Part shown: in pieces, positions 1 through 64,000 of the stretch | Layout of the letters: each line of letters begins with the position of its first letter | Position numbering within the stretch: the stretch's first letter is position 1 | From: a virus | IMG/VR virus record: IMGVR_UViG_3300042896_000714 | Location: 38,341-102,340 of that record | Length of the DNA: 64,000 nucleotides | Strand: one strand, 5' to 3' | Translations under genes and position numbers: made by a program | Notes under the pieces: model-generated | Database searches by the model: none | Seen by the model: the letters and a program-made list of their open reading frames with translations, nothing else | Told to the model about the DNA's origin: nothing

Positions 1-1635
1 AATTTTGGTGATTAATAGTCCTGAGTTCTCTTCAAATCCAACATAGCCCGGAGGACTACCAATTAGCTTACTAACACTATGCTTTTCCTGGTATTCTGAC
101 ATATCAAAACGCACTAACTTAACGCCAAGGTGTTTAGCAAGTGATTTTGCAGTTTCAGTTTTACCAGTACCAGTTGGTCCCATAAAGACAAACGATCCGA
201 TTGGGCGATTATCTGGTTTCAATCCTGCATGGCTAACAAGAATCTTATCTACGATTTCCGTAATAGCAGTATCCTGTCCGTAAACTTCTTGCTTGAGTTG
301 GTCTTCAAGACTAATAAGGGTTGCACTTTCTTGTTCAGCAATTTGCTCTGCAGGAATGTTAACAACTTTAGCTAACTCATATTCAATTTCGCTTGCTCCT
401 ACTGTGCGTGTACCAGCGATCTTAAGATTGAACCGTGAACATGCCAAGTCAATTAAGTCAATAGCTTTATCAGGTAACTTCTTATCTGCTTGGTATTTAA
501 CGCTCAATTTAATTGCAGCTTGCAACGCTTCGTCTTTGATCTTAACTTTGTGATGTTCTTCGTAGTACTTTTTCAAGCCTTTGAGGATCTGGAACGACAT
601 TTCTGCGGTGGGTTCATCAATTGTGATACGTTGGAACCGACGCATTAATGCACGATCCTTTTCAAAGTGCTTACGGTATTCTTCCCATGTGGTGGAAGCA
701 ATAACCTTAATGTTGCCTTTGCTCAACGCAGGCTTCATCATATTAGCAAGATCGTTTGCACTATTGTTGGCGCTGCCCGCTCCACTAATCATATGGGCTT
801 CATCAATAAACAAAATAGTTTTACCTTTTTTGCCTAATCCTTTTAAAACCAGCTTAAAGCGTTCTTCAAAGTCACCTCTATACTTAGATCCAGCAAGCAT
901 GGCGCTAATGTCAAGGTTAAACACTACGTACTCTTTTAAGAAGTCAGGGACCGCACCATTGACAATGTTGAATGCCAGTCCTTCAGCGATAGCAGTTTTA
1001 CCTACACCAGGATCACCAACAAGGATAACATTGCTCTTATTACGTCGACCCATTGCAAGGGCAACATTTTCTAATTCATCTACGCGACCAATAACTGGAT
1101 CAATCTTGTTCTTTTTAACAAGCTCGTTAAGGTTAGTAGTAAAGGCTTTGAGCGCACGCTCGCTTTGGGTGTCACGAGGTTCTTCTTCCTCGGTAACTGC
1201 CGCTTCCAATTCGTTGTTAAGGTAATCTGAAAATTTATCTTTATCAATGTTTGCTTGCTGAATGTAGTAACTTGCCCAGCATCGTTTTTCACTCATCATT
1301 GCGATAAAAACATCACTTGATTCAATCCGTTGCCGACCGTTAAATAATACTTGTGTAAATGCTCGGTTAAGCACGCGTTCCACAGTCTGAGTTTTACGCG
1401 GTTTAACTTCGACATCACTAACGATATCATCACATTTGTTCTTGAGATAGTTCTCAAGATTCTTTTTAATAAAATCCGGATCAGAACCGTATCCTTGGAC
1501 ACAGTTAGTAAAGGACTCTTCACATAGCATAGCAAACAATAGATGCTCTAGCGTAAGATACTCATGTTTGAGTTTCTTCGCAACATCGATTGCTTTTTCA
1601 AATACTAATTGTAATTCGTTGCTTGGTTCTACCAT
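1..1635 (-). CDS. clpA: ATP-dependent Clp protease ATP-binding subunit ClpA-like (5' part; runs off the window)
   Basis: Not in the ORF track; manual translation from ATG at 1635 gives MVEPSNELQLVFEKAIDVAKKLKHEYLTLEHLLFAM (Clp N-domain), Walker A GDPGVGKT, KYRGDFEERF, second Walker A GPTGTGKTE; RBS AAAGGA upstream. Confidence 0.93.
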   Translation of the reverse strand, partial: MVEPSNELQLVFEKAIDVAKKLKHEYLTLEHLLFAMLCEESFTNCVQGYGSDPDFIKKNLENYLKNKCDDIVSDVEVKPRKTQTVERVLNRAFTQVLFNGRQRIESSDVFIAMMSEKRCWASYYIQQANIDKDKFSDYLNNELEAAVTEEEEPRDTQSERALKAFTTNLNELVKKNKIDPVIGRVDELENVALAMGRRNKSNVILVGDPGVGKTAIAEGLAFNIVNGAVPDFLKEYVVFNLDISAMLAGSKYRGDFEERFKLVLKGLGKKGKTILFIDEAHMISGAGSANNSANDLANMMKPALSKGNIKVIASTTWEEYRKHFEKDRALMRRFQRITIDEPTAEMSFQILKGLKKYYEEHHKVKIKDEALQAAIKLSVKYQADKKLPDKAIDLIDLACSRFNLKIAGTRTVGASEIEYELAKVVNIPAEQIAEQESATLISLEDQLKQEVYGQDTAITEIVDKILVSHAGLKPDNRPIGSFVFMGPTGTGKTETAKSLAKHLGVKLVRFDMSEYQEKHSVSKLIGSPPGYVGFEENSGLLITKI

Positions 1636-1670
1636 TTATTTTCCTTTGTTCGTTACTACTGCTAACTTAC

Positions 1671-1699
1671 ATTATATAAGTGTTTTGTATATATGTCAA
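1671..1699 (-). promoter_or_regulatory. sigma70-type promoter for clpA
   Basis: Minus strand TTGACA-17 nt-TATAAT. Confidence 0.85.
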
Positions 1700-2538
1700 G
1701 AGATTTTAGAATATGCTCGTTCGAGCTCTTCTTTAATCAAGGGATCGATTATTGCAGGCACTTTGATGCCAACAAGGATTATCAAATGCCCGCGCTGTCC
1801 TTGCATGTTCTTAAAGCCTAATCCTTGAGAAACGAATTCAGCGCCGTGTTGTACACCTGGCCGTAAATTAATTTTAATTTCATTTCCATTTAAATGGTTT
1901 ACTGACTTAGTACACCCAACCATTGCCTCAATGGGATTAATGAGCAGCAATGATACCAAGTGATCACCACGCCGCTCGTAGTCTTGGCTATTCTCCACCA
2001 TAATAGTAACATTCAAATCTCCGCGTGGTAAGTTGGTGTCACTATTATCTCCCATTCCTCCATATCGAATAGTTTGCCCATTTTGAATACCTTCGGGTAC
2101 TGTAATGACTACGGTTTCTTTAACACCAGTTGGAAGCGGGTATGTTGCCTCGATGTTTGTTCCAGTAAAGCTTTGTGCAAACGAAATTTTACAGCGTATG
2201 CTGAGATCACGGTTCTTTCTGCGTTGCTGTGGTTGCCCGCCTTGTGCATGTCTAAAGAATTGCGCAAACGGGCCACCACCGCCTCCAAACATCTCATCAA
2301 CGTTAAACGGGTGCTCGCCGGTAAAATTGAACGGATTGCCGCCACCGCGCTGTTGCGAATCATACGCAGCGCGTTTTTGTTCATCACCTATGGTATCATA
2401 CGCTTGCGCAATCTTTTGGAATGCAGCAGTGTCTCCACCTCTATCAGGGTGATGTGTTGCAGCCAGTTTCCTGTAGGCTTTTTTGATTTCGTCTTGAGTG
2501 GCAGTTTCAGAAACGCCTAATTCAGTATAAAAGTTCAT
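1696..2538 (-). CDS. dnaJ: DnaJ class B (CbpA-like) co-chaperone
   Basis: J-domain with HPD (HHPDRGG), G/F-rich linker, DnaJ C-terminal domain (GDLNVTI), no Zn finger. Confidence 0.92.
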   Translation of the reverse strand: MNFYTELGVSETATQDEIKKAYRKLAATHHPDRGGDTAAFQKIAQAYDTIGDEQKRAAYDSQQRGGGNPFNFTGEHPFNVDEMFGGGGGPFAQFFRHAQGGQPQQRRKNRDLSIRCKISFAQSFTGTNIEATYPLPTGVKETVVITVPEGIQNGQTIRYGGMGDNSDTNLPRGDLNVTIMVENSQDYERRGDHLVSLLLINPIEAMVGCTKSVNHLNGNEIKINLRPGVQHGAEFVSQGLGFKNMQGQRGHLIILVGIKVPAIIDPLIKEELERAYSKIS

Positions 2539-2543
2539 ATGCT

Positions 2544-2572
2544 ATTATATAGCATTTTATGCTATCGGTCAA
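2544..2572 (-). promoter_or_regulatory. sigma70-type promoter, leaderless dnaJ transcript
   Basis: TTGACC-17-TATAAT then 5 nt then ATG; spacer contains ATAGCAT/ATGCTAT inverted repeat. Confidence 0.75.
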
Positions 2573-2944
2573 CTAATCTCTTGGTGGCATGTAGTCACTA
2601 TCTGCTGGTTTTGAAACTTGTGGACGTGCATTATATGGCTTATTATAAGCTGCGGATTGATTATATGGTTGGCTAGGTGCATACCCACTATTCATGGCAG
2701 TAATTTTTTCCTGACCACGCGTCCATGCAGTAACTCCAAGTATGGCGCCCATTGCGACGTGATATAACCCAGCACCTTGCAGGGTCAATGGTTGCCACAT
2801 TTCAAGTTTAGTTACACCAATATGATGCTGAAATACTGCCCAAGCAACTGGAAAAATAATAAAGTCGGTGATGCAGGTGACCATGTACACGTACCCCATC
2901 ATGGGCCGCCATTTATTGTTCATCCAATCTTTTGAATACGCCAT
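2573..2944 (-). CDS. Putative holin (GTA 3TM holin-like membrane protein)
   Basis: WRP motif followed by hydrophobic segments and a G..R..EK ending; adjacent to spanins; TAAATA upstream at 2963-2968. Confidence 0.6.
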   Translation of the reverse strand: MAYSKDWMNNKWRPMMGYVYMVTCITDFIIFPVAWAVFQHHIGVTKLEMWQPLTLQGAGLYHVAMGAILGVTAWTRGQEKITAMNSGYAPSQPYNQSAAYNKPYNARPQVSKPADSDYMPPRD

Positions 2945-2965
2945 ACTGTTACTCCGTTACAGTAT

Positions 2966-3226
2966 TTATTTGACGTCTTTGTAAATTTGCTTTTGAGTTT
3001 TATACCAGTCTGACCACGCTTCAACTCTTCCTTGGCATTTGATGTATTCACCGTAATTTGTAGTAATTACTTTGAGAGTTTCACTTAATTTTTCAGTGCC
3101 ATCAGCAACTAATGCGAGATCAGGGCAAGATTTAACATCAGGGGCATTAGGCCAATCTGGGGTTGCTGGGATTGTCAACCAACATCCTGATAATAAGGCT
3201 GTGCATAGTAATAAAAATATTTTCAT
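2966..3226 (-). CDS. Putative o-spanin (Rz1-like lipoprotein)
   Basis: Lipobox LLSGC, Pro-rich segment, additional Cys; overlaps the upstream i-spanin stop. Confidence 0.7.
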   Translation of the reverse strand: MKIFLLLCTALLSGCWLTIPATPDWPNAPDVKSCPDLALVADGTEKLSETLKVITTNYGEYIKCQGRVEAWSDWYKTQKQIYKDVK

Positions 3227-3672
3227 TTTTTTACAACTACTTTATTACGTGCAGCTTCGTTTAAAATATCAATAGTTTCTTTTGTAATTTTGCACTGGCT
3301 ATCGATTAGAACACTAACGTCCCTAATCTTTTCCTGGATAATTATTTGTACTTCTTTGACAACTTTAACTTTATCTTGGAAGACATATTCAATTTTAGCT
3401 GTTGCTATTTTGGCTTTTTCTTCAGCTATATTGGCGCGGATCTCAGCAGCTTCGACTTTTGAACGCCATTCTTTTTCGATGTTAATGCCACCGTACCAGT
3501 AGACTCCCAAGACTAAACTTAATACTGATATTACTTGCAGAGCCCCCTTTTGCAAACCCATCAAAGGATTTTTTATAAAGTATGAGCCAATGAATCCCAC
3601 GCTCCCTGCTATTAAAACAAGGTTAACAAATGCCGTTAATACAACTGTGGGTAATAAGCTCAAAACCCACAT
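3223..3672 (-). CDS. Putative i-spanin (Rz-like)
   Basis: N-terminal TM helices then coiled coil and a C-terminal Cys; directly upstream of the lipoprotein. Confidence 0.65.
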   Translation of the reverse strand: MWVLSLLPTVVLTAFVNLVLIAGSVGFIGSYFIKNPLMGLQKGALQVISVLSLVLGVYWYGGINIEKEWRSKVEAAEIRANIAEEKAKIATAKIEYVFQDKVKVVKEVQIIIQEKIRDVSVLIDSQCKITKETIDILNEAARNKVVVKK

Positions 3673-4406
3673 TATAGTCTTTCTAGCGACACGGCATATT
3701 TTCCGTGTTCAAATACAAACGCACCGCCTACTTTAGTAATGTTGTAATTACCCAAGTATTTTGAAAGAAAAATTACTTCTGATACATCTTGACTTTCAAG
3801 CATAATCCTTCCAGGAAGGCTCTCATACACTTCTTGGGTGGTTCCAAAATCTTTAATACGTAACCGCAAGCTATCAGCGTACAACTTTTTAAAAATAATA
3901 TCTTCATTATCTACTGAGATATTTTCAACATAGCTACGATTAAAAAAGTTGCTAAAGTTGTTAAGTACATTTTCTTTGATTGTTACTTCGTAATCTTCTT
4001 TACTTGTTGGAATAGTGTCAATTAATGTTTGCTTATCAGCAGGGAGTGACTTAAAACTTTTGTAGTATCTAAACTTAAAGTCAGTAATTCCGGTAAGATT
4101 TTCTAAACCGTTAAGAATTTCTAAAATATGTTCAGGAACATGCCGGTCACGTTCAAGTTCAACAAACACTTTGTAGCGACCGTCTTTTAGTTCGCCAGGT
4201 GTAGAATCAGCATCTAAAACAAACTCGTAGCCGCGTTCAATAAAATTGACTAAATCTTCAGCAGGCTCACGGTCTTCTACATTGAAACTAAGAACGACAA
4301 TATCTTTATCGGTTCCCATTTTACTAGCGTAGCTATCGACTTCAAATCCACTATCAACTAAATTTTTTAAATCATGTGAGTGTAATGCTTCGTTTACATT
4401 AGACAT
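3672..4406 (-). CDS. Hypothetical phage protein (start moved to MSNVNE)
   Basis: Long acidic ORF; ATG at 4406 with AGGAGG upstream, coupled to the upstream gene's end. Confidence 0.7.
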   Translation of the reverse strand: MSNVNEALHSHDLKNLVDSGFEVDSYASKMGTDKDIVVLSFNVEDREPAEDLVNFIERGYEFVLDADSTPGELKDGRYKVFVELERDRHVPEHILEILNGLENLTGITDFKFRYYKSFKSLPADKQTLIDTIPTSKEDYEVTIKENVLNNFSNFFNRSYVENISVDNEDIIFKKLYADSLRLRIKDFGTTQEVYESLPGRIMLESQDVSEVIFLSKYLGNYNITKVGGAFVFEHGKYAVSLERL

Positions 4407-4974
4407 TTGGCATTCCTCCTGCAGTTGGTTGTCCACCCGCTCCTGGTACAACTGCTGCGCCACCTTGTGCTGGTGCTTGCTGGGCGGCATCCGCTGCTTC
4501 AGCTGGTGCAGGTTGAGCACCTTCAGTACTACCAATGCCCATGTTTTCTTTCATCTTACTCATGTACCCGTCGTAAATATCCGCTGCGAGTTTCTTTGGC
4601 ATTGTAATTTCAACGATCCAAACTGGCTTACGGTCCAGCTTTCCTTTTTTAGTTCCTGGGCGAATATCTTCTGGTTTTTTAACTTGCCTCGGTTGCAGCA
4701 AAAATGTTTTTTCGTAACGCACTTGACATCCGTAATCCAATAACCGTTTTCCACCCATTGGATCTGGCATCTTGTCTTTTGGCCACATAAAGCTAGCTTT
4801 GATCCAATGCCGTTCGACATGCGGCCCGCTTACAAGTTCGCCATCTTCCCAGTTTTTGTACACATACAAATCAAGTTCGTCAATAACTCTTTCAAAGTCT
4901 TTGAGAACTGATAAATTTGTATTAGTATTGTAGATTGATTCTACGTTTTTAATAATTTCTAAAATATCGAGCAT
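4399..4974 (-). CDS. Hypothetical phage protein (late-promoter driven)
   Basis: 191-aa ORF with low-complexity A/P/Q tail; TAAATA at 4998-5003. Confidence 0.75.
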   Translation of the reverse strand: MLDILEIIKNVESIYNTNTNLSVLKDFERVIDELDLYVYKNWEDGELVSGPHVERHWIKASFMWPKDKMPDPMGGKRLLDYGCQVRYEKTFLLQPRQVKKPEDIRPGTKKGKLDRKPVWIVEITMPKKLAADIYDGYMSKMKENMGIGSTEGAQPAPAEAADAAQQAPAQGGAAVVPGAGGQPTAGGMPNV

Positions 4975-5127
4975 GTTTATTCCGCAATTGTTAATCTTAT
5001 TTAGTCTGGTTTATTCTATATAGTAATGTATCGCTTTTGTCGTAAACAGTTAAATACATCGTGGGGCTATTGTAGTTATCATTGGCGGTTGCTGCATTGT
5101 CCTGCTTTACTTAAAGTGGAGAACTGA

Positions 5128-5850
5128 ATGAGTAGTAAACAAAGAGTTAAAAAACGTTTTACGTCTGATGTAAATGTGATTGATTTTCAAACTTATGCCC
5201 CTCAAAAGAAGCATAAAGTAGCACTGTTGCCACGCAACAAAAATCAAGAAGCTTACCTCAGTAAACTGCAAGACCCAAAGAAAAACATTGTTTTTGCAAT
5301 TGGCCCTGCAGGTACAGGTAAAACTATAATGGCTGTAATGCATGGTATTAAACTTATGCAAGACGGCGTTGTTGAAAAAATTATTGTTACAAGACCAGCT
5401 GTTTCAGTTGACGAAGATTTAGGGTTCCTACCAGGTACATTAAATGAGAAAATGGCTCCATGGACACGCCCAATTTTTGACGTTTTGTCAGAATACTACC
5501 AAGCAAAAGAAATTGAAGGAATGCTACTTGAGGGGATTATTGAAATAAGTCCACTAGCATATATGCGCGGCCGTACATTTAAAAACGCATATATTATTGC
5601 AGATGAAATGCAGAATGCTACTCAAAATCAAATGAAAATGCTATTAACTCGGATAGGCGAAAATAGCAAAATGGTTGTTACTGGGGACTTAAATCAAGCA
5701 GACAGATTACGTGATAACGGTCTTATCGACTTTGTAGCCAGAATTGAAGGACATAAGTTGCAACACATTGATGCAATCCGATTTGATCACAAAGACATTG
5801 AACGTCACGATGCAGTTAGGGAAGTACTAAACGTTTACGGAGACGATTAA
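5128..5850 (+). CDS. phoH: PhoH-like ATPase
   Basis: GPAGTGKT, TRPAV, LGFLPG, YMRGRT, DEMQN, GDLNQ motifs. Confidence 0.95.
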   Translation: MSSKQRVKKRFTSDVNVIDFQTYAPQKKHKVALLPRNKNQEAYLSKLQDPKKNIVFAIGPAGTGKTIMAVMHGIKLMQDGVVEKIIVTRPAVSVDEDLGFLPGTLNEKMAPWTRPIFDVLSEYYQAKEIEGMLLEGIIEISPLAYMRGRTFKNAYIIADEMQNATQNQMKMLLTRIGENSKMVVTGDLNQADRLRDNGLIDFVARIEGHKLQHIDAIRFDHKDIERHDAVREVLNVYGDD

Positions 5851-5874
5851 AAAAGGGCCCAATGGGCCCTTTTT
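5851..5874. terminator. Bidirectional intrinsic terminator
   Basis: AAAAGGGCCC-AAT-GGGCCCTTTT between the convergent phoH and deaminase genes. Confidence 0.85.
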
Positions 5875-5875
5875 A

Positions 5876-6394
5876 CTAGCATTGCACAACAGCAACCCCA
5901 GATTTTTTTAGGAATTCTACTCCTGCTGTATCACGATATGCGCTGCGGAAGTACACACTATTGATACCGCTTTGATATATGAGTTTCGCGCAGTCGATAC
6001 ACGGAGCATGAGTAATAAAAATAGCAGCTTTATCGCCACTGTTGACTGACTTAGCCAACTTTGAAAGGGCGTTTGATTCAGCATGCAGTACTTCAGGTTT
6101 TGTCTTTAAGTGATAACGGCCTTGCATTGGATTATCATCCGCATCTTTGTAATGTCCTTCAAATGGCCATCGTTCTTCAATTTCTTCTGGACTAAGCCAA
6201 CCGCCTGCTCCGCTATCCATCCATACGCTATCTTCACAGTTGTTATCCCATCCTGACGGCATACCATTGTACCCATAGCTAATAACAGTATCATCTTTTA
6301 CAATGACTGCTCCCACTTTCAGCCGTACTGCATGACTTAACTGTGATGCTCGTTCAGCCCAGTCCATGTACAAGTTTACATACTTTTCTTTCAT
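5876..6394 (-). CDS. dCMP deaminase
   Basis: VGAVIV, GYNG, HAESNA, PCIDC zinc motifs. Confidence 0.93.
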   Translation of the reverse strand: MKEKYVNLYMDWAERASQLSHAVRLKVGAVIVKDDTVISYGYNGMPSGWDNNCEDSVWMDSGAGGWLSPEEIEERWPFEGHYKDADDNPMQGRYHLKTKPEVLHAESNALSKLAKSVNSGDKAAIFITHAPCIDCAKLIYQSGINSVYFRSAYRDTAGVEFLKKSGVAVVQC

Positions 6395-6759
6395 GCAAAT
6401 AACCGGTCAAAGTGTGTAGTATTAACTTGATATATTTCCGGCACATCTTCATAGGTTACTTCAACAACGTTTCCGCCCCACCGTATAATAAACCAGTGCG
6501 CGTCCTTCATATGTTTGAAGGCTACATCGAAAGTACCATCTGCAGATCTAGTGTAATTACTGGTAATATACCACCGCCAACCTTCTTCGTGTTCATTACT
6601 AACCTCTTGAGGCGATGGCTTGTAGTCATAAGCAGCTGGCGGCTGGGCATCACTACGGTCATAAACTTCTCGAAACGCAGTGGTGCACCATTCAGCAACG
6701 TCTGTTCTTACAGAATTGTTTAGTTCAGGATGCACTGTGATAGATTTGATAGGTTTCAT
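6391..6759 (-). CDS. Hypothetical protein
   Basis: ORF coupled by 4-nt overlaps to both neighbours. Confidence 0.7.
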   Translation of the reverse strand: MKPIKSITVHPELNNSVRTDVAEWCTTAFREVYDRSDAQPPAAYDYKPSPQEVSNEHEEGWRWYITSNYTRSADGTFDVAFKHMKDAHWFIIRWGGNVVEVTYEDVPEIYQVNTTHFDRLFA

Positions 6760-7673
6760 AGACGAGCCAACCGTATAAGAGTGGCCGCTAAGTTGATTTC
6801 AGAATCTATGACAATAACATGGTCAAGTAGTCCTTGTTTAATAATCATAATTGCTTTCTCTTGCTTGTCTTCGTCGCCAAACAGTTCAACATTTTCATAT
6901 AGCCACCTGAAAATGCCTTCAATTTCTTCTGGACGGGCTTGGGCACATACCAATTTACGAGCTTCAGCAATCTTACCCTTCTTAAATAGCTCAACCATTT
7001 CAATTTTGTAATCGGAAGTGCTAGTATCGCCTTTCTCTGGTGTAACCAATACCCCTGATTGGCAATTCATTTGTACAGTGTTGATGCACTTGCGCAAATC
7101 TGGGTATGTTGCTTTAACAAACGTATCAATAGTGTCAAGATCAAACTGAATGTTTTCCGAAAGTAGAATAGTTGCAATTCTGGCCGTAAACTCAGTTTGA
7201 TCTGGCTTATCAATGGCAAACATTTGGCATCGGCTGTGTAATGCTGGGATAATACGATTGGGATAGTTACATGTTAAGATAAATCTAGCAGTGTTATGAT
7301 ACTCCTCCATAACACCACGCAAACTTGCTTGGGCATTTAATGTCAAAAAATCAGCTTCGTCTAGTAACACAATTTTGAAATCGCCAAACGGGATCATTTG
7401 AACAAAGTTGGTGATCTTTTCACGTAAGTTGCCAACACCGTTGTCTCGGCTAGCATTGACCTCCATAATATCAAGTGGATTAATATCAAGCTCATTAAAC
7501 AGAATTTTTGCAAGTGTGGTCTTACCAATACCTGCGCTGCCGCTTAGTAACAAGTGTGGAATACTCTTATCGTCAATCCAGCCCTTTACTTGATTATGCT
7601 GGTGCGCATTTCTAAAAACGTACCCATCTAACGTACTTGGTCTAAATTTTTCTACCCAAAGTTCTGTTGCCAT
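6756..7673 (-). CDS. Sliding-clamp loader AAA+ subunit (RFC small subunit / T4 gp44-like)
   Basis: LWVEKFRP, GSAGIGKT, EVNAS, LLDEAD, LHSRC motifs. Confidence 0.93.
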   Translation of the reverse strand: MATELWVEKFRPSTLDGYVFRNAHQHNQVKGWIDDKSIPHLLLSGSAGIGKTTLAKILFNELDINPLDIMEVNASRDNGVGNLREKITNFVQMIPFGDFKIVLLDEADFLTLNAQASLRGVMEEYHNTARFILTCNYPNRIIPALHSRCQMFAIDKPDQTEFTARIATILLSENIQFDLDTIDTFVKATYPDLRKCINTVQMNCQSGVLVTPEKGDTSTSDYKIEMVELFKKGKIAEARKLVCAQARPEEIEGIFRWLYENVELFGDEDKQEKAIMIIKQGLLDHVIVIDSEINLAATLIRLARL

Positions 7674-7690
7674 GTAATTTCCTTAATTTA

Positions 7691-7855
7691 TTAAACAATT
7701 TCTTCGATAATGCCTAGCATTTCTGCTAAAGCAAACAATCCGCCAGCAGTAATCAATGCACCATAACATAGCGCACCAGCAGCCAATATTCGAACGAGGC
7801 TTTTAGCAAGGCTAACATAAAAATGCCCCTTACTTGTGTCTTTTGGTTGAATCAT
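7691..7855 (-). CDS. Small membrane protein (54 aa)
   Basis: Manual ORF MIQPKDTSKGHFYVSLAKSLVRILAAGALCYGALITAGGLFALAEMLGIIEEIV. Confidence 0.6.
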   Translation of the reverse strand: MIQPKDTSKGHFYVSLAKSLVRILAAGALCYGALITAGGLFALAEMLGIIEEIV

Positions 7856-7992
7856 TTTAATTGTTCTTTCATTTGTATTTTCCAGTTAAGTGCATCTTCT
7901 TCGTAGTCAAAGCGTGGGCTTAATTCATTATCTTCGTCAAAATCATCGATCCAAACATACACTTGGTTATAATCGTCAAGCACTAGTTTCAT
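7852..7992 (-). CDS. Small acidic hypothetical protein (46 aa)
   Basis: Manual ORF MKLVLDDYNQVYVWIDDFDEDNELSPRFDYEEDALNWKIQMKEQLK; GGAG upstream; ATGA overlap with the next gene. Confidence 0.55.
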   Translation of the reverse strand: MKLVLDDYNQVYVWIDDFDEDNELSPRFDYEEDALNWKIQMKEQLK

Positions 7993-8176
7993 TTTTAAAC
8001 TCCATGTAGGGAGAAATATCGTTATCAAATAGTTGAGCCATTCTTGACCACAGCATTTCTCGATCAGATAGTGTCATTCCGGCAACAAATGAGAAGTCAC
8101 TGTATTCCTTAGTGAGCCCGTAATCGTGTCGTGTAGTATAGCACATTCCTGTTATAATCTGTTCACGAGTCTTCAT
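7976..8176 (-). CDS. Hypothetical protein
   Basis: 66-aa ORF in the operon chain. Confidence 0.6.
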   Translation of the reverse strand: MKTREQIITGMCYTTRHDYGLTKEYSDFSFVAGMTLSDREMLWSRMAQLFDNDISPYMEFKNETSA

Positions 8177-8453
8177 CTACTTCCTGTATTTCTGGATTAT
8201 CGAAAACCCCATAAGTTACATCATACCGTTTCTCTCCGATACGAAATTCTTCAGTCCAAGTTCGTTGGTTATTACTTTGCCTTGACGGCTCGAGCAATTG
8301 TAATAGCGTCCAAATTTTGTCATACTCTTCGCCCACTAGTTCTCTACGCGGTGGCCCCATTACTCTACGAAGAAGCTGTTTGGCATACCCTGGCTCTTCT
8401 TTTATTCTTTTTAAAAACGCTTTATGCTGCGCATCAGATATATGTGTAGTCAT
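8163..8453 (-). CDS. Hypothetical protein (start moved to MTTHISD)
   Basis: ATG lies 6 nt after a consensus -10 box. Confidence 0.65.
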   Translation of the reverse strand: MTTHISDAQHKAFLKRIKEEPGYAKQLLRRVMGPPRRELVGEEYDKIWTLLQLLEPSRQSNNQRTWTEEFRIGEKRYDVTYGVFDNPEIQEVDEDS

Positions 8454-8459
8454 GTATGT

Positions 8460-8497
8460 ATTATACAGATTAAAAAAGGGCCTGTCAAGGCCCTTTT
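8460..8497 (-). promoter_or_regulatory. Consensus sigma70 promoter overlapping an intrinsic terminator hairpin
   Basis: TTGACA (8483-8488)-17-TATAAT (8460-8465); hairpin AAAAGGGCCT/AGGCCCTTTT 8474-8497 with a U-run on the minus strand. Confidence 0.85.
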
Positions 8498-8500
8498 GTG

Positions 8501-8869
8501 TTATTGCAATACGTATGGAGCAAGCTCCGGCGCTTTCCACCCCAACGGTTTAAGAACTTTTCCATCTTCACGCTTGCGAACTTTGCCAGTATCTTTGTCG
8601 ATCTTAGCAAAGTTGGTTGACATCACTTCCTTCCAAGCACCTTCTCCATCAGCGCCCATTGAGTGGATAGCCCCAATGGTGACAACAAGGATGTCAATTA
8701 ATGCATCTAGTTGCTCAATTTTATCATTTTGAGTAATTGCTTCAAGCAATTCTGCATGTTCTTCATCGATTAAGCTTACATACATATCGTATTGAGATGT
8801 TGTGGAACCATCAACTTGCTGATCGCAAGCTTGCATAAATTTCTCTTGATCCCTAAATGGATTAGTCAT
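8501..8869 (-). CDS. MazG-like / PRA-PH nucleotide pyrophosphohydrolase
   Basis: LIDEEHAEL, DALIDILVV, EVMSTNFAK, REDGKVLKP; start moved to MTNPF. Confidence 0.85.
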   Translation of the reverse strand: MTNPFRDQEKFMQACDQQVDGSTTSQYDMYVSLIDEEHAELLEAITQNDKIEQLDALIDILVVTIGAIHSMGADGEGAWKEVMSTNFAKIDKDTGKVRKREDGKVLKPLGWKAPELAPYVLQ

Positions 8870-8870
8870 A

Positions 8871-9245
8871 TTAAATTCTGTATGCCTCGTTTGGTGCATT
8901 GGTGCTGGTATCTGCGCCGAAATACGTATCGGACGGTTCAGTATCGGATTGGAGTAAGATTGCGGTAGTATCAATCCGTCGGATAACAATTTCACGGCCA
9001 TCTTCCCTTACAGTTATTCCGCGAGTCCATCTCGCATGCTCTACATAAATCCATTCGCCAACTTTGACGTCAGTTTGTTTTGGGCCTACTGCCCATACCT
9101 TGCACCAACGAGGTTTCACCCCTTCTGATTTACCGTTATCACTACGGAGAACAATTCCAGAAGCTGTTTTTTGCTCCTCGAAGTTCATATCACAAGCTAA
9201 CACGTTATCATTTAATGGCACTAATGTACCTTCTACTACATTCAT
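8871..9245 (-). CDS. groES: GroES-like co-chaperonin
   Basis: PLNDNVL, KTASGIVL mobile loop, VWAVGP, VKVGE. Confidence 0.85.
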   Translation of the reverse strand: MNVVEGTLVPLNDNVLACDMNFEEQKTASGIVLRSDNGKSEGVKPRWCKVWAVGPKQTDVKVGEWIYVEHARWTRGITVREDGREIVIRRIDTTAILLQSDTEPSDTYFGADTSTNAPNEAYRI

Positions 9246-9254
9246 TTAATTCCT

Positions 9255-9467
9255 TTATTGTTGTGGTTTGCCAGTGTAGTATTCGTTTGCAATATCTTCT
9301 TGCTTACGAATGATCTTACCACCGGGCCCAATTTGGTCACCTCGGGCATTAACTTTAGCGTTACCCACTGCTAATACCATTTCGTTGCGTTGTCGAAGCT
9401 TGTCGACATCAACCTCTTTACCTTGCATCGATCTGTGAATGATTTTTGCTTCTGGTTTCATTGCCAT
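9255..9467 (-). CDS. Hypothetical protein
   Basis: 70-aa ORF with RBS AAGGA. Confidence 0.65.
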   Translation of the reverse strand: MAMKPEAKIIHRSMQGKEVDVDKLRQRNEMVLAVGNAKVNARGDQIGPGGKIIRKQEDIANEYYTGKPQQ

Positions 9468-9484
9468 AATATATTTCCTTTTGG

Positions 9485-9991
9485 TTATCTTAAAAACTCA
9501 TGCCAATCTAAGTCATACTTTAGACTATCTATGCGATGTATTTCTAATAAAAATAGAACGTAACTTGCTACTGAACTACCACGGCCAACACCCCATAGTA
9601 CCCCATGTTCTCGAAGTGTATCTACAAGATATTTAAGCGTTCTTAATAACGGCATCATTTTTCTCTCTTCAAATGCCTCTATTTCTTCTAAAACCCTAGT
9701 TGACTCCGCTTGGGCGTTGCATTTGTCTAAACAAAACTTAGTAATGTTAAACTTTTGATATTCTTGCGGAATGAACCAATCTCCTTGACAAATTGTATCA
9801 AACGTATTAATACTAATATCATACATTGCAGGATCAACTGAGTGTAACAGTGTGCCAGCGACTCCGTTAAACTTAGTTATTTCTGCAGAAGGCTCAACAA
9901 GTAGTTGCTCAAACTCAAGTATCTCTTGATATATTAGCTTAGTAAGATCTTGTAGTTGATGTAATGGATTACCGAATTTATCATGAAGCAT
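9485..9991 (-). CDS. DNA polymerase III alpha (DnaE)-like fragment
   Basis: C-terminal WGVGRGSSVASYVLFLLEIHRIDSLKYDLDWHEFLR matches the DnaE GRGS...YDLLFERFL block; only 168 aa. Confidence 0.8.
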   Translation of the reverse strand: MLHDKFGNPLHQLQDLTKLIYQEILEFEQLLVEPSAEITKFNGVAGTLLHSVDPAMYDISINTFDTICQGDWFIPQEYQKFNITKFCLDKCNAQAESTRVLEEIEAFEERKMMPLLRTLKYLVDTLREHGVLWGVGRGSSVASYVLFLLEIHRIDSLKYDLDWHEFLR

Positions 9992-9996
9992 GCGCT

Positions 9997-10025
9997 ATTT
10001 TAGCTTACATTAATAAGCTTGTCAA
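9997..10025 (-). promoter_or_regulatory. sigma70-type promoter, leaderless transcript of the DnaE-like fragment
   Basis: TTGACA-17-TAAAAT-5 nt-ATG; AGCTTA/TAAGCT inverted repeat in the spacer. Confidence 0.75.
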
Positions 10026-10233
10026 GCCCTTTGTCGCGCTTTTGAAATTGCTGTTCCCATTGTTTCGCCTGTCTTGTTCGCAATTCAGTTTTGTAGATAT
10101 CGAGAAATAGTGAAATTTGCTGTTTAACTGATGGATTTTGCGTTTGAAAATACTTTCGGCTGAGATCTTGAATTCGCTCCTCAACCTCAGCATCTTTAAG
10201 TGATCCATAATCTTCAGCTAATGGGTGTATCAT
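10000..10233 (-). CDS. Hypothetical helical protein
   Basis: 77-aa ORF coupled to the upstream gene. Confidence 0.65.
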   Translation of the reverse strand: MIHPLAEDYGSLKDAEVEERIQDLSRKYFQTQNPSVKQQISLFLDIYKTELRTRQAKQWEQQFQKRDKGLDKLINVS

Positions 10234-10802
10234 GCTGCAAATGTTCCTAGATATGTTAGCATTACGGTTTTTCCATTATCAGCAGTCCAAGCTTCAATCA
10301 CTTGAACTGCACTGTCTCCAGCAGGCACATCAAACGACACCGGAAATGCTAAATCTTTTTTAAGAACATCAGCACCCAATGCAACAAATGAAATTCCAGT
10401 ATGCGCGTATGCATCGCTTTTTATCTCGAGGCGAATCTTAGAAAACACATTATCAACAGGGGCAGGCCAACCTTGGAATTGAATCGTATGGCTTCCGGTC
10501 ATAGTGATTACTTGGTATTCGCCGTCGTTAAAATTTACAGTAGTTGGTGCAGAACTAGTTGTAGGATAAACTGTTCCGTATAGTCGATTTGTTTGGGCGT
10601 TTGATATTACAGTGCCGTTAAAGTCATTATCTTCATCTAATTTTGCAGTTGACGTACTTAATACAGTAATTTCACTGGCTGCAGTGGCCAATCCAGTTTT
10701 AATGACATTAAAGTTGTCTCTAAATCCTTGGCTATCGTTGTCTTGCCCTGCTACTGGAAAAAGCTCGTCAATTGTAGCTGATGTTATTTGGCTAGGTGTC
10801 AT
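10230..10802 (-). CDS. Virion structural protein
   Basis: FPVAGQDNDSQGFRDNF N-terminal fibre/baseplate-type motif; within the structural operon. Confidence 0.65.
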   Translation of the reverse strand: MTPSQITSATIDELFPVAGQDNDSQGFRDNFNVIKTGLATAASEITVLSTSTAKLDEDNDFNGTVISNAQTNRLYGTVYPTTSSAPTTVNFNDGEYQVITMTGSHTIQFQGWPAPVDNVFSKIRLEIKSDAYAHTGISFVALGADVLKKDLAFPVSFDVPAGDSAVQVIEAWTADNGKTVMLTYLGTFAA

Positions 10803-13800
10803 GTTATGGTAGTCCGATCATTTCTAAATATGAGATATTTATCTTCATAATATCCCTCCACAGAATCTATTACATATCTATCTATCGTAAAATCAAATAA
10901 CTTAAAATCAAATCCGGTAGACTCAATGTGATTTTTAATATTTAACAGCATGTTGTCTCCTGATCCAGGCTTACAGTAACATAACACGACTGCTGGAACG
11001 TAATCTAATTCTTCCACACTCAAATCTTGGATACTACGCATCCACAGTGGTAAATAGTTACGCTCACGTTGAGCAGTTTCAATGCCGCGTAAAAGTTTCC
11101 GCCAAATACTAATACTCGACGGAAACTTAACGTCTTGCCCTGAATCACCAGCAAGTACATCAGTGCGATCCACTGATGCATAAAACGGATTTGGCCTTTT
11201 CCAATATGGGTTATCAGAATTAGAAGACCTTAAATAAAACTCATTAGTGTTATCTACAGTTACTTGGGTACCACGTACCTGTTGATAAGTGTTATCAGTT
11301 GATCTATACGATATTCTAGAAGGCAACTGTTTGTTATTTGGCTCTAACGGATCTATTAAATCAACATAGATAACCTCGTATACCACAGTATTAGTACCAG
11401 GTTCTTTAGCCACAGCTTTTTTAATAGTTCCAAGATTAAACCGTTTGGGCCGGTGATTAACCCCCATTGCACTGATATACGCGGCGGCGTCTACAGTTTC
11501 GATTCCAGCATAAATTAACGTGCTCATCTCACGCTGCACACCAAAATTTGAATCGGTAAGCCTATATACTAATTGTGGATCGAAGATATTAAAGTCGTTA
11601 ATAAACTGCTTAAATATATCACGCTGCTCCAATTTTAAGAATGGTCGAGCTGTAATATTACTATAGTACGCCTGGTTGGGAGTATCTACCCTAATACTAA
11701 AGGTTTTACTAATTGCACTATATCCTAAATGATCCCTGGCATTAACAGTAAACGTATAACCTCGATCAATAGTTGCTTGAAAACTATCAAATGTTGTTAA
11801 ATTTCGATCAATTGTAGTCAATATAGAATCTGCTTCAGTAAATGCATACGATTTCCACTTATTAGTAGATTGATCTTGAATAAATGTGCTGCTTACATGC
11901 GATATAAGTGCTTGATAAAACCTTGGTGAGCCAGTAGCAGTTCCAACAGTTCGAAGCATTATAGAATTCTTACCTGAATTATTGTAGTTAAAATAATTTA
12001 ATGGAGTAAGGTGTGTCTGAGCTTCATAAAATCCACCATCGATGGTCTCACTAATAAGACCAGTACCAAAATCACCTGGATTTGATCCCGTAAATCCTAG
12101 TGTAATAGTTGATGCTGTGCTATCGATAGCAAAAAATCGACCATTATAATTTGCATTACTGTTACCATTTATTTTAAACCAAAATTCGAATCCATTTTCA
12201 GTTGTAAAGTTTAAATCATTTATACCGTCAATACCAGCACTGCCTGGTAACTCTCCTGGTAGCTGACTGCCAAGGATGGTAATAGTGTCACCAGGTAAAT
12301 ATCCCGTTCCTGGATTTATTAAAATAACAGTAATTAATCCATTATAGTTATACGTATTGTTTGAGCCTTTATTGATCAGGAATCTAGCACCATGCCCGAT
12401 ACCAGAACTGGAAGACGCTGTGACCTCCACTGGGGTCAAGTAATAGTTTTTTCTAGCAGACGTGCCATTTATCTTTGTAACTATAGGGGCTAACGGTGGC
12501 AATTTCTGTGTAGGAATTGAAAATTTAATTCGTAACGGATTTACACTAGTTATACTTAACACGCTATTGATTTTTATTTTATCTACACTTATTTTTATAC
12601 CAGTATAGTCATTATAAAAAAGTTGCGTGGAAGCTATCTTGACAATCTCATTATTTGCGAAGGCATGATCAGTACTAGTCACTAATGTTGCAATATTCTT
12701 TCTGCGTATTATTGATTTAATAGTTTGAATTTTATCAGTTTTAATGATATCTTTTTTGCTGTATCTATTATTTGATTTCCAATAACTCTTGTATGTGTTT
12801 TGATTACGTATTTGATTTACCTTACCTACAATTTCACCGTCTAAGTTTAATGATAGTCCTGGGGGTAGCTTGCCTGAAGTTAGGGTATAAAGAATGGAAG
12901 CATTGCTAAATGTAGTAGTGGCACTAACAAATAACGCACTAGGATAACCAGCATTAATATTATCAAGACTGCTTGGACTAGTCCAATTCATTACGCTTTC
13001 CACCTCGCCCAATATATCAACTGTAAACAGCCGTCTGCTTGTCGAAAATTCAAATTCACGGCCGAATCTGATTGCTTTAACTGTAAACGTGTATCTTTCA
13101 GTGATTGCTGGTTGATATGGAATAGTGCCAAACACCTCGCCTGATGTTGAATCAAATGCCATTCCTGGCGGAATCGTACTTGCCGTGCCAAGAAAGATAG
13201 CAGTATTATTAGGAATTTCTATTTGTAATGGTAAATCTATAGTTAATCTATAAATGTTTCCGCCAAGCATTTCAACATCGATAACTGTATACGTTATTGG
13301 TGTAGCTCCAGGAAATTCTCCGTTAAAATTTACCTTATACCCAATTGCGGGAATTCCAGATGAGTTAACATACCGTATTGATGTTGATAACATCCTATTA
13401 TCAGTGTGTAACTCACGCAGGCATAATCCAGAAATTGATGCATTTGCTGTTGATAATTCGTAAGTTACTGGTCCAAGTTCGCTAAACCCTTCGTAGATAT
13501 CAATCTTAAACGTTTGGTAATTATTAGCTCTGCATAATCCTAAATAACTCGGAGTTGTAAATATTGGAGCTCGTACATACGTTACGTCGGCAGTATATGT
13601 TCCTTCTCCAGCCTGCATGATAACATCATCAGCTCGAAAGAAATCATCACCGACGACATATATTCTAAACTTACGCTTAGTAACAGTATCACCATCTGTA
13701 ATAGTGACATAAAATTCGTAATTACGATTTAGTTTTCTTGCAGTTAGTGTGTTTACACTAAAATCATAAGTTACAAAATCATAAACAAAACTATCGTATC

Positions 13801-14392
13801 CGTTTGTTGGACGGTATCCGAAATCGTATGCAGTTGCATCATATAATCCAACGTCGTAAAAGCCATTGTCGCCATTTTGGGGTACTGCGAGTAACGGTTG
13901 AATGAATCCAGTTATTCGGCCGTTTGGTACTAGTATCAATCCAGGAGGTAACTCTCCGTCACCACTTGCAATGAAAAAATTAAGTGATTGCCCAGCTGCG
14001 GTATCAGTATCAGATGCACTTAAATTAAAATCAATGAAACTACTATCAATTATATAGTACGCATTATTTGAACCAATTGGCAACAACCCAGCAGGGGTAA
14101 GCCAATTTGGGGCATTTGGACCTTGAACGTTTACTATAAATGTTCTATCAGAAATTTCATAGCCGTTAGTTGCCCGAACAACGAATTTATATTCTGTTGT
14201 TCTAGTAACCTCAAAGGGTGTGCCAGTAATACTGCTTCCGATAATCTCAAGACCAGGCGGTAAATAACCAGCAATTATCTTAAACCTAATGCCGGGTATT
14301 GTTGTTGCCGGTAAGGGAAGGTATATCGTTTCTCTTTCGTTATACGTTCCTAAATTATATCCAGAAGATACCGTCCATACATCTAATGCCAT
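10799..14392 (-). CDS. Large baseplate-wedge-like structural protein with putative Ig repeats
   Basis: Repeated G.LPPGL.L...G.I.G and Y.F.V.A strands; start moved to MALDVW (GGAG RBS, TAAATA 14410-14415). Confidence 0.7.
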   Translation of the reverse strand: MALDVWTVSSGYNLGTYNERETIYLPLPATTIPGIRFKIIAGYLPPGLEIIGSSITGTPFEVTRTTEYKFVVRATNGYEISDRTFIVNVQGPNAPNWLTPAGLLPIGSNNAYYIIDSSFIDFNLSASDTDTAAGQSLNFFIASGDGELPPGLILVPNGRITGFIQPLLAVPQNGDNGFYDVGLYDATAYDFGYRPTNGYDSFVYDFVTYDFSVNTLTARKLNRNYEFYVTITDGDTVTKRKFRIYVVGDDFFRADDVIMQAGEGTYTADVTYVRAPIFTTPSYLGLCRANNYQTFKIDIYEGFSELGPVTYELSTANASISGLCLRELHTDNRMLSTSIRYVNSSGIPAIGYKVNFNGEFPGATPITYTVIDVEMLGGNIYRLTIDLPLQIEIPNNTAIFLGTASTIPPGMAFDSTSGEVFGTIPYQPAITERYTFTVKAIRFGREFEFSTSRRLFTVDILGEVESVMNWTSPSSLDNINAGYPSALFVSATTTFSNASILYTLTSGKLPPGLSLNLDGEIVGKVNQIRNQNTYKSYWKSNNRYSKKDIIKTDKIQTIKSIIRRKNIATLVTSTDHAFANNEIVKIASTQLFYNDYTGIKISVDKIKINSVLSITSVNPLRIKFSIPTQKLPPLAPIVTKINGTSARKNYYLTPVEVTASSSSGIGHGARFLINKGSNNTYNYNGLITVILINPGTGYLPGDTITILGSQLPGELPGSAGIDGINDLNFTTENGFEFWFKINGNSNANYNGRFFAIDSTASTITLGFTGSNPGDFGTGLISETIDGGFYEAQTHLTPLNYFNYNNSGKNSIMLRTVGTATGSPRFYQALISHVSSTFIQDQSTNKWKSYAFTEADSILTTIDRNLTTFDSFQATIDRGYTFTVNARDHLGYSAISKTFSIRVDTPNQAYYSNITARPFLKLEQRDIFKQFINDFNIFDPQLVYRLTDSNFGVQREMSTLIYAGIETVDAAAYISAMGVNHRPKRFNLGTIKKAVAKEPGTNTVVYEVIYVDLIDPLEPNNKQLPSRISYRSTDNTYQQVRGTQVTVDNTNEFYLRSSNSDNPYWKRPNPFYASVDRTDVLAGDSGQDVKFPSSISIWRKLLRGIETAQRERNYLPLWMRSIQDLSVEELDYVPAVVLCYCKPGSGDNMLLNIKNHIESTGFDFKLFDFTIDRYVIDSVEGYYEDKYLIFRNDRTTIT

Positions 14393-14492
14393 GTTAACTC
14401 CATTTACCATATTTACCGAAAAACAGAGCAATACTGACTAGCGTACTCTGTAATGTTTAGGGGATTGTGTATTACTCTTTGTCAATTAAATA

Positions 14493-15260
14493 TTATTGAA
14501 GATCCAATGCATATTCATTATTGAAATCAATAGTCATTGCTTGCAATAATAACTCCGTTGGATTAGTAATGTTTTGTCCCAATACTCCAAAATCAAAATT
14601 TTGAATGTTATCAACTGGTGGAGTTACTACAGTGGCATTAACCCAATTACTGCCATTATATTGCAATACTTGGGTAGCAATCGGATTACTAATCTGAACA
14701 TTAGTTAAGTTGTTTAGTTCCAGGTTACCTGGCGCCCAAAATACACCAGTCCAATGCAACGCTTGGCCAACAGTTGGAAGCTCTGCACTTACATCTGATA
14801 GTCCGCTAATGACATGATTGCCAATATCACTAACTGTACCCGTTACATCGCCATTTAAGTTGCCAGTAAACAACGGAGATTTAATAGTACCATTTATGTT
14901 AATGTTACCAAATCCGATAATATCATGATTATTTAGATTTAAAATTCCTCCTAATATAGGATTAGGATCTTCAAAAACTGCATTAATTGAATCGACAACA
15001 TTAAGACTAATTTTATTTGAATCATAATTAATGCTCAAGTTGTCATTAAATGATTCCAAACTACGAAATTGTAAATTATTTCCTAGCTTGTTACTAAACA
15101 CTGGAGCGCCATTACCTAATGATGCCCCATCTAACACAACGCTAGCATCTATAGATGTAAAATTTGTATTGGTTTTAAAAAACGCAGTTCGTAAATCGTC
15201 GCCAGTGCTGTCATTAGCATAAATGCCTAAGTTAACTGTTTGAATGTCTAATATACTCAT
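14493..15260 (-). CDS. Tail/baseplate fibre-like structural protein
   Basis: NDSTGDDLRTAF..N.NF N-terminal motif; GQAL.W.G..W and QVLQYNGSNW fibre repeats; TAAATA 15282-15287. Confidence 0.7.
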   Translation of the reverse strand: MSILDIQTVNLGIYANDSTGDDLRTAFFKTNTNFTSIDASVVLDGASLGNGAPVFSNKLGNNLQFRSLESFNDNLSINYDSNKISLNVVDSINAVFEDPNPILGGILNLNNHDIIGFGNININGTIKSPLFTGNLNGDVTGTVSDIGNHVISGLSDVSAELPTVGQALHWTGVFWAPGNLELNNLTNVQISNPIATQVLQYNGSNWVNATVVTPPVDNIQNFDFGVLGQNITNPTELLLQAMTIDFNNEYALDLQ

Positions 15261-15316
15261 TGCTTATCTCGGTTATAGTTATATTTATGTGTCATTTTAT
15301 ATAATTCCTCTGCAAA

Positions 15317-18300
15317 TTATGCATATGTTGCATTCAGCGTGTACCATTGCGTAGCAGATGCACAGAAAAATTCTAAAGCAATCCCAGTATCCATTGGGAA
15401 AGCTTCATTTAATGCCAAATCATTAATTGTTACGCCAGTAGCTGGGTATATGTTTATGGTATTAGCCGACGAGTTCCGTACGATTATTCGGACACCGAGT
15501 GTGGAAGTATCTTGTACTGGTCCTACTACTTCCCCAATCAGTAAGCTACTGCGCATATCTGGAAATCTGACACCTGATCCCACTGTTGAAGTAATAACAA
15601 TATTGATGTTCTTCAATAATTCCACTGCAGTGGACTGGCTATTTCCGATAGCAACGATAGCAGCATTAACCCCGTGTTGAATAAATCCACTGACATTCAA
15701 CTTGGATAAAGTTCCTACTGTGGTTAATGACGCAGTAGTTATTGCCGAGTTTAATACTGTACCAATAATATTAAGCCCACTTACGCTTCCTGCAGAACCA
15801 TCAATACTGATGCCAGTCAACGCCAACGGTTCACTGGCGCGATTAACGGTTATAAGGGTTTTGCCCAAGTAAAAGCTACTACCTGTGTAAAACCCATTAG
15901 TAACGGTTTTAGCATTACCATCTAAGTCTCCAGTAAATACCGCGGTAGTTGCTGAAGTATCAACTACAGTATTACTGGTATTACTTGAAATTATATTGCC
16001 AGTTAAATTACCAATAAGTGATGTTGAATAAATTTTATTAAATGCATGTGCTGCATCACCTAAATTTTTGTCTGCATCTGCTAATACAATTGCACTTGCA
16101 GCGGCTAATGATGATACTGAGAGTTCCGTAGGGGTAGCAGCAGCACCTGAAATATTCCCAATTACTTTATAGTCTGCGATATTTGCAAGGTCAGATAGCG
16201 CAATGCTGCTAGATTTGAATGTGGCCCATCCGTTAGTAAGTGTAAATTTAGCTGAGTCGAAGCTTACCAATCCACGATCTGCTTGAAGTATACCAGTGGC
16301 ATTTGCTCTAGTACTGGCAATTGCCATTTCCAGTTTGCTTTGTGCAATAGCGGCATCTGATTTTACATCAGAATTAATGATAGTATCACTATTAATTTGC
16401 AGATTAAGTAATGCGTTATTCAAGCTGCTAACTACTGCTCCAATAACATGGGTAGTTGCAGTAGTTAAATCAACTGTTAGTGCCAGTGCTGGGTCAGTAT
16501 CTACACTTGGATTACTACTAATAATTGCCCTAGTAACATTGTCAAATCTCTTTGCTGCAAGTGTAGTGCTTGTGTATTTGAACACTTCATTGCCAATTTG
16601 TAAATACCCACTAGTTGGCCAAGCACTAATACTTTCACTAACAATAATACCTGCACTAACATCAAGCTGTGATGTTCCTGTAATCGCAGTTGCTAACGTT
16701 CCTAGATTGGCGCTAGTCAATACTGCAGCCAAATCACCACCAACTGTTGAACTTGTTGCAATGTTATTAACACCAATAAACGTGGATATTTTGCCTGCAG
16801 CAGGATTGCTAATAATAACACCTTTTAGTTTATTAAAGCTATCGTGAATCTTAGTTGCATAATTTACATAACCAATATTTGACACGTCTGTATCGCTACT
16901 TGTATTTGGTGTTACGTTAATGATTCGATGTGAACCCTCACCTCCACCCATATCTAAGTTACCGGTCATAGCTATAGCACCATTTGCAGCAACAAACCCT
17001 CCACTTACTGGAATACGTTGCGCAGCTGGAACTGGTAAGCCGTTATGGGTTAATCCTAATCGCTTATCAATATATCCTCTAATTGCACTCTCTACTGGTA
17101 CAGTATCATCAGCATTGTCGGTCATTGAGCTATCTGTAGAAAACTCTTTTGCAACAGTTCCACGCTTAAAGCCAATACCGTCTAAATTACTTAATGCAAT
17201 ACTTGCACTGAAAGTAACAGTACCAGTACCTTGATCAACAGTAAAGAATCGACCAACTCGGAAAATACCATCTTGGTCAGTGCTCATGTAGAAAACTCGT
17301 CCCTGGGTTTCTTCTCGCACTTCATTTGATGGATTAGCTGGCTGGGCTGGAATACCTAATAAGTTATTTGGATAATTAGTAGTGCTAAACCCACCAGTAC
17401 CGACATCTAAAAAGTCATGACCTGTGGCTCGGCATGTACTAATATTAACAGTAATTTCTGCTGTAGAATCCTTCATAATGCCAGCACGCAAGGTTATCTT
17501 TTCTACCGTTGGGAATGCTTCTGCAATTCCCGATGCTGGGGTATTTACAAGTGATCCAGCATAATCAATTGAGTCTAATACGACATATGCTGAATTAGTA
17601 TTAATTGGAACGACATAATCGGTAACTCTATGAATTTTTCCTGCATGCGCCAGTAGCAAGTTGCCTGAACGTAATCTAGCTTTTGTAAGATCACTTTGAA
17701 TTTCAGTTACGGCAATTCTAGTATCTCCTAATTGTGATCCCATAGTTTTTAAACCACCAACTACGTAATCAGTATTACTAATTTGCAACTCATTAGTTTC
17801 AATAATTGCATAGTTATAACTTGAATCAAAAGTTATAACAGCGACATCACCGTATGTAGCAAACCCACTTGCAGCGGTTCCAGCGGTCACTGCTGTTCCT
17901 ATATTATTGTAACTAAAAGAATTTTCGCTTACGTCAAGTACAGTGGCATATGTAACATTAAATGTTGCATTAGTTGTGCATACAATTGACACTAAATCAC
18001 CTGCAGAAATTGTATGGGCGGTTGTTGTGCTAATAGTCGAAACCCCAGCTTGTCTACTTGCAGCAACTATTTCTTGGATAGTTTGCAACGATTCACCAAC
18101 TGGACTTCTTAAATTATACGATAATGTTCTATAAATTTGTCCGACTTCACCTGGTGCGGTAAATTCCACCGCAGTGCTTGGGCGTACTGGTTTAATTTCT
18201 TGAACACCGTTAAACTTAAAGTTTTGCAAACTTCTAATTATAACTAGTTGATTATCAACCAACGGTGCCGCTAATCCAGCACCACTTGCTCCAGCATTAA

Positions 18301-21300
18301 TATTTAATTTTAAAACTGACTGCCCAGAGACTGAACCATCGACAGTAGTAGTAGTCCTTTCAACATTGCTTACTTCATACCTAGTAACTGTACCTCGATA
18401 AACACCTATAAAACTCGCGCCAAATCCTGCACCACCAAATCCGGGCGCAGTTACGGTAGTTAATTCATTGCTGGATCCAGTAGAAGGGGCAACTGAATAA
18501 GTACCAACTTCTGTAACTTCAAAAGTGGCAATTGGCCCAGTAGTGCCACCACCTGAGACTGTTTTAACTCGCAACCGTGTAGCTAAACTGCTAGGATAGA
18601 TAGTACCACCAACTATATCGATAAATTCATTTACCGCATATCCAGTCCCAGGATTAAACACTGTTACATTGGAAGCATTACTTTGAGTATTTGGTACTAA
18701 GCTTGATTTAGTGTTAGTATGATCGATTTCAATTTCCGACACATTGTATGGAATATAACTATAGTTGGCGATATAAACACTACTATCTGCCTCTATATTT
18801 TTTCCTGTAAATGTTTCTCTCTTGAAAATTCTAGAAACTTGTTGAATGTCATCGGCCAAAGATACTGGATCGGCAACTTCATTAGGATCTCGGCCATTTG
18901 CTCGCATACCGTATTCACCATATGAGCTATTACCTTGAGCAGATCTAATTTGGCCTCCTGTTAGCGCGTAGTAAGAGGTCCAGCAGTAATAAGTAAATAC
19001 ACTCACTAATTCAGTAATACCATTATTAATTGCAACTGCGCCATATCCCAAATCATTAACTTGTGTGTAATCGTTTGCAAGCATGGATCGATTACCAGGA
19101 GTTTCAATAATAGTATCGATTCCTGATACTGCAAAAATTATATTACCAGTTGCAATATGTGCAACATTAACAATGATCCCTGTAGGGCTAACTTGGGTAA
19201 TAATTGCGCCAATTCCCAATGCGCCAGATCCAGAAGTTCGTACAAGCTTCATGCCACTTACTAATCCAGCAGTTGACAACATAGCAATATTAAACTGCCC
19301 AATAGTAATATTACCGTTTGATGCTAATCCACTTGCTGTTGGGTTTATACTACGTGAATTTTTATCAGTAAACGGAGTTGATGAATCCAATATTATTGTA
19401 GCAGTTCCAGTGTTTATACTGTAATTTGCCACATTGTTAATTTGATATCTAATGCCATCAATATAAAAACTGTTAGGAACTCCTGGTTTTCTCACTGTGA
19501 GATTATTAAAAATTAATTCGGTGTCACTTATTTTTGTAGCAATGCTTGCTGGTAAGTTGCCACTAAATCCGTCAATATATAATCCACCACGGAATGCCTT
19601 TTTATTAATACTTCCACTTAGCGATGTAGCTGTTTGAACATATGGAGATTTAGTTTGTATTTGACCTTCTGGATCAAGAACACACATAAATCCTCCTTGG
19701 CCTTGTACAGTAATATTTCTTAAAATAGTACTATCGTTCATCAAGAATACATCCATGTCCTTATTATCTTTAGCAGGATTATTTGCGCCAATTATGATAT
19801 TTTGAATACCATTAATTAAATCCGATACAATATTGCGTTCAGTATTATATGCTACTAAGATTTGGTTAGCAATAATGCTAATATACGCTATACCAGCTAA
19901 TGTTTCTTTTAATTGAGTTGTAACGGCAATTCTAGCACTTGCATTACGTCTGTAGGAGTTGCCTACAGTAATACTTCTAGTGGTGCCACCGTCAATTAGA
20001 TCATTAGCCAATTCATCAACAATTATTCCTACATCCCTAGAACACGTATCTTGGTTGTAAGCTAAATTGGGATATGTTGTGTTTATATGAGCAATAACAT
20101 CACTTTGAATTGCTGCTTTATTGTTAGTTAATAAAGCAGCAGCCGCAACAAATCCACCTGGTTTTGCAATAGTTTTATCAAAAATTCCAGATTCACTTGC
20201 TGGATCTGACAAGTAATGATATCCAAAATTAATACCAGTTGGTGCAATCCCTGATCTATCAAGGCCCCTAACTGTTGCATTCACTAAGGCAACTAATGGT
20301 GCTTTATCAATAGCAAATGATGTTGGATTAATTATCCGAGCAACTTTAGTAGCAGGGGCAAATAGCCCGGTACCACTAGTTACATTTAAATACATGTCTT
20401 GAACAATACCAACAGTACTAGCAGTAGTTATAACCCAGTAATTTTCATATCCATCGATACCAGAAATTACAAAACTTGAGTTAGCATCTGCAGCACTTAA
20501 ATAAGTTCTGGTTAATTCGTCAAATATATCATCTCTATAAAAATATAAATTTGCCCATGGGCTTGTGCTTATGCCTGGCGCTGGTCGTATAATTACACGT
20601 CTAAATTCATCACCTTTAATAGATACGTTTACTGGAACTCTAATTGGAAATTGCTCATAGTAAACTCCAGACTCAACCCTAATGGTAATTTGATACTCAG
20701 GAACTGGTTGCCCAAATTCTAAAAGCTCACCATCTAGAAATTCTAGTAACACAGGCGCACTAGGGTCAATAATTTGTAGTATTGTTGTTACTAAGCGCTG
20801 CGCAAGAGCTACAGAACCAGATTCACCACGTGTTCCTGTAATATCTTGAACTTCTGAGCTTCTTTTACCAAAGCTCGTCGTACTAGAAGCTAACGGAATA
20901 GTAATATTATCCAATACTTTTTCAGCCAGTAATGAAATATAGGCTATGCCGTCTAATGTTTCAGTTAATTGATCAATTGGTAAGACACTCGAAACACCTC
21001 TCCAATAAGTTTTTCCAACATTGACTGTTTGTTTATTACCTCCAAATTTTAAGTCAAACAATATTGCATCTAAAATTAACCCAACATCACGGCTGCACGA
21101 TTGTTCGTTATAGTTTAAAAACGGATATGCTGCGTTAATATAAGCTATAGTTTCCGATACAATAAAGGCTTTATTTGAAACCAATTTGGCGGCAGCAGAA
21201 ACAAAATTGGTTTCAAAGGTCGTTACATCAGTAGTTAAGTGCATTAGCTCAATATTAAACTTGTCGTTAATACCAACAACTCCATCATAAGAAATTACCT

Positions 21301-22996
21301 TACCAGTTGCTCCAGACTGTAGTCCTTTAATAATACTACCTTCTCTAAGGTCTCTGTTTTTAATAATTTTACTTTGATCAACTCCTTGACCGTTAGAATA
21401 TATATACAAAGATCTTGCAGATCCGGTATTATTTGATGTACTATTAACAAATGCAGCACTTACATTGTCCCCAAAAGTTATAGGTTGGCGATAAGGTCCA
21501 GGTTCCGCACGGGCATCGGACATTAATACTTCTGCACGTTGGCAAGCTGCATTTAGGGTTGAGTATGCATAAGCAAATGCTCTGCCTTCTTTTCCTGGAG
21601 GTGTATTCTTTTGAGTATCATCGCCGGATGTTGCAACAAATAGGTTTGTGCTGCTGGCAAAACTTGAGTTATCAACATAATATTTTGTTGCAGCTTGCAA
21701 GTCATCTGGACCATTTGGTGATCCACCGGATGCAAGCGATCCTGGATGATCATTAAGATACAACGTGCCATCCATATGATCACCTTGTCTACGAACTACT
21801 GCAACTCTAGGCAGTGCTTCATTACTTAACCAATTTCCGTCTAACTTAGAATCATAATATGCATCAACAAGAGCTTCAACACCACGATACTGTAAGACTA
21901 ATGTAAAAGTTAAGTCATTAGTGCCATCAGCGCCACCTAAATAACTACCTAATACCTTAAGTTGAGCACCTGGTGTATATGTGTGCGATCCTGTAGTGGT
22001 TATTGTAACAACAGTATTGCTTGGCGCATATGTCCCAGAATCATCTAGCTTTTGTACTTTGGCCAAAGTTCCATAATCATCACCGGTAATTGTTACAACC
22101 GGTCTATTAGTGTACTCAAATACACTAGTGATACTAGATCCACCAATGGTATCAGAATTAACAGTAGTAATTGAAGCGGCAACTTCTGGACTAATATTAA
22201 CAATGAGTCGATCAGATTCGATACCAGCAAGCGCCTTACTTTGTGTTGCATAAATTGCCAAGGTATCTGGAGTTGCATAACGTAAAAAATATGTATTTCC
22301 GGAAATTAATTCAGTTGCAGGCGTATTTCCGTAATTTATATATACAAACGGGGAACCATTTATTCCAGCATTAAATCCATGATTAACTTTTACAGCGTAT
22401 CCATCTTGCCAATGCGTAATTAAATTTGTGTATTCTTCAGCACTGCTTGGTTCTGGACGAATACGCACTTGTGCACTATACCCTCCACCGCTTCCGCTCG
22501 ATGCTTGAATGTATCGTTGATCCGCAAACCCTTTACTAATAACTAAGTCGTTATTAGTAATTGCGGTACCGTATGTATTATTGAATGAATTAATTAATGA
22601 ATCTACGCCCAATCCATTAGGGGTTGCCGTATTTGCAATAATAAACCCTTGCGCATTTAAATGTCCACCTAGACTTGGTGTAGGATCTGCTGAGACTTGG
22701 CCACCAGTTGAGTTGATAGTAACTTGATTTTGATCATCTAATACAATTTGAATGCTATTACCAGCAACTAGCGTTTTAGCTGTTAATGCAGTGCCATCAG
22801 TATTGGATATAATAATTTGGTTTGCTGCGTAGCTTGCTGGGGTGTCGTCTAAGTCGGTAAATGCAATGGTATCACCTTGCCCGAATATTGCAAATAACTG
22901 TGTAAAATTTTCATTTACTTTTCGGAAACTTTCACGAATGCTATCCCCAGTTCCGTCGTTACCTTGTATTCCGATATCAATTGTCTGTCTTGCCAT
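15317..22996 (-). CDS. Giant baseplate/tail-fibre protein (2559 aa) with putative beta-helix region
   Basis: N-term QTIDIG..GNDGTGDSIRESFRKVNENF (T4 gp9/gp10-like); AATKYYVD fibre motif; YYEQFPIRVPVNVSIKGD pectin-lyase-like entry; two YN..(S/T)CSRDVG.I.D repeats; TAAATA 23018-23023. Confidence 0.75.
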   Translation of the reverse strand: MARQTIDIGIQGNDGTGDSIRESFRKVNENFTQLFAIFGQGDTIAFTDLDDTPASYAANQIIISNTDGTALTAKTLVAGNSIQIVLDDQNQVTINSTGGQVSADPTPSLGGHLNAQGFIIANTATPNGLGVDSLINSFNNTYGTAITNNDLVISKGFADQRYIQASSGSGGGYSAQVRIRPEPSSAEEYTNLITHWQDGYAVKVNHGFNAGINGSPFVYINYGNTPATELISGNTYFLRYATPDTLAIYATQSKALAGIESDRLIVNISPEVAASITTVNSDTIGGSSITSVFEYTNRPVVTITGDDYGTLAKVQKLDDSGTYAPSNTVVTITTTGSHTYTPGAQLKVLGSYLGGADGTNDLTFTLVLQYRGVEALVDAYYDSKLDGNWLSNEALPRVAVVRRQGDHMDGTLYLNDHPGSLASGGSPNGPDDLQAATKYYVDNSSFASSTNLFVATSGDDTQKNTPPGKEGRAFAYAYSTLNAACQRAEVLMSDARAEPGPYRQPITFGDNVSAAFVNSTSNNTGSARSLYIYSNGQGVDQSKIIKNRDLREGSIIKGLQSGATGKVISYDGVVGINDKFNIELMHLTTDVTTFETNFVSAAAKLVSNKAFIVSETIAYINAAYPFLNYNEQSCSRDVGLILDAILFDLKFGGNKQTVNVGKTYWRGVSSVLPIDQLTETLDGIAYISLLAEKVLDNITIPLASSTTSFGKRSSEVQDITGTRGESGSVALAQRLVTTILQIIDPSAPVLLEFLDGELLEFGQPVPEYQITIRVESGVYYEQFPIRVPVNVSIKGDEFRRVIIRPAPGISTSPWANLYFYRDDIFDELTRTYLSAADANSSFVISGIDGYENYWVITTASTVGIVQDMYLNVTSGTGLFAPATKVARIINPTSFAIDKAPLVALVNATVRGLDRSGIAPTGINFGYHYLSDPASESGIFDKTIAKPGGFVAAAALLTNNKAAIQSDVIAHINTTYPNLAYNQDTCSRDVGIIVDELANDLIDGGTTRSITVGNSYRRNASARIAVTTQLKETLAGIAYISIIANQILVAYNTERNIVSDLINGIQNIIIGANNPAKDNKDMDVFLMNDSTILRNITVQGQGGFMCVLDPEGQIQTKSPYVQTATSLSGSINKKAFRGGLYIDGFSGNLPASIATKISDTELIFNNLTVRKPGVPNSFYIDGIRYQINNVANYSINTGTATIILDSSTPFTDKNSRSINPTASGLASNGNITIGQFNIAMLSTAGLVSGMKLVRTSGSGALGIGAIITQVSPTGIIVNVAHIATGNIIFAVSGIDTIIETPGNRSMLANDYTQVNDLGYGAVAINNGITELVSVFTYYCWTSYYALTGGQIRSAQGNSSYGEYGMRANGRDPNEVADPVSLADDIQQVSRIFKRETFTGKNIEADSSVYIANYSYIPYNVSEIEIDHTNTKSSLVPNTQSNASNVTVFNPGTGYAVNEFIDIVGGTIYPSSLATRLRVKTVSGGGTTGPIATFEVTEVGTYSVAPSTGSSNELTTVTAPGFGGAGFGASFIGVYRGTVTRYEVSNVERTTTTVDGSVSGQSVLKLNINAGASGAGLAAPLVDNQLVIIRSLQNFKFNGVQEIKPVRPSTAVEFTAPGEVGQIYRTLSYNLRSPVGESLQTIQEIVAASRQAGVSTISTTTAHTISAGDLVSIVCTTNATFNVTYATVLDVSENSFSYNNIGTAVTAGTAASGFATYGDVAVITFDSSYNYAIIETNELQISNTDYVVGGLKTMGSQLGDTRIAVTEIQSDLTKARLRSGNLLLAHAGKIHRVTDYVVPINTNSAYVVLDSIDYAGSLVNTPASGIAEAFPTVEKITLRAGIMKDSTAEITVNISTCRATGHDFLDVGTGGFSTTNYPNNLLGIPAQPANPSNEVREETQGRVFYMSTDQDGIFRVGRFFTVDQGTGTVTFSASIALSNLDGIGFKRGTVAKEFSTDSSMTDNADDTVPVESAIRGYIDKRLGLTHNGLPVPAAQRIPVSGGFVAANGAIAMTGNLDMGGGEGSHRIINVTPNTSSDTDVSNIGYVNYATKIHDSFNKLKGVIISNPAAGKISTFIGVNNIATSSTVGGDLAAVLTSANLGTLATAITGTSQLDVSAGIIVSESISAWPTSGYLQIGNEVFKYTSTTLAAKRFDNVTRAIISSNPSVDTDPALALTVDLTTATTHVIGAVVSSLNNALLNLQINSDTIINSDVKSDAAIAQSKLEMAIASTRANATGILQADRGLVSFDSAKFTLTNGWATFKSSSIALSDLANIADYKVIGNISGAAATPTELSVSSLAAASAIVLADADKNLGDAAHAFNKIYSTSLIGNLTGNIISSNTSNTVVDTSATTAVFTGDLDGNAKTVTNGFYTGSSFYLGKTLITVNRASEPLALTGISIDGSAGSVSGLNIIGTVLNSAITTASLTTVGTLSKLNVSGFIQHGVNAAIVAIGNSQSTAVELLKNINIVITSTVGSGVRFPDMRSSLLIGEVVGPVQDTSTLGVRIIVRNSSANTINIYPATGVTINDLALNEAFPMDTGIALEFFCASATQWYTLNATYA

Positions 22997-23057
22997 AATT
23001 ACTCCATGTTCTTTATGTATTTACCTAAAGGTTCTATAAACTTAATGTAAATACTCG

Positions 23058-23345
23058 ATGTACATTGCAGAAGAAACTAACAATACAATTTATGTTAGGA
23101 CTAGTAAATTGGGAAATGAACACCCATTCACACGCATTAAACGTGTTATTGTTTTTAGATGCGACAACTGCAGTGAGATATTTCGAAGAGATAGAAGTAA
23201 TATGAGCCCAAAAAGGCTAAGTAATAATTACTTTCATTGTTGTGGAAACTGTGATGCAAAACGGTTTGCTCAACATAAAGGTGTTGATCGTAGGACGATA
23301 TGGGATCGCCCAGCTAGCAGCTTAGACGATATAAGTAAGCTATAG
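23058..23345 (+). CDS. Small Zn-binding hypothetical protein
   Basis: CDNC and CCGNC motifs; TAAATA 4 nt before ATG. Confidence 0.65.
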   Translation: MYIAEETNNTIYVRTSKLGNEHPFTRIKRVIVFRCDNCSEIFRRDRSNMSPKRLSNNYFHCCGNCDAKRFAQHKGVDRRTIWDRPASSLDDISKL

Positions 23346-23355
23346 GAGAAATAAT

Positions 23356-23568
23356 ATGTTTAAATTTTTAAAATCGTTACTCGGATTTAACAAAGAAGAT
23401 TTGAAGGATGCCGGGGTTCAACTTGAGCAAGCGCCATACAAAGTAGAACCAGCAAGTGTACCATTAACTGCAAATGAAGGAAAGCAAGTACCGATAAACC
23501 CAACAGTACTTGCTAAAACTGTGATGCGCAAGCCAAGAAAGCCACGTACTCCTAAAGCAGTAGACTAA
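23356..23568 (+). CDS. Hypothetical protein with basic C-terminal tail
   Basis: AGGAG RBS; KPRKPRTPK tail. Confidence 0.6.
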   Translation: MFKFLKSLLGFNKEDLKDAGVQLEQAPYKVEPASVPLTANEGKQVPINPTVLAKTVMRKPRKPRTPKAVD

Positions 23569-23921
23569 GCTACTTTGCCCCAACCGCCTTTGGCGCGGAT
23601 TGCGAACGCTAACTCACGCATACGTCCATACTCAGGACTACCTTTATGATGCGGGCCAGTTTGCTTGAGAGAGTTGTATCGATGAAGTAATTCTGCTTTG
23701 GATTTGCCTTCATACTTGCCCTTTTCACCAGGGCTAACAACTGTCGGTTCACCCCATTTTTCATCTACTTTACCGCCAATAACAGAACGACGATGTTTTA
23801 AATATCTATCACTACGGTCAACATCACCGTCGTTATCAATGTCGTCGTCTTCTCGACCAACTGGATCTAGAGACTCACTAATAATATCAATGTATTTTCG
23901 TAGTATATCAGACATAAGCAT
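23565..23921 (-). CDS. Hypothetical protein, possibly an internal head protein
   Basis: DIDNDGDVD acidic loop, basic C-terminus, AAGGA RBS. Confidence 0.6.
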   Translation of the reverse strand: MLMSDILRKYIDIISESLDPVGREDDDIDNDGDVDRSDRYLKHRRSVIGGKVDEKWGEPTVVSPGEKGKYEGKSKAELLHRYNSLKQTGPHHKGSPEYGRMRELAFAIRAKGGWGKVA

Positions 23922-23993
23922 AGAGTTCCTTTAAAATTACTTATAAAGGATCTCTATTGCGTTTCATATACTAACGTAGTGCATAGGCGTTAG

Positions 23994-24515
23994 TTACATC
24001 TCCAACCCAAGTAGATCAAGCCCTGCGCTATGCAGCAGTCTGGTCGTTTCAATCGCATCTGCAGTGCTCATCGATGCAAATGCTTTTGAGTGCATTTCTT
24101 CATCGGGTAGGATCTTGGCAAACACATTTCTGATATCTTCATCAATATCAATATCAGAAGCTAGTGCTTTAATCCGAACAAGCCGCATCGCTTCTGCATG
24201 ATGACCAGCACCAGCAATTTCACTAAAGGTGTGCAAGTTCTGGAGGATAGGTTCCCAGTAGCGCATGCCCTCGTAAGTTGCAACTGGCAATTTGATACCA
24301 CGTGCAGTCAACAGTTCAGCTACCCATTCACAGTGCTTCACTTCATCATGTGCGATACGTTCAAGCAGGTGTTTGTTTCTATTATTAGTTACATCTGCTA
24401 GTGACTGAATTCGTTCAGCGGCTAATGCCTCACCAATATACTGGCGCTGCAACCAGTGGGTTAACTTATCAGGACTTGCTTTAACTTCTGATAGCCATTG
24501 TTGCGTAGTTTTCAT
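23994..24515 (-). CDS. Ferritin-like di-iron protein
   Basis: E...DEVKH and E...DEEMH paired motifs; start moved to MKTTQQ (AAGGAAG RBS). Confidence 0.8.
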   Translation of the reverse strand: MKTTQQWLSEVKASPDKLTHWLQRQYIGEALAAERIQSLADVTNNRNKHLLERIAHDEVKHCEWVAELLTARGIKLPVATYEGMRYWEPILQNLHTFSEIAGAGHHAEAMRLVRIKALASDIDIDEDIRNVFAKILPDEEMHSKAFASMSTADAIETTRLLHSAGLDLLGLEM

Positions 24516-24562
24516 TTTGCTTCCTTGTAAATGTTTCATGAACTTCGTCGTTTGTAGTAAAT

Positions 24563-25150
24563 CTACAGTTGTCTTACCCCATTGACAAATGTAACGGTAT
24601 CATGTTCATATGTAGAGCGTGATTTTGGAGTCTCCCACCAATCGACTTTAGATACAGCTACATTTAGTTCTTTCATCTTAAAATCAGCAAAATCAGCTAA
24701 CCATTTACTTAGATTTTCTGATGTGGGCACAAAATCTACAACCAGAACACCTTCATCTAATTCGTATCGTGGGCTAGTAGGATCTAGCCCACTTAGGTCG
24801 ATACAATATCCCACGACATAATTGTCTCTTCCTGGTAACGTAACAGGTATTAATTTTTTATTCGCACCGATCAAATCGTCTAATGCCGGATCATTTTTGT
24901 CAACAATGAACCTATGATCAATATAAGTGTTTATAAACTTTTTTAACCATTCCAGATGTCTAAAATCAGTGATCATTCCAGTGTTGTCAAGTTTTTCACC
25001 CGTCATAAACACTTGCACTTTCCCTTCGTGTCCATGCCTGTGCCGGCATGCACATTTTAGATTATCAGCATACTCACCATTCAGCGTTTGAGTCCATACT
25101 CTATGGCCGTAGCAAAATTCAAATGTTTTATCAATTACCCATTTACTCAT
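24563..25150 (-). CDS. queD: 6-carboxy-tetrahydropterin synthase (QueD/PTPS)
   Basis: F..GH, CRHRHGH, DF..L, DH, PTSENL, WETP motifs. Confidence 0.9.
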   Translation of the reverse strand: MSKWVIDKTFEFCYGHRVWTQTLNGEYADNLKCACRHRHGHEGKVQVFMTGEKLDNTGMITDFRHLEWLKKFINTYIDHRFIVDKNDPALDDLIGANKKLIPVTLPGRDNYVVGYCIDLSGLDPTSPRYELDEGVLVVDFVPTSENLSKWLADFADFKMKELNVAVSKVDWWETPKSRSTYEHDTVTFVNGVRQL

Positions 25151-25223
25151 ATTATTTCCTAGTTTATTTAATGTTTCTTTTACATATCGTCATACGATAT
25201 ATTCTACTGGTTGGTATGCCACG

Positions 25224-25625
25224 TTAATCTTTATATAAATGTGGTTTTTGTGAAATACGAAAGTCAATACGCTCTTGGACAATAGTGTCATCAGCAGGCG
25301 TAGAATTCCAACTATTGTAAAATTCGCTATCGAATCCAGAAAATGCTACGCCGCGCATGTGATCAAACTTGTAACCTCTACGGTCCATTTCAATGCACAA
25401 TCTCATGAATCTAGTTTTAAGAAATAATTGCTTATCATAAAAAAACTTTACATGTCCTTCATTTAGGGTAAACTTTTGCGGAATACTGTTAAGTACATCA
25501 TCTTTGGATTTTGTGCGCAAGCTTCTGCGCAGTGCTGCGGGAACCATCGTAATTTCACGATATTCAGCAATCAAATGTGCGCGTTTAAGAGTCTTTGGAT
25601 CGATGTCAGAGTTTATGCGTGTCAT
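25224..25625 (-). CDS. denV: Pyrimidine-dimer DNA glycosylase (T4 endonuclease V-like)
   Basis: MTRIN start, HLIAEYRE, FTLNEGHVKFFYDK, EMDRRGY. Confidence 0.93.
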   Translation of the reverse strand: MTRINSDIDPKTLKRAHLIAEYREITMVPAALRRSLRTKSKDDVLNSIPQKFTLNEGHVKFFYDKQLFLKTRFMRLCIEMDRRGYKFDHMRGVAFSGFDSEFYNSWNSTPADDTIVQERIDFRISQKPHLYKD

Positions 25626-25648
25626 AGATTTCCTGTATATTATTTATA

Positions 25649-26860
25649 TTATACTACTCTTAGCAGCATAATATCTTCACTAATTCGTCCATTCATCTTA
25701 GTATCAACAGCATTGATATCTTCAAGGAACTTGCGTAGTGCAACTTTCCCCGCAGCTTTAAAGTCCTTCAATTGATCAACTGGTTTACGCAGTGTCTTTT
25801 GAATGCTCTTGTTTTCGTCATAGCCAGTAATAGTAGTTCCCTTTACGCCAAGTTCACCAGGCTCTGCAGCGATATACTTTCCTAGTTTTCGAGTCTTGCT
25901 ATTAAAGATCCATAGTTCCTTAGCGCCAATTACGTCAGTAGGATTAATACTAACCAGTTTTAACGGTTCATCAGTCTTTTTGTATTTGAGCTTGGCAATC
26001 AATTTGTCTTTGCTAACTGCTTTTGGTGCTTTAACTTTGCGGGTGAGCTTGGCCTCCTCCATTAGCATGGTGCATGCTGTTTGAATTTCACGTAAAAAAT
26101 CAATAAACTTTTTAATGTGTTTTCGTGGACGGTGGCTATATCCTTCTTTAAGTTGTTCATCAGCTTTTCCGCTTGACAGCAGTTCAAGCTCTGCTAACGG
26201 TCTTGCGTAAAACTCACGAATAATACGTGCATGTGCTGCCTTCGCGCCCTTACCTTTGAGAAGATTAAGCATCTTAAACTCTTTAGGATCAAACGTTTCA
26301 GCATTAGTCTCCCATTTTTCAATGGAGTCCTCAATCTCAGCAGTCATAGTCATTGCTAGTTCACGCACGCGATCTTGGATGGTTGGGCCTGCAGCAGTTG
26401 CTTTACTGCCAGATTCAATATTTGCAAGTCTAATTGCTTCTTCATCAATATCATGTTTGCCGTTTTCAATAGTTTTGGAAATCTCATTACCTAGCCATTG
26501 TGCTGTGGATCGACCCTTGTTAAAGTCTTCACGAACTGGGGGCATACCACGCAGCAAGCAGGCAGCAATTGCTCCCATAGTAAGGGTACAACGCCAATCT
26601 TTTGTCCTTTTAAAGGTAGCTTGCTGCAATTTAGTATATCCTGCAGTGCTCATCCAAGTAAGAACACCAGTTTTAAGATCTTTATAACTGTGTTCCATGT
26701 TATAGTATTTCATTGCCACGCGGAATTGCTTGGAAAATTCTTCGGCTGACAAGAATTCGTTCCCCTCCCATTTTGGACTATGATCGCGACTTGCCTTTTC
26801 ACGATGCACTGCGAGTTGTTTTGCTGTGACTTTAACTTTGGGTGCTGTTTTAGTTGCCAT
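25649..26860 (-). CDS. Hypothetical Lys-rich phage protein
   Basis: 403-aa ORF, GGAG RBS, TTGACT-16-TATAAT at 26887-26914. Confidence 0.75.
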   Translation of the reverse strand: MATKTAPKVKVTAKQLAVHREKASRDHSPKWEGNEFLSAEEFSKQFRVAMKYYNMEHSYKDLKTGVLTWMSTAGYTKLQQATFKRTKDWRCTLTMGAIAACLLRGMPPVREDFNKGRSTAQWLGNEISKTIENGKHDIDEEAIRLANIESGSKATAAGPTIQDRVRELAMTMTAEIEDSIEKWETNAETFDPKEFKMLNLLKGKGAKAAHARIIREFYARPLAELELLSSGKADEQLKEGYSHRPRKHIKKFIDFLREIQTACTMLMEEAKLTRKVKAPKAVSKDKLIAKLKYKKTDEPLKLVSINPTDVIGAKELWIFNSKTRKLGKYIAAEPGELGVKGTTITGYDENKSIQKTLRKPVDQLKDFKAAGKVALRKFLEDINAVDTKMNGRISEDIMLLRVV

Positions 26861-26967
26861 TGATACTCCGGTATTAACTATTCTATATTATACTACATCA
26901 CTTAATAAAGTCAATGTGCGATTCTGGTATTGCCGTATTGGATCACGGCTCTTTTAAGAATATCACT

Positions 26968-28428
26968 TTATGTGTGAGTTGCTTGATTAGTGTACGCATC
27001 GAAGTATTCCCGTTTGCATCTATCAAAAAATGCAGTTAGTTGGGGGAAGGTTTTTAAAAAATTAGAACCAGTTCGTCGATCTTGTTCGATAATGAATAGA
27101 TAAAAGTCGTGACGCGATGTTACATTTTCATCACTAGATGGGTCTTCTGCTTTTATAACATTTAATAATCTGTTTAATCCGTCAATTTCATGTGGATAAA
27201 ATCCGTCATGATACTCTACAGTCTTATATGTGGCTACATTAGTTTCAGCCCATTGCACTGTAGCCGCTAACATTTCTATCATGCCATTATCAGCAATTAA
27301 CGCACTTAAATATCTGGGATATCGCAAATACGGAAAATCTAAAGATACCCCACGAAGTGAATCAGTCCTTGAAGGGGCAGAGGCACTGCGTCGAATTGCT
27401 AACATATCATTTAAAAAATACTTAAAATTTGGAATGCTCAACAAGTTAAAGGTACACATAATCGTAACATCAATACTTGGGTATCTAAGAACTAAATTCC
27501 ATAAATTATAGTACCATTTTTTGTAATCTAAACCAACTCTAATGTACTCAGCATGTTCTCCAAATGTATCGCAACTAGTAAAAATCTGTAGACGCTTTAC
27601 TAGACCTCTATCTTTAATAGTTTGACATTTTTCAAAGAATTCATCTAAGATTTTTTGATCAACTCCCAAATTTGTATTAATCGCTAAATTTAATTCAGGA
27701 TTTGGATTTGCAATAATCCAATCTAAAGTTCTAAATGTTTCCTTACTAAGAAGCGGCTCGCCACCAGTAATACGAAATACCTTTAGTTTAGGGTATAATT
27801 CAGGCCACCATTTCCACCATGCTTCAATATATGGATTATAGTCCTTATTGGGGATTGGCATTTTACCAACAGATTTTAACCAGGTGATATCATGTAAAGT
27901 GTCTTTGCTTAATTTTAGAGGGCCGTGCCTAACTGCTTGTTGCATTAAAACAGAGCTAGTTTCTGGAAAACAATAAGTACATCCGAAATTGCAGACGTTA
28001 CTGAAGCTAACCTCTACATAACTAGGTATGACATCAGCATCCCATGGCATCTCTGCCGAAGATTTTAAATACGGCACACCCCAAGTAGAATCTGCACTTT
28101 TCTTAATTCTATCGCTAAAATGCAACTCTTCATTCCCCTTGGCATCCTCAACCCGCCAACAGTAGTCGCATTCTGCTGGCCGCACGCCTTCCAACATTAA
28201 CTTCCGTTGTGTTTTTTTAAACTGCGTATTGTGTAATGCACTGGGATTTACTGAAATTTCAGAGATAGGAATTGCGTGTGACACTGGATGGTGACAACTA
28301 TGAGTTTGCCCCGTTTGCAAGTGTATTGTAACTTGCTGCCACTTTGCAACGCAGTATGATGGACTTACTTTATTCAATTCAGCATTTGTTGCTACTAATC
28401 TTTTGAAAAACGAGTTATTGTTAGGCAT
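26968..28428 (-). CDS. Radical SAM protein with N-terminal SPASM/twitch-like domain
   Basis: YCVAKW..SCHH..ECDYCW N-domain; CNFGCTYC; ITGGEP. Confidence 0.9.
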   Translation of the reverse strand: MPNNNSFFKRLVATNAELNKVSPSYCVAKWQQVTIHLQTGQTHSCHHPVSHAIPISEISVNPSALHNTQFKKTQRKLMLEGVRPAECDYCWRVEDAKGNEELHFSDRIKKSADSTWGVPYLKSSAEMPWDADVIPSYVEVSFSNVCNFGCTYCFPETSSVLMQQAVRHGPLKLSKDTLHDITWLKSVGKMPIPNKDYNPYIEAWWKWWPELYPKLKVFRITGGEPLLSKETFRTLDWIIANPNPELNLAINTNLGVDQKILDEFFEKCQTIKDRGLVKRLQIFTSCDTFGEHAEYIRVGLDYKKWYYNLWNLVLRYPSIDVTIMCTFNLLSIPNFKYFLNDMLAIRRSASAPSRTDSLRGVSLDFPYLRYPRYLSALIADNGMIEMLAATVQWAETNVATYKTVEYHDGFYPHEIDGLNRLLNVIKAEDPSSDENVTSRHDFYLFIIEQDRRTGSNFLKTFPQLTAFFDRCKREYFDAYTNQATHT

Positions 28429-28443
28429 TAAATATGTTATCCA

Positions 28444-28980
28444 TTAGGTCCAAAGAGAATCACGTATTTTAATCAAACGGATCATCATGTCTTCATCTTC
28501 TTGTGTATATTGTTCTTCAATCTTATGAAGGATATCAAGAACAACCCTGCTTTCGTTACGCTCTTCCTCGCTTCTATCTTCAAACAACGACATAACACCG
28601 CCATCTGGATCAGCCAGCCTACGCTTTTCATATATTGCAGACCAACCGCTTGCATCATGTGGGTCTGGTCGTTTTGGATAAACTTCAGTCCACCAAGTGT
28701 ATAGCTCGAGCATTTCAATTGCAGCCAGTGCTTGCCTAGTTGGCTTGCCACGATCTGCATGCCCTTCCTCAAGCCAATCATTATTATTCAAAGTTGCAGC
28801 CCACTTAAGGTGATCTATTCCTGCTTGTGGCGACCGCCATGTGCGCCAGCGGAACCATCCCGTTGCCCAGAACGGTGGCGCATATTTTTCACTAGCTTCT
28901 GTTCTTGGGAACATTTTATACCTAAATTTGTTGCATTCAGAAGGTCGATTGACTATTTTATTTAAAAGTTTAAAAAACAT
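28444..28980 (-). CDS. Hypothetical protein; probable C-terminal half of a split gene
   Basis: W-rich sequence (KYAPPFWATGWFRWRTW) preceded by a low-GC leader MFFKLLNKIVN...; own promoter at 29006-29034. Confidence 0.65.
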   Translation of the reverse strand: MFFKLLNKIVNRPSECNKFRYKMFPRTEASEKYAPPFWATGWFRWRTWRSPQAGIDHLKWAATLNNNDWLEEGHADRGKPTRQALAAIEMLELYTWWTEVYPKRPDPHDASGWSAIYEKRRLADPDGGVMSLFEDRSEEERNESRVVLDILHKIEEQYTQEDEDMMIRLIKIRDSLWT

Positions 28981-29005
28981 AAAATTCTCTTTTTGTATAA
29001 ATATA

Positions 29006-29034
29006 AGTATAACACCAGTTATGTTATAAGTCAA
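29006..29034 (-). promoter_or_regulatory. sigma70-type promoter inside the endonuclease insertion
   Basis: TTGACT-17-TATACT with TATAACA/TGTTATA inverted repeat; back-to-back with plus-strand TATAAATA at 28996-29003. Confidence 0.7.
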
Positions 29035-29099
29035 GAAAAATGTTCTTCGCGGATCTGAGAAATCCCAAGAACTCTAACAGTTTAAAAGGAACTATCAGC

Positions 29100-29885
29100 A
29101 TGATTATTTATCTTTACGTCAAAACGCACAACGTAACCGGATTAAAATATCTCGGAAAAACATCAGCAAGCAATCCACATACATATCGCGGTTCTGGAAC
29201 ATATTGGAATGCACATTTACGAATTCACGGATATAATTATTCAACCGAAATATTAAGAGAATGCTCATCTAAATTAGAAGTACAAAGGTTTGGGATATAT
29301 TACAGTGAGTTATGGAATATAGTAGCAGCAACAGACGCTAACGGAAAAAAGATTTGGGCAAACTTAAAACCTGAATCAGGAGACGGTGGTTGTCAACCTC
29401 TTGAAAGCATTGAGAAGATGAAAAATACCAAAAAGTTAAATGGAACGGAAAATAGAAATCCAATGATATCAAGTAAGATGGTCGCAAGTAAAAAGAAAAA
29501 CGGAACCCTTAACGGTAATACACTGCAATCCATTGCTAAAGGTATAGCAACTAAGAAAGCTAATGGAACTGATAAAATGTCATCTAAAACTAAATTAAAA
29601 TTATCAAGTGTCAAAACCGGATGTATTGGAAGGAAATTTTCAGCAGAGGATAAAGCAGCCCATTCAATAAGATTAACTGGTCATAAAAAACATAATGTGC
29701 TGGTTAGTAGATTAGAGGACCGAAAAGTAATGACGTTATGCAGCTTTACTAGATGGTGCAACCAATCATACACTCGACCAACCCATATTGGGCCTTATAA
29801 AAAAGTAGTATCTCGGTTAGTTGATCGCAGGGCAATGACACTTGGCAAGTTCAGTCAATGGTCGTCTGCTTTTCCTTCAGACTGA
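29100..29885 (+). mobile_element. Free-standing GIY-YIG-like (Seg-type) homing endonuclease
   Basis: IYLYVKTHNVTGLKYLGKT..Y.GSG..W, WANLKPESGDGG, NUMOD-like basic repeats, duplicated VSRL.DR..MTL..F..W; antisense to neighbours; AAGGA RBS before ATG 29100. Confidence 0.8.
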
Positions 29886-30298
29886 CACTTACTGCATGAG
29901 CATGTTATTGTTGATGACCATGCTGTTGTACTCCATGCAGTTTCTATTTCAATGAAATCAACAAGCTCATTAAATAAGCAAGGTAAAAACCGATTACCAA
30001 CATCGCGCCAATCTCCAGGAGCAATATCACGAGAATGGGCAGTAAGAGAATGAGTTCTTGTAACCCAGCGGTTATTGATATAATACTTGACATCATAAAT
30101 TTTACGAACAGGATATGTTACAAAATCTTGCAAGTCGCCAAGGAATTCCTCAGCTAACCAGAAACGAAATGGATGAGATTCTTTTGAAGCTTTATCCCAC
30201 TCGTACCATTCTTTGCTAGTTCCAGAACCAATTTTTTTAGTGCCACGAAGCCAATCAGCAAACTTGCCGCAGGACCAGTAGCGTATGTGTTGTGCCAT
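29855..30298 (-). CDS. Hypothetical protein; probable N-terminal half of a split gene
   Basis: W-rich ORF with AAGGAG RBS; the tail after ETAWSTTAWS reads into the insertion and stops inside the endonuclease 3' end. Confidence 0.7.
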   Translation of the reverse strand: MAQHIRYWSCGKFADWLRGTKKIGSGTSKEWYEWDKASKESHPFRFWLAEEFLGDLQDFVTYPVRKIYDVKYYINNRWVTRTHSLTAHSRDIAPGDWRDVGNRFLPCLFNELVDFIEIETAWSTTAWSSTITCSCSKCQSEGKADDH

Positions 30299-30326
30299 GA
30301 TATTTCTCCTTAGTGTCTATGTAACT

Positions 30327-30355
30327 ATTATAATGGCTTTTAGTATAAGTGTCAA
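30327..30355 (-). promoter_or_regulatory. Consensus sigma70 promoter
   Basis: TTGACA-17-TATAAT. Confidence 0.85.
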
Positions 30356-30453
30356 GTGATAAATAAAAATGCAGTAAGGATAAATGTTGGACCATTTATC
30401 CAACCTAGGGTAACTTAGGCTGTCCTGCAATACTATTTATAGGGGTAACAATT

Positions 30454-31215
30454 ATGAGTATAAAATGTCCTGGATGCGGATCCGAATTACAACAACTTAC
30501 TAACTCACATATCAAAGCCAAACATCCTGAGTTTGTTTCAGTTAGTGACTTCAAAAATCATTATCAGCTAACTACATTATGGTCTGAAGGCGTAAAGGAA
30601 AAATTTATCGATGTTAGAACTGGGGTGCCAACTGGTAAGCATGTTATGACCGACAAGTATTATGATGCAATGAAGAAACGTGGCAATGATTTTTCTGGAA
30701 GGGATCATTGGAATTATGGTAATATAACATCACAATCAGTCAAAGACAAAATAGCTGTAGGTATAACTACTAGTGAAAAATATGCAAAATCGATATCTCG
30801 GTGGTATAATGATAACGATTATAGGGAATATAGAATGGGGATAATCAATAATCAAGTAATACCAAAAGGTCTATTAACTCGGGCTGCGAGAGGTCAAATA
30901 ACACGATTTGAAGATAAACCTAAATTTGCACAATATTGTATTTTAGTAAACCGGATTACGCAAAAATCCCTTAACTTGCACAAAGAGTATATTGATCCCA
31001 ACCATGTTCTGCATTCGGATAATTATACGATTGATCATAAATTTTCTAAATTTGAAGGGTTTGCTCAAAATATCCCACCTGAAGTTATTGGCAGCAAATG
31101 GAATTTAGAGCCACTACTAAGGGTTGATAATTCGTCTAAAAGAACCAAATGCTCTATAACAATAGAAGCATTACTCCAGGCATTTAATTCTGATCAATTG
31201 ATTTGTCAAACCTAA
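30454..31215 (+). mobile_element. Putative HNH-family homing endonuclease
   Basis: N-terminal CPGC..H...H Zn finger, G..HWNYG NUMOD3-like motif, C-terminal IDHKFS...NLEPL...NSSK; antisense insertion; TAAATA 30360-30365. Confidence 0.7.
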
Positions 31216-32599
31216 ATTTAAGAAATCTCGGAAACCGCAAACTATAAGTATCGCTGGAATCAGATTTAGTCACTGCATCTGCTTTGATTTCAGCAATCTG
31301 ACCAACAACTGTGTCCCCACTTGGTTGTTCAGTATAAGTAACCCACTTGCTGCCAACTTTCTTTTTCCATGTTACTGGCTTTCCAGTATAATCCGCCCAA
31401 AGTTTTGAACGAAGTTGGATTGAATAACCACCGCCAACATTTACTCTTATTTTGCGCCCTTGATCGATTCCCTCACACACTAACGCACCAAGAGACCCTT
31501 TGAATTTGCTATCAGGCTTGCCTTCTTCAACATCAACAACTTTAAGGTCCATTGTCAAGAAGGGTTTCATTTTTAACCAGTTTTTGCTACGTTTGCATTC
31601 GTAAATTGCTTCTGGATCTTTAAGCATGATACCTTCAGCTTTTGCGTCAAGTGCAGCTTTATTCACTTCAAGTAGCCGATCACGACCTGCTTGCGTATCC
31701 AAGTCAACAATTTCGTAACCAAGCACTGCCACATTAGGCATATCATCAGCGTGTTTATTATACCAGTTGTGCAGCATTTCCAAACGATGTTTTTGTTTGG
31801 ATTTACACACCCCAGCTTGAAATTCCTTAAGTGTCATAATGTCAATTAAATTAAGCACTGCGTCATCAGTCTGGATGTCAGTCTTACGACGTGACTGCTT
31901 CATCAAATCTTGAAAGTTTTTGCTCATTACTTCAGCATCAAACACCATGGCTTCTTCAAGATTGCTAGCAATAATTACTTTAGCAATCTGTTCTTTAATC
32001 ATTGTAAAGTTTAACAATTCCTTACCGTTACGGGAGAATTGATCCACTTTGCCATTTGGATATGCAATAGTTAAGGTGCGCATTCCATCAAGCTTAGTGT
32101 CAAGAATCTTTTTACCTTGTAATTCAGATTCGTCAACATTGCCTTCGTCATCAACACAATCTTTGGCAAGTTGACATTCAAATACTGTGATTGCAAACTG
32201 CGGGAATTTCTTCTCGCAAACACGATTAATAGTGCTTTCAGAAAAGCCAGCTTTCATATCTTTGATAAGAATCAAACGGTACCAACCGTTCCATTGTTCT
32301 TTAGTTGCTTGATTGACTAGTAATAATACGGCGTCCCGAGCAGCATGACCTGTGAGGTCACGATTTCGTAATAGGCTAGCAGTACGATTAAAACTATCCC
32401 AATCCAGGCCAGGACCATCTTCATTAAGTTTCTCCGGTATTTGTTTTACACCAAATGTCACAGTTGCATCGTATGCAAGTCGAACACCTTCAAAAAACAC
32501 GGTGTTGTTTGCCATTGCTTCTTGAAGCACAATTGCTTCTTTAGCTAAGCGCGAATTGTCTACTTCTATAGCAGCAATAATTTTCCAAGGTTGATTCAT
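31184..32599 (-). CDS. ATP-dependent DNA ligase
   Basis: KLDGMR adenylation motif, FSRNGK, DAEV, EGIMLK, WLKMKP, SLRFPRF. Confidence 0.95.
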   Translation of the reverse strand: MNQPWKIIAAIEVDNSRLAKEAIVLQEAMANNTVFFEGVRLAYDATVTFGVKQIPEKLNEDGPGLDWDSFNRTASLLRNRDLTGHAARDAVLLLVNQATKEQWNGWYRLILIKDMKAGFSESTINRVCEKKFPQFAITVFECQLAKDCVDDEGNVDESELQGKKILDTKLDGMRTLTIAYPNGKVDQFSRNGKELLNFTMIKEQIAKVIIASNLEEAMVFDAEVMSKNFQDLMKQSRRKTDIQTDDAVLNLIDIMTLKEFQAGVCKSKQKHRLEMLHNWYNKHADDMPNVAVLGYEIVDLDTQAGRDRLLEVNKAALDAKAEGIMLKDPEAIYECKRSKNWLKMKPFLTMDLKVVDVEEGKPDSKFKGSLGALVCEGIDQGRKIRVNVGGGYSIQLRSKLWADYTGKPVTWKKKVGSKWVTYTEQPSGDTVVGQIAEIKADAVTKSDSSDTYSLRFPRFLKFRFDKSIDQN

Positions 32600-32629
32600 G
32601 TTGTTCCTTACTGTGTTGTGTAAGTGTAT

Positions 32630-32658
32630 ATTATAACAGGGAACGTAGTCCCTGTCAA
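32630..32658 (-). promoter_or_regulatory. Consensus sigma70 promoter overlapping a hairpin
   Basis: TTGACA-17-TATAAT; ACAGGGA/TCCCTGT inverted repeat. Confidence 0.85.
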
Positions 32659-32663
32659 TTTGA

Positions 32664-33284
32664 TTACGGGCGTTTAGTAATGACTTTGTCAGCTAATCCG
32701 TACGCAACTGCTTCTTCAGCGCTCAAAAACGTATCAAACTTCATAGTTTGAAACAGCTCATCGTAAGTTTTACCCGCAGTATTATGCCGAACGTATAACT
32801 CAGTCAGTCGTTTGTTAATACGTACTGATTCTTCAAAAGATCGTTTTGCATCCTCGAATTGTAAATCTTGAACGTGAACGCTACCGCTTGTTCCACGAGT
32901 GCCTGAACTGACTCGATGAATCATCGTACGTGCTTCAGGAAGCACAAATCGCTTTCCAGGTGAACCTGCCATTGCAAGGAACGATCCCATGGATGCCGCT
33001 TGCCCCATGACGATAGTATTAATATCAGGTTTAATGAAATTCATAGTATCATAGATCGCCAACCCTGCGGTGACATGCCCACCTGGACTATTAATGAACA
33101 TAGTAATGTCTTCAGGGCCTTGACTTTCAAGAAACAGCAACTGGGCAACTAACAAGCTAGCCACGTGATCATTAACATCAGTGTCTAGCATTACGATTCG
33201 ATCCTTGAGCAATCTACTGTAGATGTCGTAGGAGCGCTCACCTCGAGCCTCGGACTCGATAACGATTGGCACTAAATTTGGCAT
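32664..33284 (-). CDS. clpP: ATP-dependent Clp protease proteolytic subunit
   Basis: [23 protein letters not shown] (catalytic Ser), [17 protein letters not shown]. Confidence 0.95.
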
Positions 33285-33305
33285 TGTATTCCTTAATAAT
33301 TAGTT

Positions 33306-33334
33306 ATTATAACATGACTTGAACATCAAGTCAA
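33306..33334 (-). promoter_or_regulatory. sigma70 promoter for clpP overlapping a palindrome
   Basis: TTGACT-17-TATAAT; TGACTTGA/TCAAGTCA inverted repeat. Confidence 0.8.
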
Positions 33335-33558
33335 CGACCTGTTTGCACTGCTCTAATCAACGGTCCGTTAGTGGTAAAGCTCAAGCCACCCATTCGACCT
33401 TCATATACTAACCCATTCCATTTCATTTGGAGCTTTACTGATCGATCGACACTAACAGTCATATTTGATCTTTGCTTAAAGCTTAATAATTCGCCAACCA
33501 TGCGACGACCGTTTTCTTCGCACATTATCTCACACGTATTTTCTACAAGCTGTCTCAT
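33331..33558 (-). CDS. Hypothetical protein
   Basis: 75-aa ORF coupled to the upstream gene. Confidence 0.65.
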   Translation of the reverse strand: MRQLVENTCEIMCEENGRRMVGELLSFKQRSNMTVSVDRSVKLQMKWNGLVYEGRMGGLSFTTNGPLIRAVQTGR

Positions 33559-33839
33559 AGTGCAACCTCGACTTTTTTAACACTGTCCCATCGAAAGCTC
33601 TTCCAAGCTTTTGATTCAAGATCAAAGACGCACATAGTTGCATCGTTAACCTTGCGTTCCTTCTTTAGTTCAGTAGTTTCTTTAATTTCAAAAGTAGGTA
33701 CTAATTTTGAATTAGTAGTACAAAGCATAGTACGATCAGTTCCATCTTTTTTAGTAAACTGTACCGTTACTGTATTGGTGGCTAACATACCCTTAAGCCA
33801 TTGCTTAAAAGCTTCTGTTTCTTTTTCACTTAATTTCAT
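33555..33839 (-). CDS. Sm-like/SH3 beta-barrel protein (WYL_2-like)
   Basis: FTKKDGTDRTMLCT and VFDLESKAWKSFRWDSV motifs typical of small T4-like phage proteins. Confidence 0.7.
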   Translation of the reverse strand: MKLSEKETEAFKQWLKGMLATNTVTVQFTKKDGTDRTMLCTTNSKLVPTFEIKETTELKKERKVNDATMCVFDLESKAWKSFRWDSVKKVEVAL

Positions 33840-33978
33840 GTGTGTATACCTTTAGTAGTTCTTTGAGTCTTGCATTTTCTAATTCAATAGTTTCAATGTG
33901 TGCTGCTAACTGCAACAACATTTCATACATATTTTTTGCAGTCGTTTTGACTACTTCCTTAATATCAACTGTTTCCAT
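33826..33978 (-). CDS. Small coiled-coil protein (50 aa)
   Basis: Manual ORF METVDIKEVVKTTAKNMYEMLLQLAAHIETIELENARLKELLKVYTHEIK. Confidence 0.55.
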   Translation of the reverse strand: METVDIKEVVKTTAKNMYEMLLQLAAHIETIELENARLKELLKVYTHEIK

Positions 33979-34824
33979 TTATATTTCCAATACTAAATTA
34001 ATATCCCAACCAGTTTCTTGTTCACCTACATATCCACGCGGGTTACATACAACACGAGTACGATCACCAATCATATAGTCACTTGGAGTGTGCATATGCC
34101 CGTGGGTCCACAATTTAATCTGTGGGTTATCCAAAATAAACTCACTTAAATCACTTGCATACGCCCCGTTCATAAGATATTGATCTTGATAATTCGAAGA
34201 TATACTTAATCGACTTGGGGCGTGATGCCCAACCACTACAAACTTTTCATCATGTTTTTCAGCAACCACTGCTCGAATATACTGTAACATTTTACGATGC
34301 CGAACTACAGTATGTGCAGGCCGCAATGGAGTATATCCGGCTTCATCATTCCGTATAATACTGAAATCATTCATCATATCATTGACGGCATGCAGTGTCA
34401 ATGGATCATTGTTATTCATATCAGTCCATAATGTGCCACCAATAAATGTAACATCATCTAATTTAAAAACATCAGTTTCAAGAAAGTGAATGTTTGTAAA
34501 CTTTGCACAATTTTCACGTAAAATATCTAATGACTTAACCCATTTACCATGGTAAAATTCATGATTGCCTGCAACATAAACTACATGAGGGAAAGCTTCA
34601 CTAACCCGTTTAAAAAACTCCAAGTATCGAATTGCACTTTTTGTTCTATTGCTCATTTTTTGAACTGCGCCAGAACTGTAAGGATTGAAATCCGGAATAT
34701 TACGATCTAAATCGTCAGCAATACATATGTCACCAGATAGTACTAGTACATCGCAACCATTATTAGGAATGGTGATATCTCCAAATTCAAGATGTAAATC
34801 CGAAACAACTTTAATACGTAGCAT
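33979..34824 (-). CDS. Calcineurin-like metallophosphoesterase
   Basis: SDLH, SGDI, AGNHE, HHAP, HGHMH, NPRGY. Confidence 0.92.
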   Translation of the reverse strand: MLRIKVVSDLHLEFGDITIPNNGCDVLVLSGDICIADDLDRNIPDFNPYSSGAVQKMSNRTKSAIRYLEFFKRVSEAFPHVVYVAGNHEFYHGKWVKSLDILRENCAKFTNIHFLETDVFKLDDVTFIGGTLWTDMNNNDPLTLHAVNDMMNDFSIIRNDEAGYTPLRPAHTVVRHRKMLQYIRAVVAEKHDEKFVVVGHHAPSRLSISSNYQDQYLMNGAYASDLSEFILDNPQIKLWTHGHMHTPSDYMIGDRTRVVCNPRGYVGEQETGWDINLVLEI

Positions 34825-34853
34825 AAATAAATAAATAATAAAAGGAAAATTGA

Positions 34854-35831
34854 ATGTTTACTGAAAACAAATACTGTAAAGTGTATTTTAGCATAATAAC
34901 TAATGCGATGTCAAGAGCAAATGGAGAAAATACAGTAAGTGATACTCCTGCGTATTATGAACGGCATCACATTATTCCAAAATCATTAGGGGGAAGCAAC
35001 TCAACAACAAACTTAGTTAAGTTAACTGGCCGTGAACACTTTATATGCCATCAACTGTTGATTAGATTTACGAAAGGTGATGAAAAGAGAAAAATGGTGT
35101 TTGCCTTGATGCGTATGTTTCGATCAAAAAATGGTATACATTGCAGCCATATTTCAGCTTCACAATACGAAAGATTAAAAATAATGTGGTCAACCGCTCA
35201 AAAAGAAATGTGGGCTAATCAAGATTACCGAGAAAGGATTATTAAAAAAATGAAAGAAAGCTGGACAGATGATCGGAAATTAAAATTTTCTAAAACTATC
35301 AACGAAATTTGGAATAATCCTGAAAAGAGACTTGAAGCTTCACACCGATCGAAAAATTTTTATTTGAATAATGGTAATCGAATTCAAGCATCGTTAATTC
35401 AACTGGCGCTGCATAAAGCGAATCCTGAAATAGGAAAAAAGAAAGCTCGACCAGGAGAGCAAAATGGTATGTTTGGAAACACTCATACCAAAGTCGTAAA
35501 AGAAATAATTTCTAAAAATACTAAAAAGTCTTTAGCAAACAGAAGTTATGTGGAGATTTATGGTGATAAAAAGGCAAACGAGTTGAAATTGGATAGATCT
35601 AAAAAACTAAAAACGTTTATTAAAAATAATCCAGAAGTAAGAACTGGCGGGAATAATCCAAATGCTAAACAATGCTTAATTACTAGTCCTAGTGGAGATA
35701 CTACTACAGTCTCGTGCCTTAAAACATTTTGTAAGGAAAATAGTATTTCTTATTGGGGATTAGGAGAGACTGTGCGTGGAAATCAGTCAACATATAACGG
35801 CTGGATTGCAACTTATTTAAATCCAAAATAA
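34854..35831 (+). mobile_element. HNH homing endonuclease with NUMOD3-like motifs
   Basis: ERHHIIPKSLGGSN...NLVKLTGREHFICHQLL; GEQNGMFG, GGNNPNAK; antisense; TAAATA repeats at 34824-34837. Confidence 0.88.
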
Positions 35832-35836
35832 TTCGT

Positions 35837-36520
35837 TTATTGAGCGGCTTGCACGTAATTAAGTCTAGTTATTTCCATTTTATGAAAATAATGCATGGAA
35901 TGATCTTTAACCTTGGCTTTAATTAAAACACAATCACCAAGTATAAGATCCGTTTTGCTAAACCAACTAGCTAATTTAGTATCCACTATGGCAGTAATAT
36001 TCCAAGCATCGAAGTTTTTTGATCGAGCACTTTCAAGAATATTACAGTCTTTATCTAAAATAGTAGTAGCTACAGGTGCAAGATACCCTGGCACAACTTC
36101 CCTAAGTTGTTTTTTAACCCGATTTTGTATTTCGTCTCGAATGTAGACTGATGGTAAACATGCAATGAATCCAATTTCTTCAGGCGGCATCTCTTCAGAG
36201 AAGAGCAATTTATTAACAGTGGTATGAAAATCATTTTCGCCAATAACTGCAGCAAACATTAATTTACGATAGTACTTTCGAATTTCTTCAGCTTTTTCCG
36301 AATCCTCGTCGGTAATTACTAAATCCAACGGACGATACTCTGGCAGAATTTTACTAACACCTATAGCATACTTAATCAAATCTTTATTACGATACTTTAA
36401 ATATAAAAACTTACCATCTGCAGTATTCACTGGTGAGGTTTCCTTCAGGTATGCACCATTAACCCTGAATGCGGCACATGATAATTCAAGAATATTTTGA
36501 ACTGAATATAACTTTTTCAT
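35837..36520 (-). CDS. Hypothetical protein
   Basis: 227-aa ORF with upstream promoter. Confidence 0.7.
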   Translation of the reverse strand: MKKLYSVQNILELSCAAFRVNGAYLKETSPVNTADGKFLYLKYRNKDLIKYAIGVSKILPEYRPLDLVITDEDSEKAEEIRKYYRKLMFAAVIGENDFHTTVNKLLFSEEMPPEEIGFIACLPSVYIRDEIQNRVKKQLREVVPGYLAPVATTILDKDCNILESARSKNFDAWNITAIVDTKLASWFSKTDLILGDCVLIKAKVKDHSMHYFHKMEITRLNYVQAAQ

Positions 36521-36539
36521 TTATGCCCTTTGTAACAAT

Positions 36540-36573
36540 AGTGTATTTTACTTGAAAATACACTTTGCGTCAA
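36540..36573 (-). promoter_or_regulatory. sigma70-type promoter overlapping a 10-bp inverted repeat
   Basis: TTGACG-17-TAAAAT; AGTGTATTTT/AAAATACACT. Confidence 0.7.
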
Positions 36574-37219
36574 GCATATCTAAATTCTTATACACTTTTT
36601 TAGCCAGTTTACGCAACAGTTTAGTACTTTTGATTGTATCGATATACGCCTGCAAACTAGAACTTACTAATATTGAATTTTGGTGTAGCCTAGCCAATAC
36701 TGTCATTCGAGTCATATACATCTTAGCCCGGTTGGCTGGCATTGATCTTAGTAATTCAACGGCGATACTAACTGAGTATGCATCGAGCTCATCATCATCA
36801 GACAAGTACAAACTGTATGGTTCAACATCAGCAGCCTCTTTGTATATAACATGATTACGGGCTTGGCTTTGAGCACGGTGCTTGCATTCGTGGATAACTG
36901 AATCGTATATTTGAATTAACAAATCAGTAATTTGTGCTTTTAAAAAAGTTGAATTTTCTTTAAAGTTATGAAAAATTATTATTTCGATGGCAACTTCACC
37001 ACTCACGTCGTTTTCAGAATAATAGTACGCTTCTACATAAAAAAAGTCATCAGCAAGCCCATGATCTTTTTTAGTCTTTAGCATGATGTCCAATCCTACT
37101 TTTCTAAATTCGGTCTTAATCGAACCAACCAACTTTTTAAGACTAGCAGGAGTTGTATGCAGTTTCCGAATACGATTGCATGCCTTATTAGACTGAGAAA
37201 GAACATAGGGCATTGACAT
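36548..37219 (-). CDS. Hypothetical protein with HExxH metallopeptidase-like motif
   Basis: VIHECKH followed by YLSDDDELDAY. Confidence 0.6.
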   Translation of the reverse strand: MSMPYVLSQSNKACNRIRKLHTTPASLKKLVGSIKTEFRKVGLDIMLKTKKDHGLADDFFYVEAYYYSENDVSGEVAIEIIIFHNFKENSTFLKAQITDLLIQIYDSVIHECKHRAQSQARNHVIYKEAADVEPYSLYLSDDDELDAYSVSIAVELLRSMPANRAKMYMTRMTVLARLHQNSILVSSSLQAYIDTIKSTKLLRKLAKKVYKNLDMLDAKCIFK

Positions 37220-37225
37220 AGCGCA

Positions 37226-37399
37226 TTAATCCTTTTTCTTTATACTAAGATTTCCGTTTTCAACAGATATGCTTAGTACATCACCTTCAATCCACCCAAG
37301 GCTTTCTAAAAGAGCAGGGGGAAATTTCATAATAACGTTATCTGGATCACCAGGAATGTCTTCAAAAATATCTTCGGCATTAAATGTCATATTCTGCAT
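37226..37399 (-). CDS. AbrB/MazE-like small DNA-binding protein (57 aa)
   Basis: Manual ORF ...VIMKFPPALLESLGWIEGDVLSISVENGNLSIRK. Confidence 0.65.
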   Translation of the reverse strand: MQNMTFNAEDIFEDIPGDPDNVIMKFPPALLESLGWIEGDVLSISVENGNLSIKKKD

Positions 37400-37902
37400 T
37401 AGTGTTCTCCGGTATCTTTAATAACTAACCAACCAAGTGTATGCAAATCTGCTTCAATTTCTTCAGTAACTTCACACTCACTAACAAATCCAGTATCACC
37501 TTTGTCTCCCATGCCACTGCAATACCAATCAATATAGTCGCCAGTTTGCTGCATATCAGCAACAATGCCGCCAGCGTGTCTCCAACTGCACGACCACGTT
37601 TGTTCTTTTAGTATTGTCCACATTTCACGCTTAATGAAATCGTTATTACACATTGCAGCATAAAGGTTTTGAGCGTACTGCTCACTGGTTCGGACTTTTT
37701 CAAGTATCCAATCGGTGGTACGCAAATCAAACTCCATGTTATTCTTTTGCCATGCAGGGTCAACTTCTTGTTGATCCGCTTGCTGGGCGAAGGTGTTGAA
37801 CATCATTAGAATATCGGGATCAAGTTCTTTACCGTCCTTGATGGCGTTTTTAATGTGCGATTCTTTTTGGAACGTGTTTCGTTCAGGACTTTTTGATATC
37901 AT
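37399..37902 (-). CDS. Hypothetical phage protein
   Basis: YAQNLYAAMCNN, WSCSWRHAGGIVAD, DYIDWYCSG; leaderless from TTGACA-17-TACAAT (37909-37937). Confidence 0.75.
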   Translation of the reverse strand: MISKSPERNTFQKESHIKNAIKDGKELDPDILMMFNTFAQQADQQEVDPAWQKNNMEFDLRTTDWILEKVRTSEQYAQNLYAAMCNNDFIKREMWTILKEQTWSCSWRHAGGIVADMQQTGDYIDWYCSGMGDKGDTGFVSECEVTEEIEADLHTLGWLVIKDTGEH

Positions 37903-37956
37903 AGTACTATTGTAATATAATTTATGCGCGATGTCAAGTAGTAGTTAAATACCCCT

Positions 37957-38955
37957 ATGCAATTCTCCTCCATACCATTTGATAAAATCACACGCTTCGG
38001 CCAGCAAACAATGCTTAACCGACCGCTGTTCTCAACTAGCTGGATACTAGGCAGGTTCTGCAATTATAACTGTTCATACTGTTGGCCGTATGCAAGATCT
38101 GACACTCTTGATTATCAACCATTGGACTTGTATAAAACCACAGTTTCTGAGATTAAAAGACAAGCTAGGATAAATGGCTTTACTGAATTTCATTGGTCAT
38201 TCAGCGGCGGTGAACCCACTGCATACAAACATCTACTAGAGCTAACTCGACATTTAGATGATGGGGCACAAACCCCGTATCAAAGTATTCATATGACTAC
38301 CAATTTATCGCCCAGCATTAACTGGTGGAAAAATTGGGCAGTATCAACGGAACTATTGCAACGCAGAAGCATCACTGCTAGCTTCCATGATGAGTTTGCT
38401 AAGGAGCAAGAGTTCGGTGATAAAATCATAGCATTGATGTATGAAGGTGTTCATGTTACGATTAATCAAGTCATGGTACCGGACACGTTTTATCAATTAT
38501 ACGATCGGCTTGAGCGATTTAAAAAGCGTGGAATTAACGTAACATTAAAGCCACAGAGCAACTCGACTGCGACTGCCATTGTAGACGGATATAGTGATGT
38601 CATGATGGGCTTGATGCGAGAATATGCAATACAACAATCGCACGGGATGGACTTGCATCAAATAGCATTATACGAAAAGGATGATACTGTACATTTTATT
38701 GATCAAGCAGAACGGTTTAATGCATTTGGGTTTAATAAATTCACCGATTGGGATTGTAATGCAGGATACCAGAGTGTTATAATAAAGGGTAACGAAATTA
38801 AACGCGGCTATAGTTGTCACGACATGCCTCTTGGTACATTAGATAGCGGATTTGAACTATTTAATAGCTCAAGAACATGTATAACCCCGAGCTGTGTAAG
38901 TTCAGCAGATTCAAAAATTCCCAAAAACAAACATGCACTTAATATCAATACATAA
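37957..38955 (+). CDS. Radical SAM protein with C-terminal Cys-rich (twitch-like) domain
   Basis: CNYNCSYC, FSGGEP, CNAG...C...CITPSC; TAAATA 5 nt before ATG. Confidence 0.92.
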   Translation: MQFSSIPFDKITRFGQQTMLNRPLFSTSWILGRFCNYNCSYCWPYARSDTLDYQPLDLYKTTVSEIKRQARINGFTEFHWSFSGGEPTAYKHLLELTRHLDDGAQTPYQSIHMTTNLSPSINWWKNWAVSTELLQRRSITASFHDEFAKEQEFGDKIIALMYEGVHVTINQVMVPDTFYQLYDRLERFKKRGINVTLKPQSNSTATAIVDGYSDVMMGLMREYAIQQSHGMDLHQIALYEKDDTVHFIDQAERFNAFGFNKFTDWDCNAGYQSVIIKGNEIKRGYSCHDMPLGTLDSGFELFNSSRTCITPSCVSSADSKIPKNKHALNINT

Positions 38956-39937
38956 CAATTGGCGGGATGAAGTGTTGCATATTGATTTAAATCTTGGCAA
39001 CTACTGTAATTATAAATGCTGGTATTGTTGGCCAGGATCAAATTACGGCACGCACAAATTTCCGAATTTAGAGATCATTAAACAAAACATCGCGCACTTG
39101 ATTAATTACTACAAGACGCATACTAATAAAAAAGTATTCGATGTGCATTTCTGTGGTGGCGAGCCCACTCATTGGCCAAAGCTTCCGGAATTTATTAAGT
39201 TTTTAAAAACAGAATTTAACTGTTTAATATCAATGACTTCCAACGGTTCTAAAAACTTAAACTGGTGGCAACAGCACGCCCAGCTGTTTAATCGAATTCA
39301 CATGAGCTGCCATCATGAGTTCGTAGAGATGGAATCATATCGAAAACTGTGTGATTACTTATACGAACAGCACGTAGTCGTAAGTGTATCAGTAATGATG
39401 GATCCAAATGCATGGGACAAGTGCATAGGATTAGTTGAATACTTCAAAAGAAGCCAACGGAAATGGACTATTCGATATGTCGAAATAATAGACAAAACTG
39501 TTAATTATTCGCCAGATCAATACTTAGTATTAAACAAACACAGAGCCAGGCGTGTTAATTTGTGGTTCTTTATTCGAAATAATAAACATTATACAAGTAA
39601 AGTAACGGCAATAGACAAAACAGGTAAAAAATATAAATTTAAAGATAATGAAATATTATTAAAAAAGCTCAATCAATTTAATGGTTGGGAATGTTCCGTG
39701 GGAGTGCATTGGTTAAATATCTCTATGACTGGCGTCATTTCAGGAACATGCAATCAAAAAATTTACGGACAATCGTATCATTATAACTTATACGATCCAC
39801 AATTTACAGAAAAATTTCATCCTACAATCAAACCGTCAATTTGCGAACAGGTTACGTGCGTGTGCAGCATTGAAACGGTTATGCCTAAACAGCTACTAGA
39901 AAAAACAAGAACAGTGATACCGATTTATGCAAATTGA
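38933..39937 (+). CDS. Radical SAM protein with C-terminal Cys-rich domain
   Basis: CNYKCWYC, CGGEP, CSVG...CEQVTCVC. Confidence 0.92.
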   Translation: MHLISIHNNWRDEVLHIDLNLGNYCNYKCWYCWPGSNYGTHKFPNLEIIKQNIAHLINYYKTHTNKKVFDVHFCGGEPTHWPKLPEFIKFLKTEFNCLISMTSNGSKNLNWWQQHAQLFNRIHMSCHHEFVEMESYRKLCDYLYEQHVVVSVSVMMDPNAWDKCIGLVEYFKRSQRKWTIRYVEIIDKTVNYSPDQYLVLNKHRARRVNLWFFIRNNKHYTSKVTAIDKTGKKYKFKDNEILLKKLNQFNGWECSVGVHWLNISMTGVISGTCNQKIYGQSYHYNLYDPQFTEKFHPTIKPSICEQVTCVCSIETVMPKQLLEKTRTVIPIYAN

Positions 39938-40529
39938 TCTACCACATTTACATTACTGGATGCAAGCAATTCGGCAAAGTCCAGATCCGATTAGAACGTT
40001 AGATGCGTTCTGGAGTGGGCAAATAAAAAGCAAAGAATGGTTAATTACACAATTAGCACCATTTATTAATAAACGAGTTAATGTGGATATACACGGCGGA
40101 TGGGTAGGGACGTTGGCTAGCATGCTGTTTCAAAGTTCAATTCCAGTAGACACGATTCGAAGTATCGATATTGACTATACTTGTGAAGCCACTTCGACTA
40201 TGATGAATATGGCTGAGGCATTAGTCGGTCGGTTTAAGGCTATAACTTGCGATATGTGTACTATCGAAAGTTATGCTGATGTTATTATCAATACAAGTTG
40301 CGAGCATATTACACAAGCACAATATGATCAATGGTTAAATGCCATTCCAAATGGTAGCTTAATCGTACTTCAAAGTAATAATTATAAAATACCAGAACAT
40401 ATTCGAAATGCCGATTCTATAGAAGAATTTATAGCACAGAGTGCTATAAATGTGTTATTTTCAGATTCATTAAAATTGCCACTATATTCCCGCTACATGA
40501 TTATTGGACGAAAATATGTTTCAGTTTAA
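39927..40529 (+). CDS. Putative class I SAM-dependent methyltransferase
   Basis: IHGGWVG glycine loop, SIDID, DVIINTSCEH, VLQSNN. Confidence 0.7.
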   Translation: MQIDLPHLHYWMQAIRQSPDPIRTLDAFWSGQIKSKEWLITQLAPFINKRVNVDIHGGWVGTLASMLFQSSIPVDTIRSIDIDYTCEATSTMMNMAEALVGRFKAITCDMCTIESYADVIINTSCEHITQAQYDQWLNAIPNGSLIVLQSNNYKIPEHIRNADSIEEFIAQSAINVLFSDSLKLPLYSRYMIIGRKYVSV

Positions 40530-41601
40530 TGAATTACAAACACTGCATGTCGAACTAACGTCTAAATGCCAAGCAAAATGCCCCATGTGCATCAGAAATT
40601 ACCATGGTGGAATTATAAACCCAAATTTAAAATTAACTGATATATCAATTGACGAATTTAAAAATATTATAACTTGCAAGGTTTTACAACAAATAAGAAA
40701 TATCTACTTTTGTGGCAATTATGGTGATCCCATAATGTCAAATCATTTAATTAGTATTGTCCAGTACTGCGTGGAAATCAATCCATCGATTGAAATAAGT
40801 ATACACACTAACGGCAGTGCAAGATCTAAAGAGTGGTGGGAGCTCCTTGCGCATTCCCTGCCAAAATTTCATAAAGTTCACTTTGCATTAGACGGGTTGC
40901 GTGATACACATCACTTATATCGAATTGGTACGCATTTTGAGACTATTATAGAAAATGCTAAGGCTTTTATAAAAGCTGGTGGGCTAGCAGAGTGGACATT
41001 CCTGTCGTTTGATCACAATCAACATCAAATAGAAGAGGCTCGGCAAATGGCAAAGCATCTCGGATTTTCTAATTTTTCGCACAAGGCAACTAGCCGATTT
41101 GTAGCTACACCATGGTTTGATGTTTTGGATAAAACTGGTAACGTAGTGTATAAAATTAAACCTGCTACTGAACATGTTTTGAATTATATCGCCCCTGAAG
41201 TAATCAAGTCATATCGTAACCACTTTGATAACGCAGAGATTAAATGTAGAATACAAACAGACAAAAGCTTGTATATTGATGCAAATAAAATGCTGTGGCC
41301 ATGCTGTTGGATTGGGGCTATACCGTATAGTTATTCTCGATCAACTGATTTAGTATATCAATATCAGCAAGATCAATCAATGGCATTAACTAAATTAATA
41401 AATGACATAGGTGGGTATGCTACTATAGATCTACATAACCACTCTATTGAAGACATATTAAACAACCCAATATGGCAGAACATTTGGCAGGAGTATTGGG
41501 CAAAAAAGGAGCCTGGCACTTGCATTCGAACTTGTGGGATTTTTCCTAAAAAAATACTAAGCAATTTTGATGAGCAATGGATTAACACCGAATCATTATA
41601 A
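40516..41601 (+). CDS. Radical SAM/SPASM protein
   Basis: CQAKCPMC, CGNYGDP, HTNG, YIDANKMLWPCC, CIRTC; start moved to MFQFNE. Confidence 0.9.
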   Translation: MFQFNELQTLHVELTSKCQAKCPMCIRNYHGGIINPNLKLTDISIDEFKNIITCKVLQQIRNIYFCGNYGDPIMSNHLISIVQYCVEINPSIEISIHTNGSARSKEWWELLAHSLPKFHKVHFALDGLRDTHHLYRIGTHFETIIENAKAFIKAGGLAEWTFLSFDHNQHQIEEARQMAKHLGFSNFSHKATSRFVATPWFDVLDKTGNVVYKIKPATEHVLNYIAPEVIKSYRNHFDNAEIKCRIQTDKSLYIDANKMLWPCCWIGAIPYSYSRSTDLVYQYQQDQSMALTKLINDIGGYATIDLHNHSIEDILNNPIWQNIWQEYWAKKEPGTCIRTCGIFPKKILSNFDEQWINTESL

Positions 41602-42882
41602 ATGTGTAAAAATAGTTTTATAATTTGTACCGCGGGTAACATCATACAATTCTAATACACGGAGTCGTTCAGTAATGACCTCATCATAGTCATCTGGAGT
41701 TTCTTTTATGTATTCAATAATCGAAGCTAGTTGTTCTATCGCAGTAGGAGATTCATGTAAAATTGTAAGATCTTGCGTTTTTAAAAAAATTTCAATTCGA
41801 TCAGTAATAGTTGCGCGTTGGATTTTATTCAAATATCTTATAGAAAAATAATTAGGATCGTTAACTAAATTAACCTGTATGTGCAATGGTTCGTTGTATT
41901 GCTGTCTAATGCGTTCCCAAGAAGTGAATATAACTTCAAAATCAAATATATTAAAAATACTCCATGTAGTGGATAGTTTCTTTGTTATGTGTTTAAAGTC
42001 AAATACTGCGTGTAAATTTTTTTGAAATGTTTCATACACTGCCGGATATCGAATAAATTCAAATTTTTCTGGATCAACATGATCATAACTAATATATAAG
42101 TCAGTATGTTTAAATTTATTAAGATGTGTGAATACACGTCTATTGATTGCTGAAAGATTAGTAATGATAGTTAGTGAAATTGTTTCATTATATTGATTTT
42201 CAATGCAGTCTTCTAGTATTGCTGTAGTAAATGGATTAATCAATGGTTCACCACCCACTAATGATAGAAATTTTGCCGTTTTAAGACATGGCCTTAAATT
42301 ATTAATTGATTGCATAATATCAAGTATGTCTGATCTAAAATTTTGAGAATTTAAATCAAAGGATGCAACATGTGTTTCCCACTTAACTGCCATTGAAGGC
42401 AAGGAAATACCTTGAGATTTCCATGTATTAATTTCTTCTTGATGTAAACTGCTTGCACCAGCATAACACATAATACATTTTAAATTACACAATGTTCCTA
42501 TTTTTAAATCAACATCGACAGGTAACGATGATATTGTACCAGCATTACTAATGGCGTCTTGTATATATGAATCGTACGATTCATAAGATGACATATGTTG
42601 CTCATTATTTAAATTTCTTGGAGAATACATACCGTTTTCTTCTTGAGTTTTGCAATGAGCACAGTTAGATGGCCACTTGCCATCTAACATATCATTTCTG
42701 ATGGATTTGTAAGAATCTGAATTCCATACTTCGATAATAGAATTAGCACGAACATTGAATGTGATATTATTCGTATCCGTAATTGGCGTTAGTGATTGAC
42801 AACATACTCTGTAGGTTCCGTTGTTTAGCGTTGATATGTGTGTAAACGGTAATACACAGAAGGTTGGATATTTCTTTAGCAT
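41596..42882 (-). CDS. Radical SAM protein with N-terminal SPASM/twitch-like domain
   Basis: FCVLPF..VCC..NCAHC; CNLKCIMC; VGGEP. Confidence 0.92.
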   Translation of the reverse strand: MLKKYPTFCVLPFTHISTLNNGTYRVCCQSLTPITDTNNITFNVRANSIIEVWNSDSYKSIRNDMLDGKWPSNCAHCKTQEENGMYSPRNLNNEQHMSSYESYDSYIQDAISNAGTISSLPVDVDLKIGTLCNLKCIMCYAGASSLHQEEINTWKSQGISLPSMAVKWETHVASFDLNSQNFRSDILDIMQSINNLRPCLKTAKFLSLVGGEPLINPFTTAILEDCIENQYNETISLTIITNLSAINRRVFTHLNKFKHTDLYISYDHVDPEKFEFIRYPAVYETFQKNLHAVFDFKHITKKLSTTWSIFNIFDFEVIFTSWERIRQQYNEPLHIQVNLVNDPNYFSIRYLNKIQRATITDRIEIFLKTQDLTILHESPTAIEQLASIIEYIKETPDDYDEVITERLRVLELYDVTRGTNYKTIFTHL

Positions 42883-42886
42883 ATAG

Positions 42887-42901
42887 TATTTAAGTTAAAT
42901 A
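42887..42901. promoter_or_regulatory. Back-to-back TAAATA late-type promoters
   Basis: tattta 42887-42892 (minus strand, 4 nt before ATG) and taaata 42896-42901 (plus strand). Confidence 0.65.
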
Positions 42902-42918
42902 AATTACAAAAGGAATTT

Positions 42919-44343
42919 ATGAAAAAAATAGAAAAAGTTTATTGGTTACGCCCAATCGACTCGCAATTAGGAAAATGGCAGCAGCAAATTACTGACATTG
43001 CGAAATCGCCATCGTTTTGCGTGCTTCCTTGGATACACCTTGCTACGCGACCGAATGGCGATATGCGAATTTGTTGTGTTGCTAATGCAAGCGGTGCAGA
43101 GTCTGGTGACTATACTGTTGGTTTAGTGAAAAAAGAAAACGGAAGTCCTGCAAATTTTGGTTCTGACTTGCCTACTGAAGCATTTAATAGCAGTTACATG
43201 AAATCTGTACGTAAAACTATGATAGATGGCAATGTTCCGGCAAGTTGCCTTAAGTGCTATGAAGAAGAGGCGCAAGGAATTGCAAGTAAACGGATATGGG
43301 AAACTGGCACATGGCATTACGATGGTATTAATATTCCGGAATTAATTGCAAACACATCTGATGATGGTGAAGTACCTTACAAATTGGAGTATTTAGATCT
43401 TAGGTTAGGGCATACTTGCAATTTAAAGTGTATTATGTGTAGTCCCCATGATAGCAGTAAATGGGTGGCCGATCATAAAAAAGTATTTCCAATTTTTAAA
43501 AGTGATGTAATAAAAAAACAAATGTCATGGGATCGCAAAAATTTCAATAATTTTTGGCATGAAAATCCAGAGTTTTGGCGAGAAATATACGATCAAATTC
43601 CTAACTTAAAGCAACTCTACTTCGCCGGCGGTGAACCATTAATGATTCGAGAACACACATTGTTTTTAGAAGAGATTATTAAACGGGGATATGCTAGTAA
43701 AATTTCGTTACGGTATAATACAAATGGACTTTTGATCGACGATAGTATCATCGCCATTTGGAGTCAATTTCGCAAAGTTAAAGTCGGAGTAAGTTTAGAT
43801 GGAATGGGTGACCGTGTACACTACATTAGATATCCGACTAACTGGGAAATAGTGAAAGCCAATTTATGGAAACTGGATAATACACCTGACAATATACATT
43901 GTAATATTGCATTAGCAGTTCAAAATTTAAACATCAAGCATATACCGGAATTTATTAAATGGAAAGTGTCTAGTGGCTTTAAAAAATTAAACTTTGAAAA
44001 AAATGTTGCAGGCCAAACAAATGGCGGTGGATTGATAGGTGTACATTTGTTGTGGATTCCGACATGGTTAAGTCTTAGGGTCCTTCCTAAAGAAGACAAG
44101 GATGAAGTGCATCAATTATTTAATGATTTAAAAGATTGGTTATGGCTTAATTACACACAAGATGTTGAATTTTGGGAAACTAACCCATATGGGTGGAAAA
44201 GGTGGGAAGGTATTTTAGAATGGATGGATGCTGAGGATCATTCAAATTTATTACCCGATTTTCGTGATTATATATCAACAATGGATGCTCATCGAGGAAC
44301 GGATTTTAAAAAAACATTCCCAGAGATTGCGCATTTACTCTAA
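42919..44343 (+). CDS. Radical SAM protein with N-terminal SPASM/twitch-like domain
   Basis: FCVLPW..ICC..SCLKC; CNLKCIMC; AGGEP; YNTNG. Confidence 0.93.
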   Translation: MKKIEKVYWLRPIDSQLGKWQQQITDIAKSPSFCVLPWIHLATRPNGDMRICCVANASGAESGDYTVGLVKKENGSPANFGSDLPTEAFNSSYMKSVRKTMIDGNVPASCLKCYEEEAQGIASKRIWETGTWHYDGINIPELIANTSDDGEVPYKLEYLDLRLGHTCNLKCIMCSPHDSSKWVADHKKVFPIFKSDVIKKQMSWDRKNFNNFWHENPEFWREIYDQIPNLKQLYFAGGEPLMIREHTLFLEEIIKRGYASKISLRYNTNGLLIDDSIIAIWSQFRKVKVGVSLDGMGDRVHYIRYPTNWEIVKANLWKLDNTPDNIHCNIALAVQNLNIKHIPEFIKWKVSSGFKKLNFEKNVAGQTNGGGLIGVHLLWIPTWLSLRVLPKEDKDEVHQLFNDLKDWLWLNYTQDVEFWETNPYGWKRWEGILEWMDAEDHSNLLPDFRDYISTMDAHRGTDFKKTFPEIAHLL

Positions 44344-45360
44344 ATCAATTATTATGTCGTGTCCTATGTAAAAGTTAGGATACGACTTAACTGACTCAGA
44401 TAGCATCACATCAACGTACGATGCATGTAATGCATGTGTTGGGTTAGTAATATCCAACTTTGCAAGAGCAGAACCGGTGAACGTCCCCCATTCTTTTAAT
44501 TTTCCTAACTGTATAAATGGTAAATTACTAAATGTATTTGCAATAGTAATTAACGATGGGATTGTTGAAAATGTAGTTTCACTTACTAGCATTGACCACA
44601 CTACTTTAATATGTGGATTATTATCAGACAGATGTCGTAAATTTGCCCACAATGTGTCCCAATAGTTGCCGCGTATTGAAGTATATACTAGTTGAGAACC
44701 AGCAACCACGCTAACTGATATTAAACTAGTTTGTGCTAATATGTGGGCGTTGGCTTGCTGCCATTCTGCAGTCATTAATATACCTGAAGTAAATAATTGA
44801 AATTTAGTATTTGGCCATAGGTGTGGTTTTGTAAAAATATCTGAAGTTTTAAAGATATAATTCCACACTGGGCTTGCAATAAACTCACCCACGTTATCTA
44901 GTAATAATATTTTTTTCTGTAGGTGCGGTTCAGGAAAAAGTGCATCGAGTGTATTTTTTATTACATTGTGCATCACATTATATTGTTGATCTTTTGAGTT
45001 AACCAAGGTTATCTGTGATCGACAACCAACACATGCAAGATTACAACTATTATCAACATGAAACCTGATATATTGAGGTGTAGCTAGTGTTGCATTATTA
45101 TCACTCATTAAATTGACAATATGATGCGTAGCACTGTAATTTTGATAAAGTAAACAATTTTTCAAATTACATTTACGGTAAGAGTTGTCAATAATACCAC
45201 TTCGGATTGCAGTTGCCTCCAAGCTAAGCCAAATATCAGCAAGTGGTGTTTTTAATACATTACCGATTGACGCTGTCAATGATGACTCGCATAGGTATAC
45301 CTCTCCATCAGCATATATCTTTATATGAGAAAATGGCAGTTGGCATTTTAGTCTACTCAT
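44335..45360 (-). CDS. Divergent radical SAM protein with N-terminal SPASM-like domain
   Basis: CQLPF..DGEVYLC..IGNV..CNLKNC; CNLACVGC; GGEP replaced by NVGEF. Confidence 0.8.
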   Translation of the reverse strand: MSRLKCQLPFSHIKIYADGEVYLCESSLTASIGNVLKTPLADIWLSLEATAIRSGIIDNSYRKCNLKNCLLYQNYSATHHIVNLMSDNNATLATPQYIRFHVDNSCNLACVGCRSQITLVNSKDQQYNVMHNVIKNTLDALFPEPHLQKKILLLDNVGEFIASPVWNYIFKTSDIFTKPHLWPNTKFQLFTSGILMTAEWQQANAHILAQTSLISVSVVAGSQLVYTSIRGNYWDTLWANLRHLSDNNPHIKVVWSMLVSETTFSTIPSLITIANTFSNLPFIQLGKLKEWGTFTGSALAKLDITNPTHALHASYVDVMLSESVKSYPNFYIGHDIIIDLE

Positions 45361-46252
45361 TATTAGATTTCTTAAATTTAGTTAATGGTATGTCAGCGGC
45401 ACATGTACAGTAATTTCGATTGCATACTACTGGACTAGTAGGTGCATTAAAAGATCCTTGATATATATTGCCCAAGCTATCTCCAACTCGGCAAGTAGCT
45501 CGATGCACATCGCCGTCCCAATTAATCATTAAACTTTCAATGCCGGCATTGCAAGTCCAACCGTTGTACTTATTCATATGTAATTTAATTATGTCATTGG
45601 CGTGCATTATAGTATCTGCATCAATTACACAATTGCCCTGTACTGTAGTGTCATGCTCTTTAATCCACGTCAAGTCGTCAGGATTGTATCGCATGTCATC
45701 AAATAAGTCATGATCCCCTTCAGTCCAGCGTATGCGTCTAACTGTCGTCGGCGTGCCATCAGCGCCAAGTGCCCCGTGCACAGCTTTTAACTCTGCTATA
45801 TGATCAGCGTGTGCCATTAGTTGTGCTATAACCTTAATACTACTCATTGAGCCAACCTTCATTAGCGTATTACAAACACGCATCCAGTCATATTCAAAGT
45901 GTACGCTGCCTACCAATTGTTCTACTGGGAGGCTAATGTAAAACTCCGCAGGCAACGTTCCGTTAGTTGTTACACTAATCCAATTAATTCCCACGTGTTT
46001 GCAGTACATTAATAGTTCACGGAACTTAGGGTGTACAGTAGGTTCACCTCCTGTAAAACTAAGACGAATCGGCTTGCCTAGTGTTACGAGGTTATCCACT
46101 GCCAATTTAAGAATGTTTATATCTGTATGCGGGCTCGTGTTATCATGTATAGAAGAAGGACAATACGAACAACTGTAATTGCAACGCTTGCCAAGATTCC
46201 ATTCAACTTTAATGGAATTTTGATGAGGCCACCGGCTAGTTACGTTATACAT
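45353..46252 (-). CDS. Radical SAM protein with C-terminal Cys-rich domain
   Basis: CNYSCSYC, FTGGEP, TTNG, CNAG..DGDVHRATC..CNRNYCTC. Confidence 0.92.
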   Translation of the reverse strand: MYNVTSRWPHQNSIKVEWNLGKRCNYSCSYCPSSIHDNTSPHTDINILKLAVDNLVTLGKPIRLSFTGGEPTVHPKFRELLMYCKHVGINWISVTTNGTLPAEFYISLPVEQLVGSVHFEYDWMRVCNTLMKVGSMSSIKVIAQLMAHADHIAELKAVHGALGADGTPTTVRRIRWTEGDHDLFDDMRYNPDDLTWIKEHDTTVQGNCVIDADTIMHANDIIKLHMNKYNGWTCNAGIESLMINWDGDVHRATCRVGDSLGNIYQGSFNAPTSPVVCNRNYCTCAADIPLTKFKKSNNE

Positions 46253-47516
46253 ATGGTTTAAACTCTGGTGTTACATCTAAAAAACTTTGATTTCTAGTAA
46301 TATCTAGTCTGCGATTAAATTCTATACAGTCATTCCATTTCTCGCTTTGATCTCTTTGCAGATAGTTGATGTTATCTTGTATCTGACTCAGGGTGTACTC
46401 TAGTAGTTGTGGTTTTAACTTTATCAATTTAAAGTCTTTTATACGTAAACTAACTGATTGCAATCTTTTAATAGCTAAATCCCGTAATTCAAAAGGTAAT
46501 ACCTGTGCAGATAGCAACTTTGGATATTCTACACGATGTGAATGAAATATAATGCCCAAGTCATTGAGAAAGTACTCAATGATATCGCTTAAAATGAGAA
46601 CATTACTAACTTGTACGGTAACTGCCCCGACAATACGGCTAATATTTGGAATAGTTTGAATTTGTTTAATATTGTCGATGAGTGTTGCCCAACTAGCGTT
46701 ACCGCGGATATATTCATAGCTATCCCCGATACCGTCGATACTCACGTTGACTGCAACACTTTTAAATTTAGGCCAATATTCCCAAATAGTTCTGCTACCC
46801 TTTCCCAACATACTTAAATTAGTGGCATATTTAATTTCTATTTGGTGCCCATATGGTGCAAGCATATCCAAAATACGATAATGTTGTGGATCCATAAGCG
46901 GCTCGCCACCTGCAAATTCTACTCTTCTAAAATATGGCAGTAGTTTTTCTAAACTTTCCCACCATTTCGGATCGTTTTGAAATTTATCAAGAAATGGTCG
47001 GTTTTCTAAATTATGCTCTTCTACAATTGCATACATTATATTCCCTTCTTTTTTGTAAAAGTCCTTCACTTCGCCCCAGTCATTCCAGCTTGTGCTATCC
47101 ATCGGATGGCACATCCGACATTTTAGATTACACAAATTATTTAACTTTAATTCCATAGTAGGAATTTCAAACGGCATTGAAAAATCTGCTTGTAAGGAAT
47201 CTAGTGCGTTGGGATATAAGTTTATACGAGCTTCAGGAATCTTACCGGCAATGTGCCGCATACGTAAGCTTTCCACTCCTTGATCTTCTAAACTAAAACA
47301 TGGTTCACATTCTGGTGGTCGTGTGTTATTAAGAACTTGTTTTCGGATACGCTTCATTGTATCATTATTCCAAATTTCTTCTAACTTTTCTTTAGTAACA
47401 AATCCAACAGGGTGACTACGGCAACACGCACATATACCGCCATCTTCCCTGCTTGCTAATCCAGTAAATGGATGCATACAAAAAGTTTTACTTTGATTGA
47501 TCAATTGCCCACTCAC
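46245..47516 (-). CDS. Radical SAM protein with N-terminal SPASM/twitch-like domain (start uncertain, GTG or TTG)
   Basis: FCMHPF..ACC..ECEPC; CNLKCRMC; AGGEP. Confidence 0.92.
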   Translation of the reverse strand: MSGQLINQSKTFCMHPFTGLASREDGGICACCRSHPVGFVTKEKLEEIWNNDTMKRIRKQVLNNTRPPECEPCFSLEDQGVESLRMRHIAGKIPEARINLYPNALDSLQADFSMPFEIPTMELKLNNLCNLKCRMCHPMDSTSWNDWGEVKDFYKKEGNIMYAIVEEHNLENRPFLDKFQNDPKWWESLEKLLPYFRRVEFAGGEPLMDPQHYRILDMLAPYGHQIEIKYATNLSMLGKGSRTIWEYWPKFKSVAVNVSIDGIGDSYEYIRGNASWATLIDNIKQIQTIPNISRIVGAVTVQVSNVLILSDIIEYFLNDLGIIFHSHRVEYPKLLSAQVLPFELRDLAIKRLQSVSLRIKDFKLIKLKPQLLEYTLSQIQDNINYLQRDQSEKWNDCIEFNRRLDITRNQSFLDVTPEFKPYV

Positions 47517-47568
47517 TCTCTTTGCACAGACACATTCCTACTCCGTCGACTTTAATATTTGTTGTCAT
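47488..47568 (-). other. 26-codon mini-ORF MTTNIKVDGVGMCLCKESEWAIDQSK (peptide or deleted-gene remnant)
   Basis: Manual translation; start overlaps the end of the PLP gene and stop overlaps the start of the radical SAM gene. Confidence 0.45.
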
Positions 47569-48409
47569 TTTCTAAATACCTGATAAGAGGGCTTATACCT
47601 ACTGGTTGTCCTGCGTTTAACGCAAGATAAATGCTATGGGTGGGGGTTAAATTAAAATCAGCACAAATTTTATAGTAGTGACTGCTATATGTTTTCCACA
47701 AGTAGTCACTCGGTACATTCCGTAAAAAGTGTAACCCAATCATTACCAACACCCTATTATTCATATGAAAATCATTCATTATTGTGATACTATCTTGCTT
47801 GAATTGTCTACTCCAACGTAAGCCGATTCGGTTCCATCCTAGTCCGAGCCCTTTGCTTAAACTGATGCCAACGCTATGAATGGCAGGATGAAAAAAATCA
47901 AATACTATATCCTTACAACACGTGATCCATGCACCGTCTATATGTACTGGAATATTTTTAAGTAGACATTCATTTAATATCTCCGCCATATCAGTATGCA
48001 CTGCCCCAGTACTAGGAAATGGCATTGCAATAATCAATGGAATATTTGGAATTAATGAGCCAACATCTTTAAAGATGCATTGTTGTAATCTTTCGTGATA
48101 TTTGTAATCGGTTCGTAATACTTGGACTAAGCCATTCATATAAATCGCATCAATAAACTGAGTGCAGCCGATACAAATGTCTTTCCTTTCAAATTTATCT
48201 AAACCGGTTAATTTATTAACTGCAGAATTTAAAAGCCATTCTTCGCATTCTATTTTAAAGTCATTATATACATTATCACTTATATCCTTATTGATTTTTC
48301 CAGCTAATATATCTACGATTAGTGATTCTAAATAATTATCAGATAGCGGCTGCGGCCGATCGGTTTCTAACCATTGGCTAGTGTATGCTGGTGCAATTTT
48401 TGTTCTCAT
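47552..48409 (-). CDS. PLP-dependent enzyme (fold type I, aminotransferase-like)
   Basis: VHIDGAW, ISLSKGLGL (Schiff-base Lys), RIG. Confidence 0.8.
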   Translation of the reverse strand: MRTKIAPAYTSQWLETDRPQPLSDNYLESLIVDILAGKINKDISDNVYNDFKIECEEWLLNSAVNKLTGLDKFERKDICIGCTQFIDAIYMNGLVQVLRTDYKYHERLQQCIFKDVGSLIPNIPLIIAMPFPSTGAVHTDMAEILNECLLKNIPVHIDGAWITCCKDIVFDFFHPAIHSVGISLSKGLGLGWNRIGLRWSRQFKQDSITIMNDFHMNNRVLVMIGLHFLRNVPSDYLWKTYSSHYYKICADFNLTPTHSIYLALNAGQPVGISPLIRYLENDNKY

Positions 48410-48413
48410 AAAT

Positions 48414-48443
48414 TATTTACCTTAGTACACAAGGGCATAAATA
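48414..48443. promoter_or_regulatory. Divergent TAAATA late-type promoters, both leaderless
   Basis: tattta 48414-48419 (4 nt to minus-strand ATG) and taaata 48438-48443 (5 nt to plus-strand ATG). Confidence 0.65.
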
Positions 48444-48448
48444 TTTTT

Positions 48449-49123
48449 ATGTTAAAACAAACTCCATACTCAGTATCGAAGGCATTGCTAGATATAGCTG
48501 CAAATACTCCGCTGCTTTCTGATTTTAAAAATACAATAAATGCGCCGACTGGTAAATTCTTTTATGATAAATGGGAACTGTTACCTGTTTACAAAGGCAC
48601 TGTCTGGGAGGAAATTATGAATACACTTCCCGTTGACTGCGGCGAAGCACGTTTAATAAGACTTGGGCCAGGGACATGCTACAATAGTCATGCTGATATA
48701 GATGATAGATACCACTTAAACATAACAGGAAATTATTGTTACTTAGTTAATATAGACACTGCGTCTATGTATAAACTGATTAAAGACGGGATATGGTATG
48801 ACTTCAATGCAGGCCCACGTCACAGCGCTGTTAATTTTGGAGATGTACCCCGTACGCAGCTAGTAATTCGAAAATTATTAAAAAATAATACGTTGCAAGA
48901 CCCAGTTAATGTATCAATTATAGTAGAAAACATGCCATTATCCAATGCAAGGTATATTTTTGATGACACTGTTAGCTTATGGCTAAACCATGCAGTAAAG
49001 CAAGGAATATTGACTGGTTTCGATTATTCGAATAATGGCACGGTTTGTTTTACCGTAGAAAGATCGCATTTACATGAAGTTGCAACTATTTTACCAAAAG
49101 GGTTTATTTTAAATCATGATTGA
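48449..49123 (+). CDS. 2OG-Fe(II)/cupin oxygenase-like (Asp/Asn beta-hydroxylase-like)
   Basis: ARLIRL.PG.CY.SHADID.RYHL...RHSAVN...RTQLV. Confidence 0.72.
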   Translation: MLKQTPYSVSKALLDIAANTPLLSDFKNTINAPTGKFFYDKWELLPVYKGTVWEEIMNTLPVDCGEARLIRLGPGTCYNSHADIDDRYHLNITGNYCYLVNIDTASMYKLIKDGIWYDFNAGPRHSAVNFGDVPRTQLVIRKLLKNNTLQDPVNVSIIVENMPLSNARYIFDDTVSLWLNHAVKQGILTGFDYSNNGTVCFTVERSHLHEVATILPKGFILNHD

Positions 49124-49799
49124 CATTTCAGATTGGGGATTCTATAATAAAATAGATCCCGAAGATCTTACGCGATGTAAGACAAATTTATTATATACTC
49201 CCAGAGTCAGTCCAGACGGAAAATTGATGTGCATGGATTGGGATATCACTAGTCCGTATCAAAATGATGGAACTCGGTTGGATTATACAGAAGAATTGCT
49301 ACAATTCTTCTTTGATAAAGAAGTTCAGTTTTTAGAAAAATTTAAATATAAACCGTATGCTCCGGAAATTATTAGCATTGATATGGACCGCAAGCGTATA
49401 TTTTTTAAATGGTATGGCACCACTTGCAATGACATTGTATACTCTAAGGGGGAGTTAGCTGATAGCTCTCTTGATTGGCAAAAACAATTAACAACAATTA
49501 TTGAAGATATATTCATCGAAGGCAGTTATAAACTAAGTTTATATCCACATTGTTTTTACTTTGATGATAATAAAAAATTAAGAACTTTTGATTTTTATGC
49601 GTGTGCAAATAAAGACGATTGCCTAATAGAAATTGATAAAATCAAAGGCATGTTAGGACTCGGCTCAGTGACTAGATTTACAGAAGCAACTAAAAATAAT
49701 ATAATTGATTTTGGCATTTTCTTTAAACGGTCATTAGAACATCATATCAAGTGGCCCACTGAACCGCTGCATCAACTATACACAAAATTATATGAATAA
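49116..49799 (+). CDS. Protein-kinase-like fold protein
   Basis: FDKEVQFL..YAPEII..., L..FDFY (DFG-like); paralogue of 52416..53108. Confidence 0.55.
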   Translation: MIDISDWGFYNKIDPEDLTRCKTNLLYTPRVSPDGKLMCMDWDITSPYQNDGTRLDYTEELLQFFFDKEVQFLEKFKYKPYAPEIISIDMDRKRIFFKWYGTTCNDIVYSKGELADSSLDWQKQLTTIIEDIFIEGSYKLSLYPHCFYFDDNKKLRTFDFYACANKDDCLIEIDKIKGMLGLGSVTRFTEATKNNIIDFGIFFKRSLEHHIKWPTEPLHQLYTKLYE

Positions 49800-50328
49800 C
49801 ATTAATTGGGATGGAATAATTGCAAACTTAACATCACTCGAAGGAGAAACTGTTAGTACTGATGCTTCTCGGTGGAACATGGAAAATCTAGAATATTCAA
49901 AAATACACAATATGTGGAAAGAGGCACAGTTTAATGAAGCTGCAATGAAATGGACTAACTATTATCCTGGCAAACATTTTTCCGAAGATATTGTTAATGC
50001 AGTTGCATCTGAATTAAATTTAGTAGTTTTTAGATCTTGGATTAGCAGAGTTGATCCTGGGTTTTTTGCACCTTGGCACTGGGACGTTGATGATCACGAA
50101 GAAGAATATTTAAAAGTTGCTCCGATTGTTCGATATAGCTGTTTTATCACCCCGCCGCAAATGGGTCATATTTTTATATTAGGAGATGCATATTACTTTA
50201 AACAACCACAGGGCACACTACTGCGGTGGAATACTTATAGAGATTGGCACACTGGGATTAATGCTGGATTAAAGCCAAAATTTATGTTTCATATTGTGGG
50301 CCATCTACGTAATATGCAAAATACCTAA
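49792..50328 (+). CDS. 2OG-Fe(II)/cupin oxygenase-like
   Basis: WISRVDPG..APWHWD...WHTGIN...KFMF. Confidence 0.7.
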   Translation: MNNINWDGIIANLTSLEGETVSTDASRWNMENLEYSKIHNMWKEAQFNEAAMKWTNYYPGKHFSEDIVNAVASELNLVVFRSWISRVDPGFFAPWHWDVDDHEEEYLKVAPIVRYSCFITPPQMGHIFILGDAYYFKQPQGTLLRWNTYRDWHTGINAGLKPKFMFHIVGHLRNMQNT

Positions 50329-50862
50329 ATTATCATTTATTTTTTGAATTGTGTAATCAGTCAATTTTAATTCAAAATTAAATTGGGTTATACGTGGATT
50401 ATTTAACCACCATGCAATTGTGTCAATTACCTCTGAATATAATATAGGCAAGTCTGTGCTTACTGCATCTTCTAGCATGGATAGTTTTAAAAATACAATA
50501 GTAGTTAGTGGATTTCGACTAATCTCCAGACATCGATGTTCAAGTATATGACTGTTATATGCATATGATTTATACTCTTCATTAATTAGATCAAACATAT
50601 CCCCTGCAACGGAGCCCATAGTAATTGTCTTACCCACTAAGTTGTAGGTTTTATTTAACAATGTGAGTTGCGCATTACTGACTGCAGCATTGTTAATAAA
50701 CAAATCTGCCCCTTTAATAATTTCAATTGCATCATCAATGTCAGTTAATAAATTGATACCAGTTGTTCTCGAAATTCCAATAACTTCCCAACCTTGCGAC
50801 TTGAAATAAGTGAATAGTGCTTTACCTAATCCAGTGGTATGCCCAGTTATTACACATTTCAT
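50305..50862 (-). CDS. Short-chain dehydrogenase/reductase-like NAD(P)-binding protein
   Basis: VITGHTTGLG, GISR, DLFINNA, ITMGS; canonical YxxxK is degenerate. Confidence 0.78.
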   Translation of the reverse strand: MKCVITGHTTGLGKALFTYFKSQGWEVIGISRTTGINLLTDIDDAIEIIKGADLFINNAAVSNAQLTLLNKTYNLVGKTITMGSVAGDMFDLINEEYKSYAYNSHILEHRCLEISRNPLTTIVFLKLSMLEDAVSTDLPILYSEVIDTIAWWLNNPRITQFNFELKLTDYTIQKINDNLGILHIT

Positions 50863-50911
50863 ATTTTACCGCCATACTAATAAGTCGTATTTATCGAATA
50901 AATAACTGCAT

Positions 50912-51544
50912 ATGATTAATAAAACTGTTATTAAATTAAATTTTTCGATAGATATCACACTAGTTAAACAATACTATGAAACGCTAATTAAAGACTTCTC
51001 TCATAAACGATGGGTAGTTGGAGAACAATTGCAATATATTAGCGCAGGTCGGGCAGAGTTATCACAACTAACAGATGATGCAGCATTGCGGGATGTCACC
51101 ATGCAATTATCTGGTTGGGGTATTTTGGACTATACTGATAATGACAGCCAAATCATGCCACCATGGGGTATCACTACTGGTGTAGGGTGTATTCGAAAGA
51201 AGAGTGATTTAGAATTTGGAATTGCTGCTGAATTAATTAATAAAATACCAGGAGTTCGCCGTGCTGCGTTGTCAGTTATCCCAATGGGTGCAGAAATCAT
51301 TAAACATTCTGATGAAGACATGGTAATTCATGTTCCGTTATATTCGCCAGTAAACTCTAAATTTATCTTTCACGATCCAGACTACACAGAGTATACATTA
51401 GATGCTGACGGATCAGTATATCTATGCGACACTAGAATCCCACATGAAGTAAAAAATCAAGGACCAGGTGATCGCGTACATTTATTTCTGTTTGTTGATC
51501 CTAATATACTAACCACTGATATTCTTACAAGAACAGTGTTATAA
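50912..51544 (+). CDS. Asp/Asn beta-hydroxylase-like 2OG-Fe(II) oxygenase
   Basis: IIKHSD..IHVPL..DGSVYLCDTRIPHEVKN..RVHL; TAAATA 50899-50904. Confidence 0.78.
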   Translation: MINKTVIKLNFSIDITLVKQYYETLIKDFSHKRWVVGEQLQYISAGRAELSQLTDDAALRDVTMQLSGWGILDYTDNDSQIMPPWGITTGVGCIRKKSDLEFGIAAELINKIPGVRRAALSVIPMGAEIIKHSDEDMVIHVPLYSPVNSKFIFHDPDYTEYTLDADGSVYLCDTRIPHEVKNQGPGDRVHLFLFVDPNILTTDILTRTVL

Positions 51545-51545
51545 A

Positions 51546-52361
51546 TTAGTAAAAATCTAAATGATTTACTCCTAATTTTTTTCTAAATTCTTCAGTAAAT
51601 TTACCGTCAATGCGTAAGCTATAACTCTGCTCCATAATTTTCTCACCACCGTGCCAGTCTTGATCATTAAACCACGCTGCACGCGTATTTAAATAAATCT
51701 TATTTTTGGTATCTGGGTCCCATATGTAAAATGCTTTCTTAGTATTGGGTCGAATGTGAATAAATTCATTACGATGTGCCGTGTACTCGCTGTCGCCTAA
51801 TATACCGTGCACGTCCTCACCTAGATCTCGATGCTCAAAAGCTAAGCCGTCAGCCTCTAAATGAAATATTAGCACCCGTCCAATATATTCAAAAATATTA
51901 TTAGATACGAGCTTCTCAACCCAACTAACTAATTCTGGAAAATGCTCAGCTTCAGAAGTCAGTTTACGGGGAGTTGTTCGATCCGACCAGGACCCTTCAC
52001 CCCAGAGGAAGTAATATACATATGGGTCATAAGCCCCCATTGCGTGCTTAACATATCGTGTAAATTTATTCCGTTGTTTAAAATTTCCGAAGTCTTTATA
52101 TAGCGGCATTCCTTCAACTTTAATAGGATGATCATCTGGTAACTGCAAAAATTCTTCAATTGCCTTGTATACTGGTTTAAAGTTTACCGTATAACTCATA
52201 GCATCAAATTTAAAACCGGGCCGCATCCACGTACCCTCTTTTGCAAACTCGCGTGCCTCAGCAAATCCACGATAAATCTTTGATTGCATTGCATCAAATT
52301 CAACCATATCGAGATATGGCTCAATGTTTATATATGCTTGATTGTTTATACCTTTGATCAT
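51546..52361 (-). CDS. 2OG-Fe(II)/cupin oxygenase-like protein
   Basis: GRVLIF..FEHRD..FIHI..FNDQDWHGG..YSLRIDG; start moved to MIKGINN. Confidence 0.62.
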   Translation of the reverse strand: MIKGINNQAYINIEPYLDMVEFDAMQSKIYRGFAEAREFAKEGTWMRPGFKFDAMSYTVNFKPVYKAIEEFLQLPDDHPIKVEGMPLYKDFGNFKQRNKFTRYVKHAMGAYDPYVYYFLWGEGSWSDRTTPRKLTSEAEHFPELVSWVEKLVSNNIFEYIGRVLIFHLEADGLAFEHRDLGEDVHGILGDSEYTAHRNEFIHIRPNTKKAFYIWDPDTKNKIYLNTRAAWFNDQDWHGGEKIMEQSYSLRIDGKFTEEFRKKLGVNHLDFY

Positions 52362-52415
52362 AAAATTTTGTTTCCTGTTGTGTATATAGATATATATCTG
52401 TATTAAGGATGGATT

Positions 52416-53108
52416 ATGAAATTTCAATACTACTGGAATAATGTTCCGGGACACGGGCAATGCCGAAATAATTTAATTTATACCAGTTTAATATCAGAAG
52501 ATGCTAATACATTCGTGCAATGGTACTTTAATGATATCGGTTATCATAAAGCGCAAAATCAAGTAGTTGATTCAGATAAAATGGACGAGAAATGGCATCG
52601 TGAGATAAAATATCTCACACTAATGCAACGGACCTATCCAGAGTTAGTTCCTGAAATAATTAACATTGACTACATCTCTAAAAAAGTTTATCTTAAAATA
52701 GACGGTCCTGATTTTTGGGAACAATCTGGATGCACGATTGAAAATTATAGTAAAGTATTACCAGACTGGGAAGATCAAATGCTAGCTATTGTAAAAGCAC
52801 ACAAGGATTTGGGATTATTTAAATACAGCATGCATCCTAGTAGCTACTTCATAGTAAATGGTAAATTAAAAAGTATCAATTACTTTTTTACTTATGATAA
52901 AAATGACATACCAATAAGTATATCAGATGTTGAAAGTCATATATACACAACCCGGCAATCAGAAATGCGCAAGCATATTAACAAATTGGGTGTTGAATGG
53001 GATACTCCGCAATCGTTTGAAGTGCTAGAACAACTATGCTGGGCAAGCTTTAGTACAAACTATCCAGCCAGTTTTATAAAAAAAGTAACTGCAATGATCG
53101 GTTCATAA
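52416..53108 (+). CDS. Protein-kinase-like fold protein
   Basis: NLIYT, REIKYL..ELVPEIINID, W..Q...I, KYSMHP shared with 49116..49799. Confidence 0.55.
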   Translation: MKFQYYWNNVPGHGQCRNNLIYTSLISEDANTFVQWYFNDIGYHKAQNQVVDSDKMDEKWHREIKYLTLMQRTYPELVPEIINIDYISKKVYLKIDGPDFWEQSGCTIENYSKVLPDWEDQMLAIVKAHKDLGLFKYSMHPSSYFIVNGKLKSINYFFTYDKNDIPISISDVESHIYTTRQSEMRKHINKLGVEWDTPQSFEVLEQLCWASFSTNYPASFIKKVTAMIGS

Positions 53109-53109
53109 T

Positions 53110-53673
53110 ATGTATAAAATAATACCATGGTCGCCTGATATTGATTTACGTGAATTTTATAAAACGGCAACAACGAGGGGGTTTATTAATAACGCAAGTC
53201 AAAAAATGCTAGTTGATAGTATTTCAAATGAAAAGGAATGGCGCGTTTGGATTCTTTATTATAATACTATTGCCGTAGGAAGTGTTGCAGCGCATACCTT
53301 TCCAGAAATGGGAGATAACGCATACCGAATTGCGGCCCGGACCTGTGTATTTACTGATCAGTTACCTGGCTGCTACGGTAGTGCACTAAGGACAATAAGT
53401 GTTATTACTAAACATCAAAACCCCACAGCGCAGTTTTTAATTCCAGTTTGCATAAATTGGGCACCGATTGGTTCAAAATTGTATATTACATCCAACGAGA
53501 GTGCAATTGGCACTCAACGATTGGTTCATAAAATATTTGGGCCAGCGTTGGAAAAGAAAGGCATAATGAAACGTATTAATAATATGGTTTATAGAGGAAC
53601 ATCCCAAACAGTCTGGGAGGTTTTTCCTGATGCATTCTTTAACGATTTAGCAAAATATCCCACGTGGAGTTAA
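53110..53673 (+). CDS. Putative GNAT-like acyltransferase
   Basis: WILYY...VGSVAAH...YRIAARTCV and LYITSN pattern resembling the GNAT fold; weak. Confidence 0.45.
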   Translation: MYKIIPWSPDIDLREFYKTATTRGFINNASQKMLVDSISNEKEWRVWILYYNTIAVGSVAAHTFPEMGDNAYRIAARTCVFTDQLPGCYGSALRTISVITKHQNPTAQFLIPVCINWAPIGSKLYITSNESAIGTQRLVHKIFGPALEKKGIMKRINNMVYRGTSQTVWEVFPDAFFNDLAKYPTWS

Positions 53674-54719
53674 CCTAATGTTGCCCATGCTGTTCCATTC
53701 CATCCTTGAAAGGTGCTTGATGTAGTTTCAAATATAATTTGACCTGGACTTGCACTCAATGGTCGAGTGTCAGGTAATGTTGTGTATGCCCCTACTTGAA
53801 TAATTGGAGCTGCCAAAATACCGTTGCTATCAAAACTCATAACATTATGAGCGGACCCAGTTGCATTCATTGTCAGAAAGTTCAATCGACCAGGTACTTG
53901 ATTATTAATTACATTCCCATCAGCTGCTCCCCTTATTCCTATTGATGGGTTAAATGATGTACCATTGTAAGTTTGAAATACGATACCACCTAATACATCA
54001 TTATTAATAATGGGTGTAGGTGCTGCTAATGATGTGTTTGCTGTAAATAAATCAATAAATGCGGAGTTTGGCCCGGATATATTGCTTAGTTCCAATGCAG
54101 GGCCCGTTTGATTTGAAACAGTAATAGTACTATCTAATTGACTTGCCCCTGCTGTAATATTTCCTAAGATACTTATAGAACCAGTTCCTGTGATACTATG
54201 AAGATTTAAATCTAAGTTACCACCAAGTATAGGAGTTGGATCATTACCTACAGTTGCTAAGTTAGCCATTATGCGATTGGACCAAGAAGTGCCATCGTAT
54301 GCCAACACTTGATCGATAACTGGGTTTGCAATGGCTACATCCGACAGTCCATCTAATGCTAGTATTACTGTAGTATTAGACCAAGAAGTACCGTCGTATG
54401 CCAACACTTGATCGATAACTGGGTTTGCAATGGCTACATCCGACAGTCCATCTAATGCTAGTATTACTGTAGTATTAGACCAAGAAGTACCGTCGTATGC
54501 CAACACTTGTCCGTTAAGCTGAGTCGTCAATGTGACATCAGTCAATTCATTAAGTGTCGTGGCGCCAGTGATCCCTGATCCCGTAGTTGTGTTGCCACCG
54601 GCAGTGGTGCCGTCACCTGTAAATAACTGTTTAAGTTGTGTGTCGTAAATTAACTCGCCAATTTTTGGAACAATTAATAATCGTTCAGCAGTATTTCCCC
54701 TGCGTAGTTGCAATGCCAT
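53670..54719 (-). CDS. Tail-fibre-like protein with Mtd-type N-terminal domain
   Basis: LQLRRG...GELIYDT...L..GDGTTAGG; QVLAYDGTSW repeats; exact TATAAATA at 54753-54760 and AGGAG RBS. Confidence 0.8.
   Translation of the reverse strand: MALQLRRGNTAERLLIVPKIGELIYDTQLKQLFTGDGTTAGGNTTTGSGITGATTLNELTDVTLTTQLNGQVLAYDGTSWSNTTVILALDGLSDVAIANPVIDQVLAYDGTSWSNTTVILALDGLSDVAIANPVIDQVLAYDGTSWSNRIMANLATVGNDPTPILGGNLDLNLHSITGTGSISILGNITAGASQLDSTITVSNQTGPALELSNISGPNSAFIDLFTANTSLAAPTPIINNDVLGGIVFQTYNGTSFNPSIGIRGAADGNVINNQVPGRLNFLTMNATGSAHNVMSFDSNGILAAPIIQVGAYTTLPDTRPLSASPGQIIFETTSSTFQGWNGTAWATLG
54280..54509. repeat. 99-bp tandem repeat (~2.3 copies) inside the fibre gene
   Basis: Units start at 54280, 54379 and 54478; encode ILALDGLSDVAIANPVIDQVLAYDGTSWSNTTV; nearly identical DNA. 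Confidence 0.95.
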
Positions 54720-54807
54720 ATATAACTCCTGGTATGTTTACCGTCTTTGTTATATTTATACTTTTGACAAAGTAATTACGATTGATCGATAGCATCGTTA
54801 CGAAATT

Positions 54808-54987
54808 TTACCTATTGTCTTGTTGCCACTTAGCAAATTCCCTTAATCGGTCAATTTCAGTTGCAGCTTCCTCAAGCAAATCCGCAATACGATCCGCTGC
54901 ACCTTCCAGTACACTTTTTCGAGATGGGATCTGCCTTCGTATTTCTGCACGTTTTCGCAAACGGTACACTAGATCTTGTTCGTTCAT
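54808..54987 (-). CDS. Small hypothetical protein
   Basis: MNEQDLVYRLRKRAEIRRQI...ADLLEEAA; ATGA overlap with the upstream gene. Confidence 0.65.
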   Translation of the reverse strand: MNEQDLVYRLRKRAEIRRQIPSRKSVLEGAADRIADLLEEAATEIDRLREFAKWQQDNR

Positions 54988-55286
54988 GCACATAACCTCA
55001 AAGTTTTCATCATCATTGGCCACTCAGCGCGTGGCGCAAATACAATTGCAACCTCATCGTTATCGAGGCGACTTTCAGTAATGACTTTACTGTACTCCAC
55101 TTTCTTCAGTTCAGCAAATTCTTCATCAGACACCATACAGGTTACTTTTTTGAAAGAAGTATCTACCCAAACTTGAGTGTCTCGTCTATGACTGAATTCT
55201 AGATAACCAATCAACCCGGCATGTGCTGCAATGTTAAGTGCATGTCCAGTTGGTACCCATTCTTTAATTGCAATGTACATTTTCAT
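54984..55286 (-). CDS. Peptidyl-tRNA hydrolase Pth2-like protein
   Basis: KMYIAI..G.A...AAHA..W....FKKVTC..TE....VAIVF.PR pattern. Confidence 0.65.
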   Translation of the reverse strand: MKMYIAIKEWVPTGHALNIAAHAGLIGYLEFSHRRDTQVWVDTSFKKVTCMVSDEEFAELKKVEYSKVITESRLDNDEVAIVFAPRAEWPMMMKTLRLCA

Positions 55287-55289
55287 ATG

Positions 55290-55631
55290 TTATACTGCTA
55301 ATTTTGTAATCTTAAACTCAGTACCATCAACAAAATAGTACGTCTTGTCATGTCGATTATATTCGACAGTTAACGTCCCAATATAATGAATGCCATCAAC
55401 AATAAACTCTTGTGAATATGCGGGCAGTCCGCGATTGTGGCTGCCTTCACAGTCATTGTATGCTTCTGATTCAAGTCTGTCTTCTATTGTTGATTCTGCT
55501 TCTGCCATGCTACTAAAGATGTTATTTTTTGGTAAACATATAAAGTCCTGCAGTGCTTGGGTTGCAAACGCAAGATTATGTTCAGCAACTTGAATAGCTA
55601 GCTTTAGGGATTCTTCTTTATTTGGTTTCAT
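55290..55631 (-). CDS. Hypothetical protein
   Basis: 113-aa ORF in operon. Confidence 0.65.
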   Translation of the reverse strand: MKPNKEESLKLAIQVAEHNLAFATQALQDFICLPKNNIFSSMAEAESTIEDRLESEAYNDCEGSHNRGLPAYSQEFIVDGIHYIGTLTVEYNRHDKTYYFVDGTEFKITKLAV

Positions 55632-55646
55632 AATATTTTACTTTCA

Positions 55647-56552
55647 TTAGTGTGATTCTAAATAGTTACGCATGTATTCTAACCGAGCTTGCTCGTCTAA
55701 TGCATTGAACTGATCTTTAATGCTGTTCAAGTGATCTACCATTGGGTAGAATTCTTCATCCAACCATTCCTTGTTCAACGACATAATGTCCTTTTTACGG
55801 GCAAGCGCCTTTTGAATTAAATAATACTTAGTTTTGATTTTAGCAGATTGGCCGTCTTCAGTATAAAAAACGAATCCCTCGTGTTTTGCAGTCTTCGACT
55901 TAGTCATTAACTCACCCACAGTTAGGACTTCATAATCTACACTGTAGCACTTTAACGTATCAAGTGCGTAAGACTTTAAGAACTTTGCAAGATAGTCACC
56001 AAATGCATGAATTTTGCTATCCCACTCGTTATCTCGATGTCCCAGTAAATACATACCAGCATCCTCTGGACAGATATGTGGATCAATTGGATGCACACAT
56101 TCAAACATCAATGTAGCTCCTCGAGCACCACTAATTGCCATTTGCCAATCTTCCCAGCAAGCATGTTTTAGCATCATCTCCTTAGCGTACCCAACAAAAT
56201 CTGAATCCAGAGATCCAGTAGTAGACACTAGGATATCATTGTTATGCCAAGTCAATGCAGCCATAAATCCGTTTACCTTGCGATAAGCAGTAACTACAGT
56301 AGCATCATCTAATACTGGACTTTTATCTTCAACTCGAAAGTTGTAGATTTTTGTGAATGGACGAGAGATTACGTTGAAATCAGCATCGATCACAGTGCCA
56401 CGGCACTCTTCAAGAAAATCATTCCATAGTCCTTTAAAGAATACGGTACGTGAATACTTAAGAACAAATAATCCTGGATAGTTAGTAGATTCCTTCATAG
56501 TCACTAACTTTGGATTTTCTTGTACAAACTTTTTCAAATCATCTTTATTCAT
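55647..56552 (-). CDS. RNA ligase (T4 Rnl1-like)
   Basis: ECRG, RPFTKIYN, KVNG adenylation motif, STTGS, FECV, HEGFV, KIKT. Confidence 0.85.
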   Translation of the reverse strand: MNKDDLKKFVQENPKLVTMKESTNYPGLFVLKYSRTVFFKGLWNDFLEECRGTVIDADFNVISRPFTKIYNFRVEDKSPVLDDATVVTAYRKVNGFMAALTWHNNDILVSTTGSLDSDFVGYAKEMMLKHACWEDWQMAISGARGATLMFECVHPIDPHICPEDAGMYLLGHRDNEWDSKIHAFGDYLAKFLKSYALDTLKCYSVDYEVLTVGELMTKSKTAKHEGFVFYTEDGQSAKIKTKYYLIQKALARKKDIMSLNKEWLDEEFYPMVDHLNSIKDQFNALDEQARLEYMRNYLESH

Positions 56553-56594
56553 ATATGTCTTTCTGTGTATGCCTATATTATAGCACGTATGCCA

Positions 56595-56933
56595 CTAAGA
56601 CCAATTAACTATCAATGAATAAGTTGCCAGTAAGCATGTCATGTGTATTGCTTGGTCTAATCCAATCACAACAAAGAACCAATGTCGTTCATTTTTCTTC
56701 CATAGATAGCTAGTTGCACGTGACGTTGCCCAATCAGTGATAAAATGCAGTATCGCATTTACAACTGCAAATTTCCAACCAAAAATTAAGAATGGAAAGC
56801 CATATAGTAATACATGCCATATTAAAATCTTGTTGGATGTACTTTTGCCTTTTGCAACCCAATCTGTTTGGAAAATAAAGTCTGCAACAAAATGCATCCA
56901 AATTATGGCTAATAGCATCCAAATATTAAACAT
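56595..56933 (-). CDS. DUF3307-like membrane protein
   Basis: HFVADFIFQ, HFITD, GLDQAIH. Confidence 0.8.
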   Translation of the reverse strand: MFNIWMLLAIIWMHFVADFIFQTDWVAKGKSTSNKILIWHVLLYGFPFLIFGWKFAVVNAILHFITDWATSRATSYLWKKNERHWFFVVIGLDQAIHMTCLLATYSLIVNWS

Positions 56934-57438
56934 TATTTTTACCGATATATTCGCGAGCATATCCCATTAATACTGGATCGCCTTTGGTTAGCATTTCAAG
57001 CAGCAGTCGTTTTTCTTCCAAGTAAATCTTGGCAAATGCTGGATCATGTTCCATAATACTGCGTGTATTGCTTATAAGATCTGCCAACTTAACCGTTTGT
57101 GCAGCAGCAGGGGCGTTGGCGCTGTGCTCACGATCAATGGCTTTTCTAACTGCTCGATTTCCCATTTCGGACGTACTTGGATCAGTTAACCAGCCAACAA
57201 GCTCTCCAACTTCTTTTCCGAATTCTTTGTAGATTGTTATTAACGATACTTGCGTATCTTCAACAACATCGTGCAAGTATGCTGCAGCCTCCATTTCTGG
57301 AGTATGCGGAACACCACGTACAATTGAAGCAACTTCGATTGGATGCACAATATAAGGTTCAAATGTGTACTTTCGTTTTTGTCCTACTGCGGCATGTGCA
57401 GCGGTAGCAAACACTTTAGCTTTTTCTACTATATCCAT
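56926..57438 (-). CDS. HD-domain (p)ppGpp hydrolase-like (small alarmone hydrolase/Mesh1)
   Basis: AH..QKRK..EPYIVHP, LHDVVEDT, VKLADLISN. Confidence 0.88.
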   Translation of the reverse strand: MDIVEKAKVFATAAHAAVGQKRKYTFEPYIVHPIEVASIVRGVPHTPEMEAAAYLHDVVEDTQVSLITIYKEFGKEVGELVGWLTDPSTSEMGNRAVRKAIDREHSANAPAAAQTVKLADLISNTRSIMEHDPAFAKIYLEEKRLLLEMLTKGDPVLMGYAREYIGKNNV

Positions 57439-57446
57439 TATATCTC

Positions 57447-57992
57447 CTAGTGATGGCCTTGCATAGGCTTTTTCAGTAAAGTACGGACAATATCATCCAT
57501 ATTGGTTACGATATTGCCAGTGGCATCCATTCCTACATCCATTGAACGGCAGGGCATAGGACCGCCATTGCCGTGCTGGTGGCCGAAAAGGTGCAGTGCG
57601 CCTCTATGACACTGATTCCACTCTAATACAGGATAATGAAAGAGACATATTTTATTGGAATCATGCGTTATTTCATGATATATATGTACTTCTTCAAATT
57701 CAGCCCGGAATGCAGCATCTTGCAAATTCTTATGATCGTGATTGCCCTCAATCAAAATCTTTCGACCATTACAGCGTCGCATAAATTGTGTGGCTTTTTG
57801 TGCATTACAGAAAGCAACATCACCGAGAATGTAAACAAGGTCATTTTCGGCTACGCTTGCATTCCATCCTTGTACAATCATGTTATCCATATGATCCACG
57901 TCGGTATATTGACGAGTATTTGGATTAAATTTCATGATATTTTTGTGGCCAAAATGTAAATCGGCAGTCACCCAAGTATTAAATGTTTTCAT
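57447..57992 (-). CDS. Calcineurin-like phosphoesterase
   Basis: ADLHFGH, LGDV, GNHD, HYP, GHQH, DVGMD; leaderless from TTGACG-17-TATAAT (57998-58026). Confidence 0.9.
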   Translation of the reverse strand: MKTFNTWVTADLHFGHKNIMKFNPNTRQYTDVDHMDNMIVQGWNASVAENDLVYILGDVAFCNAQKATQFMRRCNGRKILIEGNHDHKNLQDAAFRAEFEEVHIYHEITHDSNKICLFHYPVLEWNQCHRGALHLFGHQHGNGGPMPCRSMDVGMDATGNIVTNMDDIVRTLLKKPMQGHH

Positions 57993-58029
57993 AGTGTATT
58001 ATAGTGCAATGTTAATAGAACGTCAAGTG

Positions 58030-58494
58030 TTAGCAAGCATTCCAAATTTCTTTAAAACCTTCGTCCTCAGTTGGGTCGTCCCAACCAGCGATCATGCTGC
58101 GTATCACACGCGATGGAATGTGCTTGCCAATTCGGCTAGCTAACCGACGATCCAATTCATCCTTTTCAGGGGTCTTAAACACAACCGCAATAGCATAGTA
58201 GTCTGGAAGCATGTTGAACTTCCGCTCACGGCTTGCGATAGTAGTGCTAGTTTGATCCCAGATAATATCCCGTCCTAAATCCCGAGCAAGCTCAACTTGA
58301 TTTGCCATCAGCTTCACTGCATGTGGCATGTAGTCTTTAAAGACTTCTGAATAAGTCTTGCCTTGCCGTTCAGCTTCCATATCTACCCACATGTCAGTGC
58401 TAATGTAAGAGCAGTCCTTTGCCCAATCTTGGTTCTTGACCCAAGTTGATTTACCAGAACCTGGTATCCCCACTAATACATATAATTTTGGCAT
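58030..58494 (-). CDS. Polynucleotide-kinase-like P-loop protein (AAA_33)
   Basis: GIPGSGKST, ISTD, IIWDQT..R, P...EGF. Confidence 0.85.
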   Translation of the reverse strand: MPKLYVLVGIPGSGKSTWVKNQDWAKDCSYISTDMWVDMEAERQGKTYSEVFKDYMPHAVKLMANQVELARDLGRDIIWDQTSTTIASRERKFNMLPDYYAIAVVFKTPEKDELDRRLASRIGKHIPSRVIRSMIAGWDDPTEDEGFKEIWNAC

Positions 58495-58504
58495 TTTCTT
58501 CTTT

Positions 58505-58972
58505 CTAAGTGTCAAATTGACCTGTTACATCATCCATTCGGATTTCATGTGGGATATATTCAACTTTAGCAGTATCATATACGCGATACACATAGTTCTC
58601 GCTGTAGTGCAGCAAGTCAGATATGATCTCGCCAAATTCTGGTCCAGAGTACTTGTCCTCTGGATCATATTCTGCTGCAAGTTGCTCAAGTTCAAACTCG
58701 TCAAGCACAGGCTTATGTTTCTCCATAACTACACGAATTGCATCCTCTGCTTTGCGGCGTAGTGCATTAATCCCATTGCTGTATTCGTACATATTTCCAA
58801 ATGTAGCATCGTTGTTATTAGATCCGCTATAAAACAGCTTGCATAGTTCAAGGAGGTATTCAACTCGCTCTCTAGTCAAACCCTCAATAATCTCAGTATG
58901 ATAAGCATCAGCATCGTTTTCCCACGATGTAATAGAGAGACGATAGCCTGCGGGGATAATAGTTTGTGTCAT
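58505..58972 (-). CDS. Hypothetical protein
   Basis: 155-aa ORF, AAGGA RBS, SWENDAD motif. Confidence 0.7.
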   Translation of the reverse strand: MTQTIIPAGYRLSITSWENDADAYHTEIIEGLTRERVEYLLELCKLFYSGSNNNDATFGNMYEYSNGINALRRKAEDAIRVVMEKHKPVLDEFELEQLAAEYDPEDKYSGPEFGEIISDLLHYSENYVYRVYDTAKVEYIPHEIRMDDVTGQFDT

Positions 58973-58982
58973 GATATATTCC

Positions 58983-59426
58983 TTAGATTACTGATTTAAC
59001 TAACTTAGCTGCCATTTGACCATCGTATTGGCCAGCGTGTCGTTTCTTGAGTTCAGCCATTACTTTTCCCAAATTTGCACCAACATCATTGATGATGATT
59101 CGTAGTGCAATAGTGAGTGCATATTCGTCCATTTGTTGTGGCATGTACGCAGTAAGAATAGATTGTTCGTGCAACAGATTGACATAACGATCTGCACTGC
59201 CGTCAACATTAGAAGCATCAGGCATTATCTTGATTGTTTCATTTACACCGTCGAGAAACTTCTTAACCAACTTAACTACATCAGTATCAGTAACTTCGCG
59301 ATTCCCGTCATTCTTACCAACTGCAGTTAATTCACCAATCAATGTAGTAAGAAGAGTCGCCTTTAGTGATTCTCGTGCCTTACGTGCAGCAAGTTGATCG
59401 GATTTGATTTGCGTAAATAGTGTCAT
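58983..59426 (-). CDS. GatB/YqeY domain protein
   Basis: IKSD..AARKA, E..IL..YMPQQM, LGKVMAELK..GQYDG. Confidence 0.85.
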   Translation of the reverse strand: MTLFTQIKSDQLAARKARESLKATLLTTLIGELTAVGKNDGNREVTDTDVVKLVKKFLDGVNETIKIMPDASNVDGSADRYVNLLHEQSILTAYMPQQMDEYALTIALRIIINDVGANLGKVMAELKKRHAGQYDGQMAAKLVKSVI

Positions 59427-59438
59427 AAATTTCTTTCG

Positions 59439-59675
59439 TTAAATGATTTCAATTTCTTTTCCAATTTTGGAAATAATGTGTTTGGTTTCTACTTCAATAA
59501 TAGAAAGTTGTAAACTGCTTTTTCCGACAACATACGATGATTCTCGCCAGCCTGTAACATACGCTTTCGCCTCATCTACAGTATTAAACAGCATTGCAGA
59601 TGATTTGTTGTCTGTACAACCGCCATCTAATGCACGGATAAACATTTTGTATTTGGTTAGTCGTAATGCATACAT
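59439..59675 (-). CDS. Hypothetical protein
   Basis: 78-aa ORF with AAGGA RBS. Confidence 0.6.
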   Translation of the reverse strand: MYALRLTKYKMFIRALDGGCTDNKSSAMLFNTVDEAKAYVTGWRESSYVVGKSSLQLSIIEVETKHIISKIGKEIEII

Positions 59676-59691
59676 ATATTTCCTTAAATTA

Positions 59692-59737
59692 AAACCCCGT
59701 GTTACGCAATTATAACACGGGGTTTATTGGTTGTCGA
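59692..59737 (-). terminator. Intrinsic terminator overlapping a sigma70-type promoter
   Basis: AAACCCCGTGTTA/TAACACGGGGTTT 13-bp stem; TCGACA-17-TATAAT (59709-59737). Confidence 0.75.
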
Positions 59738-59742
59738 CTTGA

Positions 59743-60840
59743 TTACTTGGGAATAACTAACTTCTGACCAACTGCAATAAAGTTCGGGTTAGCTAAATTA
59801 TTACGCGACTGGATATCAGCGTACCGCATCTTGTTACCAAGCTGGGACTGTGCAATAGTGCTCAGTGTATCGCCCTTAACTACCACGTATGTCGCCTCTC
59901 CTGACGCTACTCGACGCACAGCAGCAACCTTGTTACTCATAAAGTATGTCTTCAACATCTCAGTGTACGATGGGTCTTCCATTGCATCGCGAATTGCTGT
60001 ATTAAGTGCGGCCAACAGTGCTGGTTCAGTTTTGCGAACACCAATTCGATATTGAATATCGCTACCTTTGACCTTGCTCATCGCAAACTGCAAGTCAGTA
60101 CCATCAATTTCAGCTACAGCGAACGGGTAGTCATACATTACAGCATCAACAGTCTTGGACTTAATGTGCCCAACAATCCACTTGCCATTGGCATCAGCTT
60201 TGTCAGACAATTCTACAATTCGAACTCCTGGGAACGCAGTCTCAGCAAATGCCTTTGCATCAGGATCACCTTTCAACACACCAAGTTTCCCACCAGCCAA
60301 GTCAGCAGCACTGGTTACAGTTTGCCCTTGTGCTGTAATCAAACTATAGCCAAAGTCTTTTACATACGGAATTGTATAAACAACACCAGGCAAGTCTTCA
60401 TCATTAAATGTCAAGCCATCGATTGCGATATCAATGCGTTTATCAGTAAGCAGTTGATTCGGAACATCTGGGTATGTTGCAACATCGAATACTTTGGTTG
60501 ATGCAATTTTACCCTTAAATGCGCCCTGGGCAAACATCAAGTTCATAAAATCGACATTGAATCCCTTTGCTCGACTGCCTTCAACAACGTAGAACGGCTT
60601 ACTTGGATTTTGCGCACTAACCCGTACTGTGCCAGTTTCTAGCATAGTTGCAAGCGCGCCACTAGCCTTTGACGCTACTACGGTGACTTCTCTCGCAGTC
60701 CCCTCAGTTGGTGTGGTGGCAACAGTTGAATTGCCACGCCCAATTAGCCCATCAATCTGCGCTTTAAATTTTGCATCAGCAAAATATCCGCCAATGGCTA
60801 AACAAATTAAAAATACTACTGAACCAATAACTTTAACCAT
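59743..60840 (-). CDS. Membrane-anchored family-3 solute-binding protein fused to LysM
   Basis: N-terminal TM; PF..GFNVD..IDIAI..YTIPY..KLGVLKG..VDAVMYD SBP pattern; C-terminal YVVVKGDTLSTIA...N..I.VGQKLVIP. Confidence 0.85.
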   Translation of the reverse strand: MVKVIGSVVFLICLAIGGYFADAKFKAQIDGLIGRGNSTVATTPTEGTAREVTVVASKASGALATMLETGTVRVSAQNPSKPFYVVEGSRAKGFNVDFMNLMFAQGAFKGKIASTKVFDVATYPDVPNQLLTDKRIDIAIDGLTFNDEDLPGVVYTIPYVKDFGYSLITAQGQTVTSAADLAGGKLGVLKGDPDAKAFAETAFPGVRIVELSDKADANGKWIVGHIKSKTVDAVMYDYPFAVAEIDGTDLQFAMSKVKGSDIQYRIGVRKTEPALLAALNTAIRDAMEDPSYTEMLKTYFMSNKVAAVRRVASGEATYVVVKGDTLSTIAQSQLGNKMRYADIQSRNNLANPNFIAVGQKLVIPK

Positions 60841-60841
60841 T

Positions 60842-61618
60842 TTAAACTCCTACTTTTTGTTGAACTACTGTTCCCACAGTTAATGTGGGCTGGGGATCGT
60901 TTTCTACCATCAAGGTAGCCTGCTGCACTTCCTTATTATCCATAAGTGCCGTTTCCATTTCAGCAAACGCTTTGTTCATGCTGGACATAACGCTGTTGAT
61001 TGCAGAATCTGCTTTGATTTTTTCAAACGGATCTCCAAGTTCCATACCGGCCATCTTGTTCATCTTCTGTGCAGCTTGTGACATTTTCCACATTGCTTGG
61101 GCACGTTTGATTGCACTATCAAAATTGTCTAATTCAATCTGCAACTGTTTATATCTACTTTCACGAAACGTCAATAACTTATTCATTGCGTCAAGTTGAT
61201 TCTCAAATCGTGCTACATCTTCGGGATATTCCTTCTTAAAGAGATTAGTCTGATCGGTGAAGTTTTTAATCTCAGTTCGAAACACAGTAATAGCAGTTCG
61301 AAAAATATCACTAGCATTCCGTTTTTCCTGACTTTGAATAATCAAAGTCTCAATAGGATTGACTGCTGCTGCATTTGAAACTTTTTCAATATGTTCGACT
61401 CGTTCTGCACCCAGTGCTCGATATCGCATATTAGCAGCTTTCAATGCTAACCAAGGTGCAGCATTGGTGCCAACGATAACAAGTCCGCCAGCAATCATCA
61501 AGCCCGCAATTCCGGTTACTGCCATCCATGCCAACGGCGCAATTACTGCGGCAGTAACACCAATTACACCCCATTTGACTAGCGTAGCTGTGTGTTGTTT
61601 TTTAATTTCGTCGTTCAT
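60842..61618 (-). CDS. Membrane-anchored coiled-coil protein
   Basis: Two N-terminal TM segments and a long helical domain; promoter TCGACG-17-TATAAT 61649-61677; AAAGGA RBS. Confidence 0.7.
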   Translation of the reverse strand: MNDEIKKQHTATLVKWGVIGVTAAVIAPLAWMAVTGIAGLMIAGGLVIVGTNAAPWLALKAANMRYRALGAERVEHIEKVSNAAAVNPIETLIIQSQEKRNASDIFRTAITVFRTEIKNFTDQTNLFKKEYPEDVARFENQLDAMNKLLTFRESRYKQLQIELDNFDSAIKRAQAMWKMSQAAQKMNKMAGMELGDPFEKIKADSAINSVMSSMNKAFAEMETALMDNKEVQQATLMVENDPQPTLTVGTVVQQKVGV

Positions 61619-61677
61619 AACATTTCCTTTTAAAGTGTCTGTGCTTAAATTATAACAGGGATTTATAAGACCGTCGA

Positions 61678-62157
61678 CTAAACGTCGCCTTCCCAATCAA
61701 ACTTAGTAGACATTAAGTTGATAGGTTCAGATACTTCATCGTCGTCATACGTATAACCCAACCGTTTCATCATCAAATGCTTGACTAGCAAGTTTGGTTG
61801 CCGGAATCGTTTAGTATCTTCGAACCCCATAATTACCCCAACCTCGCATACAGCGCCGCTACGGCAGATACCAGCAAAGCAATGCACGATAACGTTCAGG
61901 TCAGCGTCCTTTGCGCGTTGCAGTAGTCTAACTAGCTCGTCAGCTTGCGCTTGGCTGCAGCGGCATTCCTCATCAAACACGATATCGTGCTTTTCGATAT
62001 CTAGAAATTCGAACTTGTAAACTTCTTTGAATTGATGTTTAGGCACTGGAAACCAACCACCAGGATCTGAGATTTGGATTAACATACTGTTTGGTCCAGG
62101 ATCTCTGTGAAACTTTTTTGGCATGTCATCAGCAGCGGCATTTTCAATAAACGGCAT
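61678..62157 (-). CDS. Tyrosine/dual-specificity phosphatase-like protein
   Basis: VHCFAGICRS P-loop. Confidence 0.85.
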   Translation of the reverse strand: MPFIENAAADDMPKKFHRDPGPNSMLIQISDPGGWFPVPKHQFKEVYKFEFLDIEKHDIVFDEECRCSQAQADELVRLLQRAKDADLNVIVHCFAGICRSGAVCEVGVIMGFEDTKRFRQPNLLVKHLMMKRLGYTYDDDEVSEPINLMSTKFDWEGDV

Positions 62158-62821
62158 AATTTGTTTCCTTAATTTGACCACCAAGGTCTTCCCACATAGT
62201 TTCTTGATCCATTTGTTTTACTAAACCCGGGAATTCCTCGGCCCATAGTATAACTTGGTAAGAATAGCTAGTCACTCCATCAGTGACTCCACCTCCACCA
62301 CCACCGCCAGTATTAATAAGCGTTCTTGAAAAGTAATCACTACCGAATCCACTTCGATAGTATTTTCCAACTTTTTGTGTTTTTACTTTGATTTTAATAG
62401 TTCCACTCCAACCCATATAGCCAGTTGGTGTACCGGGTTTGGCAGTATGTTGACTCCAGTTAGTAACACCATTTCTTGGGCAGTAGTGAGTATTGCTTTG
62501 GAAGCTATATTTCATATTGTGAAAACTAACATCTACGTATTCATGTTTTGCAGTGTTATTCTTTGAAGGACGCCACCCATCTCTAGAAATGCCATTGGCA
62601 TAAAACCAATCCCAGTTATCTTTAATCAATTGTGTAAGCTCTGCAAGACTACCAACTGCTCCTATTTTGTTTTGAAAATCATCTCTGGAAGCTTCTACCT
62701 TGGCAACTTTTCTATCAGTTGCTCGAACTTGTGCTAGCTTACGCAAGTGTTTTTGATACTTGATTTTATCCTCAAATAGCTTACTATCTTGGTCACTTTT
62801 CCAAACCATTACTTGGCTCAT
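62144..62821 (-). CDS. Hypothetical protein
   Basis: 225-aa ORF, AGGAG RBS, promoter TTGACA-17-TATAAT 62849-62877. Confidence 0.7.
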   Translation of the reverse strand: MSQVMVWKSDQDSKLFEDKIKYQKHLRKLAQVRATDRKVAKVEASRDDFQNKIGAVGSLAELTQLIKDNWDWFYANGISRDGWRPSKNNTAKHEYVDVSFHNMKYSFQSNTHYCPRNGVTNWSQHTAKPGTPTGYMGWSGTIKIKVKTQKVGKYYRSGFGSDYFSRTLINTGGGGGGGVTDGVTSYSYQVILWAEEFPGLVKQMDQETMWEDLGGQIKETNYAVY

Positions 62822-62856
62822 CTCAATCTCCTAATGTAACAAGCGTTAATTATAAG

Positions 62857-63915
62857 TCACTCTTGATGATGTGTCAAGTCACTAGTCACTTTCTTAATAC
62901 GATCCTCTAACGATCCCGTTAGCAGCGTATAATCCTGCCCACCACCCCGAAGTTCATCAAGGTAAAAATCATGCCCTCTTTTGCGAAAGATTTCATCTTG
63001 TCGAGTGCCATCTTGGACCATGGGAAAATCCGGTGCGCATAGATAAATTTTGTGATATTGGTGATCGCAGTCCCATACTAAGTCTGTTAGTTTGGATGGG
63101 ACTCGGCCAAACAATGCTCTACAGTAGAACAGTGTGGTTAATGGGGAAGTATCGCAAAATAGATATTGATTTGGTTCCATCCAACTTGATATTCGATTTT
63201 CAATATCAAGTTGACCTTTGCCAATTAGAAACATATCTTCGTATTGTAGTTTACCATCTCGCATATCGTAAAATTCTCGACCAAATTCACGGGCGTATTC
63301 TGTTTCAAAATTCCTTGCTAATGCTGCAACAATTGTTGACTTTCCAGTTGACTCTGCACCAAGGAACAAAATTTTACGAACAATGGATTGATGAACACAT
63401 TGCGGCGTCATTTCTTTAACAAACTCGTAATTGCCCACCTCAATGGCTGCTCTTAAGGATGTACCAGAAACTGGAAAATTTGACCGACAATAGTCAACCA
63501 TAACGTGGTCAACGGTCATTGGATTAATTAATTTTGCAGTAAAGTACTGAGACAAAAAGTCTGCAAATCCTTTACCGTAATCCTCAGACGTGAATACTGC
63601 CTGCACTGTAGTCTCAAGTGTTTCAAACAAGTAGTCTGCACAAAATCTACGGTGAGCTTCATCAGGTGCATCATTTTGTACGCCAACGTGGACCATGTGA
63701 TCTATTACATGAATTTCTAATCGATCCTGATCCACTGGCAACTGGCTTAGCCACCGCCCCCGGGTTTCAGCATTGTATCCAGGATACGGTTCTGAAGTGT
63801 AGCTCAAAATAATAACCTTTTCACATTGTTCAAGAGCAGTAGAAATAACGTACTCGTGCCCTTTGTGAAGTGGACAAAACTTACCGACGACTAACCCAGT
63901 TGCGTACTTGCTCAT
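62857..63915 (-). CDS. nadR: NadR-like NMN adenylyltransferase / ribosylnicotinamide kinase (no HTH)
   Basis: GKFCPLHKGH, SGT..R, GAESTGKST, EFGR, CDT, QDGTR. Confidence 0.9.
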   Translation of the reverse strand: MSKYATGLVVGKFCPLHKGHEYVISTALEQCEKVIILSYTSEPYPGYNAETRGRWLSQLPVDQDRLEIHVIDHMVHVGVQNDAPDEAHRRFCADYLFETLETTVQAVFTSEDYGKGFADFLSQYFTAKLINPMTVDHVMVDYCRSNFPVSGTSLRAAIEVGNYEFVKEMTPQCVHQSIVRKILFLGAESTGKSTIVAALARNFETEYAREFGREFYDMRDGKLQYEDMFLIGKGQLDIENRISSWMEPNQYLFCDTSPLTTLFYCRALFGRVPSKLTDLVWDCDHQYHKIYLCAPDFPMVQDGTRQDEIFRKRGHDFYLDELRGGGQDYTLLTGSLEDRIKKVTSDLTHHQE

Positions 63916-63920
63916 TTAAT

Positions 63921-64000
63921 TCACCGTGCAATTTCTGTATAACTGTTATTAAAAATTTTCTGATCGACAATCCATGTGTCACTGTGATCTTCACGATTGC
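63921..64000 (-). CDS. C-terminal end of a gene entering from outside the window
   Basis: Open frame ...NREDHSDTWIVDQKIFNNSYTEIAR*. Confidence 0.5.
   Translation of the reverse strand, partial: NREDHSDTWIVDQKIFNNSYTEIAR

Follow-up and report, generated by a model that had tools for sequence, protein, structure and literature searches.

What happens to a conserved phage gene when a nuclease gene comes to lie inside it on the opposite strand, and could the two resulting genes still serve as one? We considered this question for a 64,000-nucleotide stretch of DNA (here called the window) from an uncultured giant phage of lake water. An earlier note, made from the sequence alone, had proposed that a gene in this window was split by an antisense homing endonuclease that provided a new promoter and start for the second half.

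Two separate ORFs correspond to one gene in related phages

The two tryptophan-rich open reading frames (ORFs) on which that proposal was built are both present on the minus strand, at 29855..30298 and 28444..28980. The first encodes 147 aa and represents residues 1 to 128 of a phage protein family; residues 1 to 127/128 are native, and the last 19 codons and the stop come from the insert described below. The second encodes 178 aa from the ATG at 28980 and represents family residues ∼129/131 to 281, with its native part beginning at residue 26/28. BLASTP recovered the contiguous homologues that had been anticipated for the two halves. The best of these, P0001 (281 aa), served as the reference for both: its residues 1 to 128 are 83% identical to residues 1 to 128 of the N-half, and its residues ∼134 to 281 are 58% identical to the C-half from ...EKYAPPFW onward. 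Joining residues 1 to 128 of the N-half to residues 26 to 178 of the C-half gives 281 aa, equal to the length of intact relatives. In total, 4,251 homologues of the family were found, and the best 120 of these are all 277 to 286 aa long. A search with the C-half returned 845 homologues, mostly of 260 to 290 aa and matched from ∼residue 125 onward. The earlier note had stated that its reading would fail if homologues of the two ORFs were separate genes in phages lacking the endonuclease; instead, the gene is uninterrupted in 63 of 63 IMG/VR loci.

Neither half matched the GenBank phage collection at the DNA or protein level, and searches for the function of the host protein (Pfam, PHROGs, NCBIfam, Foldseek PDB, VIA wide, and ESM Atlas) returned viral hypothetical proteins alone. 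The best VIA wide match (Z 6.2) was set aside as BAR-like helical noise. A twitch-domain radical SAM enzyme is encoded next to the gene as a conserved neighbor. The intact-protein model is all-helical and confident (pLDDT 93.6), with fold matches covering residues 98 to 281. In this model, the break lies between helices 100–127 and 130–136, within a helical bundle rather than at a domain boundary. The locus concerns a jumbo-phage protein family that is abundant, with thousands of members, but has no known fold match, and that is probably important enough for its function to be kept after fracture.

Immediately upstream of the first half is an AAGGAG ribosome binding site (RBS), preceded by a perfect (12/12) sigma70-type promoter, TTGACA-17-TATAAT, at 30327..30355 on the minus strand. 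Six 12/12 sigma70-type sites, this one included, lie within the window, and the phage therefore evidently uses host-type promoters.

A clean insertion supplies the new ends of both halves

The boundaries of homology to 60 intact loci place the inserted element, of ∼1,009 to 1,018 bp, at 28900..29917: DNA homology ends at window positions 29918 to 29933 and picks up again at 28900. The insert replaces at most 9 bp of the intact gene (codons G-D/N-K) and has a GC content of 34.8%, versus 40 to 46% in the two halves. The insertion is clean, and it supplies the stop of the first half as well as the promoter-like site, start, and leader of the second.

The first half ends in an insert-encoded C-terminal tail of 19 aa, STITCSCSKCQSEGKADDH followed by a stop (29855..29914, minus strand). 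This tail is rich in cysteine (CxCxxC) and overlaps the 3′ end of the nuclease gene in antisense by 31 bp (29855 to 29885). The second half begins with an insert-encoded N-terminal leader of 25 to 27 aa, MFFKLLNKIVNRPSECNKFRYKMFP[RT] (28900..28980, minus strand). Between the second half and the nuclease gene is a divergent control region of 119 bp (28981..29099), part of a stretch with 28.5% GC at 28900 to 29099. The low-GC leader described earlier is present, as is the promoter-like site TTGACT-17-TATACT, located at 29034..29006 on the minus strand (a 10/12 sigma70-like match plus a TG extension). Promoter matches of this 10/12 strength are weakly enriched in the window (46, versus 35.8 ± 6.5 in shuffles). 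The RBS of the second half is weak (AAGAG, 28991 to 28987, minus strand). The control region also contains TATAAATA on the plus strand (28996 to 29003), a sequence that is not enriched in the window (4 occurrences versus 9.9 expected). On the nuclease side, the 5′ leader of ∼30 nt is conserved in other cassettes, with positions 29072 to 29105 being 94 to 97% identical in loci L071 and L050.

Since the first-half tail is antisense nuclease coding sequence, it came with the element; taken together with the clean junction, this indicates that the element made the break. Another possible order of events is that the gene was already two cistrons and the nuclease later invaded an existing intercistronic gap. 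Such an order has been argued for gene 43 of Aeromonas phage 25, where the role of seg43(25) is ambiguous (PMC2988022), and the presence of leader-bearing alleles in two lineages also speaks for it. However, the closest relatives of both split alleles, that of the window and a second one, P0131, are contiguous; a two-gene, nuclease-free version is absent among the 63 loci; and the short family proteins inspected, except P0131, look like contig-end or internal-Met fragments. Given these observations and the element-borne tail, we consider a division that predates the nuclease highly improbable.

The antisense gene encodes a predicted GIY-YIG-fold nuclease

The element carries a free-standing GIY-YIG-fold homing-endonuclease-like gene of 261 aa (29100..29885, plus strand), antisense to the host gene and preceded by the RBS AAGGA at 29086 to 29090. 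The opposite-strand ORF reported previously is therefore real. Its start had been placed at 29040; the true start is at 29100, where the protein begins with MIIYLYVK, as it does in 32 of 32 homologues. In the AF2 model, the N-terminal domain (residues 1 to 95, pLDDT >90) has a beta-beta-alpha-beta-alpha topology. In a comparison with 48,161 chains, it comes closest to the I-TevI catalytic domain (1ln0_A; Z 8.7, rmsd 2.4 Å over 82 of 92 residues) and next closest to the GIY-YIG restriction enzyme PD-T4-3 (Z 6.7); the top three Foldseek matches are I-TevI. These matches agree with the initial assignment of a free-standing GIY-YIG-type nuclease that splits the gene.

By sequence, the nuclease protein had no match to Pfam, NCBIfam, or PHROG models at E ≤0.1 to 1, nor to the PDB, a 21-member profile included; one relative matches SegE_GIY-YIG (E 0.0057). 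The GIY-YIG catalytic residues are two Tyr, an Arg, a Glu, and an Asn; in a sequence comparison, all 21 homologues examined have Y4, Y17, N88, E92, H39, and K8/K16. No Arg at the start of helix 1, which would correspond to the canonical GIY-YIG Arg, is invariant among these 21. The C-terminal half has no domain match and a low-confidence fold in the AF2 model, and the C-terminal region consists of a pair of ∼30-aa repeats that belong to no known family. A metagenome scan yielded no further copies of this putative DNA-binding half. Relatives have a conserved N-domain and swapped C-domains, with NUMOD3 in 12 of 21 (best 1.3e-16), NUMOD1 in one, and the I-TevI zinc finger in one. The nuclease homologues occupy 32 viral loci in varied genomic contexts, with a patchy and mostly intergenic distribution, and the conserved 5′ end of the nuclease gene shows high, multi-context coverage in lake runs. 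In L068/L069 and L074/L075, relatives of the nuclease are intergenic and antisense, 500 to 600 bp downstream of an intact copy of the host gene.

Could a contiguous protein be restored by splicing, either through a split intein or through an unrecognized self-splicing intron that holds the nuclease gene antisense within a loop? The join of S128 to R26 is in frame and gives the family length. Moreover, the claim that the element leaves no room for a ribozyme was overstated: the nuclease ORF leaves 232 nt of the insert free, near the size of a minimal group I intron. The related claim that the endonuclease is intron-less fared better, as a cmscan search of 28000 to 30800 on both strands with permissive filters gave no Rfam match at E ≤10. 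Neither half matched intein or Hint domains, and split-intein halves would have to be far longer than the 19-aa tail and the 27-aa leader. In addition, the leader is conserved as protein, with a Met start, in both the window allele and P0131. Folding of the 5′ leader of the nuclease gene was no better than that of shuffles (z −0.38), a result by which a candidate RBS-sequestering hairpin upstream of the nuclease was also rejected. Among the explanations considered here, we assign splicing the smallest probability.

Conservation of the two halves

Both halves still resemble functional genes. Their frames, of 147 and 178 codons, are open, and together they retain 107 of the 110 columns conserved to 90% or more across the family, a number that lies within the spread seen for intact members. 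NG86 omega was ∼0.13 for the N-half and 0.22 for the C-half, versus 0.11 and 0.17 for intact pairs, and no rate acceleration relative to P0001 was detected in either half. dS is saturated versus every fetched relative; therefore, most of this conservation signal is older than the split and cannot date it. In an independent lake run (X2), a contig spans the leader/C-half junction and has the same junction as the window. The listed differences between X2 and the window C-half, nine in total and from low-depth contigs, comprise 6 synonymous and 3 conservative changes. Closely related split strains are found in lake runs X2 and X3, and alleles without the homing endonuclease (...AWGDKEDR) co-occur in run X4.

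If the insertion had instead recently killed a dispensable gene, the two ORFs would be young, undecayed remnants, and the second half would owe its promoter, RBS, and leader to chance. Such an event would be compatible with the dS saturation, with the weak RBS and 10/12 promoter, and with the isolation of the window's cluster, for which a set of 5.8 billion proteins contains no close relative; dispensability is possible given that no function was found for the host protein. Nevertheless, the frames have stayed open with nearly all of the conserved columns kept, rate acceleration is absent, a strain from an independent sample has the same junction and mostly synonymous differences, and P0131, from another lineage, bears a homologous leader on an intact C-half with the family motifs. 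Weighing these points, we regard recent inactivation as unlikely. The earlier suggestion that both halves are under selection and reassemble in trans receives indirect support: conservation, rates, the 6:3 bias, and the second split allele point that way.

Proposed origin of the locus and comparison with fractured phage genes

To our knowledge, fracture of a gene by a homing endonuclease without an intron or intein is known from a handful of phage genes (Aeh1 nrdA, T4 39/60, and phage 25 gp43), among which nrdA alone has been dissected biochemically. We think it fairly probable that the window holds a further case of genes in pieces like Aeh1 nrdA/mobE, in which an antisense GIY-YIG-type cassette made two genes whose products re-associate. 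In a conserved jumbo-phage gene of 280 aa, a cassette of ∼1.0 kb would have integrated in antisense at a loop codon, behind W127/S128, turning one gene into two and leading to the separate synthesis of two polypeptides. The first half would be expressed from the strong upstream sigma70-type promoter and the second by read-through, by the insert's own promoter, or by both. The halves would then re-associate noncovalently. In the model, helix 100–127, at the end of the first half, is part of the bundle of residues ∼98 to 281, so the halves would share a large interface. By analogy with Aeh1 NrdA-a/NrdA-b, the insert-derived tail and leader may aid assembly. The nuclease presumably cuts uninterrupted alleles of coinfecting relatives and spreads by recombinational repair; disruption of the target site would protect the interrupted allele.

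The precedent named in the earlier note, mobE in nrdA of Aeromonas phage Aeh1, proves to be the right one (PMC3045599, PMC2988022). The nrdA-a/mobE/nrdA-b arrangement was described as "genes in pieces" (Friedrich et al. 2007; Crona et al. 2010, PMC3045599), and short insertion-derived tails on both halves are essential for assembly of the active enzyme (PMC3045599). In both loci, a free-standing homing endonuclease interrupts a conserved coding region without an intron or intein, the halves remain at one locus in their original order, and both halves carry insertion-derived tails. They differ in the nuclease: that of Aeh1 is HNH-type, overlaps the nrdA-b start, and is drawn right-facing between the halves (PMC3045599 figure), whereas that of the window has a GIY-YIG fold, is antisense, and overlaps the end of the first half. 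Here, the second half is also set apart by the 119-bp divergent control region, which carries a promoter-like site of its own. Finally, the Aeh1 host protein is NrdA, for which an active enzyme has been assembled, whereas the host protein here is a hypothetical protein whose halves may assemble.

T4 gene 39/60 is split by mobA, and gene 43 of Aeromonas phage 25 is split with seg43(25) (PMC2988022). As in the window, a phage gene (an essential one in those cases) is divided into two cistrons that flank a free-standing seg/mob nuclease gene, and the phage 25 nuclease is likewise GIY-YIG (segD-like). Unlike here, the host genes encode replication enzymes. For phage 25, it is ambiguous whether the nuclease caused the split (PMC2988022), in contrast to the window, where the element made the break. 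Dassa et al. (2009) described "fractured genes" in phage and metagenome loci that combine split inteins with a free-standing endonuclease, and in their model the invading element brings the stop of the upstream half and the initiator Met of the downstream half (PMC2677866). Those loci resemble the present one in having an endonuclease gene (there GIY-YIG or Vsr-like) between the halves of a conserved gene. Their split-intein halves trans-splice, however, whereas here the 19- and 27-aa extensions have no intein motif, and the nuclease is encoded by the other strand. Like T4 Seg-type enzymes and I-TevI, the window nuclease has the GIY-YIG catalytic fold at its N terminus, a variable and putatively DNA-binding modular tail behind it, and a patchy, mostly intergenic distribution, but it differs from them in lacking a Pfam, NCBIfam, or PHROG match and an evident canonical catalytic Arg. 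What the locus adds to these precedents is a nuclease of a different family, placed in the opposite orientation, and a divergent control region from which the downstream half could be expressed; it also offers a natural split point for fragment-complementation experiments.

A second split allele and the origin of the leader

P0131, encoded on a 111,911-bp ENA contig, is seen as leader plus C-half only, and its C-half is intact with the family motifs kept. Its leader is homologous to that of the window (16 of 24 residues identical) and carries a conserved Cys. Leader conservation between the two alleles exceeds that of the protein behind it (about 41 to 43%). P0131 groups with other intact proteins on a different branch of the family from the window allele. 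In AU tests, a single clade of the split alleles was rejected with the set that included the close relatives of P0131 (p 0.0075) and was not rejected with a 30-row set without them (p 0.47).

The source of the leader was sought in several ways. Protein searches with the leader returned the window itself alone, degenerate DNA patterns of the leader gave nothing in viral or metagenome contigs, and neither tblastn nor blastn searches of every fetched locus and of the 102-kb record of the phage itself gave a convincing match. A leader match, PNSCNKFKNK, was an antisense artifact inside a membrane-protein gene. In L069/L074, the nuclease has a DEDDh-exonuclease-like ORF as its neighbor; this ORF shows no similarity and is therefore not the leader source. 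Derivation as a diverged duplicate of native helix 106–128 likewise found no support (negative BLOSUM score, rank 3 to 4, shuffle p 0.02 to 0.08).

Conservation of the leader in a second allele suggests that the element may bring the "fix" along. We tentatively suggest, as a possible though doubtful extension, that the cassette carries a portable "repair kit," namely the stop-bearing tail and the promoter-RBS-ATG-leader, which it takes along when invading the same site in divergent alleles; the Cys-rich tail and the leader Cys might together act as an element-encoded clasp by which the halves are reunited. A portable kit would explain why a leader is common to two phylogenetically separate split alleles and is better conserved than the protein behind it. 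If so, an antisense selfish element would make up for the damage it causes, with neither RNA nor protein splicing.

A phage gene interrupted by a 1-kb insert

The earlier note had proposed that two tryptophan-rich minus-strand ORFs, a first half at 29855..30298(-) (147 aa) and a second half at 28444..28980/29034(-) (178 aa from the ATG at 28980), are one gene split in two, and contiguous homologues spanning both bear this out. In a search limited to longer proteins, the first half had 4,251 homologues, of which the best 120 were all 277 to 286 aa; for the second half, exhaustive HMMER searching returned 845 relatives, mostly of 260 to 290 aa and matched from about residue 125 on. Against P0001, the best contiguous homologue (281 aa), the first half is 83% identical over residues 1 to 128, and the second half aligns from ...EKYAPPFW to its end with about residues 134 to 281 (58% identity). 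The gene was uninterrupted in 63/63 loci fetched from IMG/VR, to which DNA homology stops at 29918-29933 and restarts at 28900. Codon-by-codon comparison showed the first half to be native through W127 (possibly S128) and the second, in the frame of ATG 28980, from E28 (possibly R26). Since the joined native parts, N(1-128) plus C(26-178), make 281 residues, the exact family length, the element of 1,009 to 1,018 bp replaced at most three codons (G-D/N-K). At 34.8% GC, the insert lies below both halves (40.4% and 45.8%). These structural facts are secure. The last native codons (29915-29932(-), AGT ACA ACA GCA TGG TCA, STTAWS) are directly followed at 29897-29914(-) by a similar 18-mer (TCA ACA ATA ACA TGC TCA, STITCS; 12/18 identical by eye), and the insertion may have left this pair, either as a short target duplication or as microhomology.

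The inserted endonuclease-like gene

Most of the gap between the halves is occupied by an opposite-strand ORF (29040/29100..29885(+)). Because 32/32 homologues on viral contigs begin MIIYLYVK..., with nonconserved sequence upstream of that Met, we place its start at 29100 and not 29040; an AAGGA ribosome-binding site (RBS) precedes this start. The resulting 261-aa protein had been called GIY-YIG-like, a description upheld by fold and by the domains of relatives and not by sequence models: none of those in Pfam, PHROG, NCBIfam or PDB matched the protein itself, and the canonical Arg is not apparent. An N-domain of 95 residues is conserved across the relatives, and the tails after it vary; among 21 relatives, NUMOD3 occurred in 12, and NUMOD1, an I-TevI zinc finger, and a SegE_GIY-YIG match in one each. 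The AlphaFold model of the N-domain (pLDDT above 90; beta-beta-alpha-beta-alpha) best matched the I-TevI catalytic domain among 48,161 PDB representatives (Z 8.7, rmsd 2.4 Å, 82/92 residues), then a GIY-YIG restriction enzyme (Z 6.7). Remaining matches were coiled-coil noise falling on the C-terminal part, which was modeled with low confidence, and the top three Foldseek matches were likewise I-TevI. Given the structural match and the relatives' domains, we accept the ORF as a predicted GIY-YIG-fold, Seg-like free-standing endonuclease. Residues about 200 to 261 (29700-29882(+)) hold two copies of a ~30-aa repeat, VLVSRLEDRKVMTLCSFTRW / KVVSRLVDRRAMTLGKFSQW. This region matched no family, viral and JGI metagenome contigs yielded no relatives of it, and it may be a novel DNA-binding module.

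Such elements usually reside in intergenic space. In two pairs of viral loci, L068/L069 and L074/L075, related nucleases lie antisense and intergenic, 500 to 600 bp downstream of an intact 280-aa gene. Their C-terminal domains differ from that of the window nuclease, so they are cousins and not the same element. Their other neighbor (L069 3291-3875(-), L074 3292-3876(-)) is a 194-aa ORF, DEDDh-type 3'-5' exonuclease-like by motifs, judged by eye.

A second split allele and the absence of splicing devices

The insert adds a 19-aa tail (STITCSCSKCQSEGKADDH) to the first half and a 25- to 27-aa leader (MFFKLLNKIVNRPSECNKFRYKMFP[RT]) to the second. A second split allele, P0131 (169 aa, on a 111,911-bp ENA contig), begins MFKILNKLLGRPSECNKLKYMLFP, with 16/24 residues identical to the window leader; the remaining protein is only about 41 to 43% identical. 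The nearest relatives of P0131 are intact 274-aa proteins (57% identity), and those of the window gene are the intact P0001 and P0004. With the nearest relatives of P0131 included, an AU test rejected placing the two split alleles in one clade (delta lnL 40.6, p 0.0075); on a sparser set it did not (p 0.47). Given this grouping with different intact relatives, either related leader-bearing cassettes invaded one site twice or an old split precisely reverted several times. Under either history, the leader is maintained as protein.

The insertion also appears intron-less, as had been suggested, although the argument that a ribozyme would not fit is too strong, as 232 nt of the insert are not nuclease coding. 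Stronger evidence comes from the protein-level conservation of the leader together with an Rfam scan of 28000-30800 (permissive filters, both strands) that gave no match at E<=10. Neither tail nor leader had an intein or Hint match, and split-intein halves are far longer (compare PMC2677866).

Putative expression signals supplied by the element

At the right end of the element, the first half runs into a stop at 29855-29857, overlapping the nuclease gene 3' end antisense by 31 bp. At the left end, a 119-bp divergent control region carries a promoter-like site, an RBS, and then the leader. The TTGACT-17-TATACT site reported before the second half is present, with a TG extension (29034..29006(-), 10/12 consensus matches); the RBS (AAGAG, 6 nt before the ATG) is weak. 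By itself the 10/12 match is weak evidence for a promoter, because the window holds 46 such sites versus 35.8 ± 6.5 in shuffles. Between the halves, the minus strand showed no terminator, so transcription could also read through from the first-half promoter, a perfect TTGACA-17-TATAAT directly upstream (30355..30327(-)). Six such perfect sites occur in the window (1699, 8488, 30355, 32658, and 62877 on the minus strand; 49120 on the plus strand), far above chance for a 64-kb stretch of phage DNA at 38% GC. Judged by these motifs, the phage clearly uses host-type promoters, and their excess suggests that one gene class relies heavily on the host sigma70 holoenzyme.

Upstream of the nuclease start, only about 30 nt are shared with other cassettes. 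Some 34 nt over its RBS and first codons (29072-29105(+)) are 94 to 97% identical in otherwise unrelated cassettes at two viral loci (L071 3134-3167, L050 2375-2407), and in lake metagenome runs, coverage spikes immediately upstream and the context there changes many times. This stretch may be a control or recombination boundary of the nuclease family. An RBS-sequestering hairpin upstream of the nuclease found no support (folding z -0.38).

Retention and possible reassembly of the halves

We lean toward the halves being expressed separately and reassembled; the main rival, that the insertion recently killed the gene, seems unlikely. Joined, the halves retain 107 of the 110 alignment columns in which conservation across 38 intact genes is >=90%, a figure inside the spread of intact members. 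The divergence of the split copy from 119 reference sequences does not exceed that of P0001, the intact relative nearest to it. Pairwise NG86 omega values of about 0.13 (N) and 0.22 (C) compare with 0.11 and 0.17 for intact pairs, and the dN C/N ratio is 1.72 versus 1.66; because dS is saturated, omega mostly reflects pre-split history, a period in which a recently killed gene would also have been intact. Two observations concern the post-split period: P0131 and contigs of run X2, which belongs to an independent lake study. The X2 contigs tile the identical arrangement, one spanning the leader/C-half junction. In these low-depth contigs, the nine listed C-half differences from the window comprise six synonymous and three conservative changes (D>A, I>L, T>S), three further differences being unlisted; a binomial estimate on the nine, assuming ~25% synonymous sites, puts the 6:3 bias at ~0.01. 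In another lake run, X4, relatives read straight through the insertion site (...AWGDKEDR), so potential recipient alleles co-occur.

AlphaFold models intact P0001 as all-helical, with very high confidence (pLDDT 93.6, pTM 0.85). The break falls in a turn between helices 100-127 and 130-136 and, on this model, is not a domain boundary. Because weak fold matches consistently span residues 98 to 281 as one long helical bundle, the first half would contribute one helix to a bundle that the second completes, and the large predicted interface would favor noncovalent complementation. The tail (CxCxxC) and leader (conserved Cys) might, speculatively, add interaction, as insertion-derived tails do in Aeh1 NrdA (PMC3045599).

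Comparison with known systems

The precedent invoked previously, mobE-nrdA of Aeromonas phage Aeh1, proved apt (PMC2988022, PMC3045599): the event is of the kind seen in Aeh1 nrdA/mobE, T4 39/60/mobA, and phage 25 gp43/seg43. mobE is intergenic in T-even phages and intragenic in Aeh1 (PMC2988022); likewise, the window nuclease is intragenic and its cousins lie intergenic beside the intact gene. As in the idea of Dassa et al. that an invader brings a stop and a start for the fractured gene (PMC2677866), the element supplies both, here without inteins. Four features set this locus apart: the antisense orientation and predicted GIY-YIG fold of the nuclease, a divergent control region with a promoter-like site that could serve the downstream half, an uncharacterized host gene, and the recurrence of the leader in a second lineage.

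Phage and gene neighborhood

The source record is a 102-kb IMG/VR virus, of which the window is part. With an estimated completeness of 27% and related contigs of up to 320 to 353 kb, it is an uncultured jumbo phage, and its DNA is present in lake-water metagenomes. On the minus strand, an ATP-dependent DNA ligase gene (31184..32599(-)) precedes the first half, and a twitch-domain radical SAM gene (26968..28428(-); NF033640, E 1e-84), a conserved neighbor, lies directly downstream of the split gene. Pfam, PHROG, NCBIfam, and fold matches gave no function for the split-gene protein. In viral locus L020, the intact 280-aa gene is likewise followed by a radical SAM gene, so the pairing may be functional. 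The window encodes at least five radical SAM/SPASM proteins (26968-28428, 37957-38955, 41596-42882, 42919-44343, and 46245-47516). A second opposite-strand nuclease-like ORF (30454-31215(+), 253 aa) separates the ligase gene from the first half. It weakly matches a phage FDXHR zinc-binding domain (E 0.004) and NUMOD3 (E 0.086), also matches PHROG 5104, and has an HNH-like C terminus (...IDHKFS...N...N); antisense homing-endonuclease-like genes thus lie on both sides of the first half.

Follow-up and report, generated by a model that had tools for sequence, protein, structure and literature searches.

The enzyme island of a freshwater giant phage shares TAAATA, a promoter-like box conserved across the lineage, with fibre and lysis genes, and comparative sequence evidence supports this. 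We consider it probable that these boxes are minus-10-only promoters of the CBB/Rak2 type, used late in infection by host RNA polymerase together with a phage gp55-like sigma factor, and that four gene heads of the island give leaderless messages. Few clues exist for a large phage enzyme island of unassigned substrate, and timing is one of them. An earlier visual impression has here become a tested regulatory map of putative late-type boxes, predicted leaderless heads and intruding early-type promoters.

The island and its relatives

The window (the whole stretch analysed, 64,000 nucleotides, to which all positions refer) is a fragment from an uncultured freshwater giant phage and belongs to a 102-kb record (G000) that is 27% complete. 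We compared it with 80 related contigs (1.37 Mb in total), with G001, which is collinear with the record, with G006, which is 93% complete and bears the cluster, and with the homologous clusters L179-L184. Among relatives, both the capsid protein and the portal are of T4 type.

The island (37957..53673, both strands; about 17 kb) holds about 19 genes in roughly ten short transcription units. It encodes eight radical SAM proteins, three of them of the full-length N-terminal-twitch type (Pfam, NCBIfam), along with Asp/Asn-hydroxylase-like cupins, kinase-like proteins and an SDR fragment (Pfam; Atlas leads). The NCBIfam model NF033640 matched three cluster proteins over its full length (41596-42882, 42919-44343 and 46245-47516), with bit scores of 277, 398 and 324 against a curated cut-off of 170. 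This N-terminal twitch-domain radical SAM family, which carries no substrate assignment, is expanded in the island and stands there under putative phage late-type promoters. In G001 the interval flanked by the orthologues of 37399-37902 and 54808-55023 contains no such island.

TAAATA is enriched upstream of genes

TAAATA was the top upstream hexamer of the genome, with 24 copies against 4.0 expected (z 9.9), and its fold enrichment exceeded that of all 14 other hexamers with identical base composition. Intergenic DNA contained 8.1 copies per kb and coding DNA 0.89, a 9-fold difference in density. The 80 related contigs contained 356 copies against 41.9 expected, and in G006 TAAATA was again the top upstream hexamer. 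Positional enrichment upstream of starts, on which an earlier note on this DNA had made its promoter reading depend, is thus found both here and in the relatives. Every TAAATA site listed in that note is present and faces the adjacent start codon. Eight copies occur in the 357 bp of cluster intergenic DNA, all eight correctly oriented, and the statement that most unit heads of the cluster carry the box is borne out by at least seven heads of about ten units.

The note had named TATAAATA as the T4 gp55 late promoter. The TAAATA core is strongly enriched, but the full 8-mer TATAAATA is not (4 copies in the window against 9.9 expected). The two upstream bases of the 8-mer are not conserved, nor was conservation seen upstream of the box, and the conserved element is (A)TAAATA, with A preceding TAAATA in 62% of the families of class II described below.

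Two spacing classes, one with predicted leaderless messages

Box-to-ATG spacing (N, in nucleotides) was bimodal, with class I at N4-5 and class II at N16-25; in the 80 related contigs the peaks lay at N4-5 (18 protein families) and N18-23 (48 protein families). Class II genes have a short leader with a Shine-Dalgarno sequence. Class I genes are without one and start with ATG in 115 of 118 cases, so that a fixed box distance to ATG, a missing Shine-Dalgarno and an ATG start, the marks of leaderless genes, occur together. Since the T4 late box spans -13 to -6 (PMC2988020), a spacing of N5 would make +1 coincide with the A of the start codon, and class I messages are therefore predicted to be leaderless. 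Sigma70 boxes in the same phages also fall into two spacing classes, and their short class (N5-6) is one nucleotide longer, the shift predicted by a -10 box at -12 to -7. The 102-kb record has five N4-5 sites, four of them in the cluster, and class I makes up 4/19 cluster genes versus 1/115 elsewhere (p 0.0014). Off both peaks lie the boxes at 50899 (N7) and 54753 (N33), and those of some orthologues of 37957 (N9-10).

Four heads of the cluster belong to class I. The box at 37946..37951 (+) lies N5 before ATG 37957 of the first radical SAM gene, whose message is predicted to be leaderless; the N-terminus is conserved among orthologues, which marks this ATG as the real start. The box at 42887..42892 (-) lies N4 before ATG 42882 of an N-twitch radical SAM gene, in whose product residue 6 aligns with the start of the NF033640 model. 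ATG 48409, with a box at N4 (48414..48419, -), heads the operon 47552-48409 / 46245-47516 / 45353-46252 / 44335-45360. The box at 48438..48443 (+), at N5, shows ATG 48449 rather than TTG 48374 to be the start of the hydroxylase-like gene 48449-49123. Class II is represented by 42896..42901 (+), N17 before ATG 42919 with the Shine-Dalgarno AAAGGAA and paired back to back with the box at 42887 in a spacer of 36 bp, and by 50888..50893 (-), N25 before ATG 50862 of an SDR-like gene. Near class I is 50899..50904 (+), N7 before ATG 50912 of an Asp/Asn hydroxylase-like gene. TAAATA was not found in the divergent junction 52362-52415, where the heads 52361 and 52416 are without a box. Although gene order is shuffled among the homologous clusters L179-L184, their divergent junctions retained boxes at N4-5. 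Back-to-back boxes in divergent spacers of 36-49 bp were each in register with their own gene, while the box-to-box distance ranged from 3 to 24 nt.

Outside the cluster, the box precedes a holin-like gene 2573-2944 (2963..2968, -; N18), the real ATG 14392 of a 1197-aa protein (14410..14415, -; N17, and N19 in the G001 orthologue) and a 255-aa fibre-like gene 14493-15260 (15282..15287, -; N21). A back-to-back pair occupies 23018..23053 on both strands: 23018 (-) stands N21 before the 2559-aa tail fibre, and 23048 (+) stands N4 before a 95-aa gene (23058-23345) whose N4/5 box is kept in 52/67 orthologues at about 60% protein identity. The exact TATAAATA that the note had reported at 54753 is present (54753..54760, -), N33 before ATG 54719 of a 349-aa fibre, and is followed by an AGGAG Shine-Dalgarno. 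TAAATA also occurs upstream of two homing-endonuclease genes and, at off-peak spacing, before QueD and endonuclease V.

Relatives carry a gp55-like sigma factor

A late sigma gene (phrog_12791 / gp55-like) was not found in the 27%-complete 102-kb record; by collinearity with G001 it would lie past the left end of that record. The search that the note had proposed did succeed in the relatives: phrog_12791 matched in G001 (E 7e-76), where the gene stands behind a sigma70 promoter (consensus match), in the cluster-bearing G006 (E 1e-87) and in phage CBB (E 3e-161), and a gp55-like sigma is carried by >600 related contigs. In G001, TAAATA was found before genes for a baseplate wedge, a tail fibre, a tail spike and a virion protein and before endolysin-like genes, and consensus sigma70 promoters stood before HNH, ATPase, exonuclease and sigma genes. 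Its strong sigma70 promoters, 19 in number, all share a single strand and TAAATA sites occur on both, in agreement with the rule for T4 given in PMC2988020. With the sigma gene behind a sigma70 promoter, TAAATA-dependent genes would not be switched on until the early phase is over.

We propose that a phage-encoded gp55-like sigma would direct host RNA polymerase to the TAAATA boxes. The island would then be read as some ten short units distributed over the two strands, with at least seven unit heads under their own box. The heads 37957, 42882, 48409 and 48449, with boxes 4-5 nt before the ATG, would yield leaderless messages, and the remaining boxed heads would have a leader of about 12-20 nt bearing a Shine-Dalgarno.

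In T4 the late promoters (TATAAATA at -13 to -6; gp55, gp33, gp45) are, like the putative ones here, minus-10-only A/T boxes with a TAAATA core, placed on both strands before fibre, baseplate and lysis genes, with sigma70 promoters of a single polarity. T4 gp55 and the relatives' sigma are 32% identical over 93 residues, the latter being about 90 residues longer. Unlike in T4, only (A)TAAATA is conserved here, and the distance from box to ATG in T4 is 13-34 nt, without an N4-5 class. Matches to gp33 (phrog_254) and the gp45 sliding clamp (phrog_223) were not detected in G000, G001 or G006, although gp33 is small and divergent and a distant form could escape; since even the 93%-complete G006 gave no match, the activation mechanism of T4 should not be taken for granted. 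For the Rak2-like jumbo phages CBB and GAP32, ATAAATA is a published putative late motif and gp33 and gp45 are reported lacking (PMC5259590), as in the relatives here. The same 7-mer precedes structural genes in both settings, the CBB sigma belongs to phrog_12791 as does that of the relatives, and TAAATA was the top upstream hexamer of CBB by the identical test. The two features of the CBB/Rak2 type, ATAAATA before structural genes and a phrog_12791 sigma, were therefore both found, the sigma in relatives only. CBB differs in its broad spacing of 12-54 nt, without an N4-5 class. The cultured T4-like Pelagibacter myophage HTVC008M has a TAAATA peak at N5 before called starts (10 genes), the same predicted leaderless late arrangement as here, but it is a 147-kb member of the Kyanoviridae in which TAAATA is not the top upstream hexamer.

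Other readings of the boxes

The earlier note had seen no consensus sigma70 promoter facing into the cluster, which is incorrect. An 11/12 match (TTGATA-17-TATAAT, 37893..37921, +) points into it 36 nt before ATG 37957, and a perfect 12/12 match (TTGACA-17-TATAAT, 49120..49148, +) lies inside codons 2-11 of 49116-49799, in a 15-codon stretch missing from the homologues. Both could transcribe parts of the cluster early and so count against the late-promoter explanation. A further match, TTGACA-17-TACAAT (37909..37937, -), belongs to the leftward gene 37399-37902, with its -10 box 6 nt from the ATG in a leaderless geometry. It is possible, though we hold it doubtful, that the 37893 and 49120 matches, together with a candidate sigma70-type site at 49677-49705, are live early promoters to which TAAATA only adds late expression; timing would then be no pointer to morphogenesis. 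Perfect sigma70 matches number 8 against 0.19 expected per genome, those of at least 11/12 number 23 in the genome versus 5.2 in random genomes, most of them directly before genes, and three matches of at least 11/12 crowd into 49.1-50.4 kb. However, about one fifth of the 11/12 matches are expected by chance, the 37893 transcript would have a leader of about 28 nt without a Shine-Dalgarno before ATG 37957, the 49120 site lies within coding sequence downstream of its own gene's ATG, and homologous clusters use TAAATA boxes at equivalent genes.

The boxes might also not be promoters. The N4-5 copies sit roughly at the Shine-Dalgarno position of genes that are without one, as an A/T-rich substitute acting in translation initiation would. 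We find this very unlikely, because a second sharp TAAATA peak at N18-23 lies upstream of ordinary Shine-Dalgarno sites, sigma70 -10 boxes have the same short class shifted by one nucleotide, and paired divergent boxes keep register with their own genes over varying box-to-box distances. Chance production in A/T-rich spacers would suit the composition of intergenic DNA and the lack of enrichment of the exact TATAAATA, but we give it practically no weight: it is refuted by the comparison with the 14 same-composition hexamers, the 9-fold density difference, the two sharp spacing peaks and the conservation of the box in orthologues at about 60% protein identity. Promoters served by a gp55-like sigma remain our preferred reading.

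The adjacent fibre and the substrate

No firm conclusion on the target of the enzymes follows from the promoter wiring. The note had read the late wiring as a sign of virion or fibre decoration, with the adjacent tail-fibre-like protein (53670..54719, -; 349 aa) as candidate substrate. Its observation that cluster, fibre and lysis genes have the box in common stands; the step to decoration and the fibre partnership, like the claimed absence of sigma70 promoters, are not supported. The protein has an Mtd_N-type N-terminus and tandem fibre repeats (Pfam Mtd_N, phrog_9729), and contains 12.9% T, 8.0% S and 5.7% D.

A virion protein modified during assembly, this fibre above all, seems to us an unlikely substrate. 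In its favour, cluster and fibre genes have the same promoter type and form a single island that G001 is without, the order of fibre, 187-aa, 230-aa and 271-aa genes is repeated in L182, and Asp/Asn hydroxylase-like, SPASM/twitch radical SAM and protein-kinase-like folds often target peptides or proteins. Yet the SDR, APH/Kdo-kinase-like and carbamoyltransferase (L184) members suit sugar or small-molecule chemistry equally, and the box also precedes the homing endonucleases and, off-peak, QueD and endonuclease V. Linkage of enzymes and fibre was not conserved. The cluster edge is visible in four homologous clusters, and a fibre adjoins it only in L182 (box at N34), making G000 and L182 the only cases; a methyltransferase takes that place in L180 and L183, and a radical SAM gene in L184. 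No homologue of the 349-aa fibre was detectable in G006 (93% complete, cluster-bearing), and the cluster-adjacent fibres of this record and L182 have only their first 33 residues in common. These results caution against deducing a substrate from the adjacency of genes.

More speculatively, and with little confidence, we can picture a late, largely leaderless maturation system in which twitch radical SAM proteins, Asp/Asn hydroxylase-like cupins and kinase-like proteins would put RiPP-like modifications on a virion surface protein, either the adjacent or another variable fibre, with related phages exchanging these modifications in the form of promoter-plus-gene cassettes. With a putative 8-bp promoter fused to the start codon, packing and reshuffling of genes in both directions would be possible in spacers of 36-49 bp, and such promoters may explain the variation of the island between related phages.

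Phage identity and relatives

The source record is a linear IMG/VR entry of 102,340 bp with a CheckV completeness of 27%, of which the window comprises bases 38341-102340. When its 403-aa protein (25649-26860) was used as a query, 80 related viral contigs were recovered at 45-72% identity. One relative, G001 (212.5 kb), was collinear with the record, with 61 of 135 proteins matching in kept order, and another, G006 (331.6 kb, 93% complete), carried a homologous enzyme cluster. Two T4-type structural proteins are encoded in G006, a major capsid protein (PF07068, E 4e-82) and a portal (PF07230, E 2e-110), so the record's phage is a distant jumbo phage of the T4 superfamily. No cultured phage was matched by megablast with 37000-55000 or 55000-64000 as the query. 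The structural region of G006 contains open frames of 4660, 3591 and 4437 residues (96779-110761, 140648-151423 and 158801-172114).

TAAATA is enriched upstream of genes

Genes were called mechanically, and for 134 starts every hexamer in the preceding 60 nt was counted against the expectation from its genome-wide frequency. TAAATA ranked first (24 observed vs 4.0 expected, z 9.9); its fold enrichment exceeded that of all 14 other hexamers of equal base composition, and its density was 8.1 per kb between genes vs 0.89 per kb within genes. Across the 1994 ORFs (1.37 Mb) of the related contigs it was again at the top (356 vs 41.9 expected), above the Shine-Dalgarno hexamers, and it was also the top-ranked upstream hexamer in G006. 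All TAAATA sites named in the earlier note were present, each facing the adjacent start codon, and the upstream enrichment that its promoter reading implied was borne out in both data sets. The observation is confirmed and statistically strong. What is conserved is TAAATA, with an A directly before it in 62% of the families with a box 16-25 bases from the start; the exact T4 late 8-mer showed no enrichment (4 in the window vs 9.9 expected).

A putative late sigma factor in the relatives

The family phrog_12791 ('sigma factor for late transcription') was matched over its full length by proteins of G001 (E 7e-76) and G006 (E 1e-87), and the sigma factor of phage CBB also belongs to it (E 3e-161). 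Across the region-2 segment, 32% of residues are identical between the G001 protein and T4 gp55, and gp55-like sigma factors were borne by more than 600 viral contigs. The expected gp55-like factor was found in both relatives and not in the 27%-complete record, where gp55 and gp45 profiles found nothing and tblastn with a relative's sigma factor gave only noise. The G001 gene occupies 28-855, and the first gene shared with the record follows about 30 kb to its right, so by collinearity the record's own copy would fall beyond its left end.

Since the G001 sigma gene is itself preceded by a sigma70 promoter, TAAATA-dependent genes must come after the early phase. In G001, genes behind TAAATA encode a baseplate wedge, a tail fibre, a tail-spike-like protein, a virion protein and two endolysin-like proteins, and those behind sigma70 matches of at least 11/12 encode an HNH nuclease, two AAA ATPases, an exonuclease, a lipoprotein and the sigma factor. 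All 19 strong sigma70 promoters of G001 use one strand and TAAATA sites use both, the same rule as described for T4 (PMC2988020). Unlike in T4, homologues of gp33 and gp45 were not detectable, even in the 93%-complete G006. The CBB authors likewise report both as absent, and they propose ATAAATA as a putative late motif (PMC5259590); the system thus looks more like the CBB/Rak2 variant than like the complete T4 machinery. The PA5oct paper describes sigma70-like motifs only. Taken together, the comparative evidence supports TAAATA well as a candidate promoter that would belong with the late boxes of T4 and CBB, and it is reasonable to expect its genes to be expressed late.

Two spacing classes and predicted leaderless messages

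In the related contigs, the distance from box to start codon was bimodal, with a sharp peak at 4-5 nt (18 distinct protein families) and a second at 18-23 nt (48 distinct families). Short spacing is kept among orthologues; for the 95-aa gene 23058-23345 it recurs in 52 of 67. The T4 late box occupies -13 to -6 (PMC2988020), so five intervening bases would set the A of the ATG at +1. By this analysis, messages of the short class should be leaderless, and those of the long class should have a leader of about 13-18 nt holding the Shine-Dalgarno sequence. Strong sigma70-type promoters of the same phages served as an internal control and fell into the same two classes, with a short class of 5-6 nt, one base longer, which is what the -12 to -7 span of the sigma70 box predicts; this agreement supports the leaderless reading as a prediction. 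The short class is absent in T4 (boxes 13-34 nt from the ATG) and CBB (12-54 nt), whereas the cultured SAR11 phage HTVC008M has a comparable peak at 5 nt in 10 genes. In full-text literature searches, no paper tied T4-type late promoters to leaderless mRNAs. The form in which the box is fused to the start codon, predicted to be leaderless and concentrated in the enzyme island, is a variant absent from the literature searched.

Several early sigma70 promoters also lie 5-6 nt from the ATG (37909-37937(-), 57998-58026(-), 9997-10025(-) and 2544-2572(-)), so the predicted leaderless design is not confined to late genes. In the divergent spacer between a giant fibre gene and the 95-aa gene (22997-23057), a TTTTATAA..TAATG element sits just upstream of the short-spaced box; it is kept in the orthologous spacers of most relatives (L005-L084), and conservation extends past the box itself.

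Candidate promoters of the enzyme island

The enzyme island (37957-53673) occupies both strands in about ten short units and adjoins a fibre gene (53670-54719). G001 has neither island nor fibre gene between its orthologues of 37399-37902 and 54808-55023, so the whole stretch is a variable island. It encodes eight radical SAM proteins, three of which are full-length members of NF033640, a known N-terminal-twitch subfamily, together with Asp/Asn-hydroxylase-like cupins, an SDR fragment and several proteins without a family. PHROG and Pfam scans assigned no family to the genes at 49116, 49792, 51546, 52416, 53110, 47552 and 39927, to the flanking genes or to eight genes on the plus strand at the left end of the record. 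Among the island proteins without a family, language-model and fold look-alikes suggest one hydroxylase-like and one kinase-like protein, as leads only.

The claim that the cluster carries the same box as the structural genes held: the 357 bp of spacer in the island contains eight TAAATA boxes, all eight pointing at the neighbouring start. The 4-5 nt geometry occurs at four island starts (37957, 42882, 48409 and 48449) vs 1 of 115 genes elsewhere in the record (Fisher p 0.0014). The ATG at 37957 is backed by N-terminal conservation, and that at 42882 by a family model aligning from residue 6. In six homologous clusters on other contigs, gene order is shuffled, but back-to-back short-spaced boxes are kept at divergent junctions. 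A dyad operator formed by these paired boxes was rejected, as the inter-box distance ranges from 3 to 24 nt.

The earlier note had seen no consensus sigma70 promoter facing the cluster, which did not hold. A TTGATA-17-TATAAT match faces in at 37893-37921, 36 nt before the first cluster ATG, and a perfect consensus lies inside at 49120-49148, within codons 2-11 of 49116-49799, in a 15-codon stretch missing from homologues. Further 11/12 matches occur at 49677-49705(+) and 50398-50426(-). The genome contains 8 perfect matches vs 0.19 expected, and the 1.3 kb at 49120-50426 holds three matches of at least 11/12 vs about 0.07 expected. At the divergent junction 52362-52415, both a TAAATA box and a good sigma70 match are lacking; Shine-Dalgarno sites are present at the heads of both genes (51546-52361 and 52416-53108). 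A search for RNA records covering 37500-47400 listed none. Terminator-like hairpins in the cluster were not in excess (11 vs 10.9 in shuffles). Convergent genes run into each other by a few bases, and no terminator separates them (41596-41601, 44335-44343, 50305-50328 and 53670-53673), so opposing transcripts should collide or form antisense pairs.

Late-type wiring and the substrate of the enzymes

Late wiring had been taken as a pointer to morphogenesis, with the adjoining fibre as a candidate substrate. TAAATA also precedes two homing-endonuclease genes, 29040-29885 (box at 28996-29003(+), 36 bases from the start) and 34854-35831 (34824-34837(+), 16-24 bases), as well as QueD and endonuclease V at off-peak spacings of 14 and 15 bases. 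Some T4 homing endonucleases have late promoters, which the sites at these two genes resemble. 'Late' therefore does not equal 'morphogenetic'. The link to the fibre is weak as well. Its adjacency to the cluster recurs only in the homologous cluster L182; the corresponding edge holds a methyltransferase in L180 and L183 and a radical SAM gene in L184, the cluster of G006. No homologue of the fibre was detectable in G006, only three weak matches were found among viral contigs, and the fibres of the record and L182 have their first 33 residues in common and nothing more. The composition described as rich in Thr, Ser and Asp stands for Thr (12.9%), and Asp is ordinary (5.7%). Decoration of the fibre or virion by the cluster enzymes is an unlikely, minority possibility. 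A carbamoyltransferase in the G006 cluster, together with the SDR and kinase-like members, would fit sugar or small-molecule chemistry equally with protein chemistry. This carbamoyltransferase is NodU/Nol-like (L184 1556-3031; phrog_1601, E 2e-99), and the G006 cluster also adjoins a homologue of one gene from the record's left end.

What the first reader, a model, noticed from the sequence alone, without database searches (positions are those of the whole stretch)
37957..53673. Phage-encoded ~16 kb biosynthetic/modification cluster: 8 radical-SAM enzymes plus methyltransferase, PLP enzyme, 4 oxygenases, 2 kinase-like proteins, SDR and GNAT
Seen: 18 consecutive enzyme-like genes; eight carry CxxxCxxC plus auxiliary Cys-rich SPASM/twitch-like domains, followed by tailoring-type folds. 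Established: this enzyme set (SPASM radical SAM, PLP aminotransferase, 2OG-Fe(II) hydroxylases, kinase, SDR, acyl- and methyltransferase) is the toolkit of RiPP maturation, aminosugar tailoring and base hypermodification. Inference: the phage encodes a multi-step pathway with no product I can name, which may chemically decorate virion proteins or attached glycans, modify DNA, or make a small molecule. This is the best candidate for an undescribed system in the window.
Basis: partly seen in the sequence, partly recalled or inferred. Interest (0 to 1): 0.92.

Follow-up and report, generated by a model that had tools for sequence, protein, structure and literature searches.

The report
Jumbo-phage radical-SAM tailoring enzyme island
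An uncultured giant lake-water phage devotes 16 kb to 18 back-to-back modifying enzymes, eight of them iron-sulfur "radical SAM" enzymes; the block is real, conserved in related phages and shared with predatory Bdellovibrio-type bacteria, and it most likely edits a sugar-like molecule, but its product is still unknown.

Summary
Window 37957-53673 carries 18 tightly packed ORFs, and eight are radical SAM (rSAM) enzymes with CxxxCxxC. Three of these, plus a ninth gene at 26968-28428, belong to NCBIfam NF033640 (N-terminal twitch rSAM). I know of no assigned reaction for that family and found none in the paper searches.

The rest are:
- a class-I/II-type PLP enzyme (confident fold);
- a methyltransferase-like protein (motifs only);
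- four cupin/AspH-like oxygenases, with support ranging from Pfam-level to motif-only;
- two protein-kinase-like folds;
- a weak SDR;
- one unassigned protein (the "GNAT" is not confirmed).

The core recurs in 15 related phage contigs with shuffled order and swappable accessories. Operon starts carry a T4-late-like TAAATA motif. There is no room for a precursor peptide.

Cellular homologues are mostly in Bdellovibrionota (61 of 77 loci), in arrays of up to nine copies beside GT2 glycosyltransferases. The PLP gene always abuts an N-twitch rSAM there.

Best reading (about 0.45): a late-expressed pathway that tailors a carbohydrate-type substrate by rSAM oxidation, PLP amination and then decoration. 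The product and its target are unknown.

Multi-rSAM phage modules were reported without function in 2010 and 2017. This scan has also found the same kind of island on other DNA several times.

The parts
37957..38955 (+). radical SAM enzyme with C-terminal Cys cluster (family 5); first gene of the conserved 5-4-0 module
   Evidence: CNYNCSYC at residue 35 and C-terminal Cys 267/287/308/313. Pfam Radical_SAM 47 bits. 61-73% identical in 15 related loci.
38933..39937 (+). radical SAM enzyme with C-terminal Cys cluster (family 9)
   Evidence: CNYKCWYC at residue 25. Pfam Radical_SAM 40.8 bits.
39927..40529 (+). class-I SAM-methyltransferase-like protein (family 4)
   Evidence: Invariant GGW.G, IDIDP and NTSCEHI motifs in 12 homologues. 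No database hit. A homologue sits in the Bdellovibrio locus L028. The domain is fused to GT2 in one longer protein.
40504..41601 (+). radical SAM enzyme (family 0)
   Evidence: CQAKCPMC at residue 22. Pfam 46.9 bits. phrog_21308 at 2.7e-25. Distant full-length homologue in Campylobacter phage CP220 (gp083, E 1.4e-18).
41596..42882 (-). N-terminal-twitch radical SAM enzyme (NF033640; family 59)
   Evidence: NF033640 at 277 bits against a cut-off of 170. Pfam SPASM at residues 9-78 precedes Radical_SAM at 128-294.
42919..44343 (+). N-terminal-twitch radical SAM enzyme (NF033640; family 1)
   Evidence: NF033640 at 398 bits. Model pLDDT 84. The barrel is nearest to anSME, CteB, BlsE and SkfB at Z 10.7-11.9. 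3558 homologues in metagenomes.
44335..45360 (-). short radical SAM enzyme with N-terminal SPASM/twitch motif (family 115), specific to this phage
   Evidence: Pfam SPASM at residues 6-69. CNLACVGC at residue 106. No homologue in the 16 related loci.
45353..46252 (-). radical SAM enzyme with C-terminal twitch-like motif (family 2), translationally coupled to the upstream N-twitch gene
   Evidence: CNYSCSYC at residue 24. Conserved C-terminal C.AG...DG.V..C...C..C.C. An 8-nt overlap with family 6 is invariant in 13 loci. A fused family-6-core plus family-2 ORF occurs in L030.
46245..47516 (-). N-terminal-twitch radical SAM enzyme (NF033640; family 6)
   Evidence: NF033640 at 324 bits. 61-83% identical in relatives.
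47552..48409 (-). truncated class-I/II-type PLP enzyme (family 7), leader of the minus-strand operon 48409 to 44335
   Evidence: Model pLDDT 90. Foldseek matches PatB, AspAT, HisC and CobD at E about 1e-8. Invariant lysine in SLSK, and HIDGAW. All 9 cellular homologues are adjacent to an N-twitch rSAM.
48374..49123 (+). AspH-like cupin oxygenase (family 8); true start probably 48449
   Evidence: Pfam Asp_Arg_Hydrox at 16.9 bits, below the cut-off. hhalign to the AspH group gives E 4e-5. Invariant H106, D108 and H150. Start evidence.
49116..49799 (+). protein-kinase-like fold protein (family 11, paralogue of 52416)
   Evidence: Clusters with 52416. Fold evidence comes from the paralogue.
49792..50328 (+). 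small cupin-like protein with HxD...H (family 3), oxygenase assignment unproven
   Evidence: Invariant H96, D98 and H153 in 12 homologues. hhalign to AspH is not significant. Best PDB hit is a beta-hydroxylase at E 0.17.
50305..50862 (-). short SDR/epimerase-like Rossmann protein (family 14)
   Evidence: Pfam Epimerase 21.8 bits over residues 4-70 only. Weak NCBIfam SDR hits.
50912..51544 (+). Asp/Asn beta-hydroxylase-family oxygenase (family 116)
   Evidence: Pfam PF05118 at 32.5 bits against a cut-off of 22.6. Weak hit to the lipid A hydroxylase LpxO.
51546..52460 (-). AspH-like protein (family 13); true start probably 52361
   Evidence: ESM Atlas feature score 0.95 to an Asp_Arg_Hydrox cluster, and the Atlas record starts at residue 34. 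Invariant H210, D212 and H270. hhalign is not significant.
52416..53108 (+). protein-kinase-like fold protein (family 11)
   Evidence: ESM Atlas structure search gives TM 0.55-0.64 to RIO1, Kdo, APH and Pkinase clusters. The same fold is fused to GT25 or a methyltransferase in other phages.
   Evidence: No hit in Pfam, NCBIfam, PHROGs or PDB. Present in L014, L020 and L023.
53670..54719 (-). neighbouring tail-fibre-like gene (not an enzyme)
   Evidence: Pfam Mtd_N at 25.5 bits. phrog_9729 tail fibre at 3.4e-12. TATAAATA lies upstream. The same island-fibre junction occurs in L014 and L019.
26968..28428 (-). satellite ninth N-terminal-twitch radical SAM gene (family-28 type), which lies inside the island in relatives L010, L011 and L022
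   Evidence: NF033640 at 285 bits. 41% identical to the in-island gene of L010. 36% identical to Ralstonia phage RsoM2USA gp202.
37903..37956 (.). divergent promoter-like region with TAAATA
42883..42918 (.). divergent promoter-like region with TAAATA facing both ways
48410..48448 (.). divergent promoter-like region with TAAATA facing both ways (after start correction)
50863..50911 (.). divergent promoter-like region with TAAATA facing both ways

Best explanation
The island is one late-expressed, multi-enzyme tailoring pathway whose substrate is carbohydrate-like: a sugar, a nucleotide-sugar, an aminocyclitol or a glycan.

Proposed logic (inferred):
1. Radical SAM enzymes with an auxiliary twitch cluster abstract a ring hydrogen. 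They then oxidise or rearrange a secondary alcohol, as BtrN, anSME, DesII and BlsE do.
2. The PLP enzyme, which is always adjacent to an N-twitch rSAM, converts the resulting carbonyl to an amine.
3. The methyltransferase, the two kinase-like proteins, the AspH-type hydroxylases and the reductase-like protein decorate the amine and the hydroxyls. In relatives, a StrB1-like amidinotransferase, PP-loop enzymes and further aminotransferases do the same.
4. Paralogue number and accessory content vary between close relatives, so the product is a variable, cassette-built decoration.

Its destination is unresolved. A glycoconjugate on the virion, perhaps the neighbouring fibre, or on the infected cell is favoured over a free metabolite.

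Shown here: the enzyme folds and families, conservation, operon structure, the promoter motif and the cellular homologues' context. Inferred: the substrate class, the order of reactions and the destination.
For: (1) The island is a unit.
- Families 5, 4, 0, 1, 9, 2, 6, 7 and 8 recur in 15 related phage loci at 45-85% identity.
- Genes are packed with a median gap of -8 nt.
- Sub-modules are conserved: 5-4-0, and 6 followed by 2 with an invariant 8-nt overlap.

(2) Promoter motif.
- All six operon leaders in the window carry TAAATA within 60 nt. So do the fibre gene and a 2559-aa gene.
- 23 of 130 genes genome-wide carry it, against about 4 expected.
- In relatives, 25 of 44 leaders carry it against 6 of 130 internal genes, with 2% expected by chance.

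(3) Cellular context.
- 61 of 77 loci from 185,579 species genomes are Bdellovibrionota.
- Arrays reach nine N-twitch paralogues and include families 0, 2, 4, 5, 7, 8, 9, 16, 17 and 33.
- The commonest other neighbour is GT2: 32 copies in 13 loci at a median distance of 1.8 kb, and 13 of 128 neighbours in a second tally. Carbamoyltransferase, AsnB and PMT_2 also occur.
- In the isolate Bdellovibrio sp. HCB2-146, six GT2 genes interleave with the homologous rSAM, methyltransferase, cupin and GNAT genes. The cluster lies next to a 1355-aa fibre protein with a Peptidase_S74 domain.

(4) PLP-rSAM linkage.
- All 9 cellular PLP homologues abut an N-twitch rSAM.
- A StrB1-type amidinotransferase (E 7e-23 to inosamine-phosphate amidinotransferase) sits beside them in L067 and L069 and in phage loci L012, L013 and L021.

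(5) Nearest solved rSAMs.
- anSME (Z 11.9), CteB, BlsE and SkfB by structure.
- Viperin-like enzymes, BlsE, MoaA and Tes by profile.
- These include sugar- and nucleoside-acting enzymes and twitch/SPASM dehydrogenases.

(6) Fusions linking the accessory domains to glycosyltransferases.
- The kinase-like fold is fused to GT25 in other phages.
- The methyltransferase domain is fused to GT2 in one protein.

(7) A cultured analogue exists. Campylobacter phage CP220 places family-0-type rSAMs, an amidinotransferase and two GT-A-like genes behind its baseplate genes.
Against: - No glycosyltransferase, sugar-nucleotide activation gene, flippase or polymerase lies in the phage island.
- No GT2 was found on five related phage contigs. 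Only one GT1-type gene is on this contig, about 55 kb away.
- The PLP enzyme resembles amino-acid class I/II aminotransferases and C-S lyases, not the DegT sugar aminotransferases.
- The closest solved rSAMs also include peptide maturases (CteB, SkfB, SuiB), and all matches are weak: Foldseek TMq is about 0.3.
- AspH-type hydroxylases and protein-kinase-like folds are at least as typical of protein substrates.
- Fibre adjacency in cellular loci was seen clearly in only two of 77.
- 'Late' timing rests on analogy with the T4 TATAAATA promoter, not on expression data.
Confidence: 0.45

Rival explanations
1. Direct post-translational modification of phage structural proteins, for example the adjacent fibre, with no sugar involved. 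AspH-type enzymes hydroxylate Asp/Asn, kinase-like proteins phosphorylate, the methyltransferase methylates, and twitch rSAMs epimerise, cross-link or oxidise residues of a full-length protein rather than a leader-bearing peptide.
For: - The late-type promoter motif is shared with virion genes.
- The island abuts a fibre gene here and in L014 and L019.
- The Bdellovibrio cluster abuts an S74 fibre protein.
- AspH and protein-kinase-like folds are classic protein modifiers.
- The nearest rSAM structures include anSME, CteB and SkfB, which act on proteins or peptides.
- No glycosyltransferase lies in the island.
Against: - In cellular loci the same enzymes are interleaved with many GT2s, carbamoyltransferases and a StrB1-type amidinotransferase, which act on small amines or sugars.
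- A PLP aminotransferase or lyase has no obvious role on a folded protein.
- The fibre gene is not a constant neighbour in relatives.
Confidence: 0.2
2. Biosynthesis of a free small molecule made during infection or predation, acting on the host, the prey or competitors. It would be aminocyclitol- or aminoglycoside-like, or another amino-acid- or sugar-derived metabolite.
For: - The toolkit parallels aminoglycoside pathways: twitch rSAM plus aminotransferase (the BtrN/BtrS logic), a StrB1-like amidinotransferase, kinase-like (APH-type) folds, TobZ-type carbamoyltransferases in cellular loci, and an oxygenase/reductase pair.
- The authors of cyanophage S-SCSM2R annotated a similar trio as 'antibiotic synthesis genes' (PMC12801897).
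- The PLP enzyme is of the amino-acid-type class.
Against: - No scaffold-forming enzyme (inositol-phosphate or 2-deoxy-scyllo-inosose synthase), exporter or resistance gene was seen in the phage island.
- Late co-expression with virion genes and cassette-like variability fit a surface decoration better.
- The amidinotransferase is absent from this window.
Confidence: 0.15
3. Hypermodification of phage DNA bases or nucleotide pools. This could be further elaboration of the 7-deazaguanine made elsewhere on the contig, or a thymidine-type hypermodification using kinase, PLP, rSAM and acyl- or methyltransferases.
For: - The published thymidine hypermodification toolkits use kinase, PLP, rSAM and acetyltransferase (own knowledge of Lee et al. 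2018, not re-read here).
- Relatives carry QueC-like PP-loop proteins inside the island: family 31 at E 1e-7 and family 10 weakly.
- CP220-type phages, which carry many rSAMs, are known for deazaguanine DNA (own knowledge).
- The closest rSAM profiles include the nucleotide-acting viperin and MoaA.
Against: - The homologous clusters in Bdellovibrionota sit among glycosyltransferases, not DNA-metabolism genes.
- Late-type promoters are unusual for DNA-modification genes in T4-like phages (inference).
- The kinase-like proteins have a protein-kinase/Kdo fold, not the P-loop fold of 5-HMUDK.
- The QueC-like genes are missing from this phage.
- Pfam TGT was not detected on the five contigs searched.
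Confidence: 0.1
4. No single pathway: a hot spot that accumulates independent paralogous enzymes, such as auxiliary metabolic or counter-defence genes, each acting alone.
For: - Gene order is shuffled and accessory genes come and go between close relatives.
- Timms et al. called the CP220 rSAM block an interchangeable, probably non-essential module (PMC2853527).
Against: - Nine families are co-conserved across phages and across domains of life.
- Translational coupling and gene fusions link members: 6+2, 1+6 and 16+17.
- The operons share a promoter motif.
Confidence: 0.07
5. Classical RiPP cluster: SPASM/twitch rSAMs mature a small precursor peptide encoded in the island.
For: - SPASM/twitch rSAMs are a mainstay of RiPP pathways (PMC11002830).
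- A 26-aa overlapping mini-ORF exists at 47488-47568.
Against: - In 17 loci almost no intergenic gap reaches 40 nt, and none recurs.
- No peptidase, transporter or recognition domain was detected.
- In relatives the site of the mini-ORF is occupied by a PP-loop gene.
Confidence: 0.03

Closest known systems
NCBIfam NF033640, N_Twi_rSAM (twitch domain-containing radical SAM protein)
   Same: Four genes of this phage score 277-398 bits against a cut-off of 170. They show the defining order: an N-terminal Cys-rich twitch motif followed by CxxxCxxC.
   Different: The family is only a sequence model. I know of no assigned reaction or substrate and found none in the papers searched. The island also holds four rSAMs of other architectures and ten non-rSAM enzymes.
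Radical SAM module of Campylobacter phages CP220 and CPt10 (Timms et al. 2010, PMC2853527)
   Same: A T4-related phage with 11-12 rSAM genes, five of them in an interchangeable central module with an amidinotransferase. The family-0-type rSAMs and the amidinotransferase are homologous to those of this island group.
   Different: CP220 carries two GT-A-like genes and a PAP2 phosphatase. In the fetched region only a weak partial match (gp099 region, E 4e-5) to an N-twitch-type rSAM was seen, and no AspH or kinase-like genes. Identities are about 24-27%. Its function is equally unknown.
BtrN/BtrS and StrB1 steps of aminoglycoside (2-deoxystreptamine, streptidine) biosynthesis
   Same: A twitch-cluster rSAM is paired with a PLP aminotransferase. 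In relatives a StrB1-like amidinotransferase (E 7e-23) is added, together with kinase-like and oxygenase/reductase helpers.
   Different: - The twitch domain is N-terminal, not C-terminal.
- The PLP enzyme is class I/II-like, not DegT-like.
- There is no cyclitol synthase and no glycosyltransferase in the phage island.
- The resemblance is one of logic, not of orthology.
anSME, CteB, SkfB and BlsE (SPASM/twitch subgroup of radical SAM enzymes)
   Same: These are the best structural matches to the rSAM barrel of 42919-44343: Z 10.7-11.9, rmsd 3.9-4.6 over 210-223 residues.
   Different: The matches cover the barrel only. The auxiliary-cluster domain is on the opposite end of the chain. Foldseek TM is about 0.3 for the whole protein. 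Substrates of the matches range from proteins to a nucleoside sugar.
T4-like marine viral genome with 12 rSAM genes (Nishimura et al. 2017, PMC5332604)
   Same: An uncultured T4-like phage with an unusually high rSAM count, noted in the context of Fe-S metabolism.
   Different: The paper only counted the genes. It described no island structure, partners or function.

Membership tests
Radical SAM superfamily (PF04055) | CxxxCxxC motif for the SAM-binding [4Fe-4S] cluster | tested here: met
   All eight island genes and the satellite gene carry it.
Radical SAM superfamily (PF04055) | Profile score above the Pfam gathering threshold | tested here: met
   Seven of eight score 31-47 bits against 29.5. 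The ORF at 44335 misses the threshold but has SPASM plus the motif.
NF033640 N_Twi_rSAM | Full-length score above 170 bits | tested here: met
   41596 scores 277, 42919 scores 398, 46245 scores 324 and 26968 scores 285 bits. 44335 scores only 51 bits and is not a member.
NF033640 N_Twi_rSAM | Twitch-type Cys motif N-terminal to the radical SAM core | tested here: met
   Invariant C34, C110 and C113, and near-invariant C53, precede C167/C171/C174 in 11 paralogues.
NF033640 N_Twi_rSAM | Binding of a second [4Fe-4S] cluster | not testable with these tools
   This needs spectroscopy or a structure with metals.
RiPP biosynthetic gene cluster | Precursor peptide gene in or beside the cluster | tested here: not met
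   The median gap is -8 nt and there is no recurrent free gap of 40 nt or more in 17 loci.
RiPP biosynthetic gene cluster | Leader peptidase, exporter or recognition element | tested here: not met
   None was found among the 18 ORFs with Pfam, NCBIfam or PHROGs.
Glycan / sugar-tailoring locus | Glycosyltransferase in the locus | tested here: not met
   None lies in the phage island, and no GT2 was found on five phage contigs. The feature is met in the homologous Bdellovibrionota loci.
Glycan / sugar-tailoring locus | Sugar-nucleotide activation or export genes | tested here: not met
   None was detected in the island. A relative has an APS-kinase-like protein with a weak cytidylyltransferase-like hit.
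Aminoglycoside-type aminocyclitol pathway | Twitch rSAM paired with an aminotransferase | tested here: met
   The PLP gene is next to an N-twitch rSAM here, in most phage relatives that carry it (separated by one or two genes in L009 and L010), and in 9 of 9 cellular cases. This is an analogy, not orthology.
Aminoglycoside-type aminocyclitol pathway | Cyclitol-forming synthase | tested here: not met
   No such family was hit in the island.
Aminoglycoside-type aminocyclitol pathway | StrB1-type amidinotransferase | tested here: not met
   It is absent from this genome fragment. It is present in relatives L012, L013 and L021 and in cellular loci.
Class I/II aminotransferase fold (PLP fold type I) | Fold and Schiff-base lysine | tested here: met
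   Foldseek probability is 1.00 to many class I/II enzymes. K186 in SLSK is invariant.
Class I/II aminotransferase fold (PLP fold type I) | Full two-domain length of about 360-400 aa | tested here: not met
   The protein is 285 aa, and TM normalised by target length is about 0.44.
Asp/Asn beta-hydroxylase family (PF05118) | Score over the cut-off and an HxD...H metal triad | tested here: met
   50912 scores 32.5 bits against 22.6. For 48374 (hhalign E 4e-5), 51546 and 49792, membership is inconclusive.
Thymidine/deazaguanine DNA hypermodification systems | DNA-acting transferase (DpdA/TGT or amino-acid:DNA transferase) and a P-loop hmU kinase in the cluster | tested here: inconclusive
   No such hit was found in the island, and Pfam TGT was not found on five contigs. 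Divergent phage versions may escape these models.
GNAT acetyltransferase (claim for 53110-53673) | Profile or fold match | tested here: inconclusive
   No hit in Pfam, NCBIfam, PHROGs or a PDB profile search. No structure was predicted.
Short-chain dehydrogenase (claim for 50305-50862) | TGxxxGxG plus a catalytic YxxxK | tested here: inconclusive
   The N-terminal glycine motif and weak hits are present. No clear YxxxK was seen by eye in 185 aa.

The most novel reading that the evidence does not exclude
N-terminal-twitch radical SAM enzymes are a large, unrecognised class of radical carbohydrate editors. Together with a dedicated PLP partner they install amino groups, and in relatives guanidino groups, on sugars or cyclitols. 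Giant phages and predatory Bdellovibrionota use swappable sets of them to diversify the chemistry of their host- or prey-recognition fibres or surfaces. Under this reading the island encodes a new, combinatorial glyco-decoration system that shapes host range.
Probability: 0.22. Interest if true: 0.85.

Novelty: new variant of a known kind. Interest (0 to 1): 0.66.

Why it matters
These islands are common and expensive.
- One island protein has more than 3500 metagenomic homologues.
- Some Bdellovibrionota genomes carry roughly 10-20 copies of the hallmark enzyme. One 1.9-Mb genome carries about 17.
- Related phages of about 350-390 kb keep 10-26 such genes.
- I found no assigned reaction for the hallmark family, and the published phage examples (2010, 2017, 2025) stop at annotation.

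Working out the chemistry would give new radical enzymology. It would also explain why viruses and bacterial predators, both of which must recognise other cells, share this toolkit. If the product decorates fibres or virions, it would add a chemical layer to host-range determination.

This report adds testable handles:
- the conserved PLP and N-twitch rSAM pair;
- the translationally coupled and sometimes fused N-twitch/C-twitch pair;
- the amidinotransferase accessory;
- cultured systems: CP220, RsoM2USA and Bdellovibrio sp. HCB2-146.

Tried and rejected
- DNA search of the island against 50,697 phage records: no match.
- Protein search of 37957 against the same records: no match.
- PDB profile searches for the methyltransferase-like, PLP, family-21 and family-3 proteins, and a single-sequence search for rSAM family 0: nothing significant.
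- Complex prediction on the coupled pair 46245-47516 and 45353-46252: no verdict, score 0.00. This counts neither for nor against binding.
- The look-up of sequencing runs: five lake or freshwater DNA runs hold the stretch, and no RNA holder is listed. There is therefore no expression evidence either way.
- Context of the Ralstonia phage RsoM2USA homologue: all neighbours are annotated as hypothetical.
- Fibre adjacency in cellular loci: similarity to the L028 fibre protein was found only in L035, and weakly in L085. It is not a general rule in my sample.
- Test of whether the N-terminal repeat domain of methyltransferase fusions matches the N-terminal extensions of the L028 GT2s: it does not.
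- hhalign of families 3 and 13 against the AspH group: not significant.
- Paper searches for 'N-terminal twitch' and for Bdellovibrio plus radical SAM: nothing relevant.
- The 26-aa mini-ORF at 47488-47568 was considered as a precursor peptide and set aside. It lies wholly in gene overlaps, and relatives have a PP-loop gene at that junction.

Full report
**What is there**

The window is the last 64 kb of a 102,340-bp IMG/VR phage record that CheckV rates 27% complete. Close homologues of its proteins sit on contigs of 190-390 kb, so this is a jumbo phage. The DNA is held by lake-water metagenomes.

Between 37957 and 53673 lie 18 ORFs with overlapping or nearly abutting ends. Eight have the CxxxCxxC radical SAM motif. 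Seven pass the Pfam Radical_SAM threshold. The eighth (44335-45360) has an N-terminal SPASM hit plus the motif.

Three genes (41596, 42919 and 46245) are full-length members of NCBIfam NF033640, 'twitch domain-containing radical SAM protein'. A ninth gene outside the island (26968-28428) is a member too. They score 277-398 bits against a cut-off of 170. In these proteins the Cys-rich auxiliary-cluster motif lies N-terminal to the radical SAM core. The other four rSAMs carry C-terminal Cys clusters of twitch/SPASM type.

**The non-rSAM genes**

- 47552-48409 folds with pLDDT 90 into a PLP fold-type-I enzyme. Its nearest structures are class I/II aminotransferases and C-S lyases such as PatB, AspAT, HisC and CobD. 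It has an invariant lysine in SLSK. At 285 aa it is truncated.
- 39927-40529 has conserved class-I methyltransferase motifs but no database match.
- 50912-51544 passes Pfam Asp_Arg_Hydrox.
- 48374-49123 is related to that group by profile-profile comparison, E 4e-5.
- 51546-52460 is AspH-like only by a language-model search.
- 49792-50328 has only an invariant HxD...H.
- 52416-53108 has a protein-kinase-like fold (RIO1/Kdo/APH). That fold is fused to a GT25 glycosyltransferase or a methyltransferase in other phages. 49116-49799 is its paralogue.
- 50305-50862 is a short Rossmann protein with weak SDR/epimerase hits.
- Two starts should probably move, to 48449 and 52361.

**The island is a conserved unit**

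A scan of IMG/VR with one N-twitch protein returned 16 loci. Fifteen of them share the core: rSAM families 5, 0, 1, 9, 2 and 6, the methyltransferase-like family 4, and cupin family 8. Identities are 45-85%. PLP family 7 is present in 10 of the 15.

Gene order is shuffled and accessory genes differ. Relatives add QueC-like PP-loop proteins, a class-III aminotransferase, a fatty-acid-desaturase-like protein, an APS-kinase-like protein, further AspH proteins and further rSAMs. They also add a StrB1-like amidinotransferase, E 7e-23 to inosamine-phosphate amidinotransferase.

Some sub-modules are fixed:
- Families 5-4-0 stay together.
- Family 6 (N-twitch) is followed by family 2 (C-twitch) with an identical 8-nt overlap in 13 loci.

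Fusions occur in MAG-derived loci from the genome scan. They are a family-6 core with family 2 (629 aa), family 1 with family 6 (876 aa), and AspH family 16 with family 17.

The islands are extremely compact. The median gap is -8 nt and almost no gap reaches 40 nt.

**Regulation (inferred)**

TAAATA lies within 60 nt upstream of 23 of 130 genes on the contig, against about four expected. These include all six operon leaders of the island, the neighbouring fibre gene (as TATAAATA) and a 2559-aa gene.

In the related loci, 25 of 44 operon-leading island genes have the motif, against 6 of 130 internal genes. About 2% would be expected by chance.

By analogy with the T4 late promoter TATAAATA (established knowledge), the island is probably expressed late, together with virion genes. 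No RNA data were available.

**Cellular relatives**

A scan of one genome per species (185,579 species) returned 77 loci. Sixty-one are from Bdellovibrionota, including an isolate and complete chromosomes. I obtained this before reading the earlier notes of the scan.

There the N-twitch genes form arrays of up to nine paralogues. Four genomes had roughly 10-20 copies over the cut-off, among them a 1.9-Mb genome with about 17. Of 121 sampled genomes of the phylum, 26 were positive. None of 14 model organisms has the family.

The arrays also contain homologues of island families 0, 2, 4, 5, 7, 8, 9, 16, 17 and 33. The commonest other neighbour is a GT2 glycosyltransferase, and carbamoyltransferase, AsnB, PMT_2, an ABC ATPase and MFS proteins also occur.

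In Bdellovibrio sp. HCB2-146, six GT2 genes are interleaved with the homologous rSAM, methyltransferase, cupin and GNAT genes. The cluster ends at a 1355-aa fibre protein with a Peptidase_S74 domain.

All nine cellular homologues of the PLP enzyme are immediate neighbours of an N-twitch rSAM. The amidinotransferase sits beside that pair in two loci.

**What it most likely does**

The N-twitch model has no close solved relative; whole-chain TM is about 0.3. Its barrel is nearest to the SPASM/twitch subgroup: anSME at Z 11.9, then CteB, BlsE and SkfB. Profile hits include viperin-like enzymes, BlsE, MoaA and Tes.

Twitch and SPASM enzymes such as BtrN and anSME oxidise a CH-OH or CH-SH group to a carbonyl. 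DesII and BlsE act on sugar rings (established enzymology).

I combine this with three observations: the fixed PLP partner, the amidinotransferase accessory, and the glycosyltransferase-rich cellular context. The most economical model is then a carbohydrate-type tailoring pathway. It would run as radical oxidation or rearrangement, then transamination, then decoration of N and O atoms by methyl, phosphate, hydroxyl and (in relatives) amidino groups. I give it 0.45.

The destination is open. The phage island has no glycosyltransferase. No GT2 was found on five related contigs. The only GT1-type gene on this contig is about 55 kb away. The PLP enzyme is of the amino-acid class rather than the DegT sugar class.

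Rivals and their weights:
- direct modification of virion proteins, 0.20;
- a free aminocyclitol-like or other metabolite, 0.15;
- DNA or nucleotide hypermodification, 0.10;
- an unlinked enzyme hot spot, 0.07;
- a classical RiPP, 0.03. The last is disfavoured by the lack of any space for a precursor gene and of a peptidase or exporter.

**Comparison with what is known**

- Timms et al. (2010, PMC2853527) reported 11-12 rSAM genes in Campylobacter phages CP220 and CPt10. Five of them lie in an interchangeable module with an amidinotransferase.
- I found that this module carries family-0-type rSAMs and an amidinotransferase homologous to those of the present island group, plus two GT-A-like genes behind the baseplate genes.
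- Nishimura et al. (2017, PMC5332604) counted 12 rSAM genes in a marine T4-like genome.
- A 2025 cyanophage paper (PMC12801897) annotated a PLP/rSAM/amidinotransferase trio as 'antibiotic synthesis genes' of unclear role.
- None of these assigns a function, and I found no reaction assigned to NF033640.

The scan's own earlier notes describe the same kind of island in many other phage genomes, with the same provisional reading. I treat those notes as leads only. My Bdellovibrionota, promoter and compactness results were computed here.

**Verdict**

This is a real, conserved and widespread enzyme island of unknown product. It is a new variant of a kind already noticed in the literature and repeatedly in this scan. 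What this report adds:
- the graded annotation of each ORF;
- the conserved PLP and N-twitch pair;
- the coupled and sometimes fused N-twitch/C-twitch pair;
- the promoter statistics;
- the evidence against a RiPP;
- cultured systems in which the function can be tested.

Noticed in passing
window 53670-54719 (-): The fibre-like protein next to the island contains about 2.5 tandem copies of a 33-aa unit. Each copy carries an N-T-T sequon (...DGTSWSNTTV...). The Bdellovibrio fibre protein beside the homologous cluster (L028:17248-21315) has a similar ...DGSGNLAWTS... motif near its N-terminus.
   Followed up: partly
window 48374-49123 and 51546-52460: The mechanical ORF starts are probably too early. 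Homologue alignment and the Atlas record point to ATG 48449 and ATG 52361. That opens a 39-nt divergent promoter region at 48410-48448 with TAAATA facing both ways.
   Followed up: yes
G006 (genome of L043), G008 (genome of L054): Bdellovibrionota genomes carry very large N-twitch rSAM expansions. A 1.9-Mb genome has about 17 copies over the cut-off and a 4.5-Mb genome about 21, mostly in a few tandem arrays.
   Followed up: partly
L030:103-1992, L058:13465-16095, L027:12540-14966, L032:11513-13468, L100:2386-4587: Natural fusions occur between island families: a family-6 rSAM core with family-2 rSAM, two N-twitch rSAMs in one 876-aa chain, and AspH family 16 with the unknown family 17, in both orders.
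   Followed up: partly
P0135-P0254: The methyltransferase-like domain of 39927-40529 occurs as the C-terminal half of 120 longer proteins from marine and other metagenomes. Their N-terminal half is a roughly 24-aa helical repeat (...LRKAV.E.NL.SIFR...) of unknown function. One 886-aa protein also carries a GT2 domain.
   Followed up: partly
L025 and L031 (Crocinitomicaceae MAG, contigs of 4.9 and 32.9 kb): L025 carries an island protein at 75% identity and L031 a more distant relative (41%). Both are binned with the same Crocinitomicaceae MAG. They are probably phage contigs, which may hint at a Flavobacteriales host. The window's GC content of about 38% would fit.
   Followed up: no
window 34854-35831 (+): A homing-endonuclease gene (phrog_655, 3.4e-37) sits between a metallophosphoesterase gene and the conserved left flank of the island (families 18, 19 and 15).
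   Followed up: no
window 47517-47551: In this phage the family-6 and PLP genes are 36 nt apart. In several relatives a QueC-like PP-loop gene (family 10, about 245 aa) occupies this junction. No copy exists elsewhere on the 102-kb contig.
   Followed up: yes
L104 (Campylobacter phage CP220, 70690-84766 of NC_027997.1): The CP220 rSAM block lies directly behind the baseplate lysozyme and PAAR genes. It includes two GT-A-like genes and a PAP2 phosphatase. It is a cultured system in which the function of such islands could be tested.
   Followed up: partly
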